Below are positions 1 to 64,000 of a DNA stretch of 64,000 nt, piece by piece. A program made the translations under genes and the position numbers. Source of the stretch: Lingula anatina (taxonomy: Eukaryota; Animalia; Brachiopoda); NCBI GenBank assembly GCA_051362555.1, contig CM120642.1:18414001-18478000 (forward strand), read 5' to 3'. The number at the start of each line of letters is the position of its first letter. Position 1 is the stretch's first letter. A model generated the notes under the pieces. That model saw only the letters and a list, made by a program, of their open reading frames with translations, did not search any database and was not told where the DNA came from.

Positions 1-114
1 TAGAAACAATAACATTTCTGATAAACAACTTTGAGTTTCAAAGTCCTCAGTTTGCATGAGCACACCGTCACATAAATTTTGTTCATTTACTCACTTGTCC
101 TGTTATAATTTTAG

Positions 115-3100
115 TTGACTCGTCTGAAAAGACAGAGAGCGGAAAAGCGAAGAGCTTTAATTTCTTCAAAAATAGCAGCTTCCAAACAAGAAACACCCAC
201 AGGAGCCAAAAAGCCAAAATTAGGCACCAATGGCCCCACCATAGAAGAGGACAATCACTCTCCATCACCAGCAGAAAAAGAAAGGAAGATCCCTTCAGAG
301 ACAGAGAGCCCTCATGAAAAAGGAAAAAACTTCAGAATTGGTCCACAGCAGATTGTAGCTTCCTTATTCAGAAATAACCCAGAAATACCCAAAGTATCAA
401 GGTTAATTTCTCGATCTTTAGAAAATTTTAAAATGCGATCTATATTTCTGTGTATTACTCTTAAGAGTTTCTATGGTTGAAAGATTTTAGGGGTTTAGAT
501 ACATTTTACTAATGAAAATTAAGAAAATAACTACATCAGTTTTAGAATAATTTATGATTTTATATTACATGCATGTATTTACAATTATTATTAGGTATTT
601 TTCATGTACCTTTTTAGCCATGCAGTTGAACAACTGAAAGAGAAGATATTCTCTTCCGATAAATTTTCGGAGCTTCAGTTACATCCTTTTTTGGTAAGTT
701 TGTGAAATGTTTCCCTTTAATTTGTTTGCTATTAAAATATCCTTGAAGTGACGACAAATATATTCTGATCAAAAAGGTCTTTAATTTGTTTGCTATTAAT
801 TTATCCTGGCAGTGAAGGCAAATATATTCTGATAAAAAAAGGTCAGTTATCTTAAGTTATCCTGAAATCAAAACTGTTAATTCTGTTCAAGCCACTAGTG
901 TCTGAATGTTTTAGATGTAAAAAAAATTGATGTTGAATAAAGTTCATCAGTGTGGTAATGATAGTAAATCACATTATTATGTTCTTCATTATTAATCAGT
1001 GCAACTTGAACCAAGTGAAGACGACAGAATGTATCTTATCATATATAATTATTTAAATTGAGACAGAAGAATGTTTTAGCCTATAAAGAAGTTGATTACT
1101 AAATAAAGTTTGAAGGTTTTTTATTTGATGTTTAGGCTAAGTATTTGGAAGAGAAAATGGGCCTTTGTCACATGACAAGCATTCAACAGAAAAGCATCCC
1201 GCAGATTATATCAGGGCATGACACTTTGGTCAAATCCCAGACTGGATCAGGTATATTGATTTGTCAGTATTGAAAGTGATGATGATGACGAAAATACTAA
1301 TATTATAATTAATTTTAGTTGTTACTTATTTAAAGTCTAAAATCCAACTTTGTTTTAAATCAGTAGATTTTACTCAGATTTTACAATTTTGATAAATGCA
1401 AGTGAGAAGGAAAAACTTGAAAAATACCTTTTATTTCAAGTCTGTTAATTAGCTAAAATTGAATGAATATATTAAGAAATAGGTTTTGTTTAAATACTTT
1501 ATAATAGTGATAAATGTCAAAGATGAAGTTATATCTCATTGCTGAATTATAATTTAATCTTTAATAATTAGGGAAAACGTTGGCTTTTGCCATCCCGGTG
1601 GTCCAACATCTACAAAGTATTGTTCCTAAGATACAAAGGCAAGATGGACCTTATGCTATTGTGATTGTTCCAACAAGAGAGGTAAGTGTTTTGGGGTCTC
1701 TGGTATAAATAAACTACTTTCCTTTCTGTAGATAAAAACATACTGCATTTCATTTTTGTTTATAGAAAAATATTCATAATTTCTTTACTGTTTTTATACT
1801 GTTTCTTCTGCTAACAATAATGTCAGTTTGAATTATAACAAGTGAATTAGATTTTAAGTGTAATTTTTGTGGTTTTGATAATTAGTTTCAATTTCTACAT
1901 TTGTTTATTTCCAGCTTGCTCTGCAAAGCCTTGCAATCTTTCTAAAGTTAGTTCAGGTAAGTTATTAAATACCTTTCCAGTAAGATTGAGATGTACTACA
2001 AGGTAATGAATTAATCTCTCCTTTGGAATGATGCATGAAAACTCTTTGATGAAGTTTCTTAATCCAAACATGTTACAGATAGGTTTTTGAAGTAACAAAT
2101 TGTAATATCTGTGATAAATTTGGAAAAAAATCTGGAAAATATTGTTTTATTTTGCAGATGTATAATTTGCTGCTTGAATTCTACTTTAAATTGCTAGTGT
2201 ATAATTTGATGGATAAATCGGATGTATAATTTGTTGGTTTAATTCTACTTTAAATTGCTAGAATGTCATTAGAAGTAAACATGAATTGGCCATTCATTTC
2301 TTTAACATCTTTTTTATGAGCACAATGTTGAAATGGAATTTCAGTGATTATCAAGTAACTGTCCTTAACTTTTGAAAGTGAAAGTTGTCTCGTTTCAGCC
2401 ATTTCACTGGATTGTGCCAGGGTGCTTGATGGGAGGGGAACGAAAGAAGTCAGAAAAAGCAAGGTTCATGTTTTGTTGTTGTTTCTTAATTAAGAAATGG
2501 AATATGTAAATCAAACCTTATATGAAAAATATTTCTGATCAGGTAGGGCTTCAGAGAGTAAGGAAAAGAATGCGTTAAATGTGTTTATGTGTATTTGTAA
2601 ATGCCGTTTTGAGTGGTGTAAGTGCTAAATTCAAAGAAAACAGTTACTGCTGTGTGGTATTTAATTTTAATCCAGCCTTATTGAGAATATAGAATACAGC
2701 TTGATATTTTGCACAGAAGGCTTTGATAGAATATAAATCTTATAGTTTCTGAAGTTACTCATGAATGGTATTAGTTTCCTGAACATAATTGATCATAATA
2801 ATTATTTCTCATTTGGAAATAATGACAGTTTATAGAAACCTTCTCAAGCATCCATTGTTTATATCTCCAAGGGGTAAGAATGTCTATAACAATCTTGAAT
2901 CAGCACCAAAAATAAACCAGGCGTATCGTAAACTGCACTGAAGGGTAATACAGTTAGTTGATTTGTACCAGAATTTACTTTAATAAATATTTTCAGGCTG
3001 AGGAAAGGCATCAATATCCTCGTGTCCACCCCTGGCCGTCTGATTGACCACGTCCAGAACACAGAGGCTCTGGGACTGACCAAGGTCAAGTGGTTGATCA

Positions 3101-6100
3101 TAGATGAGGCTGACAGGTTGGGATCAGATGGGTCTTTTTTCTTCATCTTTTTAAAATTTAGTTGAATTTTAAAATTATAGTATTATACAACACTCTATTT
3201 GTCTGGTTTTTAGTAATTTTCATTTTTGGTTCAATTTTAATTCAAGTATCTAATACACTCTGAATTACTTCATATTAATCAGCCTTTGTCAAAAAGGCTT
3301 AAAACTATACTCTTCCAAAGCAGAAACTGTGACCAGTAACAGACCATGTTTACAAAATTATTCTGGCTGGCAACAGCTTTAGTTTTATTTATTTATTTTT
3401 TTTTTTGTGACTTGGGACCAGCTTTAACCATCAACAGATCACATTTTCACTTTTTTAAAGCATTGATGAAAGTATATGTCAAGTTGCTGTCCCCATGAAC
3501 TTGTACATTTAAACAACTTTTTTGACACTTTATTTCCAGGCTGTTAGATATGGGTTTTGAAAGAGATGTTGCTCAGATTGTGAACTCCCTGAATGAGAAA
3601 CAAGAAGGACACAGACAAACTGTGCTGCTCTCAGCCACACTTTCGCAAGGTATTAAATTGTTACAAAATTTGATAACAGTAATAACTCTGTCTTTTTCAA
3701 ATCCACTCTACCTCTTGATCTTTTTTTTTTTCTTCTTTTTTTTTAACAAATAACCTCTTCATCCACTAACTCTGTCATTTGCTGGGATTTTCAAACATAA
3801 TATTTGTATCATTGATTCAGAAATTTAATTTGTATATAAGTTCACTCAGTACTTAAAATTTTACAAACATATTATGAACTTGTTTGTTATGCTTTTTAAT
3901 TATATTTGATTAAAATTTATAATGAAGGTTGATGAAAGTTTTACAATGAATAAAAATTAAGTATTTGTCTTCTCTACATTGCATTTTCAACTAAATTGTT
4001 CACTTAAGCATTGAAAAATACTACTGAAATTGATGATAAATATGTAATAACAGATGTTGATGTTGTGGAATTCTGTTATGTATTTTCAAAAAAAATTTGA
4101 CCATCGTTTCAGGGGTGGAAAGACTTGCTGGCATGAGCCTTGTCAATCCCCAGCTCGTAGAGGTCTCCAAACCCGTCACGGACACCAAGGTGTCAAAGCC
4201 AGACAGCGTGACAGTGACACAGACGACTGATGACAAATTTGTGATACCAGAACACTTGCAGCAGCACTTCATTGTGGTTCCTAGTAAACTGAGGCTTGTC
4301 ACCTTGGCAGCGTTTATTTTACAAAAGTGCAAGGTAAATAGACATTTTGTTAGACAAAGAGGGGGAATTGAAACACCTGGAAACAGATCCTCATTTCATT
4401 TTTGGTGTGTCCTTCTTAATTCCTTATGTCAATTTCACCTTATACATTCATTAAAAAAATAGTAATTGTATTGAAATATATTTGCCTCTCAGCCATTCTA
4501 CCATTTGTCACTACTATAAGCCTCCATATGTGTGTGATCTTAAAATTTTATGTTTTTTTACAACTTAATCTTTCAGACATGGTATATTATGTATAACAGT
4601 CGATATTATGATATTGAAACGCTGTTAGGTCATAAAATTTTTTTTATACACTTATAAATAAAATGTCCTTACAGCTCATACAACATCGTATTATATCCTC
4701 ACTCTGGTCTTGCATCCTGACCTGTTATATTACAGCCGGTATTTTCTTACTGTGAATTTTGATATAATTTATTTCAGTATGCTGCAGAGAATAACAAGAT
4801 GGTGGTCTTCATGTCGACCCAGGATTCCACGGAGTTCCATCACTCCCTGCTTGTTAACACCATCGCCAGCTTTAAGGAAGAAGAGGAGGAGGAGGGGGAT
4901 GAGAGAGAGATTGAGATCTTCAAACTACACGGAGATATGGTACAAAAAGTGAGTGGTTTGTGGCCAGGGGCTGCAGCTGGTTTCACCAAAGAACTTAAGA
5001 CCAAAAGGTGGTAATTGCATAACTTTTAGACCCAGTTTTTGGTATGACTTCTTTGATTTAAATGAAAATGTGTAGTAGTCCACCATAATAATGAATTATT
5101 GGTCTGAAAAAGTAGCTGCTTCTTTCTTTTGAATCTTACCCTTATAGTTTTGAACAATTTTCATTTTCAAGTTCTCATTGACTTATGATTACTGGAGAAT
5201 TCTTTAGTTTGGCATACATTTGATTTGATGCATGTTCTGTGTACATTGGCCAGTTTTGCTGGCTAATCTTTTTTTCTCATTTGTATCAGAGGTGTTTTTC
5301 AGTTGGAATGGAATGCTGAAATTGACTGTGAATCATGTATTTTGTTGTGTTTCAGGAAAGAACTCAGGTTTTCCAAGACTTCTCTAGTACTAGATCCGGA
5401 GTACTTCTCTGTACTGTAAGTGTCAAAAAACATTATATTATTGAAATAATATTGATAATAATGAAAAAGTGAAAAGTCTCAATCATTATTGAAATTCATT
5501 TAATGGACTGAGCATAATCTAATAATATATATCAATAATATATATATGTGAAAATCTGATGTGGATTGTTTTGTGTAAATTAAGTCACTGTAATATTTTG
5601 AGAATATTTTTTTATTTTTATTTTTTTCTGGACTGACAATTTTATGACTTTACGTGAAAATTTCAAAGTAGATTTTTGGTTGTTAGACCTGGTAGTAAGG
5701 AAAAATGATAAATCTTTACAAGATTACATACTAGAATGTATGAGGGCTTTGGTAATGTCCAGTAATTATGGTTATTGTGCCTGGGTAGGATGTAGCAGCC
5801 AGAGGGTTGGACTTACCCAAGGTGAAGTGGATTGTGCAGTACAATACCCCAGGGACCCCCACCGAATACATCCACAGGGTGGGGCGGACGGCTAGGGCAG
5901 GGACCAGGGGGAGCTCACTTCTATTCCTGTCTCCCTCAGAAGTGGACTATGTCCAGGTCCTCAATGACCACAAAATAAGGTGAGGACAGCTGCTGCATTG
6001 GCTTGACCAAAGTGATGATTGGTTTTTGATTGGGTAATTTTTGTAATGAGATTGAAATTAAAATAAATCAAAATTCCATTTCATTCTTTTATGCCCATTC

Positions 6101-8371
6101 TACAGCACTCTTAAGTAGAAATACATGGAAAATTTACTATAAAAAACGTCAAGCATTTTCAAACCTATCAAATTGCAATTGTTTAACATTGTGCTGCAAT
6201 TTATTTATTTAGGAAAATTCATCTTCATCTGAACTAAGATTAGCCTGGCTTTCATGGTTTATTATTATGATTAGTACTATTTTTGTTCAGTTTTATTTGT
6301 TGTTGTTGTATCTTGTCATATTGTATATTATTCTGATGAACCACTGGGCTAAAAGATGAATAAATCTAATTGAGTGGATATTAAATTTGTGAATGTGATA
6401 TTAATTGGTTTTTTAGTATGGAGGAAGTTTCTATGAAGGAAGTGCTGCAGACATTGATGGTACTTTGTCAGGAGTTGGCAGAAGGAAGGAAAAGCAAGGT
6501 ATATATGTTGAATTGCATCAGTCTGTACCTATACAGATATCAAATATAAATTTAGTCTTCAAGGGTCATTATGTGCATATTTTGCAGAGAGGGCTTTTTG
6601 TCCCTGATTTATCTGATAGCCTATAAAAAAAATGAAGAAATGATCTCTAAATGGAATAGTTACTGAAAAAATGATGTTTGTAAATTTGACTTGAATATTA
6701 AAATTGTACCTCTTAGTTTGGATAGTTCTGTGCAGCCATACAGAACAGGGCTTGCAAAGGAGACAATTTTGAGCATTTCTTTTAAGCAAGAAGTTCCGTT
6801 TTTATGTATTGAATAATTTTAACATAATTTTGAAATGGTTCAAGCACTCAAATAATACTAATAATGTCAATTAAGTAAGGGAGTTGCTTTTTATAACAAC
6901 TTCATTCTCAAAAAAAAATTTTAGTACAAAATATTGCACGTAATAAAAGGTGGCAAATTTTGAAGTGTTATATGCTCACCTTATGATAAAAACAACAGGA
7001 GTTGATGATTTATTTTAAATAGTATAAGATTGTTTGTTTTTTCTAACTTGGGTGCTGTGGTATTCCAGGGTCGCCATCCACACAGCGTTGAAGAGAGTGC
7101 CACGCTGCTTCAGAACAGATTTGAGACATACCTGTACCAAAACAAAGAAAGAATACAATTAGCCAAAAAAGGTAACAGACTGTCATTTAGCTTTGATTTT
7201 CATGTTCGTTTTGTAGTAACTACTAACTTTGTGATTTTTATTTTTTGTCGACTTTCAAAAAACATTTTACAGAAATAATGTACGGCTCTGGCATAATGCC
7301 TTTAGTTATAATTAAACTGATTAGTTAAAAGTTTTTATATTTTTTTTAACCAAAATAGGGAACAAAATATGCCTTTTTACCAAATTTAAGTATTGCTTTC
7401 AAATCATTGACAAATTTTAACATTCAAATGACTTGTGAATTTAGCCAAAAGGTGGATGTGCATAGCATGTTGTACATAAATGTCAATATTGTTTTCAGCT
7501 TACCAGTCTTTCTTGAGATCATACGCCACCTATCCATCCAACCTGAAGCATATCTTCCATGTGAAGAATCTCCATCTGGGACATGTTGCCAAGAGCTTTG
7601 GTCTGCGTGAAGCTCCAAAACATATCTCCCAGTTCAAAGACAACAAATATGCTGTAAAACTCCAGCGTAAAACTGAAAGGAGGTAAAATTGTTGTTTTTT
7701 CTGAATTTTTGTGACTATCTCTTTATTAATATTGCAAGCTCTAATCAATCTTGTTTCTTTGCAAAGTTACATGGTGACTCGTTCACTGATGTAAGCTCTG
7801 TATTATGTATTTTTACATGTTTTCACATCACTGTTTATGTTGGAGATTTGAGTTTTAATTGTAAAAGGTTTTTGAAGTTCATACTTTGAATTGAAGGAAA
7901 AAACCTCTTTCACTGCAGATACATTGGGTGTTATCACAAAATGGTAATTTATTGGAATAGAATGTAATATCAATATACATAATCAATAAATTTGGAAATG
8001 GAAAATTGGATAATGGTAAAAAAAGGAAAGAAAAAATCTCCCCCGTATAAATGACTGTTGTTGGAGTTCTTACACAAATCTAGAAACTTGGGAAACTTGT
8101 TTCTTGCAAAAGAGGGAACTGTTAAAAAAAAAAGACAATCCCTGTCCTTTAGAAGCTGTGTATTCATACACATATCTGTTAGCCTTCCTGAACATTGCAT
8201 TACAATGAACATTTTGCTTGAAATTTCAGAGAACAGTTGCATAGGGAGGCTTCCCTTCCACACAAGAGGGTCAATATGTCTGAATATGCTAGTGGTCTGG
8301 ATGAGGTAAAAACGGTCAAGAAAAGAAAACCAAGGAACAAAAAGGCTGGAAAATTCAAGAAGAGAAAGTGA
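115..8371 (+). CDS. DDX31: ATP-dependent DEAD-box RNA helicase DDX31/Dbp7 (5'-partial, 16 exons in window, ~692 aa)
   Basis: Exons 115-401, 618-693, 1136-1250, 1572-1681, 1915-1956, 2399-2463, 2997-3116, 3540-3649, 4113-4333, 4778-4948, 5356-5415, 5789-5979, 6417-6498, 7069-7171, 7499-7682, 8230-8371. All introns are GT-AG and the frame is continuous (2079 nt). Motifs: Q-motif ([10 protein letters not shown]), [42 protein letters not shown] (Dbp7/DDX31-typical), [32 protein letters not shown]-terminal [16 protein letters not shown] and SEYASGL. The start codon lies upstream of the window. Confidence 0.95.
716..844. repeat. Two-copy ~64-bp tandem duplication in DDX31 intron
   Basis: tttaatttgtttgctattaa...aaatatattctgat..aaaaggtc occurs at 716 and again at 780. 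Confidence 0.8.
2157..2261. repeat. Direct repeat (64-bp offset) in DDX31 intron
   Basis: gatgtataatttg...aattctactttaaattgctag occurs at 2157 and 2221. Confidence 0.75.
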
Positions 8372-9227
8372 TGAGAAATGGGAACCAGTTTGAAACCTGA
8401 GCTGCATATATAAGTTATTTAAGAACAGGGTGCTGTTTTTCAGCCAATTTAATAATGTAGCTAGTTCAAGCCATTTACAACTATTGCCCAAATTTATTTC
8501 ACATTAAACTGAGACTGCTGCAGAGGACTAAAATTCTGTCACTTTGTTAAAAATTTAACCAATCAGTGACATATTTATCTTTGTTTGTTGGAAAATTTTT
8601 CTTCAAATACAATTTTGTTATTCTTCATTATCAAATCATACTCGCTGAAGTACCCGTTTTGCCCACATGGAGCTATAATTTTTTTATTGTGTTAAATGTT
8701 TGTGTCCATCTCTCCAAACACAATCGGCAATATGCGCATTGCTGTTTTTTTTTTTCAAGATGATACAGTTTAATTGAATGTTTTGGTACAATTTACATTG
8801 TACTGTATTATTTTGTGACTAAACTATTATTTTTACATCCTTTTGTTCAACCATTGATTAATTTTTTCATTGATATGTGGCTCACTAGACCAAGATTGTT
8901 TTTATGAGTAACTTCTGAATCACATAAAAGGCCAAAAAATGAATTTACCTGGGGTAAACGACAATTTTTCCATAATTACCAGTGGTTAATGAATCCATTT
9001 CTACATTCAAAGTTAGTCCCTGTTTTTTTTTTTTTTCTTTAAGGTTTTTTTTTTTCTTTTTTGTAATAATCTCTTAAGAGATAAAGAGCTTATTACAGAA
9101 TAGCCATCTATGGAGGTCACGTGGTCCGATGATAAACAGAGATTTCAGAATAATTGCTATAACTGCCATTTTTGTGGAAGAATAGAATATTTTAAATATC
9201 GAGTTGTTTACAATGCATTTATTGTGA

Positions 9228-9233
9228 AATAAA
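9228..9233 (+). terminator. Probable DDX31 polyadenylation signal (AATAAA)
   Basis: AATAAA about 0.86 kb after the stop codon, followed by T/GT-rich sequence. CpG density rises shortly after it. Confidence 0.4.
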
Positions 9234-9678
9234 GATTTTATACGAAGAGTTGTTATCCCTTTAATTTTATTTTTGAAATGATGGATTCGGTACTTTTAAT
9301 CGCTCTTATATTATTGTGTGAGAGATCTTTATCAGGTTTGTCTCTGACTTTTAAAAGAAAAGCCTTAGGTTGGCGTCGCCGGAAGGTAATGTTATCAAGT
9401 TAGGTTGTAAAAGTTGAAAACAAACAGCACACTGTTTTCCAAGAATGTATCATTCACAAACATGTTTGTGTGAAATTACTTGGATGCTAATTATCACATA
9501 GCTAATTAATATCCAACATTCAAGATTTGGAGGAAATATTACTTTAAGACTTCCACATCTGGGAAATTGCACCTCCCGCAAGAAAGTAGGTTGTTGACTT
9601 TATATGATGTTATGTGTAATTTGACCAAGAAAAACGGAAGTCGTACAGGCGAACGGCTGAGCAAGGGTGATGACTGTA

Positions 9679-9697
9679 CAGTGGCGCCATCTGAAGG
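9679..9697 (-). promoter_or_regulatory. CTCF-like motif just downstream of DDX31
   Basis: Minus strand reads CCTTCAGATGGCGCCACTG, close to the CTCF core CCnnnAGRKGGCRC. Motif match only. Confidence 0.4.
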
Positions 9698-10666
9698 CTG
9701 TTTGTTACGATTGTCAAAGGTTGACTTCTGAAGAGGCCAGCTGTGCAAAATTTCTAAGATTAACTATTGTTATAATATATTATTATTATTGTTATTTTCC
9801 CCAGAATTTTAGAAATGTGAGCAGAAATAGGTAAAAAATCATTAAATGTCTAGCGAAAAAATTCTCCACGGCACTGGTACAATTTAGAAATTATGTCAAA
9901 GGCGTGCACCTGTTGTCACATGGATTGGCAATTCTTTTTCTCTCTCATTTTGTTGTTAAGTACTGTTTTTATAAAATATCTAGTCAACAGTTTCTGTGAT
10001 TGACCAATAATTTATAGTATTGTGGAAGAACGTCTGAGTATTTTATTAATCCTTCATTTCTTTAGTTGGGAAAGGGAGATGGGTTGGGAGACGTTTTTCA
10101 GTCCCAAACTAAGACACACTGGCCACTGATTTTTCAGCTGGACAAAAAATCTTAATAATCTATCTTAATTGTCTGTAGAATGTGCACGCCAAGGTCGGTC
10201 CGTACTATGGGAGACCTATGCCCTTTGGACTGTTACCTAAAAAAAACATGCCTATGCCAACAATCCCCAAACTGCTGTTCCTCTCAAGAATTTCGAATGG
10301 AGATAAGAGAATTCCCCATGACATGTTGAACATTGTTATTATAAACTTCAGTGCTCGAGTAGCCACAGTGATTCAGCGTCTATGAGCTTGGATTAAACGC
10401 ATTATAAACTACTGGGCTGTGCTTGCAAAATGATGGTGTACGAGGGAAAAAGGCACACCACACAAATCTTATGTGTCTGTGAGACAGGTGTGAGAAAAAA
10501 TGATAAATTTTCCTTTCAATAGAAAATGATACTTTTTCAATAATGGAAACATCTTTTTGGACCATACTATATTATTCTGGGCCCTGTATCTTGAGGAAAA
10601 AATCAAAACTTTCTTGGGATTTACTAGCCTCGATAAAACAGTGAAATTTAATGTTACTGTTAGCTT

Positions 10667-10670
<4 letters not shown>

Positions 10671-10719
<49 letters not shown>

Positions 10720-10726
10720 TTTTTTT
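10671..10726. repeat. (AT)n microsatellite followed by poly-T
   Basis: Direct reading. Confidence 0.9.
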
Positions 10727-11441
10727 GCAATTGGAGAGGAGACTGGGTGATTGGACATTTTGAAGAAAACCTTTTTATCTAGCTATAATAGACAATTGGT
10801 AGGATAAACATATTCTACGGTATAATGTAGGTGTTGGATAGCAGAAGTTGATTTAATCACGTAGAGGATGTTAGCAGTGCAAAGTTATACAACCTGATAT
10901 ACTTTATTATATATTTATGATTATATTGCACATTGGTGGTGCGTTGTGAAATACAAGTATACCGGTGTAACAGGAATGGAAGTCCGCTAGGAACCGCAGT
11001 CCGCTCCCCATTTCTTTGTACAGGTGACATTCGTCCGAAATACTAACCCCAGTAATGCAACTAACCCTTACCTGTAATAATCATATGGGACCCCGGAAGC
11101 TTAAAGAAGGGCTATGTATCCCCCATATCTCGTCATTGCAAAGGATACCAATATATTTAGTTAAAGAAAAAACAAAAGAAAAAAGATAGCATTGAGACAG
11201 ATACCATGTGGCGAATTTCAGCTTAAAGCAATATTTATAAACTCGGGATTTGATACAGAAATGTTAGCTCTCGGAAACAATATCATTTAAGCAGTTCAAG
11301 ATTTTTTAAGTGATCCATAGACTTATGGCGTCTACGCCCCTACAACAATTTGTATTCAACTACAAGAGCGCGAGCGCATGATGATAAACTGTATATGTAA
11401 AAAATAATAACAATAACATTGAGCGTGTTCGAATTCTAAAA

Positions 11442-11497
<56 letters not shown>

Positions 11498-11499
11498 CA
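11442..11499. repeat. (CT)n(CA)n compound microsatellite
   Basis: Direct reading. Confidence 0.9.
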
Positions 11500-11633
11500 T
11501 AAATGCACACACAAGAATCTAGCCTAGTAGGGATTCCGCGGCAACTTGTATTTTACATTTTTTCCAGTCACTCTATCTCATTCACATACAAAAACATACC
11601 CTTCACGGGCAATGTAGTCATAATAATTTTAAG

Positions 11634-11800
11634 GCAATTATTGCTATCCTATTATTAATGCAAAACATCTGATGGTTAATTTTTTTCCTTTCAGAAATTA
11701 TTTCTAAGATAAATGCAATTATTGCTATCCTATTATTAATGCAAAACATCTGATGGTTAATTTTTTCCGATCAGAAATTATTCCTAAGATAAATGCAATT
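11634..11800. repeat. Two-copy ~81-bp tandem repeat
   Basis: gcaattattgctatcctattattaatgcaaaacatctgatggttaatt...ctaagataaat starts at 11634 and 11715, near identical. Confidence 0.9.
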
Positions 11801-14377
11801 GTTCATATTTTTCTGAGAAAAAGTCCCGTGTCCCAGCCACATTAAGACCTGTAGGTTGACTAGTTATTTTCCCGACCTCGGTTTAATCAGCCCCTACAAA
11901 CCAATTCATAATACTAGATGATCATCCATAATCAACGCTGGTAATACACTTAAACACAACAAACGCCTTAATCAAACCTCATTTTCTTGACATTAAGAGA
12001 TACAGTTATTTCAATTAATGGTATCGACTTTGCAAGTCGACGTAGAAAAGCAATCCACTTTCTTTAATTACAAGACAAGAACGTAGCGGACTAATTCCCC
12101 GGTAATAGGCGGCCTCTGGAAGCCCGGCTTCTGCACGATTTTTGCCCGTAGTGTGCATCAGAAATACAAGGAAAAGGGCATGGGAACTACCAAGGGCAAT
12201 AGCAACTATGATGCATAGAGGGAAATATCCTTTAATTAGTATTTATACCCTCCCTTGGGGAGAGAATGAGGCCCCGGGGATGTTAGTCGACAATTTGACA
12301 TACCGTTAATCACTCAGCGCTCAAGGGGGACGCTATAGTAATAAGTGGTTGAGACAAAACTTTTTTTAAGTTGAGAGTAAAGTGTTAGGGCTATTTGGTA
12401 ATGATGTCTTTTAGTTGGCGTGTTTTCTAACCCACCCTGGAGTAAAACTGAATATATTAACACTTAAATAATGCAATGGGTGCGAAGTCGGGACCGCTCA
12501 AGGGAGGAGATTGCTAAGTGTCGTGTTTACCGGAATAAAGCCCCTTTCTTTATTGTTATATAATTAAATTTGGGATTTGGATTTATTCAATTAGCCCGTC
12601 AGGTTGGGCCTAGGGTTTCCACTTTTGAAGATGACACCGTGATCAGTTTTTGTCATTTTGCACAGTGCATCTCCCCACGGGACAATTTGGTGTTCTCGCA
12701 TTTTTATATTCAATTGTACATTATAACCGCTGGCTACACTTATTTATATGTAGTAAAGCATCTTTGGACCTAAGTTGGGATTTAGCCACGAATAAAGGAT
12801 CTACATCGAATTCTATTGTACATATAAATCGGAAATAATCTCACTTTGATATCAAACTGTCGACAAACGATGGTGGTCTATTTCTCAAGACATCAAATTA
12901 TCTGATATTCTACTGTCACCGTTTTCTATTTATTTGATTGGAATCTTCACACATGAAGACTTCAACATATAGGCCTACTTCTGCATCATGGGTAATCATT
13001 GGCAATATCATTATAAATTGATCATCGATTTCTAAGATGTGAAGTTAATTTTCGCCATACTGTAGCTCAAAAAGACTCATTGCGAATATGATTTTAATTT
13101 TCCGGCGAGCTGCTTTGAAGAGACAGATTATATATAACAAACTAATGTTCATTAAAATTTTTTTTATAAATTAGCTTGTCAGGATGAAGGTTAATCATAT
13201 CTTAAATACTTACGTGGTGTGGTGTGGCGTTTTTGGTTTCACATTTTTGTGCAGTTGAAGAACGATGCGTTTCATTCGAAAATATCCATAATCTCTGTTG
13301 TATTGATTTAAGTTTTATCTGTACTTTAAATTTGAATTTCACCATAGCTTAACTTGTTAGACACCATAAAGTAACACATAATTTCTGCTATAGTTCAAGG
13401 TATATACAATACAACTGTTTGGTATACGTAAGTTGTTTGACTAAAATCTGCCAGCTAGATGGTTATCGCTAATTGTTTTCATTGTCTGGTAGCAAAAAAA
13501 TACATTTAGACGTGGAAAATGAACGCCTATCTATATAAGAGACGTCGCACACTCTCCCTTAACCCACCCCTACATTAGTATGCAGTTTCTAATAATGGGA
13601 TTGCTTTCTTCTTCTAGCGCAGTAAATTGCGTTTGTTTAATTGACCAAGGCTTTTTTCTTCAGGGTATCTCAACCCCTGACTGTTAAACTGTTTATTCTT
13701 TTCTTAAAAGAAGGAGAAAAAACGCTTATCAGAAATGACAAAATTGCCCCCCTCCTAATTGCGGGACTTAGCCGTGCAAATGGAACTGAACGCTGCCTTG
13801 AGGGGAGAGAAACCTTTCTTCGTAGTCGGGGATGGTGAGAATTTTCTGGTGATGTGCCGTTCTCCATCCATCTCATTTCTGACACATGGGACACGGGAGG
13901 ATGAGTGCTCACAAGATTTAATTAAGGGACTAAATAAATAACTGAATAAAAATAAACTTCTAAGGTTTAAACCCCCATAACTCCATGATGTTTCCAAATT
14001 TCATATATTATGGATCGAATATTTTCTGCAACCGAAAGATGTGATTTTTATCATCTGAAGGACGTAGGCGAAGTTCGCAACTTTTTCAAGTGTGGAATTG
14101 TACTGTGAAGGCATCGTGCTTTGCAAATTCAACAGCAATTTAGATAAATAAATAAATAAATAAATATGCACGAACAAGGGTATTAGGCTCTAAAATATTT
14201 ACTGATTAATATAATAACCGAAGTTCTTCAAACAAAGTTATTTGCATTTGACGAACAAATTATTCCTGCGAACCAGACAATGAGTTGTAACAGTAATTGA
14301 AAGGGTCAAAGAAATCGACTAAGGTGATAGATGAAGGGCATTATTCATCTAAAAGATAGATAAGTAAAATAAAATGC

Positions 14378-14411
<34 letters not shown>

Positions 14412-16159
14412 CTCCAAATATATGCAATGTTTTGAAAAAAACTGACAATAAGCAGTAAAATGGCAATGAAGTACACTATTTGCACCAAAAAGTAAATAAA
14501 CAAAGTGAAATTGGAAAGAAAAGAAAAAGATGGATGAATAAAAACTGTTTTTATACAGTTTTATACGTTCATACAGTTTTAAATATACTATGGCCCAGTA
14601 GGTAAAATACCCCCCCCCCCCCATCACTACTATCCCAACTTCGCTTCATGTGCAATGGTTATAGATTATTAAATGTGCCACTGTTACCTCTGCCATATTT
14701 CTTATCTTTCCAAGAAAACACAAAAGCATCAGTCCCACCGAATTAAATGCCATGACTAGGTAGATTTCAGTTCGTGACGAGTTGGCGTGAGTCGGCTTAA
14801 TGTCAATGGCCTTTTTGACCGCTAACAGCTGTTCTAATGAAAGAAAAAAATAACAGAGACGCTGGTTCTGTTTTTAGATCGTGTCGCACCATCATTCGGT
14901 AATGCACGGCTAGTAATCCTATGTTATTGTTGTCAAGGCGTTTTAAGACCACAAACAAAATTTATGGTTTTTGAGGTGTTTTATTGTCCTAACAGTGAGA
15001 CAGCCCCACCTTTTAAATCGGTAGAGGGCGCTTTATAGTGATGATTATTAGGTTCACTTTACACTTGTTTTTTTTCTGAAATCGAGTTTTTCTTAAAACT
15101 ATTATCGTAATCTTAAACGAGTCAGAATAAAGATAAACGTAGAGCAAATGATACTAGAATATAGTGATATATATTGATTTGAACTGTTAAGGACATACAT
15201 AATTTTGATGATAACTGTGTAAGAAAAAATGGTGCTTCACACAAAATATATAAGTTCACACCTATTTAATTTTCATTAACTTTTAAATAATACGAAAAGA
15301 TATTTAACAGGATATAATCCATGTCTACTACAATAATTTTTAAATTGTCAGTGTGGTCAAATTTCTTCACCGCAAAGACGTAAAAATAACGAACAGAATT
15401 CGAACAAAATTGTTTTGCAGCGTACTCGTTAATTTATGGGGGCGTCCCAATCATCCGCAGCTGCAAGTCCCCGATCTTTTCCAAAACCCGGTCGCATCTA
15501 TCGATTTTGTCGTAAACACAAAAAAGAGGGAGAATCGCGCTAATACATTTGCATGTTTTCAGTAATTTTCCTAAAATTTGTAATTAACATAGATTAGCTT
15601 TGCTTTTACCAATCTGATTGCGGAGGTGATGGAAGGACACGACGGGTAGAAGATGCAGAAAACAACGTCATCTGTCATAATAACGTTGACATATGGCGTT
15701 AGAGTGGATTTTAACAACTTTCTAGTATAATACCGAATAAGAAAAAATTGAAATCTCCCCTGAGGGAGAGTGATTAAATAATTTTGTGTAAACTTTGTTT
15801 AAAAGACAGCTCCTCTTGACATGAGTTTTTTACTATCGTCACTTTAAAGTTGACACGACGGAAAGGGGGCAGGTGATCAACAAATTAACAGGTGCTACGA
15901 AAGGATTTTGAAGGCGATAAAAGACTTGTTCGCCCTGAGGGAAAATCTGAAACAAACACATCGTGTCGACTTTATTGTTACTGCAATCAAATTCAAATTA
16001 TATCAATCGCCCGCATGTGTCCTGTTTTTATTTCAAATTTATCGTGTAGCGTCGTCACTGTAAAACGGAGTTGACATGTAACACTGAAGGCCGAAATGAA
16101 AAATGGATATGTGCCAAAGCGCAATGAAATAAGCGATGGCTTGATTGTCCGACTGTCTA

Positions 16160-16163
<4 letters not shown>

Positions 16164-16208
<45 letters not shown>

Positions 16209-16224
16209 GAGAGAGAGAGAGAGA
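16164..16224. repeat. (AG)n microsatellite
   Basis: Direct reading. Confidence 0.9.
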
Positions 16225-19200
16225 TGCTTACGATGTTATCTTCCCGTCCGCAAGGGAGTGTCATAGTCACGCTAATCTACTAAATCCTTCCCTACAAACC
16301 GAGCCCACCACCCCAAGCATTAGTAATTAAGACCCGGTGACTTATGACAACTGAGTAATTAAGATGCTTGCATTTCACACAAGTTCCGGCATTGTGAGGT
16401 AAGAGGTCCTGATCGTTATCGAACGTGTCGGTAAATGGTCAAAATTATTGCGTCAATGCAATCACTTGTGATAAAAATCGGACTTCCTTTTGTTCTATTA
16501 CGTCCCGTGATCGCCCGCGCCTCTCTGAATTTATGTCCTAACGTATCCGAGAGATCTGTCCAATTTGCTGCTGATTATCCTGCTAAATCCTTTGATATTT
16601 AAGAAATTGACCAAAATGCAACGGAAGGCGACAGTGGACGTATTACAGCTTAATTTGGTGATGATAATCTTAACGCTTACGTTGCATTAAGAAATTATCT
16701 AAAAATTTTGCAATTTGATATTCGGTATAGACTATGGTTTTGAAGTGGATTGCATGTTACGGATGAGAAGTTTTGGTGATAAAGAACCGCGACAAGACAT
16801 TCAATTGTAAATACACGACAGTTTTTAAAATAAATAAATAAATAAATAAATAAATATAAATAAATAAAAAGCAAAGAAAGAAACATGATAATAATAATGA
16901 TATAATATTTACACATTGTTGAGCGGTATTAAGTCCACAATTTTTGAAAATACTATCCTATAGCTAGGACCCAAAATATCCTCTATTTAAGATTACAGTA
17001 AATTCTAAGTATATGGAGATCCGACTAAATTTTCGGCTTTTAAAAACCAGTATCAGTCATGCAACTTGTTTTTCTATGGCAACTGAGGTACAAAGTCAAA
17101 TAAGACGTTTTAAAACTAACCTTTTCAATATCTAATTTCTGTTACAAAATTATTGTCGATAATTCCATTAATTTGCACCACAATGTTTTTTGGAAAGAGT
17201 GTTTCACGTAAATACGGACATGTTTACGATGATAAAGGTGAATATCCTTATTATATTGTCCCATTTGATATTTTAGATAATATTCCAACAATTATTTTGA
17301 ACAATTGCCACTAACGGTATACCTAATTATCACTTTCTCTTGTCCACTTTCTGGTTTGAAAATCACAAAAACACAAGAACAGAATAACAACCTTCGATAC
17401 AAAACATACACTGAAACCATGTCGTTAAAAACTGGATGCATTAGAAATTGACTAGCTTTTTGTACCATGATTTATTTATTTATAATATAAACAGAGGCAT
17501 AATAGCTTCATATAGACAACGATATTTATTCGCAAAAAGCATGTAAAGCTATGTCCTTTTGTCAAAATGCACAAAAATGTTCATGGGTAAAGTGAAATAA
17601 AATATTGATACATATATATTAAAAACAATACAAAGGGAATGTAATTGATATGATATGGTGATTATTACAAATTCTCTTTGTTGGCATTTTCTCATGCCGA
17701 CACACTAAAAAAAATGACACATAAGATGAAAAATAAAAGGAATGAATATGTTGAAGATAAATATAGAAAGAAAATGAATGAATTAGTTTTTAAAAATTCT
17801 GAATTTAAAAAAAACAACAACAAATTTTGAAAAGTGCCCACTGTTAACTTGCACGGGTATAAACCACACGCTGTCTGTTTATTCAACAAACTGTTTAACA
17901 CTTAATGTCACAAGGGGAAATTTATGGCGCGGATATGGCAGCCAGGTATGTTATCACGGACCCTAAGTCCGCTTCTGCCGGAACCAAGACCCTCACTTTC
18001 TTAATTAACTTGGACCTATCGCCCGGGCCATCTTCATGCCCGTGTTCCCCTAACCACCCAGTAAAGACACCGAATTCGGTCGGAAATTGACGCCTGCACT
18101 TCCCGATGGAAAGATCTGTAGATCGATGTCAGCAGAAAATTGCGCGGATAGTGTTATCATCGCTTCCCAATGTGACGATAATTGGGGCTTAATTCGTGCT
18201 GTTCTAATTGAAAAAGTATAATTTTCCAGTTCAGATCTTCCGATTTCGCCTCTAATCGCAGTTTGTTCTGCTATGTTACCGACTAATTTCGAGAAATTTA
18301 GATCCATGTGAGATTAAATTGAAGATTTATACTAGTTTTAATGCATTTGACCACGGAGTTTTATCGGCCCACTCCTGTCTCGCCACCCTTGGCTTGCTCA
18401 ATATTTTGTTCACCGAAGTGATGGCAATTTTAAGCTTGGAAAAATATGTATAATGAAATAACTCTATATTTGGAATAATCTCTTGGATTTATATGTCTTA
18501 AATCAGTGCAAATTAAACAGTTGTCCAAGGTGAATTCTTTAGTGGGGATTTTTTGTTTTAGTTTTAAACCAACTGACAAACCTATAAAAATAATCCGATT
18601 TTTGGATACATACTTTTTGTAGATCTTATCACTGATTTGGTTTTAATTTATTGTCATTGTAAGAATATTTATGGATTTCATTTTATTGAAATTATTTTTC
18701 TACTTCTATTTTTCTGTTTCCATGTTTGAATATCTGACTTACCCAAAACTTTATCCATATTTTCATGAAAAGGGTTGTAAGCTGGTACAATGAACTAATG
18801 GTATTTTCACACTTGTTTTATATAATCTTAGGTATTCCCTATGGGTTGGTTTTTAACTGTTAACATTACGTGGATAATAAATCATTTCTAGGACTGTAGA
18901 ATAGCAGCTCGGAAAGCTTGGTCTTTTATGAGTAATGTTTTGCTGACACAGTTAATTATGATACTGTTGAAATTTGTGTGAATCTACCTAATTTTTTTAT
19001 ATCTGTGGTTTTTATGTTGTGAAGTAAATTTCTCATAACTTAACTATATTAAAAAATGCTATTTTTTCCATACCTGTCAAAAAAAAAAAAAGATCGACAT
19101 CAGGAAAATCTTTTCGTTTTTGATTTGCAGATCGTTTGTTTAAATGTTGTATAATCGATATCTTTAAACTACAAAATAAGAATTGTATTATCCACGAAGA

Positions 19201-22200
19201 TCTCCTATGAAGAAATTTGTTGATAAACGATAAAGACAGCTTTTATGTCAGTTTCGTAACTGACATAAACTTCTCAGACGTGTAGCAAAAGGTTCAAAGG
19301 GCACAGGTAAAACGACAGCTATTTTTTCTTCCTTCACTATTGCGTGTTTTACAGTCACACTGGTATTCAGCTAACTGATTATGTTTGAATGGCGTCAGTT
19401 TCTCCAATTTGGCAATTTTCTTCTGCACCTGCCTAATTCTTTTAATAGAACTTGGAAGCGAAAAAACTTGATTTTGACAGGCAAATTTTCTGCCTTAGGC
19501 TAAACGAGTGGTCTACTCGCTGTTAGCATTGTTTGGGTGGCAGCCTCTCGCTCTGCCTCGCTGGTCCGTAAAACTGCCAGGGAAAGTTTACGTTGGTGTT
19601 TTGTTTTCTATTGTTCCATTAAAATCTAGGACACGAGCATTCTACAATACACAAAAGTCCCAGTCTCCAATAATTACAAAGGCAAGGCCCGCATATATGC
19701 CGTTTGGGTAGATAGGCCCGCTCAGCCTTCAAGCAAGTTTGGTCTGAGATGAGAACCACGAAACTTGTATTGTTTGTTCAAACTAGACAGTTTAAAATAA
19801 GGATAACAACATACATGTGGAACAGAAACAATAGTGTTTTTTTTTTTTTGGCAAATGGGGGAGTGGGGGGAGGGGGTAAAGTCATTTTCTTTCTAGAAAA
19901 AATGCACTGCTGAGTGATTGTATGATTTAAATTAACTTCGGTCAGATTGCCTGCTCCTACAGTAACGATTGTCTTTGTTTACTCTTTGTTTTGTCAAACC
20001 CCCTTCCGTTTTCCGTTCAAAAGTAGTACCTCTGTGCTACCCATTTAAGTTTTCCTCTCTAAGGAATTGTTTTTCAAACATTATAACTCTATAAATACAT
20101 TTTCACAATATTAATTTTCTAAGCCTTCTCTTTTTTCACTTTCCGTCTGCTGATTAGGTTGGGGTGGGGAGGATTTGGAAGGGGACATGTCGCCTTCTCA
20201 TCTGGCCTTTATGCCCGAGTGACAATTACCTGTCATCTGGAGAAATGAACTGCTGCCTTGGCGGCCCGTTCCCCTAAGCATCCATTCGGTAATTAAAATT
20301 GCACTAATTAATGTCAGACTTTCTGATGCGGTGCCGGGTACGACGCAGTTCAGCAAGAAGACACCCTGAAAGACGCCAGGGTGATGACGACCCGACGCAT
20401 TAAGACGAGCAAACAAAAAACCTTTCTAACAAAAACCATTAATTGTGAAGGCAGCGTTGTCGCGAATGGACAGTGGGCGTCCGCCAGTCCCTAACTGGTC
20501 ATTATTTCGACTACAACACCGGACATTGGAATTAATGGTTCTTATCATTTTCCCTGATGTAAATAAGATGTCGAAAAAATACCATAGACTAATAGATGGG
20601 GTTGAATATGATCTACATGACACCTGTGAAAACAGGTAACTTTTAAAAAAGAGACTTAATGTCCTCCCTTGTCATTTTGCGTTGCCCAAGGGACTTTTAT
20701 ACCCGTAATTTAACGGAGAAATGAGGGGATTCTATTCAAGAAGTCATGTTTCGTACAATGCGTTCAGAGCGGTATAAAATTGCCAGTTACGTCTCGTCAA
20801 CTTTGAAATGACTGTGTCAGTTAACCTACCTGTTCTGCTACCTCATAGAAATTAAGCTATCACCCCATTCTTTCTTTATCGCCATCAACTAAAGAGCACA
20901 ATTGTAAAGAATTCCATGTTTTTTTCTACCTCTCCCTTTGTGGTGACTGTTCTTATGCACCTATTTGGTTGTCCTGAGCTGTGCTTTTAAGATGAAATGT
21001 ATTGATTTATTGCGAATATTTTGGTGAACCTCATGTATAATAATATCAGTCCTCCCCGTCCTCCTTTTCTTTTATATGGTTTTGGATGTCTTATTTCTAA
21101 AGACAAAGGAGATGGATTTGTATATGAAAATATCACACAGGTCTTGAGATGCTGTAATTAATTTTACTTATAAAAGTTCAGTATTCGAGATCACGAAACG
21201 GCGAAAGATGACACTGTGTTTTGGTTTAGTCAAACGAATTTGAATACAATGATATGGAGAAATACGGTCGAATTCAGAATTTTGAAGAAGTTTGTATTAG
21301 GCATCAAGAAATAAATACCAAAAAGAGCATCCAAAATTAATATCAATAGAGGATGAGATTTTATGTATTTGAATCCTTTACACTGTAAGCATTGTCAGTT
21401 ATGCGCAAATTTTAAGTCACTCGTGTCCTTAGCAAACAATAGTTTTTTTTTTTTTTTTTGCAATTGACTGCTTCCTTTCTTGAGTTCTGTGTTAGCATAT
21501 GGACACCTATCCAATGGAACTGGGTGTGCATTTGTTTACAAAATAATTTGTTCTGTTTACGGAAAAACACGGTGAGAGTGGCCCGATAAAAAATGATGAA
21601 AAAAAAAAATGGACCAATGCTTTGGGCTCACTGTGATTGTTCTCTCTCTTGAAATTTATCCTTTGTCAATTATCTTATCGTTACGTTTTAAATGATGTCC
21701 AGTAACTCCTCTATATACCCCCTACACCCTAAAATCTTTCTTTTGCAAAAGTTTAAAAACAATGTTCTTGTGATTACGACTTCTTCCACCCATCAGTACA
21801 GCCCCCCCCCCCCCACACACACACACACACTCACACGCACATAGGCACACTCAACGGCTTGAAGGGGTCTTATGTAAGATTGTGTCCATTGATGAAACTG
21901 AAAGGGAAGTTGGATGTAACATTTACAGGCAACCGCTTGTCAAAGTGCCACAGAACCAAAAGCGCAGGGGGGGGGGGGGGGGTTGGGGGTAAGAGAAATG
22001 GGGGGAATATAAAAGGGTCCACTTTTCAAACAAATAGATATTTCCTTTAAAATGGCTGGCAACAGGCCTGTTGTTACGTGATACCCTTTTAAAGATATCA
22101 GTCAGAAGGAAAGTTAATATCTCCACCCAAGTTAGCGTGACTTGGGCGTCTGTGTTAGTAAACTTGATCTGCCCACGTGACCTGCATCGCGCGCCAGTAT

Positions 22201-22859
22201 CTCCGGTGCTAGTCCCAGGTAATTGCGGGACATTTGACAGGACCAATTTATCGAATTTCACGAAAAGAAATTAAACTGTCAGCCGGCTATCATTATCCAG
22301 TTGTCATTGTACAGTCGGAGGCGGTTTATCCGGGTCCATTTAATCTTATGTTTTCCCATTGTAAAAGTCGAAGTCGATACGTTGATGTATGGGGCTGACA
22401 TCAATATTTGCACCTTTTTGTCATTGTTAATCTGCGATTTTAGATTGGAGCCAATAACCGAATGCAAACACGCGTCAAAGTAAGATGTAATGGAACACTG
22501 TACATGAGGGTACTATCAGTCATAGCGTGGCACGAAAGACAGCAGGTCGCTTTTTCTCTTTTATTCACTTCAGGTCGATTCAATTTTTTATTATTTTTTA
22601 TGTTGTTTTTTTTTATTTTTTGCAGAGAGAAGGGAACCGGACGGAACACGAATTAAAAAGCGAAGTCTCTCTCTCTCTCTCTCTCTCTCTCATGTGAAAT
22701 TTACCCTATTCTTTAAATCAGAAAATGTTCATTTGGAAATGGTTAGACATTGATAATAAGGTCTGTTTAAAAACGCGCGCGCGCCTGCAAGTTTCGATGT
22801 TTCAAAATGATTCAAAGTACGCCATTGCACGTCAAGAGAAAGTTTAAAAGAGCGATCAG

Positions 22860-22863
<4 letters not shown>

Positions 22864-22905
<42 letters not shown>

Positions 22906-22926
22906 TGTGTGTGTGTGTGTGTGTGT

Positions 22927-22958
<32 letters not shown>
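22864..22958. repeat. (GT)n microsatellite with ACGT interruptions
   Basis: Direct reading. Confidence 0.9.
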
Positions 22959-22962
<4 letters not shown>

Positions 22963-24180
22963 ATCTTTGAAATAAGTTAATTTTTGAGAGGACTGGGAGA
23001 AGAGATTTTAAAGATAAAAACTGTTCGTATGAGATTCTTATTTCACGATAAAAACATTGTCAGTGACTCATAAAAATATAATAAACTCCAATTTACCTCC
23101 AAAACAGTGGTTATAACAATAATTCTGGAATTTGTGCTTGTCAGTAGACCATGTGGACCTTCATGGATATTCTTAAGAGATCATACGAAAAAACCTAACT
23201 TTTTAGGAAAAAAAAGGACCAAATTAGAATGTCCGCATTGATTCAATAACCATTGGTGAGTATGGAAAAATCGTCGTTTATCCAAGGAAAATCCGTTTTT
23301 GACCAAAATTTATTTTAACGAAAAGATTCCATTGAATTTGTAAAATTATAAGTTGTTTTCTCACGAAGAAAAAAACTCTCGAAATAATTCATTATATTTA
23401 TTATTTATTATTATATTATTCACAGACATAATCGGCTTACAACTGAATATTATTTTCATTTCATACTCATTATCTAATCACCAAAGTTTCTTGTCTATAA
23501 CTGACAAACCGAACATTTATGCAATCTTCAACTCTAAAAATTTGTTTTCCGCTCTTAGGCTATATAGGCCTATCGTTAAATGCATCAAGAGGTTAATTTT
23601 TTTTTTTTTATCAAAATGAAGAGAGGGTTCAAATTCATATGTAGATGACTTTTGGTATGTTAATAACACTCAGTCAGATTTGATTAGCCACGAAAAGAAA
23701 AAAAAGTCGTATTTGACATAACACATAATATAATGGGGCCTAGGCTACCATGACAAGAGACTACCCTGCCATGCAGGGTGGGTCGTCTGTCTCTGAGCCT
23801 GAAGAAAATTTATTTCAGAATTTTTTTAAAGATATTAAATGCGAATGATCAAAGAAGATGAGTTCGTACAAATGTCATGTGAATTGTGCACCAAACATCG
23901 GAGATGATATCAAAATATACAGTGTGAAATTTTATATTTCACGGATAGGGATCAATAGGTCTTTGTGTAGCCAGTTTAGCATGCAGACGGTCGGTCTTAG
24001 AATATTTTTCAAATAATTAAAAAAAACATATAAAAATGGTCACTTCCCCAATCATTGGATCTAAAATTGAAATAAACTATCAATCACACATTTTTCATAT
24101 ATTCTTACATAGATCTAGAGTCTAGGCGTTTTAGAAAAATCAATTTGTTTGTTTTCCCTGTTGACGCAACAGAGACCAAC

Positions 24181-24282
24181 CCAATGACTGGTTCACGCAA
24201 ATTCTCGCGAGATGTTCATGTCACGTGATCGTTGCTAAGCAGGCGCCATTGTAAACTATTGTATGCCTTAGAAAATAGCAAC
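24181..24282 (+). promoter_or_regulatory. CFAP77 proximal promoter
   Basis: Within 165 bp upstream of the ATG: CCAAT (24181), palindrome TCTCGCGAGA (24203-24212), E-box GTCACGTGAT (24220-24229), RFX X-box-like GTTGCTAAGCAGG (24231-24243), YY1-like CGCCATT, and an X-box half-site TAGCAAC (24276-24282). Confidence 0.6.
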
Positions 24283-24343
24283 ACAACACGTTTTGGTATA
24301 TAGATTAGAGACTGACAGACCGACGTGAAGATAAACTAACACC

Positions 24344-25153
24344 ATGTTGCGCTTAGATGATTACAGCAAGACGGCCACTGGTATTCTCGGTGAAAAGCGG
24401 GAGACCATGTTGGATAATGAGTTACTTTTGAGGGTAGGTGGAATATCATAAATGAAATAAACCAAATTTTAATAGGCATAAATTGATCTACACGGTGCAA
24501 TGTTTTAACTTATACATATAACATTTGTGTGTTGTTGCAGTTCAAACTAGACTAACATCGCTGTTTATGGTATTTATTAATGGTGAAACTTATCCGTGAA
24601 TTTTTTTAGATTTTTAAATAAAGCCCTAAAGATTAGATAATTATAACGTGTTGCTAATTAATTTAATATGATGGTCTATGAGCATGTAGCAAGTAACTTA
24701 TTACCTGAGAGTTTGATCAGCTTTTGATCTCAATTTCGGGTCAAGTTTTAATTTTACCACGTCATGTTTAGTGGTGCTCTAGAGAGATGTACTGGATATA
24801 ACCTACCTCAGATGGTGAATATTTTACTGATATTTCAACCTGTATATAATTTTTTAATTAATATTATCATTATCATCATATTTTATGTATTAATTTAGCC
24901 ACAATTAGGCCAGACAATGAGAAGAGGCTACACAATTCCTGATGGCTTCACATTTGGACGTCCAAATGCTGTTAAAGATGGAGGAACTGCTGAAGGTTTG
25001 TTCTGATGAATAACATGTACTGTATTTATAATTATAATATTTTAATGTTGGACCTGGCCTCCCTCTATTCCCCCCCCCCCCCCCCACACACACCTTTATC
25101 TTATAACACCCACACAAACACACACACATATGTGCACACACATATGCACATGG

Positions 25154-25211
<58 letters not shown>

Positions 25212-28200
25212 CTGTGGCTGAAAGACATTTTGTATGTCCATAGATCTTGATATCAGAATTGTTGTTTCCCCTTTTAGATTGTAGGCATTTTATGCTTTCA
25301 TATTTCAAGAAACATTATATTAAATTTTTAATTTTATCTATATTGCGTGTCACTGTGTGTAATCGTTGTTGTGCATTTTTCAAGCTATGACTGGTTGGGC
25401 TGGTTCAATATCTCTTCCAATGCCAAGGAAACACGAAAAACAAAGAGGCCGGGATTTCATCTCTCTTAACAGAGCAGCACTCAATGCAGGTATGATGGCA
25501 ACAATTTTTTTCCTAGGCTCTAGCATATATTTATGAAATCAGTGTAATTATTGTTAAATATAGAGGCATATATTTATGTGTTGTAGGCCAAAAACCAGGT
25601 TGTAATCTCAATAACAATTTCTTTGTTTAACTTGATGAAATCTTGAAGCATACATGTATATTACGTATTAGAACTTAGATGATATAGCACATTATCTAAG
25701 TAAGATATTATGTGCATGACCAAGTTTGGTATGGTATGTTATTGTCACATACACTGATACACATTAAAAAAAATTAATTTTGGCAAAAAAGCTAAATATC
25801 TCAAAAGGGACTGACTATATTTTTTTGTTTTTGTGATGGATCACATGCAGACAATTCAGTCACATCAAGGATGAATCGTCTAAAAGATTCAAGGATGGAA
25901 ATGTCATGCTTCAGAAGTGAAAAACACATTTTTTTCTCTCTGAAAACAATTTACTTTTTTTCATCATAAATTGTGTCTATTTGATTTGATTTAAGGTCTG
26001 ACCAATGCCTCTGACCAGTATCAATTCAGAGCAACTCATGACGTCCGCCTCAAAGCTCAAGATGAGGACAGGAGCAGAAACAGAACGCGTCGAATTCCAC
26101 CTAGCATGGTGTTTGGAATCTCTACACGGTAAATAGTACATGCAGACATTGACAAATTTCTTTATATTTATTTTTGAAATTACTTTCTTTTGTATAAATG
26201 TGGCTTGGTTGTATTTTGTGCCTTCTCTTAAATTTGGGAATCGCTATACATATATGTGTGGAGCACAATTTAGAAAAATGTCCCATCATGCATGGATGCC
26301 TGCACATGAACACACACATGCACATGCATGCACTGATTGAGATCGAGAACCAAACAAATGCAGGGTAACTTTTATCAATTAATCAATTTCACAGGGCTTC
26401 TGGCTTTATGCTGGCATTGTGCAAAACCTTGCATAATGCTTTCCATGCATTGATTCTACACACATTATGTATATTGATAATATTGAGAATGAGAAAATGA
26501 GAATGCCTTGACAAGAGTGAGGTATCGACTATTGTAGAAATCAAGGCTAAGACAGAATTTTTGATTAACTTTCTGTGTTGATATAATTGCTATGGTAAAC
26601 TGGAAGTTTGGTCTTCTTAAAAAAAACATATATACAACAGTAAAAAGAATGATGTTTTTATTGAAGTGAAGTCAATAAGGAAGCAGATCAATCATAATAT
26701 TGTGATGCAGAAATAAAAAAAAAAATTGTCAGAATAATACTTACAATGGTGCTATAACAATAAAATGAACATTTCTGATTGTCTTGGATGATGTCAAGGT
26801 AAATCATATTTATGTTGTATAGTGATGTACCAGAAACTAAATTTGATTCTCAAAATAAAGATTAATTTTATCTTTTTTTCTTGCAATACAAATTCTCAAG
26901 ATTGAATATTGATTATTAATGTTGATTGTGCAATTTTCTCTCTGTTGAATAATTTAGTTACTCATTTTAGTGTTCTTAAAAGAAATGTACGAAAACAAAT
27001 CAAGACGTTATTGATAGAGGTATTGCAATCAATAATAAGAATTGAAATAAGTGGGAAAATGGTGCATTTCCATTTGAACCTTTTTCAATGGAGAGAAAAA
27101 GAACAAAACTGTCAGGAGCATATTGAGATTGTCAGTTAAGGTATAAATGCAAAACACTTGTAACCGAGAAAATGGCAATCCAATTAGTGGAAATGATTTA
27201 TCTTTTAATGAAATTACCAAGCACTAAATGCATGCATGGAGTATTTCTATAGATCAAACGCTTAACTGTCTTTGTATAATCTTGCACTGGTAAATGCCTG
27301 AAAACTTACCTTGGGTTTGTAAATGATTTTTATTCGTAGGAGGAAACCCGTCCTCCGCCATTTTTATTCTGAGATCCTGCAGACGGAAATTGGTGGGCAA
27401 ACAGAGTGCCATGCAGGCAATTTTAGATGCTTGGTGGCGATAATTGCAGCTATTTGTATGTGAATTTATGAAAATGAACAAGCTTGTGAGCAGTTTGATG
27501 CAGTATTAGGTGTCTTCCTTGTCCATTCATGCGACTAACACCGGACAAAAGCTGCCTCTGAATACACATTGTTTGCAGGTCTTCAGATCGCTTTCCTGGA
27601 TGCAGGGCTGGTGCTTACCTTCCCAGCCCCTGAACATGGATAGCAGAAAGAAAAAAGTCACATGATATACATATACTTATTACAGGGCTCTTTTCGGCTG
27701 TGACTGGCCCTGTTCGGGGATCAAATGTAGCCTAAGACACCAAAATACTTTTAACTGTGTTTTAGTCAGTACAAAAAGCTTAAATGGATTACATTTTATT
27801 CCATTTGCACATATTTCATGGCAAACGATCAAAGAGGGTTTGATACCTGACTATAAAAATATCCCTTTTTGACTTCTAGAGAGGCGTGAATTTTCAGCAC
27901 TTAATTAAGAATATAATGGCACTTCATATGCAACTTTTAAGATGTCCAATTCATCAGAGCTGACACTAACCCTACTCACGATCAAAGATATAACCACTAT
28001 TGCTGATATGATATGCATATACACTTCTCTGCAGTTCACCTCCCATTCCTGTTGAAATTGAAAAATCATCAGTGATTGCAGAATATGATTTGTGTTTAAC
28101 AGTACAATACGCAGGGGAGAATTCCATTCATTTTTCAGCATGAAATATATATTTTTTTGTTTTTCATTTTTGAAAATTCTGCCATAAAGATACTGCTTTG

Positions 28201-30308
28201 TAAATCAGGGAATTTTTTCAGTATTTTCATGATACATGTTGCTGAGCTTGTTTAATGTTTCTATTAAAACAGTAAAAAAAAAAAATCCAATTTGAATGAC
28301 ATCTTTTAATGCTCTCATGCTCATGCAGGTCCTTAGGGATGGGGGAGGGGGAGCAGGGGGGAGGGGAGAGATTTGAAAAAACACCCTGTTGGACAGAAGA
28401 CATCTACTCTGCATCAAAAATTGATCCAGAGTAAGTACAATTTCTCAAATTGGGTGAATTAAGGAGGCAAGGGTCCACTTTTTCAGAAAAAAAATTGAAA
28501 TTTTCTGGCTGCAGTTCTGTGATAAAAGCTTTTGAATCAAACATAACATTTTTTATTAATTTTGTTTTTTCATTTTCTTTTCTTCCAGCCCCTCCACCCC
28601 AGTCTTCGAGCTGCTAGAACACAAATACCAGGACATGTGGCTAGAAGAAAGGAGGCGCAGTGAACTGACCAAGAGAGAAAAAGAACACACAAAGAAACAG
28701 ACAAATAATAAGATATACGAAACTCGAGCATCGCTCCTGCGAACTCATCAGATCCCAGTTGACCCAGCTCCCCTTTGGCAGATGCCTAAATTCCAGGCCA
28801 AGGTGTGTACTTTTATAGACCCCATTTCTTTGAGACCCTTATTGCATTGAGTGGTATACTGCAGTGATAGGCCCCATTCAAAATAGGGGACTAACTAGTC
28901 CGAGGGCCAAATTTGGCCGACCCACTTGAATACTTCCCCACGGGATATCTATTCAGTGTCTATTAGCAGATTAGATGGCAAGCTTTGTAGTGGGTTGCCA
29001 TATTTGACCCTCGGACTAGTTAGTCCCCTATTTTGAGTAGGGCCATACGACTGTAGTGATATGCTTTGAATGATTGGCAATTGAATAGCTTACCTATTAC
29101 ATAGTATTATAGTCATCTAAACTGAGCCAGGCCACTCGATATGACTAATTAGTTTACAACGACTAATTAGTTTACTACACAGCAGAAAGCGAACTTGCTG
29201 AAAACTTGTGAAAAGGAGAAAAACCCTGCAGTACACATTTTGGACCTTTCAAAGTGTACTTGCGTTGCTGTATCACTTACGTATATTGCTCAATGTTAAA
29301 AGGTCCTATTTTCAATTAATTTCTGATCAGATGTAATTTTGGTATGAAAGTTTAGCTGATCAATTATATTACTTGAATTCCTTATAGCCTAGATGAATTA
29401 GAAACATATCTTTTAATGTCCATGCCAAAACTCATTTTTTTTACCTTTTGTAATATTTTGTCATCTTTATGTGATTATGCTGATGAAAGGTACTGATGAA
29501 AAAATTTGAAAATTCTACATCTTTGTAAAAATTTGTGCTCAGTGTTAGTTATGAATGTAACTCCTCGTTAATGAGAAAATGAAAAAAAATTCAGACAATT
29601 TCTTATGACCTTGTGAGCAAAACTCATTTACCAGGTTTTTCGCCCCCCCCCCCCTCCCACCCTCAAGGGAACGAGGCAAACACGTAGTAATTTTAAATAA
29701 CAATATTTTGTCTCTAGTTGTCAGTGATCCCATTTGCAATTTTCTCATTCATGCCGTATTTGCATGTCATTCCCCCATCAGCTGGACTCAATCTAAAACT
29801 ACACCTTTCTCGCTGTTATGGTGTTAATAATTTCTTTTGTTCGGAATTGCTCTGTTGATTCATTTGTTTTAATTATTTCTCGGCTCAGCCTCCCCAGGGT
29901 ACTGATCTGCAATTACACCCCTGGGGTGAGTGATGACAAAAACAAGGAGGACAGGAACACAATAATTTTATAAAAACAATTAAGGTTGTGACTTGAAGTT
30001 TGGGTCTGATATAATGCTGTCCTCAAGGGACGGAACAGCTGTGGTGAAATGCTACTTTGTTTTTGTCACAAGTAAAGAGAATTCCAAGTTGGTTTTGCAA
30101 ATTGGCTTTTAATAAAGAAAGAGAAAAAGTTGTATTGATAAGATTAATGAATGATTGGTGTGTGAGTAGTTTGGTCAGTAGGTGGTTAGTCAGCCCTGCC
30201 TGTTGACCAGTCTGTTTGAAGTACTAGGTTGTGGTATGGTAGGTAAAAGAGAGTGACCAGAACACCAGGAAATAGGAGGCATCAAATTTTCTGGCAACAT
30301 GAAAATTA

Positions 30309-30347
<39 letters not shown>

Positions 30348-32253
30348 TATTAGCATTATGAAAAATATCTTAAAAATAAAAATCAAAATATTGCCAAAGA
30401 AAACAAAAACAAAAAGGGACAGTGCCTTCCATTTAATAACTTCTTTAACATCATTGGTGACAGGGTAAATCACACACCTTATCAACAACACTGACAGGTA
30501 AATAAAAGGTGGAATAAAGTACACTCCCCCCCCCTCCCCCCGTAAGAGCCTAGACTGCACTTAGCTCCTTGACATAGCATCTTTATGTGAAGGTAATTGC
30601 AGCCGGCAACTTGTACAGTGCTGTAATCAAGGGTTAGCACCATCTATATTTAATGTGCTGCTCAGTAGAGCCTAATGGCTTCCTTTGGTGGCACTCAACA
30701 CATCTGTTCAAGTGCATGCACGAAAACGGGAATACCGTACAAGTAATCACTTATTAGTATAACATTTTAACGCACAAATTTAAGTTGTTTTGCCTAGATA
30801 TATTGGTGGAGGGGGGTGGGGGGTATGGTGTTTTTTTCTTTTGGGTGGGGGTGGGATATTTTTTCATATATAACTGGTAGTTAGTTATGTAGTCATTAGG
30901 TTAATAAAACATGTTCAAATGGTTTATCACCATTTCATCTGAAATACTACTGCTGGCCAAAAAGGAGTCTTAAAATAATAAATTATAATGAAGGAAGTGC
31001 TGAGCTTCTGATGGCACTTTCCAAATATAGATTATGTTTCTTAATTAAGTCTTTCTTCAGCTCTAGCTTATCGAGGTCGGACATTTCCCTACAACAATTG
31101 GACTAATTTCAAGTAGATCAGAAGTGAGAATATTCACTTCCTGCCTCTCGAAAGTAAGGCAGACAAACTAACTGATTGATTGATTGATGGCTGGTTGATC
31201 AGTGAACTTTGGTGTTAAAGATGGCGATACCGGACACCTGTCTGTCTGTCTGTCTCTGTCACTCTCTCTGAGCTGGCTCACAAATGAGGGCGCCTAGATA
31301 ATTGGCCTGGAAAGAAGCACTGTGAAATCACATTAACCATTCTGCCTAACAGGGACAGCCAGCGATTGAGGGGCCATTATTGACAAAGCGATGAAAAGTG
31401 TCATGCCAAAAAGCAGTTAAATTGATTGTTATTAATTGTGACCCGTGGCAAGAAGGAGACCCCAGAGAGCCTCCATTAACGGGATATTTATCGATATTAG
31501 GAAATGATGTTGAATTAAGGCCACGAACAGCGTGAATTGAAAGCCAGTTGGACAACATTCAACTCCCCTTAATTGTCTGGGAATAAGTCTTAATTAATTG
31601 TCACAGTGTTGAGACTTAATTATGCACAAGTAATGCTTTGTGTTGCAGTAATTAAGTAACATTTGATCCATCAATTAAGCCAGACAAAATGGAAAGAAAA
31701 TGTCTCTTGGCAATTGCGCTGCATATGCTGCCACCACTGGAGCAGACTAAGGCCTCTTGGAGCAGACAGAATTATTTCTTCTAAGAAAAAAAATTCCGGG
31801 TTCAGCACGTGTTAGCATGAAAAGGCCACATTTACCTGTCCCTCCCTCGAGATCACGTCTTAATTACTTACATTAATCGCCGTAATTAAAAAGAAGTGTT
31901 CATTTTAAGGTGGTGTCTGTCTACAGTAGGAAGAAAGAAAAGTAAACAAATTAATAATCAAATGATGATTGTTCAATCGCCTTGCCTCGTTCTCCGTGAC
32001 CCAACAGTGAAAGAACCTCTCCGATTTAAACCGATCTTAATTTCTAGATAAGCGACAACTGTCAGTATCTTTTATTGTATTTGAAAGATTATTGTTTTAT
32101 TATTGTTTTGTTATTTATTTTCAGGCTTTACCGCATCTGCAGACCTTCCGCACCGAAAGAAAACGCCGTGATGCCTTCGACCACCACGCTTCCGATGGTA
32201 TTTCAAGGAAGGGAGTCTTCGGCCATGGAATTTATGAGCCAGCCAAGAGCTAA
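24344..32253 (+). CDS. CFAP77: Cilia- and flagella-associated protein 77 (C9orf171 family), 6 exons, 255 aa
   Basis: Exons 24344-24433, 24899-24995, 25385-25489, 25996-26128, 28589-28802, 32125-32253 (768 nt, GT-AG, in frame). Translation includes [98 protein letters not shown]. These match recalled human CFAP77 motifs ([45 protein letters not shown]). Confidence 0.92.
25156..25210. repeat. (CA)n microsatellite in CFAP77 intron 2
   Basis: Direct reading. Confidence 0.9.
28870..29044. mobile_element. MITE (175 bp, ~43-bp TIRs, 3-bp TSD ATA; PIF/Harbinger-like)
   Basis: Left end ggccccattcaaaataggggactaactagtccgagggccaaat. Reverse complement of right end is ggccctactcaaaataggggactaactagtccgagggtcaaat. 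ATA flanks both sides (28867-69, 29045-47). Confidence 0.85.
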
Positions 32254-33799
32254 TGGCGCACGCTCTTAAAACTTTATATATATATATATATAAAAGACAT
32301 TTGTACATAAACTAAACAAGCAATGAAAAACTACTATTTATTGTTGACTATACTCAAATATTGGTGGTTCCTTTTGGAGACATTTTTGTATGGATTCAAT
32401 GGCAACAGTATTCTTGTCATACCTGAATATAATTTTTGAGTATTTTTATTTCGATAAAATATTTTGCCTAATGGAAATAGAAGAAGAATAAGAATATATT
32501 TTGGATTTTTGTGCCATTTTTAGGCCTCCACAGGGCTTTAATCTACGACATACAGTTTTTTATAAATATATTTTACTCGTCATATTGGTTTATGTTTTGT
32601 TCACTTTATCCGCAAAAAGATCACAACTGTGAGGTCTATTTGAAATCCTAAATGATTCTCTTTGTCATGGACAAATCTTATCTGACATTGTTTGGAAAAT
32701 ATATGGTGCACGAAAATCAAGGTTGATCTCTACAACCGGAGGGGGAGGTTGATAGCGCAGAACGTCGCCATTGGTGAAGTGGGCAAAGTTCAAGATTTTT
32801 GGGACCTTGCCGACACCATAGACGCTCAGAGCGTTCATTGAGATGTGTATCGGCGTCGATGGGAGGCGTCCGGCCCGTCCTACCTCCGCTGCGAAATGCC
32901 ATTGTTAATGTCTCTTTGTACTTGTTTTATCAGTGGGTTGGAAATTTCGAACATTCTGATAAGTGCCCAGAGAACCTGAACTAATGGATCCAGCCCTTGT
33001 GTTATTTTCGTTTGCTCAATGTATCCGACTTGTTGAACGTGTGGTTTTCGGAGGCATTTCAGATCTCAGCGGACTTTTAAAAGAGAAAGTTCATATTGTG
33101 TATAATTCGATGTATATGTCATTGTAAATAAAAGCTCATTTTGTAAAATGATAAGAAATTGTATGGTGTATTTATATTTAATAGAATTTGCCGCTGGCTA
33201 AAATTCAATGATATGATAAGCTGGATAAACATACCATTTGGCATCGAAAATTGTTTTGCTTTGAGGAATGAAAAATAAAGTTTTCGTTACCGACTAACCG
33301 GTAAATTTGGAATATATTTTGCATCTACTGAGCAATTTAAACTACCCCTCCCCTTTCCCTTAATCTGCAAAAGAAAAAAGAAATGTATACAAATGTTTAA
33401 TATGGGTCCTTTAACATGGGCAACCCCTCGAGGAATATTAAGGAACCACAAATTATTGTTTGTATGACAAACAATTTTATGGCAATGTCCTCGAATTTGC
33501 GTAAATGTCCGCCTATCTTTATCAATGTAATTGTAAGTTTTAACGGAAGCGATCATCTGGGCGGATATGAACGTGTAGGTTAGCATAATGACCAGTAATA
33601 TTTGCTGGGCAATGAATATACTATACGGTCCGGATGATAACTGGTTGAAAGGGCAGTATGGCCGAATGCAGACACAAGAAGTCAATTGCCCATGGGTGAC
33701 TGGCCCGAATGAAAAAATATGTAATATCATGTGACGCAGTTTTAGCCAATCAGAGTACACAAATTTATAATGAGGTACACTATATTTAACATAACATAA

Positions 33800-33937
33800 C
33801 AGGTGCGGATCCCGAACCCCTTGGCATTTTCAAGGTCGAACGGTGCCATTTGGTACGGTTTAGAACTATGATTCAGCTAGTCGAAATTCTAATTTTGAGA
33901 GGGCCCATTATGGATTTTTTAAAGAAATCTGCCACTG
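33800..33937. mobile_element. Non-autonomous TIR element (CAG..CTG ends), internally deleted copy inserted in (ATAAC)n
   Basis: Ends caggtgcggatcc and aaatctgccactg. Shares core tttggtacggtttagaacta..gtc.aaattctaattt with 36957-37280. Confidence 0.65.
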
Positions 33938-34004
33938 CATAACATAACATAACATAACATAACATAACATAACATATAACATAACATAACATAACATAAC
34001 ATAA
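33938..34004. repeat. (ATAAC)n pentanucleotide microsatellite
   Basis: Direct reading. Confidence 0.9.
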
Positions 34005-36956
34005 TGTCGATGTTACCAGATATTTCTCACGGTCAATTTTCTTATGCTTATAATGAATTCTAATGGGTACTCTGATGTCCAATTATGACTACTTTAAGTT
34101 GTAGGAACTTTTCCTTGGAATTCAAATGCCCGTTGGGAATTTTTAAAAGAAAATCCTATGGATTAGATTATGTACGCAGTTAGTACATTATGTCTAAAGT
34201 GAAATTATTGTGCTACACTGGAGTTTTAATTCTACAAATTATACGTCAATTCTAAAATTGATATCAAAATTACAAGGGCACTTATGGCGGTGGAGAGGAG
34301 GGCAAGGCTGTAAGGGGGAGACAATTGAATAATAGTTTGAACAAACTGAGATGTACATGTGAGGTTCTACCATAAGCCGTAACAACAAAGAAAAAAAGCG
34401 GCATAAGATTACTAGTAAAAAATTATTAACTTAGCACATGCGTCTGTAAGGATCATATCAGTTACCTGATTAAACGAACAGCTTAGTTATATTGCTACTC
34501 AAAATGAAAGTTAATAATAACCATATAATAACATATTCCCGTTAATGTATTCCGTTTTTGTTTCTCAGCAACAGATTTCTTAACTTATAATGGCATGCGA
34601 TTAAGTTTTTAGCAAACTTTTTTAAAAGAGGCAATTCCGACAAAACGTCACAGAAAGTGTCAGTAAGCGACAGTAAAATACCACCTCTTCTGATGAAAGC
34701 TGTGAAAATTAAGACCCAAGATTCATTGAAAACATTTTAATTATTTGTGAATGAAAGAAGTGCTCTTCAGAGCGTCCGGCAAAAATATCTGGCTCTCACT
34801 GGCAATGAAACCCCCTTTACTTCCACTTGTAATGAGATGAAATGGCGGACAAGAAATAATGTGGAAAACCCTCTCGATATCCGTAACACGTTCAGTTCTC
34901 TAGAGTACCGCCGTTGACACAAACCTACTTATCAATACTGAAGAACAAGTTGCAAGTTGCCGTGCCAACCCAAGGTCTAATATCTTGCCTCATTAGTTTC
35001 TCCAAAATGAAGTGCTTGATCTTCGGTTAGCGTTCCACAGAGGTAATCGCTCGAAGTGTAAGCCCGATTCATACATTTTGTAGATTAATTTCGACTGCTT
35101 ATCATCGCCTTGCATGCCATGCGGGGAAACTTAGCGAAAAATACAGGAATTATTTATCACTCCTTGCTGCATTTGGAGCAAAAAGTTTTAATTAATTTCA
35201 TGAGTAATAAGCCAAAGCGTTTCTTTGCGTGTTCTGGCCTATTGGGGCAGGTTAACTTTCTTGAGTTTATATCACAATCACTCTAAATACCCTCCGCAGG
35301 GATAAGGGATCCTTTAGTCAGAGACTAGCACAAAAACTTCTATAAAAGATTAAATCCAATTTAGTAATTTCCCTGGATGTTTACGTGTCGGCTCGCTCAA
35401 CGTTAATTAATGGACTGCCTCATGCATGTTGAAACAGACCTGAAGCTCGGGTGGAGTCCGCGGTCGTGACGTCACCACGGAGACGCAAGAGAAGCTTTTT
35501 GCAGACGACTTTAGGGAAAATGTTTCTGCCACAGAATGCCCCAACCTATGATCCTGTTTCTAATTTATTAATGTCTTTGAAGAAGAAGAAGAAAGAGAAA
35601 CATACTATATGAACTACCATGGGAAAATGCAACGGCCATCAGAATAGGTTGGGCTCGGTTTCCAAAAGGCCTTTGCCGCATAACCTTCATAATCGCACCC
35701 TTGTGTGTTGACAATGCCAAATAAATTCTTTCTGAGAAACATCGGTGTATTTCCCTGAAATGAACTTTGATATTGATTTCTTAAGTTACGTCATATATCT
35801 TTGCTTTGGTGTCTTGAATGCGATTTGATTTTCAGTCCTTTTAGGTATCATTTAGATTACGAATAGAAATGTCATTTACGAGGTTAAGATGCATTCGTTT
35901 CTTTTCTAGATTTCATATATTTCAAATGAATATTTATTTTGAATTTTTCAATACTTGCACAATAAAACAATTCATCTTGCTTGAAGAACATTCACTAATT
36001 GTAGATATATTACATCTTACATTTACAAAGTTTGTAGCCACCTTTTTAAAAGTATTTGCTCCTGTTTCATAATAATTAAGCTTATATATAATTTATTTAA
36101 ATAACAAAAATGCTGTTTGGTCAGTATATGTATGTAGTTAAGTAGTGTTATAATACTGAATCTTTCACATAATGGAGTTTGCGGTATTGCTTCGCCAAAA
36201 CGCGATCCTCTCGTCTTACTATTATCCATTTCAGTATAGCAATGCCAAGTACATAAAAACTAGTCAAAAGAATCGCATGGCCGAACACACAACACATCAT
36301 GCCAACACTGTAAACGTTAACCTTGAATTAGCACATGCAAATAAATACAGCTGCACCTAAAAGTTTCTCAAAAAATGCATCATTTTGTTCCAATTATTTT
36401 ATTGCACAAATTCAAGAACAGAAACTGGGTCCTCTTCCCCCAAATCAGTATGCGAAAACCTGACAACTTTTTTTCGTCGATTGCAAAGAATAACAACTCT
36501 TCAAGAGAGATTTCTTGTTTTAGTCTTAACACCTGCTAACGCCTCCATACTAAATAACCGATCTCGAAAACACAAAGATTAATTAATTTACCAGTGGGCG
36601 ATGAGAACAATAGGCACTTAATTGGACTGGTACTTAACCTAAAAGCGTAAATGATGATAATGATCACATCCTTAATGCCACGAACTGTAATTAGGTACAC
36701 ATAATAATTCACAAACATTTACCACTAAGTTTGTTCAGCATATTGTTTATCCAGTATATACAGCGTCAAAAGTTTGTGCTATTTTCGTATTTTTGTTCCA
36801 ATGTATTTATCATGATTGAAACTGCACATTAATATGGTTAGATATCGCAGTCTAGTGTTTTTGTGTTATCATGCTTGTTATTGTGCCTATTGTGTAAACC
36901 GCAGATGTATGCCTGCACATGCTGCTCCTTAAGTTCCAATAAATGGATATCTTACA

Positions 36957-37280
36957 CAGGGGCGAATCCAGGATTATTTGAAGGGTTAAAATATAATACA
37001 ATAGTTAAAATACAATACAATAGTTAAAATACAATACAATGGTTCTCGACTTCGTCTGGAACGACAGGCCTCGGATGCAAAGCCGACCATTACCCCACTT
37101 GGTGTGGGGTTCGGGGCCTGTTCAGGGTCCCCGAAATTTTTTTGAGAGCAAACAGTACCCTTTGGTACGGTTTAGAACTAGTCAAAATTCTAATTTAATG
37201 AGGGAAATATTGGTGTGATATATTTTTCAGAAACCGAAGTGGGGTCAGGCCCCCCCTGACCCCTTCTAAATCCGCCACTG
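36957..37280. mobile_element. Non-autonomous TIR element (CAGGGGCGAATCC...ATCCGCCACTG), 5-bp TSD TTACA
   Basis: Imperfect TIRs, TTACA immediately on both sides, and an internal segment shared with 33800-33937. Confidence 0.7.
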
Positions 37281-40200
37281 TTACAGGTATGAAAAACTAC
37301 GTGCTCTGTATTTAATTGGAATGAAAACGCATACGTTTTTAGGAGTAAAAAAGTGTTTAGCTAAAGATCTAGATATAAAACTCAACACTCTCATTTCATT
37401 TTAATTTTGGTTTTGAAGGTAAACACTTATCCATGACATATTATTTACCAAATCCGTTTTTCTATACAGATAAATCGGTGCAAAATATTCTCTTCGTATA
37501 ATCTGATTAATTATTTCATTGCAACTTATATATTGCAATTCTAATTTTAATTTTAATGAAAAAAAATTTGAGTCGCGCTTTTTTCATGTCGTTGTGTTTT
37601 AATTGTATTTAAGCAATGGCAATAAATCAGTCGCACATTTCAACGAATTGTTCTTCCCAAAAAGTCCATATCTCTCATAAAAATATTTATTTACTTCATA
37701 ACAGAATATTGAACTCTTGACTGTTAATAAATCACTTGACCTTTTCAAAATGTACTTTTATTTTTTTAGAATACGACAATTGAGATTCTGCTGTATATTC
37801 ATCATCATTCAAAAAAAGAAAGAAAAAGGCCTACTGACAATCAACGTTTCAGCAAAGACTTTAAGTAGCATTAAATAAGTACATATTAATGACATTTATG
37901 TACGGAGAAGTTATCACAGCAGATTATTATCTACATCCTACAAGTTGTAATTAAAATAAGGTGAAAGTTACCGCTAATTTAGCTAATGAGACTTGAGAAA
38001 CAATTAGTTTGCTGTGATATAACATTTCTAATGAGAAAGCAAGTACTTTGCCCTTACACAGCGCAAATTAGACATCAGATTTCTATAAACCAGATTTCTC
38101 TTTGCTGTCTCGAAATTTGCACATTTACCATACCAGGACATACATTTGCAATATATGTAAAAAGAAAAAACGTTGACAACGCCACTTACGACCTTTCTTA
38201 GATAATGTCTTCTTTTACGGGAACATCAGCCTTTAGCTTGTAGCGAAGGGGTAGAAAACCCAGTCTCATTAAAACGTGGATAAGTGGCAGGCAAAATCCA
38301 GAAATGACAGAAAAAATTACAATGCTGCAAAACAGCAGGTCTATCCAGTGTCACAAACCCAATTTAATCTGCAAAAACGTACAGAATGAAAATTTGTTTA
38401 TTTTAAATATACCATTTGTCTGGGTTAGGACACTTATCCTATGACTGTGATGTCCCGTCACGTATCAGAGCTGTATGTCATTGCCTCGAGAGAAATGACA
38501 GCTAGAAGCTAATCCTCCAGGTATTATAACATATTGTTAGTGCGGATCAACAGCCCATTTGATCAAGTGTCAGGGTTAACGCTCAATACAAGTCAATTTC
38601 TTCTCCCTGTCTTCACTTTGCCCCTGTACAATCAAGCCACTTTGTACGGGAGTCGATAGCTTTATCCACTGAGGGCGGCCCCACCCCTGTGTCTATCGCC
38701 CGGAGTGCGGTTTACAGATATCGTGATTGGGATATCCATTTAACCATAAGCCAAATCAAACCACGAGGCCCCAGACCGTGGACGCAACCGTGGCTCTTGA
38801 CAATCACTTCAATTTATTTAATCTCTTGAACGCGAGTTTCGAGTTGTCTCCAATCTTTTAACCTGTATCTCCTTCATTAAAAGGCTCCCCGTGATTAAAT
38901 AAGGCCTCTAAATCGCTTCTTGCCATTCTTATTCTGTTTCACTTTAATGTAAAGAGATAAACCTCATCATCGAGGCTTCAGAAACACGTAAATTAAGTCA
39001 TTTGCAACTATAGATTTTCAACTAAGGGGCCATCTGTCCTGGCTACTGGATAATTACAATAGATAGCAGGGAAGCGGGGATTGGTGGGGAGTACCAAGTA
39101 ATCAATGCAATAATGAGGAGAGAAAGGCAAAAACTGTTACTGAACAACCGCTCGTCTCCCTTGGGGCTCAAAAGGTGACGCGATGCGAGTCCGTATGAGA
39201 TGCACCTTTAGAATCTAAACTCTGTCCTCGTGCATTTCATGAAAAAGAAATGTGATACGGTTGCAAGTGCTAGTTATTAACAAGAATTCGAGCCATTTTT
39301 GAGTTAGTGGTTTTTACATGATCTGTAGGTGTTACACCATTGCCCATAACGTAAGAGATTAGGAGTACACTCAATACGACTGGGAAATTCTTTTCTAGAA
39401 TTGATGTGATACTCGTCTCGCTACTCATATATGTGACGGTGATTTATGTTGACAACATGCCTCTACCAGGTCAATGACATGCATTGGAAAAACTGTAAAA
39501 TTGTTCCTACGCTATTTCTCTCGGAATTCATGCCTAAAAAGCAATATTTGGAAAGGTATAGAGTCATCACCTGCATGTCGAAAACAACCACAAAAGGGTT
39601 TTTCATCACTCTCAACTTCGAAGTCCTTTTTAGGATATTTTTGCTACAACAGTTAATGAATTTGTTTGGATATATTGCTCCATTCTGCTGATTACTTTGT
39701 AGGCGCAAAATGTTACAATTAATTATGAGTTGCTTTTAGACGGCAGCAGGGTGCTTTCGTGCAAAAACACATCACTTCCTTAACATGAAGGGGGTCGTAA
39801 GCTGAAGCACACGCAACTTCGTGGTGAATTTCCTCTTTTCATCGATATTAATAATCATCAGAACCAATCGTCGAGTCATATTCGTCAGTTATCAGTATTA
39901 CGGACAAATTCGACGAACACAAGGTCTTTGCAAGCTAACATGTCATTTGTAATCCGAGCCAGACTGTAATATGAGAATATTAGAATTTTTTATAAAATTT
40001 AATAGGCCCACGGAACAATATAGTTGATTTCATATACCATCGCTTACATAATTACCATTTTGGTATATTGTTTGTTTACGATTAAACTTCAGTTATTTTC
40101 ACATTAAAAAAAAAACAATTTTGAAGGGAATTTTTCGGGTGAACACATTTATTAGTGGACAGTTCATCTCAGTTTTGCTCACCCATTCCCTCCTCTTCTA

Positions 40201-40815
40201 ACTTAATTCCCGTTTCTGCAACTTCTTTGTTGCAGTGCTTCATCAGTATTCTTACAGAGCGGTGAGAAACGCCGCGGTGTTCCAATATAGCTAATTTAGC
40301 ACATTAGCCGTAGAGGAAATCTAAATCACGAAGAAAAAAAGTAGAGGAAAAACGATATCTTTCAAACACAGCTATGTCATTAGTTTAGTCTATTAGTCGA
40401 TACGTCTTCACCATTGTACAAAAATCACTTCGCCGAAAAATGATAATTTACCCGATTTCCTCCTTTTATTACTTTCCGTATGAGCGACCGCCAGAAACGA
40501 GTTATTTTTCACGAAACACACGCTGCGCTAAAACGTAATTTGTCTTCAATTTAATACCTATCAGCGCCGATCAATTGCTATAGAGTCGATGTAATAGAAG
40601 CAAAATAGAATGAAAACAATATTTAGACGTCTGACAAGAGCTTTGTTAAAGATAGGCTAAGAAGTCGATTGCTCTCAGCGTCTCAAGAACTCAGTTGTGC
40701 TACTGAATTCTAAGTGACGGACTAATTTACTGGCTTAGATGAAGAAAAAGGAGTCACTTCCCCCGGACACAGTTCGGCAATCATCGAGGTGTGATCTCTG
40801 CGAGTCTGTCACGGC

Positions 40816-40829
40816 GTCACCATGGCAAC
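40816..40829 (+). promoter_or_regulatory. Consensus RFX X-box upstream of BarH
   Basis: GTCACCATGGCAAC fits GTHNYY-AT-RRNAAC exactly. Motif match only. Confidence 0.45.
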
Positions 40830-43241
40830 GGTTTGTTGGAGGAAATGGGCAGTGGCAAAACAAGAAGACTTCCTAGCGAGCAGTTAGACGAAGATCAATG
40901 GATTTCATTATTTCTTTTGATAAACTCCGGGCTCCAAGAATACGACCTTTCGTTTATTTTTCTTAGCGCAAATACTTCTTTCTGGTGCCATTTTCGTTAA
41001 ATTGTTTTTGTCGATAAATTTGAAGAATGCCAATATATTCGGACATATTGCCCCACACACCATATTTGCTCGATTTTGACCATCCGCATTAAACGAATGG
41101 TGTTTAAACTTATGGTGATGATAGAGTTATAGTTGCAAGAATGGCAGCTACAAGAGTATGTCCATATAGAGTGAGACTTATACTACATTGTATATATGGA
41201 AATTTCAGGAGACTTGTTTTTCTCAATTCATTTTTACTTCTCTTAACATTGGTGGTACAGACAGGCACTGGCTACAGTTTGATTGTAAGACTGTTTCTTA
41301 AAGAAACTATAGTAATATAGTTTCTTTCGGAACTTCCCTTTCCATTACGTCATTATAAGTAACGAACAAAGTCCCGCGAGAAAAAACGAAAATTCCGACC
41401 CTTCTGTTGTGAAGCCAGTAATGAAAGATTTGACATGACAAAAGAGAATGAATAGTCAAATGGATAAATGAAAACAGAATATATTTCTTCACAGGAATTT
41501 TAAATTGAAATCCATTTGATTATTTTAAAAGGAATGGATTTTCAAAGTAAATACATTTAAAATGCACGTCATTTTGAAGCGGGCGGGGAAAAATACTAGA
41601 TTTTTATTAATGACAATAAATACAAACTAATACATATTTGTCGCTAAAATACTTTCATTTTTATGCGATTTACCAGCGTTTTATGAAAAATTCACTTGGT
41701 GTTGGCCAACTGTTTATGGAGTCAGTTGTAGCAGTTACAATACTTTCCTCAGCTAATTCCACGTCCTTGTATTTTGACAGATTGAGCACAGTTGTTATCA
41801 ATGGGTTAATGAACTTAATACATTTTCCTTGTAAACACCGGAGAACTGACACCGTTAAAAGCATAGTCATACTGAGGCCTCTCCCACTTCCTTTTTTCTT
41901 CAAACTTAAATTCCAAATCCCACCTTTACAAAATCTAGGAAGTTATGCCGCGCCCAGGTAGCAATTCAGCGCCGTCAAACCATTCTACAAACCATATGAG
42001 GTTAGGGCGATAAAACTTACAGATACCCTTTTAAATCACGCTTATCGTTAAAGAACCGCGACGATAGGGAAAAATATACGACTCGTTACCTCCATCCGAC
42101 GATAAGAATCACTGGTTGAGTCGGTGATTTATTATCAAGCGTTGAGAACTATCTAACCTCCGGCTTTTTAACAATAACAGTGTGATCTCGGGGTAATTAT
42201 GATAAGGGTTGTGTTCCTTGTGACTAAATACTTTTATTTTTCTTACTGCAGACTATTTATGTCGTTACACCCTAAAATGAAGAAATCCGCCAAAGGCTGT
42301 GTCCAAGAAAGAGATGGCCTTTGACCAATCAAATGTCGAGATTTGCTCCACATCTAAATTTCTTCAAATTGCGTGTTTTCGAATCACTGTCTTAAAGCGG
42401 ATTTCAGATAATTATTGTACCTGTAAATGTTACTCATTTCAGATGTTTTAGATAAAAATTAAGCTATGTTTACGTTTAAATAAATGAGTAGGACATATTG
42501 AAAGCTAAAGGTAAGAAGGGGCAGATTTCAGTTTTGGATGTGTCAAAGCTCCTGCCAATTTGACTGGCAGATAAAATGCTTAAAAATCAAGACGTGCAGT
42601 ACAGTGGCACCGCTACTGATCACCGGGACGTCTTGTATTTCTTTGTAAAAATTAACACCGTAACTGAAAATAAACCTCCCATGACACGACAAATGCCAAG
42701 ACATAATATTCGAAAACAAGTCACCAGTCTCCCGTGGAACCCATGTCGCCGCAGTGGCAGGTATATGTCAGTGCTATTCCGTCTTGTACGATGACAAATG
42801 TGTTTTTTATTTGCACGAACAAAGTGGTTCAGTTTTACAGCGATCATTTTTGTTGCTGAGAGTAAGAAAATCATGTCTCGCGGGATCATTTGGCGACCTA
42901 CAAGCAAAATATAGTTACCCTGTACACACTACACAATGTCGCTATATTGGAGTCTTTCTTATTAGGTGTTTGAGGCCATGACCTACGTATTAAACTGAAC
43001 TACACACATTTCAAATTACTTAACTACATACGACAAAGAAAAAGATAACGACGTGGAGATTATGCTGGTGTATGGTGGTAAGCTAATTATCTTGAAGGTA
43101 CTTAAAAAAAAAAAGAAACACAGTGAGATATTTTTTTCAAAAAAATTGTTGGGGTTAGATTTTGGAAAATAAGAAAGACGATAATGAACATATAAAAAAA
43201 TCCCGGTAATTATATATATACTTATAGATTTTGAAAAATTA

Positions 43242-43244
<3 letters not shown>

Positions 43245-43287
<43 letters not shown>
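43245..43287. repeat. Poly-A tract (43 nt)
   Basis: Direct reading. It sits at the 5' edge of the CpG-rich BarH promoter region. Confidence 0.9.
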
Positions 43288-43288
<1 letters not shown>

Positions 43289-43299
43289 ACCTCAAAATC

Positions 43300-44271
43300 T
43301 TCTCTGCTAGGCAACCCACAAATTTGAAACGAGTTGTAGGACCAATAAGAAAAAAATTGAACTTTCTTTTGCTGAAGGACTGGTTCGTCTAATAAATTCT
43401 CCCAGGTTCAAGTACGTAGGCACACGCTGTATCTCGTCTCCCCATCGTAGCGGACGGAGACCCGTCACGTGGTAGTGCTAATCTTAGTTTACCGGAGTGT
43501 TAACGAGCTTTTCCTAAACCAACAGCTATGAATAATAATTTCTCCACTTCCTCTGTTGACAGAATAGTCGAACTGTTATCATCGTTGAATCTGTATTTGA
43601 CAACTCGCGCCGCCCCTCCCCAGCGATAGCACTGAAGGGCTGCCGTGTCGTCCATCCGGTCGAAATAAACCAATGAAAACGCAGAAGCAGCTCAGTCACC
43701 CGCTAATGACTTAATGCGCTGCTTTACTCACTTGTTAGGAACGCGCGACCCGGGCCTCGACTACTTCTAATGTTTTATCCAAACGTGGGTGAGTACAGGC
43801 AGCATCCCTCGTCAGGATCTAATGGCGTAAGGATGTTATAAAGGTGCCCCTAGTATGGATAGTAAAAAACCAGCTGGTGATGGAATCGCGGCGGAGTTGA
43901 TTATGTCTTTATTACAGTGTATCACTTGTCGAGTGGTGTTAAACATCGACGAGAGAGCGCGGTGGAAGGACATATGATGCCGATGAAAATTTACCACTTA
44001 GCCTTGACAGACGCGTAAAGTACCGGGGTAATTCTGTGTAAGCTGCATAGTGGAACACCGACCCAGTGAGCTGTGGACAAACACGAGTGCAACTGCGCTG
44101 AGAAAGCTTAGGGGTCGAACTGAGCACGGAATCTCACGTGGAACTGCAGATTTCAGCCCCAGTTGAAATATACAAGAAAAAAGTGTCAACATTTATTAAG
44201 CCATTACACATATCAATCGGCACCAGAAAAAAGCAGGGGATTTGGTGAAAATATAGCAGAACTCGGTCACA
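43300..44271 (+). promoter_or_regulatory. BarH promoter / 5' UTR region (CpG-rich)
   Basis: CpG-rich. Contains X-box-like CTGCTAGGCAAC (43304-43315), CCAAT boxes, a GC box, TATAAA (43837-43842) and a CAGCTG E-box (43871-43876) ahead of the ATG at 44272. Confidence 0.5.
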
Positions 44272-47200
44272 ATGAGTAGTCCGTCGAAGTATGACATAAA
44301 AGCTCTGGTGGCGACAAGTAAGACGACAGGTTTAGCTGACACGGGGAATGATACAGGTGAAGAAAAACAAGAGGAACGAAACAGAAAAAGACCCCGGTCT
44401 GTGTCACCGGCGTTATCATCCCCGACGGCCTCAGAAGCTGACTCGCCAGCATCAAATATTTCAAAGAGAGGGGAGGAGGCACCGAGTGAGAAAAAGAAAC
44501 GAAAAGACAGTACTGAGGAGGGGGAGGCTAAAAGCAATGCCCCTGTCAGTGTTACACCGCCCTCCGCGCGTCCAAGCTTTTTGATCACAGACATCCTAAG
44601 TGACAGACATCCCGTGAGAGCACCTAGGCCGTCACCCCCGTGTATAAGTGTGTCCATTCCTTCTTCTTTAGACTTTTCCATGAAAAACGTGTCCCCTACT
44701 TCCTCAGTCGGGAGCCTGGGGTCCATGTCAACGCTACGAAGCGACCTTACACGAGACAAGAAATATAACAAACTTAAAACCTCTTGGAGCGACAAGATTT
44801 CACGATCTAAAGAAATTGACGTTTTAAATAACGAAGATGACGAGGAAGATGATGAGGAGTATGATGACGATTGTGAAGGTAAGATATAGGCCCCCTATCA
44901 GAGGTTTTGCGATACAGGTTTTGAATGGCTTAAATAAAAATGACACAAATTTTCAGAGTGTGATCGAGGTGTATTAGGTGTGGATTGTGATGAATCACAA
45001 CGTTGATATTACTCAATATGTGTTAAGATTTCCAAATAGAAAGGCAGCATATTTAATTCCCATTTTAAAATAACCTAATACATTAAACATTAAAATAAGG
45101 CAATGCGTCTTATCCCCTTCCCCCTAAAATTACTTTCGGGGGCTTATTTCTCAGCGGACCAAAGTTGATTAGTAATAAACGTGTTTATTGTCAGTAAAAT
45201 TTTGGATTCACAAAGTCAATTGTACAGCGTAATACAATGAAGGGGACCCTTTTAAATCCAACCTAACACAAAAATAAACCCCCATACACCTGCTATGTGG
45301 ACAGTACATTAAGAGAGATGATGCGATGAGGCATGGCCCGAGGCTGGATCGAGGGGCTAGATTTTTTAACTTTTTGTTTCTCGACAAAAAGAAGCAATTT
45401 TGTGTATTTAGCGTGCTTCACCTGACATAGGCGTTGAAAGGTTTATGGGAATTTTTGTGATTCTTTTGAACCCCCTCAACTTGGATAGCGCCCCGAGGAT
45501 AAACAATTTTGCTAATTCCGCGACATTTATGATTATCATTTGAACAGAGCTGACGCGCCTCATAATGGTTACAATGCGAATAAAACAGGTTCATCTTTGT
45601 TCAAGCTTTATTGAAATGCAAATTGAGAAAATATCTGTAAAGCAGCCTTCAGAAACGAAGATAAAAGTCATCTCATTCGCGTGCTGCTCAAGGGGGGGCG
45701 TATTGTTTTAGAACCGTAGTTAACATCAGAACACCTTTCCAAGTGATTTGCGGAGAAAAAGGAGTAATTTGCGAAGACTAAAGGCTCGTCGAACCGCCGT
45801 TTTAATGGAGACAGCGGTGCCTAGTCCCTTAAATAACTGGCAGGTTTTTAACATAACGGTCTTTTATCATGAACTATGTAGGATAAATGACCTATAACCA
45901 GAGAACGCTTTTACCTCTGCGTGATGGCTCGTTGGCATTAAAATATTTTCTCCATTCATGTAAACGTTCTCATGATATAATTTTAAAGAACCATTTTTAA
46001 TTCCTGCAGAATCTAAGATAAAAATATTTAAAATATCATATATTATATATCATATCTAATAGATAATTTAAATTCGAGTACCATAAACAAACTTTCCGTA
46101 ATTATTATTTTCATTCATTCATACACAAGTAAAAACAACTGAAGTAACATTTTACGCTTGGCTTGGACCAACCACGGATTAACTGTCATATGCGGGAAAA
46201 CAAAAAAAAAAATTACCATAGGGGTAAAACAATCAGAATAGGGGATTTTACCCAATAAATTATATATATAACCCAGAGTTGAATCGTTGTGATGTCACCC
46301 CCGGACCTCCCGTGTACCAACATATTAGGCCAGATTAGTAATTTTCGTGTCAACCCAAATTGCTTTTGTTTGAAATTGACACTGGAAATCGACAATTTTG
46401 GTTCATAATTAGCTATACCTGTAAAACAATTGCCGGAAATGCCAGGCGTTACGTTTAATCGACGTAAAACGAGCTAAGAAATAATAGTGACATGCGAAAC
46501 GTTGGACAAAACGTCCAGGACAAAATATATCTTCTTATTGGACTTAGTCACAGGTATCAATAGTATATAATAACAGGTTCATTCGTGAACAATCGGGCTG
46601 GCACCCATATGAGAAAAGGATGTGGCCGGCACCTATTGTGAGCTAAAACGTCCACCCCTACACTTAACCGGTAATTTGCAAAATCTCCTTTTGTTGTGAG
46701 AAGTGGCAATTTAATGGCGAATTTGGCGTTTTGTTCATACATTTTCAGCATTTTCTGCTAACTGAAAACACGGTCACTGTTGCTCCTGAACACTGCCGTG
46801 ACGTAACTGACTTCCGTATCGTATGAGTTGGCTGAATTCTACGGGGGGTGAAATTGACAACGGGCGCCAGTTAATTGGAAATTGTTCTGATAAGTGCGGA
46901 GCTGCCAATTTTAAAATGTTAATACCCAATATCAATACTTCTTTTCCAAACATGGGGGTCCTGACAGTTGCTGACAAAAATACGGGAGACAGGGTGTGAA
47001 ATTGAGTTATATCACGGGAAACAAGGCATAATGGACGGGACCATTTTCGCTAACAGTGGCTGTTGTTTTTTTACGCTTGCCACGTATGAGATATTTCAAG
47101 GAAAACATTTTATATGCACTCCTCAAATGATGTTTAGACACAAAAAAATATGATGCCTTTAATTATTCAAATATATTGGACAGGTATAGGCATAACATTT

Positions 47201-50200
47201 AAGAGGAAAACCTTCCCACGGTCTTTTCATTAAAAAAAAAAAAAAAGAAACCAAAAAGTGCAGATACGCTGAAGGATATGCTGGCTCTTAGAATATATTG
47301 TCGTTTGTCGTTATAAGGATGCGGGCTATCGGGTTCCATTTAGGTACACAAAAATAGATAGATTCTCCACACCGTTGACATCTTTTGTGTTCATTTTGTA
47401 TAAAAGACAATGCATTAGTAGCGTTCCGCTTTTTCGGTCGCTTTCGCAACGTGTGAAACTGTTCTCATTCCATGGAAAATATTACACACTTGCTAGTACG
47501 CAACTGTTTCGCTAATTATTGTCGCGAATATTCCATAGCTTCGTTGAATTTCTTTGTGGCTTTTTTAACAACGAGACAAAAGGTTCGACAAAGGACGTTA
47601 TCATCTTAGATAATTGTAGAATAAATCGGATGAAATTAAAAGAAAGAAAAATTTAAATGGCATTAGTTCCACTGTCTTGTTGGCGTAAGCGTTCACTTTC
47701 GTGTCGCAGGCGGCAGTGAACAAAAAAACGCTTGCGTTTAAATGGGTTATTAGCAGCATTTAGCAAGGCTAAATAGCTTAAAAGGAAAAATTAAACCATT
47801 TAAAGAAAATTGACTATTTTTTCTCTTTGTGTTTGTAACGTTCTGGCTTGATATTTTCCTTGTTCAACTTGCGAAGGCGAAAGCGACCGACAAATTATCG
47901 TCATTTTCTAACATATGCTGCACTTTTCCCTTCCCATTTAATGCATACAGAATTATGAGAAAAAAACATCCTGTGTTTTTAAGTTAAATGTATTCGTGGG
48001 AGATTAAAATGTTTTTGTTTTTGGAAGAATATATTTCAAATATCGTAAATTCACATGTGTTTGGTGAATTCAAATGTATGGCACATGTTCATCAGCTGTG
48101 CGTGAAATTCGTTCGTTTTACCGTGACAAACGGGCTTGGGCAACCTCATGGACTCTTTCTGATTACCAGAACAATTTTCTCCGTCTAATTTATCAAGTGT
48201 CGTAAGAACGTTATGTGCATAGAAAGTACTGACATTCGATATGCCAAAACAATGGGATAAATTATTCATATAATTGCTCCCCCTGTCCAAGCCATACGCC
48301 TGGTAAATTGACGCTTTTGTTCCAGAGTTTAAGGGAAAGGGAAAAAAGTCATTATGACAATCACGTGGTCCATTGTGTTTTGCCGATTTTTCTTCGCCAT
48401 TAAACAGAAAACCAAAAACTTGAATATGCAGAGTAAAAGCGAACGCATTTTGCCACTTTTTGTTTAAATTGCGAACAACTTGAAGTTGTAATTCTTCGAA
48501 TATTTAGACCAATATTTAAGTGTATGTTAAAGCTTAGTTTGTTATTGATGCGTTGGTATGATGGTTTAATTTGATGTTTAGAATGGCAGTAGTATTTTTT
48601 TATTATTATTTTCGTGAATATAAAAAATTTGCGAGTTGAAATCTCCACTTACTTTTTTGCTGTGATACGATAACTAAGCCTTGGGGTCATTGATTGTTTC
48701 ATGGTAACTTACTGTTTGTTCAGTTTTAAAATCCTTTCGTTTTTAGTGTTACAAAACATGTATTTGTACTTATTTTCTTAAATTTGTTGAACCGTCACTG
48801 GTATCGCAGTGATGTACGCCAAGAAGGATTTTTTGCCGTAGAAGAATTAACTACTGCCGCTGTGTGGAGATTAATTTGTTCTCCTTTCGAATAATAATTT
48901 CCGCGTTTCAAAAATAATAAATAAATAAATAAATAAATAAATGAATAAAAGTAATGAAATAAGAAATAGTTAATAATACTGACTGACAACTTACTAATAG
49001 CGACATAAATACCTCTTACTCATAATAGTGCGTTAAAACTGTACAGCTTCCTTTTACTCTTGACCACCGCAAACACTTAGGACATTACAGTGAATCAGTC
49101 AAATGTCTTAAAGTCAAACTGGCTTTTGATTTAAGGACACGATAATTTGTTTGCTGATGGTGTGTAATATATGAGTGGTTTTGCCTGCCAAACGGTCCGA
49201 CCACAACAATCTAGTAGTCATGCGAAGTACCGGTTAAACTGTCAACAAAATATTCAGCGACAGGGAATTTCCATCTCGCGCTTAAAACCCCAAATCGTTT
49301 AGGATTTAAAAACATTTATTTTGATATCATTTGATTGAGGTTTCAGGCCTTGGTTCTCTGATCTTACCCAGAAGCAAAACTCATTCAATAATTCAGAAGA
49401 TGAGAGAATCGTTTCTTTTTTTATTTCAGTAATTAATTCACTTGTTTTTATTTCCTGGTGGAAGCGTTCAAAATGATAATGCAATACACGGATATAGGAG
49501 GGGGACAAACGATTGGGAAAACATTAATGTTTTCATTAAAAAATATTGAAGATGTATAACCACTTCGTCTTGAAATGTCAGATTGCGTGAGGGTACCCAA
49601 TATGAATCATTCTTAAATACAGGTTACGATTTCACCGCAAGGTGGCAGCTCAACGGATGGTCTACATGAAATCATCCGCCATAATAGCATGTATGTTATC
49701 ATACATAGTTCACTTTGTTATATATGAGGACAAATTACACGGTTTAGGCTAACGTAGGAAGTTGGTGTTTATATACCTGTAATTATCTGTGCACCTGCCA
49801 GTGGGGAAGTTATATGAAAGGACGTCATTTTGTGAATTGCATTGATGGTAAATCTAACTGTCTTAAATATTTTCCGATCGTGACTAAAGTATCAGGCTTA
49901 TCTCATTATTTTTGGGTGAGCTTGGGGCGTTTCGTAGACGTGTAATTGTGGTTCGCGAGGGATGGTTTTAAAATTTATTAATCACACTTATTTTGTTTGT
50001 AATAATGCTTCATGCATTTGTTGTAAATACTGTCAAATATATGTAAATAAATTGAGAAAATCGTTTCATGTTTAAGGGATATGCATCATACAGATGCGCC
50101 AACATATTGTCAGTAACACAATGATGGATTTGAGATTTATTCATAGACCCCCCCCCCTCAAAAAATAAATAATAAATAAATAAAAAAGGGGGACGCAGCT

Positions 50201-50621
50201 GCAACAAGCACATGATGGCAATCATTTATGGACAGTTTGATCGAAATTCATGATAAAGCCTTACAAGACCTTCGAACAGAGCGCGTACAAATGACAAACA
50301 AATATATTGTAATTGTCTAATGGCAGTATAACGCAGACGACATAAAATACACCGATTTTTACAGCACCTGACATATTTAGGGCGTGACGCGACTTCTCAC
50401 ATGTTGTTGCACCCCAGGCAGAGAGAAACGCCATTGAAAACATTCACGCCTTGTCGAGATTCAGCAAAGTGAACTATTTGCCTCACACAAAAGAGGTTAA
50501 ATTCTCATCTGTTACAGAAGACAGATAGTTTTAAAAAACTTTTTGAAACTGTAAACGGCTGCCGTTGCTGTAGGTTATACACGTTTCAGTTAATATTTGT
50601 TGGGTTGAAATATTGGAGCAG

Positions 50622-50711
<90 letters not shown>

Positions 50712-51757
50712 TTGATTTCTGGAATGTAATATATTTACATAAATCCAATGAGTTAAATTCAATAAAAATATTACAATGATAATAATTACGTTTGTGTCGG
50801 TGGCATTTTTACTACCAGAAATGATCAAACTTCAAGCGGTAATTAGTCAACCAACAGGATTGGATAATATTCTAGCTACAATTTAACAAATCCCTTGATT
50901 ATTTCCAGATAAAAGTGACGACGAAAAATGTCACCTCAACAGTGATGGCAGCCCGGCCGACGCCTCCCAGAAGCCAAAGAAACCTCGCAAAGCTCGCACC
51001 GCCTTCACCGACCACCAGCTCAACTGCCTGGAGAGGAGCTTTGAGAGGCAGAAGTACCTCAGCGTTCAAGACCGAATGGAGCTAGCAGCGCAGCTTAATC
51101 TCACCGACACACAAGTAAAGACGTGGTACCAAAACAGAAGGTGCGTGATCAAACAAGCAAACAAATAAATAAATAAACAATAAATAAATAAACATATAAA
51201 TAAATAAAGGAAATAAGCTGATAAATGAATGAATTAATTTGAGAAATAAGCTGACAAATGAATAAAAACTCAAATGATATTTAAAAGTAAAAATTCAAAT
51301 AAAGAACACCAATTCACATTATAAGTGACTCAAATCCCTAGGATGGAATATATGAGTAAAAAATGAAAAAGTAGTCGTATTCAGGAAGGTATGCGGCTGA
51401 TGAAAAAGATAAAGATCTCACATGCGCGTTTCGCAGTCCTCTGCATACCGAGTTATGAGACTAATTGATTTTGGTTTTTTTATTCATTCCAGAACGAAAT
51501 GGAAGCGCCAGACAGCTGTTGGACTAGAACTACTTGCAGAAGCTGGAAATTACGCCGCGGTTCAAAGAATGCTGCAGTCTAATCCTTATTGGGCCGCGTA
51601 CACCCCTCACATCATCCGCGGGATGGATGCCGTGTATCTACGTCATCCGGCTGCTGCGGGACTAAACTCATCTCTAATACCCCGGATGTACGTCCCAGGA
51701 CTCTCCCCACTTACTGCCACTTCTACTTCTCCACTGTACGGTGAAAACAGATCATAA
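44272..51757 (+). CDS. BARHL: BarH-like (BARHL/B-H) NKL-class homeobox transcription factor, 3 exons, 367 aa
   Basis: Exons 44272-44878, 50909-51140, 51493-51757 (1104 nt, in frame). Homeodomain [59 protein letters not shown] carries the Bar-diagnostic Tyr49 (WYQN). It is followed by the BARHL-conserved [14 protein letters not shown]. An eh1/FIL motif SFLITDIL lies in exon 1. Confidence 0.95.
49633..49650 (+). promoter_or_regulatory. CTCF-like motif in BarH intron 1
   Basis: CACCGCAAGGTGGCAGCT matches the CTCF core CCGCnAGGTGGCAG. Motif match only. Confidence 0.4.
50624..50711. repeat. (TG)n(AG)n compound microsatellite
   Basis: Direct reading. Confidence 0.9.
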
Positions 51758-52742
51758 AGAAAAAATGAAAATAGATGAACATATGCTCCTTTTTATTTCG
51801 ATTCTTTTAAACGATTATGATATTGACAAAATTTGCAGATAAACATAGACATCTACCATTAAATTATTGAACAGCCTAATGAATTGTCTTAAAATCTTTA
51901 AGAGTCAGAAGGCAGAAAAATATATTAGAGGAGACACAGACTCTTTTCCCTACCTTGACCAGACTTCGTTTGACGCTGTGAAAATGATCTCATTTATTAT
52001 TTGAATAATACAAACACTATCAGCCTTTCCAAAGATGCATTCGCAGCCGCGTTGAATTTTTTAAATAGCTAGCTACTAAAGATTACAATTTGTTAAAATA
52101 ACTTCACAAGCCAATAGAACTGGTTTTTTTTAAAAAAAGCTAATGTGATAATAATGTTATAATTTTACAGTGTGAAACTGTTGGTTCTTATCATATAGAC
52201 CCTGTCCTCTTCAACTTACTTGCTTTTGATTTTTAAAACTTTCAAATCTGGAAGTTTATATCTGGAAGCTTTATTTTGTTGTTTTGACAGATATTGTAAT
52301 TATTTATTGTATAATTTAAACTGTAAAAGACAGAAAAATGTTACATTGTATTTGTCCAGTACATTACATACTGGTGCAATATGCCATACGTTTTGATGTT
52401 TAACTGTGAATAGTATGAGGCCTCTTTAGCATAGATGATAGAGCACGGTATGGGGTTACAGATTTTTTTTTGTACCGATTTAAGATATCGTAAGCATGCC
52501 GGCGCCTGCGCAAGACGGGTACTTCTAAACTGTTCGCTACTGGTGCACCAACTTACAGTTGAGGGCTTAATCTTAATGATCAAAGGATGGAAAGCTTTAT
52601 TTTGAATGTCAATCATTTGTATGTTAATATGTACATTGATATTATTGATATTATTGATATTATTTATATATATACTCAAGTTGAGATTTTGTACAAAAGC
52701 TAGCCACTAGCGTTTTTGTTGTTGTTTGTTTTATGTTCTGTA

Positions 52743-52748
52743 AATAAA
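52743..52748 (+). terminator. Probable BarH polyadenylation signal
   Basis: AATAAA about 1 kb after the stop, with a GT-rich downstream element (ttttgttgtttgg). Confidence 0.45.
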
Positions 52749-55700
52749 ATTCATATGGATATTATACAAGGCTTTTGTTGTTTGGAATTAGGCAAAAATG
52801 GTCGTTTTCAAATTTGCAAAGAAGCGATTACAGTACAAATATTCATTGGAAATCGCAGTAGTATTAACATTAATTAATATTACACAAAACGCAGTTCTAA
52901 AAAATTGTTACAATGACCACGAATATCATTGATGCCAATAAACTCACAATCAATGATAAAAATCGAGTATTGAATTCTGTCATGTAAATGAACCGTCACT
53001 CAACCTATATTGATTTACTCGAAATATTTTGATGTGTTGAAATATAATAAATGGTCGTTCCACATTAAAAAAAAAACATTTGAGTGTCGTCAGGGACGCA
53101 AACATTTTGTTTGAAATTGCATTATTTTGACTTGTCTCATTATTTTCGCTGTTTTAAACTATAGTTGCCTCCAATAGGGAAAGAAATCAACAGAAATTAT
53201 AAAGTGGTATAAAACAGTTACAAAATTATTACACAAAATGTGCTTCACTGGCAAGAGTCAAATGCAAGAGTTGTGGAATGACCCAGGAAACATTTTGACC
53301 ACTCTTACATTACGTTATTGAACAATAAAGATTTTTTGCATTTTTTCTGAGCATATGAAAAACATACATGAATACGCACAGATAAAATTGCCATCTCTCC
53401 CCATCTGAATATAGATATAAGGGCAAAGTAATTCCAGTGTCTCTTTCATCTACATGCATAAAGAGGCGCGGCCTCAGTCCTATTTGATGATATATTAACC
53501 TCAGTGGAAGTAACATAACCAAATAAAGAACGAAATACATATCCGTCTGTTACATGTGTGCTGCATAGTTAAAAAGTCGCGGCATATCTATTCAATTAAG
53601 AGGGTTATTAACGTCACCGCCACACGTTAAATCACCACAGACAGTGCCGCCATTAAGTCCGCGTAATAAGCACGAGATATACTGCTTGTAAGCGCATCAA
53701 TCTGGCCTCTTGAAAGAGCTTCATCTGTTACCTTGGGGTTGCTATCGGTTGGGATTTTGGGTATAGACAAAGTGGAACATGAGGTTTAGGTTTCGATTGG
53801 TTATAAATTGATGATGCCAAACGCTGTGCTGTCTTTTGCATTCGAATATTGGATCATATTTTTTACAAAGTATATCCGCTAAAACGAGAAATTTTAGCAT
53901 TGTTGTTGAAAAATCTTTTAAATTAACAACGTGTTTCTAATACATGACACTGAAGAAATCACAAGTATTGAATTGACTGCGAATGTATATATATATCATC
54001 ACAGACGGTGTTTGTTATTTTATTATATATATAATTTTATTCATCTGTAAACGTTATTTTTCTACTACCGCTGCCGGCCAAATGCAATACTGTCCTTGTC
54101 CTTGTAATTCCGCTGTTCGACTTTTAGAGACAAATTAATCATTTGTAACAGTTGAATAAAAGATTAAATAGGTTCATTCCGACTCGGTGACTCTATGTAA
54201 TTCAAAGAAAAATCAATCCAACAAAGAAATAACTGCGTTTTTTTTTCGAAATGAATTTGAGACAAAAGTAATGTTAGGGATTAAACGGCATTAAATGAAA
54301 ACATCGAGTCGATGCAACAATATCTTCTAGGTCAATACATGGCCATACGGGTGGTTTGGGAAACCATGGGTAATAGTCCCAAGGGAAAAAATGATTGGTT
54401 CGACTTTCAAGCTACATTTCCCCTTCGTCTCCTAGTCTAATTGCAAAATGGACTTGTAAACGGAACGGTTAGATTCCCAAATGCTTTCGGGAGGAGGAAA
54501 TTACAACCTTTTAAAGGACTCGAAGGAAGGTGCGTTCTATTTTTATCACGCTCACGAAAGCGAGGGGCTGCCATTGAGATCTTGCTTGTAAGGTTTTGCT
54601 GAACGCACTTTATTTACATAAACAACTTTTTTAATTGTTTCTGGTCCTAAATGTTTATTTATTGCATGATTATTGCCATTTTGACATTTATGTTTAGATT
54701 TTACTTACAAGCAATTCCGTGTATGTATAATGTCGACCGACTATAATATAATTGCTATGTCTTTAACATATTTAAATGTATTCTGTACAATGTTTTCGGG
54801 CTCAAGTGTGTTCAAACATGACACTATCGGCAAAGCGTATGTGTTTCTGACATATAAAACGTTACATAACAGAACAGATAAATGCCTGAATATCAGTAAA
54901 ATCTACCACGTTTTGAGCTGCAGAAAGGTTTGATATAAATATCTCTCTGAAAAGAATTAAAATCTAGAAATCACTGACATTTTTCTACCCTATCACAAAA
55001 ATCTTCCACAGGCATTATTTCTTGTCTCTCAAAGAACCCTTCATTCACTTACGTGTATAGTTAGCTTAAATGGTAATTAAAAAAGTACAATTATATTTAT
55101 CTAGAACATCTCAAGTAGGATTTGTTTCAGTGTATTTCTTAAGCCGTGTTCAAGTACCGTTCCGATCTTCCTCTTAGAGACGGTCTCCAGTAGTCGAAGC
55201 CTACAGAATAGCGGTCTTCTCCGTAGGGACAGAGTTGATTTTATTATCAACCCTTAGTTAAACTAAAAGCATGTGTTTTCTCAATCGTTTCAAGACGTCA
55301 GCAGCAATAAATCACGTTAGGAGCGGTGATTGATAATTTGCCTTATAGGATATCCCACTATTGGTGATCTTAATTACGAGTTAACAAGGTTTGTCGTACT
55401 AATGCACAAGATAATGCGCTGTAAATTGCGTATAGATTGACAAATAAGCGAAGTGATTTACCATGATAAAAAGAGGAAATTGTCCCAGGAAATCTAGGTG
55501 CATATCCGATTCAAATACAGATCCAATTTGTATGACTTAACTTCAGTTGTTGATCGTTAAGTGAGTGCTCTTCAATATTCTTTTTAAAACGAAACCAACC
55601 ACACAATCTAAAGACGAAAAGGCGACAGGAAACCAGTTGCAAACTATTTTGGAATCTTAACTTCCAGCTTGCTACATTTCATACACTACCTTTAGTATTG

Positions 55701-56610
55701 CCAAGCGTATGCTGATACAGCTGTGTTTAGGGCTAATGGAATTGTCACTGAATACAGATAAACCGACTTAAAACGAATACGTTAGAACATTTAAATGGCT
55801 TATACTCAAACTACAATAACCGTTATAAGAACGAAATGAGACTCAAGTATCAAAAGCAATTTTCTCTATCATCTTAGTCGAAGGAATTATAAAACGATTG
55901 AATGAATGCATGGGTAAAGATAGATAGATAGATAGGTAGACAGATAGATAGATAGATAAATGAAGTAATAAGGCAAAAAATGCATAAAACGGTTAGTGAA
56001 TTAGAAAGAGAAATGCAGACCGACAAAAAAAATGAAGAGGGTCATAGGTAAACAAACAAACAAATGGTTGAATGAAGAAATGATTGAATACACAGATAAA
56101 TAAATAAATAAATAAACAGACAAACAAATAAATGAATAAGATGAAAAAGCGTCATGAACATTATGAACACCACCGACACCATAATGTACTAGTGGTTGCG
56201 TGGTCGTCTTAGTTGCTTTACAGTTTTTTTTTATTCAATGAAAAAACCAAAGTTTACATAGTCACTAAGTACTTTGTTTGATATAACTTAAAGATAATAT
56301 CATCAATTTAATGTCAACAACCTCCGAGTTGAATGTTGAATAAAAGCCATATAAAAAATTCTCTCGCAATATCTAAAAAAAATATCTTAATTATAATATA
56401 CAGCGATTCTATCTAATAATAATTTTTCCTGCTAATTTCCATAAGTACAAAATAACCTTTTCAAACTGTTTTTGTGTTACTGTTAAATTATTTACCCTTG
56501 CCATTTTGTTTTACAGATTCTTTATCAAACAGAAAAAAGTCATGGAAGTCTTTTTTGTAGCTTAATTAAGAAAATCACACATTTAATATTGAAGGAAGTA
56601 GAATTTATTT

Positions 56611-56649
<39 letters not shown>

Positions 56650-57466
56650 TGGATTACACATTGATATCTTTAATTTACTTCAACACAAACACACGGGGAA
56701 AACATTTTGTTCAATTAACACCACCTACACTGCACAGCCTAGGAGGTCTTTGTTGTTTTTCTAAAATCAAACTCGAAAAAGCCCACGCATATTTGACACA
56801 CTATATTTCAAGTTATTTGCAAAGTTAATTGAACAGTGCCACGTACACAACGCGATCATAAATCCTGTCTACGATACATAATAACTTTTAAGTATAATAA
56901 TACTTATAAGTATATTGTCTTGCATATTTACAATGCACAGAAAGGTACTCAAAATTGACAGTAAAAAATGTAGGAAAATCTCAATACCTCAAACGCCGAG
57001 TCCCTTTTAATTCCACACTGCTAACATGTAGTTGAAAACACATCGACCTAAATTTGGAATTTGATTGACAACGCATTCCGTTTTTTTGAAAAGATATATA
57101 ACACTTATTTTAATCTGGGACAACTTCTTTTAGCACGCAGTCTACAATGCTGTGCTATTTTAGACAGTCCCATTCGGGCTATCAACACATCACTCCGCCA
57201 CAGGTCACAGGATCACATATATAAAGAAATATCAGATGTGCCCTAATTATGATGAACTCTGGAATTCACTCAGAAACACTAGGTCACATACGAGGGGAAT
57301 AGTTAAGGCCGACCGATCAATGAAAGTCACAATCACACAGCAGTTACGCGTTGAAAATGCGTTTGCGATGATGTAGATGAACATATCGAAAAGATGTGCA
57401 CAATCATTGCTGCTGAAGCAGTTTGTAATGCTTTAAAGCGATAGAGGGTAGTCTGGTGAATAATTG

Positions 57467-57506
57467 TTTAAAGCATGGACATAATGAGTTATGTCCATGT
57501 TTAAAG
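57467..57506. mobile_element. 26-bp CATG..CATG inverted-repeat remnant flanked by 7-bp TSD (P-element-like footprint)
   Basis: TTTAAAG-CATGGACATAA-tgag-TTATGTCCATG-TTTAAAG. The paralogous site at 62159-62165 has a single TTTATAG. Confidence 0.7.
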
Positions 57507-58038
57507 GGAATAGAGTGAATATCTGATGCAAAAATACTCCCTGGACAAGTTTTATCGTACATCCAACACAATGCTATTAATCATCTATGTTCACGTTATC
57601 TTTTAATTCATAACAAGAAAATCAAACTTTTTCAAGTGCATTAGAAGGATGTTTTGGAATACTGACGGTAAGTCATTGCCGGTTTTCATTTGCGGGCGGT
57701 ATATATCTGAAATAATGTCGTTTTTTTAAAAACAATTTTAATTAAAATTAAAATTAATTAAAATTAAGTTTAAATGCATTTATAGATGTAAGTTAATGGT
57801 AACTTTTAGTCACTCAACGCTAATCAATCAATTAAGAGTCTCACTTTATTTTGATATACAGAATTACCCCCTACATAGCAATCTCATTTCTGAATTTACA
57901 TACATGTAGTTTCACTAAAACGAAAGTTCCCCAAACCAAAGTTCTAAATTAACAGTAAAGAAAACTACAGTACTTTAAATTGCTGTTCTACTTTCATTTT
58001 CTCAAACATATCTTTCCGATTTCCAAAACTCTTTCATT

Positions 58039-60506
58039 TTATAGGCTTAGGTAAAGGTGGCCCAACTCGGTCAATTGGCCATTGGTGTCGATGAGACTGA
58101 TGGTTGGGCATAGAAAGCTTCCCAGACAGCTTTGAAGGCGGTGTGCAAACCAAGCGTACCTGTAGATGAAAGAAGACTTCTCCAACATGGGAATGGCCGC
58201 GCGCATGAAATTCTTGATTGGCGTAGCGTCGTACCTCGTCCAGGGACAGGAGAATTCCGTCACCCAGAGTGGTTTTTTCACCTGATTATAGACGGCGCCA
58301 AGGAAGCCCAAGAGGTCGTAGGCGTTGCAGGTATAGTGATGGGTTGCGACGTAATCGATGCGGCAGCCGCCCAGCTGGTTGCAGCGCGCGAAGAATCTCG
58401 TGAACCATGTTGACAATTGCATGTTGCATGTGTTTTTGTCGTTTGTGTCGCAGGGCGCGGCGGCAGGGCTGACCATCTTGACATTGGCGGGGACGTTTTT
58501 CTGAAGTTGAACCCATTTCTCTGCTGCCAACTCCGGGCTGATGTTGGATTGGGCTCTGAAGTTCGGCTCGTTAAACCCTGGGGAACAATTATGAAAGTTT
58601 GAAATACTTATTTTTATCAACTTGCGGTACATTTACCGGATCAGTTCTTATTATTGATAGTTACACATTCTGGAATGACAAATTGGTAAACACATTACCG
58701 GTACGTGGGGCTCACGTGATGTCGTAACAAAGTGATAGTCACGTGGCTCCCACGTTGTTTCTGCTGAGTGCATGTGACTTTCTGTACAAAGTGCTGCAAA
58801 TTCATTATATCCTAGCTTTTTTACATTTCTCAGAAAATCTCTAATAGTTAATAGACATGAATACACGTGCACAAAAAGAGCGTAGACCACAAGTTCAACG
58901 TATTGTTGCTCATTGATAATATGGTGAATCCAGTAAGTTTTGGTTTAAGGATTTTCCTCTTAGGGACCATTCCCACAGTTATTTGGATAGATCTATCTCC
59001 CTGGGAGTCCACTAAATTGCTATCAAGCTTACCGGCTTAAATGTCTGTCACGCCTAGTAAAGCTGTTAGGGGGTAATTATCTTTACCCCCTGGCTGATTT
59101 GGTAGGTATGACAGACATTTAAGCCGGTTAAGTTGACAGTATTTAGTGAGACTCCCCATGGCCATGTCTTACCCAGCAAGTATTTGTTTCCTCTGATGTT
59201 AGTTATCATTGGCACGTGAGCCAGGTTCCACAACATGGGTACGTATTCCAAGCTGTCGTCTGTAGTACACTGGTCTTTGCCGCTTACCCGCCAATCATAC
59301 CTAGATTAAATTAAATAAAGTTAAATTAAATATTAAAATATAAGATTAAATATGAATACATATAGGAAAATTGCAATAATATTGATATATAACTAGATAG
59401 AAATTAAACATTAAGAGAGCGTAGACCACTACCAAGGGACCTCAATTACCATTATTGGTAACTTAATTGATGAATGAAATATCAACCAAATCCTATCGAT
59501 TCCAAGTTAGCCCACTTCCGATCTCTTCTGAAAATGTCATCAAAATCCATCCATAAGTTTTTAACTTAGGCTACTAACCTCAAGATGACCATGATGTGTT
59601 ATTTATTAAGGGAGGTAGGGGAGGGGAAAGAGCATTGGAGAAAAGCAAAATATAAAATACTTGAAGAGGATATGCTGTATCCCATTTAGCTTGTTGAACT
59701 ATTTATTAATTCTTCTTCTTCCTATATATATATATATATTTTTTTTTTTTTGGGGGGGGGGGGGGAGGGGGGGGCAAAGGGAGAGAAAAGGGTATCGAAA
59801 AGCGGAAGAGTCACGGTGGTTTTTCTGTGCCCAGTATTTCACGAATCACTACATTAGTTTGAACATGCGGCTCATCGATTCGACTTTATCAGAGCTCAGC
59901 ATTTGCCATAGTGTTCATTTCACCAACAATATTATTTTTGTCAGCAGGCAATTTCAACTTGTAGTTTAAGGAAAATTAACAACTATGAAAAAGATGAAAA
60001 AACAGTGCGGTATAAATTATACAGTATTTAACCGGAACTGCCCATTCGCAAACTTAATACAGTATATTCTTTAAACGCAATGTAGAATCAACCAGCCCCA
60101 CTAAGGAAGTATTTGTCTGTGGATATCACCAGGGAGACGGAATGAAATGACTCCATTCGACGGAAATGTTCAAGAAAGAAATTTTACATCCGCGTTCGTC
60201 ACTATTTATGTTTTCTTCCTAGCAGTGAAATCCTCCAATAGAGAATTCAGGATTGTGCTTTCCTTTGTTGAAGTACTAGTTGTTTTTATTACTAGTTGTG
60301 TCTGTTAGATACTCTAAATCATTTATATCCTATTTATATAGGCCTACATTCACTTACCACCATGCCAGTTTCCCAACAAATGGAGTGAAATCCCTGCATT
60401 TGAGATCCTGCCATCCAAAACCTAGTCCTTTCTTGTAAGACACACCAGTTACTGAAGCAACTGCGATGGCCAAGAATAGCAGCGTCCACCCGAGCTTTTC
60501 TGTCAT
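58039..60506 (-). CDS. Secreted glycoside hydrolase family 128 (Glyco_hydro_cc/Asl1-like) putative beta-1,3-glucanase, copy 1, 3 coding exons, 271 aa
   Basis: Exons (minus) 60506-60358, 59300-59173, 58577-58039 (816 nt, GT-AG, phases 2 and 1 consistent). Signal peptide MTEKLGWTLLFLAIAVASVTG. Motifs KKG, WWYDW, EYVPMLW, LLGFNEP (acid/base Glu), VSPA, HHY, KPLWVTEF (nucleophile Glu), RYAWF, LTELG.LY are typical of GH128. Confidence 0.88.
58963..59158. mobile_element. Foldback MITE fragment in GH128 copy-1 intron 2
   Basis: Begins after TTA with gggaccattccca. Long imperfect inverted arms 59003-59056 and 59103-59157. Homologous to 61763-61987 and absent from the paralogous intron. Confidence 0.7.
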
Positions 60507-61762
60507 TTCTTTATATAAATGAAGAATGCAGTGAAAAAAAAAACAAAACATAAAGCATGCAACGTTTGCCAAGAAAAACACGATTTTTGAAACTGAAAAA
60601 GATTTTAAAAAATAGTAGAATTTTCAGTATGAAAAAAGTAATTGATAATTTAATTAAACAAATTCAAAAATAGCTGGCATAAAATGAAAGATTTAAAGAA
60701 CGATGCCTTCAGAAAATCAGAAATATATAATATATCACTAAAACCTACTTCTACACCTTAAACCTGGTCGCAATTGAGAAGAGCACATTTGTTCAGTGCC
60801 TAATATATCTACATACATTTATGTAACCCTAGACATAATCCCCGTGGCATTGGACAGGTGGGCTGATCCTTGTACATGTACGTGCTGGAAAGGTCATCGT
60901 CCAGGCAAGTGGGGTCTATAGAAATAGAACCTGAATCGATTGCCATTATTTGAGGTTTTACAGGGCCAATCCTTATCAGTTTCTGGCGTATCACTTGCCC
61001 ATTTTCCGAATATTGCGAAATTGCGCAATATAATTGTCTGCAATGTGGGCGAAGTTATAAGTTGGCGGCACGAACGGAAAACGGTTCCAAAGGTTACAAG
61101 ATAAACAAACAGATAAATAAATAAATAAATAAATAACATGAAAAAGCGTGATGAACATTATGAACACCACCACCGCGTCGACTAGTAGCAGCGTGGTCGT
61201 CCTAGTCGCTTTAATTTTTTTTTTTTCGTCATTCAATGAGTAAGCCCACGCATATTTCACACACTATATGAACAGTCATTTGCAAGTGTAACAGAACAGT
61301 GACATGTACACACGTACCTTTAAACGCGATCACATATGCTGTTTACGATACATAGTAACTTAAAATTTACCGTTTTATATATGGACAGTGCACAGTTAAG
61401 TTACTCAAAACTGAGAGTAAAGATTGTAAGAAAATCTCAATACCTCAAACGCCGAGCCCCCTTTATTTCCACGCTGCTTACATCTAGTTGAAAACACATC
61501 GACCTAAATTTGGAATTTGATTGGCAACGCATTTTATTTTTGCACACATATATAACACTTATCTTAAGCTGGTACAGCTTCTTTTAGCACGCAGTCTACA
61601 CAACAGTGCTATGCTATTTTAGTTTCATTCGGGCTATCAGTACATCAATCCGCTACAGGTCACGGGATCATATATATATAAAGAAATATTAGATGTGCCC
61701 TTATTATGATGAACTCTGGATTTCACTCAGAACTACTAGGTCACATACGAAGGGAAAAGTAA

Positions 61763-61987
61763 CACCCCATTTCCATAGATTTTTAGATCGATCTATCCCT
61801 GTGGGGAGTCTCACTAAATTACTGTCAGCTTGGCCGGCTTAAGCGTCTGTCCCGCCTACAAAAAGCTGTAAGGGGTAATTAAATATGGTGCCCACTCGGC
61901 TGACTGCAATTTAGCGTGAACCCGCAGGGAGTTAGGTCGATCTAAAACTTAATCTTTAGATCGATCTAAACCTCTGGGAAAGCACCC
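61763..61987. mobile_element. MITE with TAA TSD (PIF/Harbinger/Tourist-like), same family as 58963-59158
   Basis: TAA at 61760-62 and 61988-90. Inverted tttagatcgatcta motifs near both ends. Absent at the paralogous site (~57303, agTTAAggccgacc). Confidence 0.75.
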
Positions 61988-62455
61988 TAAGACCGACCGA
62001 TCAATGCAAGTCACAATCACACAGCAGCTACGCGTTGAAAATGCGTTAGCGATGATGCAGATGAGCACAATCGGAGAAGTGCGCACTGAAACAATCATTG
62101 CTGGTGCAGCAATTTGACATGCTTTAAAGCGATAGAGGGTAAGTTTGGTGCATAAATGTTTATAGGAATAGAGTGCATATCTAGTGCATCCAACACAATG
62201 CTATTGATCATCTACGTTCACATTATATTTTCATCATAACAAGAAATTCAAACTTTTTCTGGAACATTAGATATACAGAATGACCCCATACATAGCAATC
62301 TCATCTTTGAATTTACATACATGTAATTTCACTAAAACGAAAGTTCCCCAAACCAAAGTTCTAAATTAACAGTAAAGAAAACTACAGTACTTTTAATTGC
62401 TGTACTACTTTCATTTGCTCAAAAATATCTCTCTGATTTCCAAAACTCTTTCATT

Positions 62456-63740
62456 TTATAGGCTAAGATAGAGGCGGCCCAACTCGGTCAATTGGCCATT
62501 GGTGTCGATGAGACTGATGGTTGGGCATAGAAAGCTTCCCTGACAGCTTGGAAGGCGGTGCTCAAACCAAGCGTACCTGTAGATGAATGAAGACCTCTCC
62601 AGCATGGGGATGGCCGCGCGCATGAAATTCTTGATTGGCGTAGCGTCATATCTCGTCCAGGGGCACGAGAATTCCGTCACCCAGAGTGGTTTTTTCACCT
62701 GATTATAGACGGCGCCAAGATAGCCCAAGAGGTCGTAGGCGTTGCAGGTATAGTGATGGGTGGCAACGTAATCGATGCGGCAGCCGCCCAGTTGGTTGCA
62801 GCGGGCAAAGAATCTCGTGAACCACGTGGAGAATTGCATATTGCACGTATTTTTGTCGTTGGTGTCGCAGGGCGCGGCGGCAGGACTGACCATCTTGACA
62901 TTGGCGGGGACGTTCTTCTGAAGTTGAACCCATTTCTCTGCTGCCAACTCCGGACTGATGTTGGCTTGGACTCTGAAGTTCGGCTCGTTAAACCCTGGGG
63001 AAGAATTATGAAAGTTTGAAATTCTTATTTTTATCAACTTGCGGTGCATTCATCTGATCAACTCTTATTATTGCTGGTTACACATTCTGGAATGACAAAT
63101 TGGTAAACACATTACCGGTGCGTGGGGCTCACGTGATGTCGTAACAAAGTGATAGTCACGTGGCTCCCACGTTGTTTCTGCTGAGTGCATGTGGCTTTCT
63201 GTACAAAGTGCTGCAAATACATTTTTATCCTAGCTTTTTTACATTTCTCAGAAAATCACTGAATTAATAGCCATAAATGCACGTGCACAAAAAGAGCGTA
63301 GACCACAAGTTTACCGTATTGTTGCTCATTGATAATTTGGTGATCTCGGACCAATAAATTTTGGTGTTATGTTTCTCCTCTTAAAAAGGAAGTAAAGGAC
63401 TATGGCCTTACTCACCCTGCAAATTAACCAACATACGGTTGTTTCAACTTATGCACTCCCTTTAGACTCGACCATCCTTTCTTTACCTTTAAGTTGCTAT
63501 TATTATTAATTTAGTATCTGTGTCATACAGTTATACTGTGCCCCTTTCCTTTTCCCTTTTTTGTGGCTTAATAACAAATGCTTCATTTGAAATAGCGGAC
63601 GCCATGTCTTACCCAGCACGTATTTGTTTCCTCTGATGTTGGTTATCATTGGCACGTGATCCAGGCCCCAGAACATGGGTACGTATTCCAGGCTGTCGTC
63701 TGTAGTACACTGGTCTTTGCCGCTTACTCGCCAATCATAC
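62456..63740 (-). CDS. GH128 putative beta-1,3-glucanase, copy 2 (5'-partial; exons 2 and 3 in window)
   Basis: Exons (minus) 63740-63613 and 62994-62456 have the same lengths and phases as copy 1. Both catalytic Glu motifs (GFNEP, WVTEF) are intact. 13 amino-acid differences from copy 1 over these exons. Confidence 0.87.
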
Positions 63741-63927
63741 CTAAATTAAATATGAATACTTATATGAAAATTCTGATTATATTGATACGTAACTAGAAAT
63801 TAAGCACTGCACTTAGAGAGCGCAATTCCCATCACTGGAAATTTTATTGATGATTGATAAATCACCAAAATCCAATTAATTCCAAGTTAGCCCACTCTTC
63901 TGAAAACTTTGTCAAAATCCGTCCATA

Positions 63928-64000
63928 CACTGTAAAAACAGTGTTTAGCATTTAAATACATACAACACACGTTAGGCACCTATACGCATTTAGAAATCTA
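63928..64000. mobile_element. Start of a probable CACTG-terminal (CMC/EnSpm-like) insertion, truncated by the window edge
   Basis: Similarity to unit 1 (caaaatcc.tccata) stops abruptly at 63927, and the sequence continues CACTGTAAAAA. Confidence 0.4.

What the first reader, a model, noticed from the sequence alone, without database searches (positions are those of the whole stretch)
115..51757. DDX31 - CFAP77 - BarH: the human 9q34 trio kept together in an invertebrate (candidate ancient bilaterian regulatory block)
Seen: three adjacent genes, DDX31(+), CFAP77(+) and BarH(+), with no other gene found between them. Known: human 9q34.13 has CFAP77(+), BARHL1(+), DDX31(-) as direct neighbours. 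The CFAP77-to-BarH tandem orientation is the same here, while DDX31 sits on the other side but still points its 3' end at the block. Inference: a three-gene linkage preserved since the common ancestor with vertebrates, typical of a genomic regulatory block in which a developmental TF holds bystander genes because its enhancers lie in or beyond them.
Basis: partly seen in the sequence, partly recalled or inferred. Interest (0 to 1): 0.8.

Follow-up and report, generated by a model that had tools for sequence, protein, structure and literature searches.

The report
Known BarH gene block, in brachiopod
A lamp-shell (brachiopod) genome keeps the developmental gene BarH beside the same two unrelated genes that flank its human counterpart; this ancient linkage is already published, and it is likely held together by BarH control switches in or near the neighbours, which is untested in this animal.

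Summary
Open reading frames for DDX31 (115-8371, 5' end outside the window), CFAP77 (24344-32253) and BarH (44272-51757) lie in tandem on +. No gene was found between them, though the first gap had no RNA check. BarH and DDX31 are 99.5% and 97.8% identical to Lingula anatina RefSeq proteins, which share one 915,667-bp scaffold. Touceda-Suarez et al. 2020 (PMC7530604, Tables S1/S4) list BARHL1-DDX31 (4 non-vertebrate species) and BARHL1-CFAP77 (3; ancestry 'Bilaterians') as one multi-bystander ancient regulatory block, with duplicated conserved elements inside human CFAP77. Lingula was not among that paper's nine de novo genomes, so this is at most a new instance. Added here: (1) one inversion of the CFAP77-BarH unit converts the human order (strands recalled) into this one, so DDX31's 3' end facing the block is no separate evidence; (2) in 3 of 3 molluscs with ordered accessions, CFAP77 and Bar share a chromosome but are 71-1,199 entries apart; (3) a TTAATT-rich stretch in CFAP77's last intron (about 31.3-32.1 kb) is a candidate BarH enhancer. 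Enhancer function in Lingula is untested.

The parts
115..8371 (+). DDX31 DEAD-box RNA helicase gene (bystander); 16 exons in the window, first exon(s) lie left of the window; CpG-depleted body (o/e 0.27)
   Evidence: Model; 97.8% over 417 aa to P0184, named DDX31 of Lingula anatina XP_013382285.1; P0184 scores 281-369 bits against 7 DDX31 proteins versus 139 for the best DDX18 chain in the PDB; CpG
8372..24343 (.). 16.0-kb gap, no gene found; CpG o/e 0.86; possible part of the BarH regulatory landscape (inferred)
   Evidence: no RNA check
24203..24243 (+). Likely CFAP77 proximal promoter motifs: exact palindrome TCTCGCGAGA (24203-24212) and a weak X-box-like site (24231-24243)
   Evidence: Palindrome: 1 match, 0 of 100 shuffles (picked by eye first). 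X-box-like site at chance level window-wide, 6 seen vs 5.8 expected. Motif meanings recalled
24344..32253 (+). CFAP77 (C9orf171, PF14825) ciliary protein gene (bystander); exons 24344-24433, 24899-24995, 25385-25489, 25996-26128, 28589-28802, 32125-32253; CpG o/e 0.42
   Evidence: only CFAP77 chains hit in the PDB, 5 of 5; 63 of 63 hits carry PF14825, best 66% over 256 aa to Lineus CFAP77
31290..32100 (.). TTAATT/TAATT[AG]-rich stretch in the last CFAP77 intron; candidate homeodomain-bound enhancer (inferred, untested)
   Evidence: 8 TAATT[AG] per 600 bp vs about 0.7 in shuffles, top two of 212 windows; AATTAA 11 vs 1.8 and ATTAAG 8 vs 0.8 rank 3 and 2 of 2,079 hexamers for best local cluster, TAATTA alone ranks 277; motif chosen after seeing it by eye
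32254..44271 (.). 12.0-kb gap upstream of BarH, no gene found; CpG o/e 0.95; holds a dispersed repeat at about 36950-37270
44272..51757 (+). BarH (Barhl-family homeobox gene), presumed target gene; exons 44272-44878, 50909-51140, 51493-51757; CpG o/e 1.02
   Evidence: 99.5% over 367 aa to P0064, Lingula anatina XP_013382311.1; PDB best BARHL2 104 bits vs 68 for the next family entry, 2dmt; homeodomain and following [13 protein letters not shown] motif shared with the 39 aligned Bar proteins

Best explanation
DDX31, CFAP77 and BarH lie side by side in this brachiopod as they do in humans, a copy of the published ancient BARHL1 regulatory block (GRB257), likely kept together because BarH enhancers lie in CFAP77's introns and the gaps around it. 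Shown: gene identity, order and adjacency. Published: the same pairs in other non-vertebrates, and conserved elements inside human CFAP77. Inferred: the human and brachiopod orders differ by one inversion of the CFAP77-BarH unit, with a breakpoint next to the DDX31 3' end, which left all three genes within about 50 kb. Inferred: DDX31 and CFAP77 are bystanders with their own promoters and methylated bodies, while the CpG-intact gaps, BarH intron 1 and the TTAATT-rich end of CFAP77 intron 5 hold BarH enhancers. Breaks that would separate them from the BarH promoter would be selected against.
For: Published: PMC7530604 Table S1 lists BARHL1=DDX31 (4 non-vertebrate species), BARHL1=CFAP77 (3) and BARHL1=AK8 (1), all 'MULTI BS'; Table S4 gives ancestry 'Bilaterians' and two duplicated conserved elements in CFAP77 paired with copies near BARHL2. 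The Irimia 2012 screen behind the DDX31 pair reports a false discovery rate under 0.0002. A BARHL1/DDX31 super-enhancer is described in human tumours (PMC4911170 passage). Barhl1 and Cfap77 promoter regions contact each other in mouse cochlea (PMC12568336). Here: orthology; tandem, not head-to-head, orientation; L. anatina chromosomes are described as heavily fused with mixing (PMC13121700), so survival of the trio is not trivial; single-inversion path; CpG contrast; motif cluster.
Against: No enhancer, conserved element or chromatin contact is shown in the brachiopod. No non-coding match to the window was found in 80 metagenome Bar loci, but only 13 of them reach 8 kb. CFAP77 and Bar are 71, 377 and 1,199 GenBank entries apart in Solemya, Pinctada and Biomphalaria glabrata, so those lineages seem to live without the adjacency. 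The brachiopod CFAP77 spans only 7.9 kb versus 163 kb in human. The direct BarH-DDX31 contact of humans (2.7 kb) is absent here. TAATTA enrichment of conserved elements was reported in insects and vertebrates but not in worms or sea urchins (PMC6730951), so the motif argument is weak for a brachiopod.
Confidence: 0.65

Rival explanations
1. Neutral relic: the three genes were neighbours in the bilaterian ancestor, and this lineage has simply not broken them apart; any constraint acts only in vertebrates or has lapsed.
For: CFAP77 and a Bar gene share one record in 10 of 16 other spiralian species where both could be placed, yet are apparently not adjacent in 3 of 3 molluscs with ordered accessions. 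That is what slow within-chromosome shuffling gives. Small bystander introns; no functional data in Lingula.
Against: Two separate neighbours retained. The pairs recur in several non-vertebrate lineages under a screen with a low false discovery rate. Vertebrate conserved elements sit in the bystander. Lingula chromosomes are reported as fused with mixing.
Confidence: 0.25
2. Co-regulation rather than bystander capture: BarH and CFAP77 share enhancers because both are used in ciliated sensory cells, and DDX31 is carried along.
For: Barhl1 and Cfap77 are both called hair-cell genes and their promoter regions contact each other in mouse cochlea (PMC12568336 passages). The CFAP77-BarH unit kept its internal order and orientation through the inversion.
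Against: Tandem orientation with a 12-kb gap, not a shared head-to-head promoter. CFAP77 has its own promoter-like motifs (weak). It does not explain DDX31, which has the wider published support (4 species).
Confidence: 0.08
3. Chance or convergent reassembly of genes that share one ancestral chromosome.
For: The order differs from human. With small linkage groups and loose windows a few such triples are expected genome-wide.
Against: The same pairs are published for several other lineages. One inversion explains the difference.
Confidence: 0.02

Closest known systems
Ancient GRB257, BARHL1 with bystanders DDX31, CFAP77 and AK8 (Touceda-Suarez et al. 2020, PMC7530604, Tables S1, S3, S4; DDX31 pair sourced from Irimia et al. 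2012, PMC3514665)
   Same: Same target gene family and two of the same three bystanders; assigned bilaterian ancestry
   Different: Lingula is not among the nine de novo genomes and the word does not occur in that supplement. The paper treats pairs, not the trio's order. The species behind its ancestry keys could not be decoded. AK8 cannot be checked in this window.
Vertebrate barhl1 genomic regulatory block (Kikuta et al. 2007, seen only as cited in PMC3235082) and the BARHL1/DDX31 super-enhancer (PMC4911170)
   Same: Conserved synteny around Barhl, with enhancers near or in the neighbours
   Different: Human order is CFAP77-BARHL1-DDX31 with 8.9 and 2.7 kb gaps and a 163-kb CFAP77. Here it is DDX31-CFAP77-BarH within 52 kb, with a 7.9-kb CFAP77, and glycoside hydrolase genes follow BarH.
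Tested cross-phylum blocks Islet-Scaper and Otx-Ehbp1 (PMC7530604 main text)
   Same: Developmental homeobox gene linked to an unrelated gene since early animals
   Different: Those have 4C contacts, also in amphioxus, and Islet-Scaper has reporter assays; I saw no such test for the Bar block in any invertebrate.

Membership tests
Genomic regulatory block (GRB) | Contains a developmental transcription factor as target | tested here: met
   Barhl-family homeodomain and flanking motif
Genomic regulatory block (GRB) | Unrelated bystander genes stay linked over long evolutionary time | tested here: met
   DDX31 and CFAP77 adjacent here; the same pairs published for human and non-vertebrates; apparently lost for CFAP77 in 3 of 3 molluscs with ordered accessions
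Genomic regulatory block (GRB) | Not a head-to-head co-regulated pair and not tandem paralogues | tested here: met
   All three on + in tandem, three unrelated families; co-expression itself not tested
Genomic regulatory block (GRB) | Conserved non-coding elements in bystander introns or gaps | tested here: inconclusive
   No related animal genome was available; no match in 80 short metagenome loci; only a motif cluster in CFAP77 intron 5. Published for vertebrates
Genomic regulatory block (GRB) | Enlarged regulatory space around the target | tested here: inconclusive
   Gaps of 16.0 and 12.0 kb and a 6.0-kb BarH intron 1 against sub-kilobase DDX31 introns; no genome-wide background
Genomic regulatory block (GRB) | The elements act on the target promoter across the bystander (3D contact, reporter activity) | not testable with these tools
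   Needs 4C or Micro-C and reporter assays in Lingula
GRB257 (BARHL1-DDX31-CFAP77-AK8) | Genes are orthologues of BARHL1/2, DDX31 and CFAP77 | tested here: met
   by best hits, scores and source names; no gene tree with paralogue outgroups was built (the Bar tree held Bar genes only)
GRB257 (BARHL1-DDX31-CFAP77-AK8) | AK8 also linked | not testable with these tools
   No AK8 seen in the window; it would be expected left of DDX31, outside the window, and no genome is held

The most novel reading that the evidence does not exclude
Lingula keeps the most complete compact copy of the ancestral Bar regulatory block seen in a spiralian, and the TTAATT-rich end of CFAP77's last intron (about 31.3-32.1 kb) is a working BarH enhancer, the protostome counterpart in role of the conserved elements inside vertebrate CFAP77. 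That would be direct evidence that this bystander has hosted Bar enhancers on both sides of the protostome-deuterostome split.
Probability: 0.25. Interest if true: 0.55.

Novelty: already known. Interest (0 to 1): 0.27.

Why it matters
The general claim is already in print, so it changes little. The brachiopod copy is useful as a test bed: target and two bystanders fit in 52 kb, and one inversion separates it from the human layout. If BarH enhancers are shown inside CFAP77 here, it would be one of few functionally confirmed cross-phylum regulatory blocks in a spiralian. It would also show that the constraint keeps genes in one neighbourhood without fixing their order.

Tried and rejected
No whole genome is held for this window, so the neighbours left of DDX31 (GTF3C4 and AK8 in human, recalled) and any second Bar gene could not be checked. 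The third homologue search used P0269, which proved to be a salmonid DDX31; the 120 listed of 3,529 hits were fish where named. I therefore have no DDX31-Bar placement of my own for any invertebrate except Lingula; 10 further DDX31 representatives gave no species shared with the Bar or CFAP77 lists. RefSeq XP numbers were rejected as a measure of adjacency: Lingula DDX31 and BarH are 26 apart, so the Lineus gap of 496 says nothing. Metagenome Bar loci: 80 kept of 290, too short; no DDX31 hit and one weak CFAP77 hit (E 0.008) that I treat as noise. No RNA holder was listed for window 1-8500; only same-species raw runs were offered. No read data were obtained for the DDX31-CFAP77 gap. The Bar tree has little support around the window's gene and does not settle which mollusc paralogue it matches. 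Literature: 0 papers for DDX31+BarH+synteny; 6 for barhl1+ddx31 and 3 for barh+cfap77, none on invertebrate synteny by title; so the prior art sits in a supplement only. Irimia 2012 supplements could not be read and may name the four species. Kikuta 2007 is not held. The Robert 2022 block table, which includes Lingula, had no BARH, DDX31, CFAP77 or C9orf171 entry in the stored part, but the file was cut when stored. The Lingula genome paper PMC13121700 has no BarH, DDX31 or CFAP77 mention in its text or 3 held supplements. The X-box-like site is at chance level. Earlier findings of this scan: none returned.

Full report
Verdict. The trio is real and the regulatory-block reading is the most likely one, but that reading is already published. 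What is left is a new species instance, a simpler account of the order change and one candidate enhancer.

What is in the window. Exon models built from window coordinates give three open frames on +. DDX31 runs from 115 to 8371 over 16 exons; the window starts inside the gene. CFAP77 runs from 24344 to 32253 (6 exons, 255 aa) and BarH from 44272 to 51757 (3 exons, 367 aa). BarH is 99.5% identical to P0064 and DDX31 97.8% to P0184, both named Lingula anatina in RefSeq and both on a 915,667-bp scaffold. The window is therefore from L. anatina or a very close relative (inference). No Lingula CFAP77 entry appeared among the 63 hits.

Orthology. CFAP77 exon 5 hits only CFAP77 chains in the PDB (5 of 5, best sea urchin, E 9e-25), and all 63 homologues carry PF14825. 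The homeodomain scores 104 bits to BARHL2 and 68 to the next family entry, and shares the motif after the homeodomain with 39 aligned Bar proteins. P0184 scores 281-369 bits against seven DDX31 proteins and 139 against the best DDX18 chain. No tree with paralogue outgroups was built.

Nothing between the genes. 147 of 171 gap frames were scanned; none reached a Pfam cutoff. Rfam found nothing. Four RNA runs on 34100-43200 showed depth mainly on a dispersed repeat near 36950-37270, where most reads ran on into unlike sequence; the stretch had no control exon. The gaps keep their CpG (o/e 0.86 and 0.95), whereas the DDX31 and CFAP77 bodies are depleted (0.27 and 0.42) and BarH is not (1.02). Reading this as gene-body methylation of the bystanders rests on general knowledge of invertebrate methylomes. 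The 16-kb gap has no RNA check.

Prior art. Touceda-Suarez et al. 2020 (PMC7530604; I read main-text parts 1-4 of 5, supplement part 1 and searched rows) list BARHL1=DDX31 (4 non-vertebrate species, source Irimia 2012), BARHL1=CFAP77 (3) and BARHL1=AK8 (1) as a multi-bystander ancient block. Table S4 assigns 'Bilaterians' to the CFAP77 and AK8 pairs and lists two duplicated conserved elements in human CFAP77 with copies near BARHL2. The species order of the ancestry keys was not in the passages I saw. Lingula is not among the nine de novo genomes. Irimia et al. 2012 (PMC3514665; part 1 of 7 and passages) allowed up to four intervening genes and report a false discovery rate under 0.0002; its supplements could not be read. 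Passages of PMC3235082, PMC4911170, PMC12568336, PMC2745767 and PMC2831330 show the vertebrate block, a BARHL1/DDX31 super-enhancer and a Barhl1-Cfap77 contact in mouse cochlea. PMC2781166 (passages) mentions three proposed amphioxus elements near BARHL2. I found no paper stating the trio in Lingula, but one relevant table was cut when stored and one supplement was unreadable.

The order change. With human as CFAP77(+) BARHL1(+) DDX31(-) (order from Table S3; gene ids and strands recalled), 1 of 6 possible single inversions gives the window's layout: flipping CFAP77 and BarH together. So DDX31 need not have moved, and its 3' end facing the block is a by-product. Which order is ancestral is unknown.

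Other spiralians. Using the record lengths given with each protein, CFAP77 and a Bar gene share a record in 10 of 16 species: Lineus, Solemya, Haliotis rufescens, H. cracherodii, Pinctada, Mercenaria, Biomphalaria glabrata, Magallana gigas, Crassostrea angulata and C. virginica. They do not in H. rubra, Potamilus, Plakobranchus, two Saccostrea and B. pfeifferi, mostly fragmented assemblies. Where submitter accessions can be read as gene order (an assumption, supported by the consecutive tags of the two Solemya Bar genes), the distance is 71 (Solemya), 377 (Pinctada) and 1,199 (B. glabrata). The CFAP77-Bar adjacency thus seems lost in these molluscs while chromosome linkage persists. This is the main result against a strict constraint. 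I could not place DDX31 in those species.

Candidate enhancer. The 3' end of CFAP77 intron 5 has 8 TAATT[AG] sites per 600 bp against about 0.7 in dinucleotide shuffles, the top two of 212 windows. I saw the cluster by eye first, so I ranked all 2,079 hexamers by their best local cluster: ATTAAG and AATTAA in 31401-32100 rank 2 and 3 (p 2-3e-6 uncorrected), while TAATTA alone ranks 277. After correction for all hexamers and windows this is suggestive only. TAATTA enrichment of conserved elements is reported for vertebrates and insects, not for worms or sea urchins (PMC6730951 passages). No sequence match was found in 80 short metagenome Bar loci.

Mechanism and odds. Ancient homologous linkage: about 0.95. 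Linkage still held in this lineage by BarH enhancers in or around CFAP77: 0.65, inferred from the vertebrate data, the tandem layout, the wide CpG-intact gaps and survival in a genome described as fused with mixing (PMC13121700 passages). Neutral relic 0.25, shared regulation in ciliated sensory cells 0.08, chance 0.02.

Score. Already known at the level of the claim; interest 0.27. It would rise to about 0.55 if the intron element proved to be a BarH enhancer.

Noticed in passing
window 57850-59516 and 62267-63896 (- strand; last exons 58042-58632 and 62459-63049): Two tandem copies of a glycoside hydrolase gene (Pfam PF11790, E about 1e-39), 93% identical over 1,079 bp: a recent duplication directly 3' of BarH, where human has DDX31.
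   Followed up: partly
whole window, e.g. 115-8371 and 24344-32253 versus 44272-51757: Sharp CpG mosaic: o/e 0.27 and 0.42 in the DDX31 and CFAP77 bodies, about 0.9-1.0 in the gaps and BarH, as expected from gene-body methylation.
   Followed up: partly
proteins: Many molluscs, Owenia and Pycnogonum have two Bar genes on one record (consecutive tags in Solemya and Patella). Only one Bar gene lies in this window and only one Lingula Bar protein was among the 120 listed. Whether Lingula has a second is open.
   Followed up: partly
window 36950-37270, similar piece near 33800-33900: Dispersed repeat that draws RNA reads from other genomic copies in all four runs.
   Followed up: no
window 24203-24212: Exact TCTCGCGAGA palindrome 132 bp before the CFAP77 start, absent from 100 shuffles; recalled as a promoter motif of animal genes.
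   Followed up: partly
window 28855-29061 and 59003-59156: Imperfect palindromes (75-80% self-complementary), possibly small inverted-repeat elements; one lies in CFAP77 intron 5.
   Followed up: no
window 19800-20700 and 12001-12600: Weaker TAATT[AG] clusters in the DDX31-CFAP77 gap (4 vs 0.6 and 5 vs 1.1 expected).
   Followed up: no
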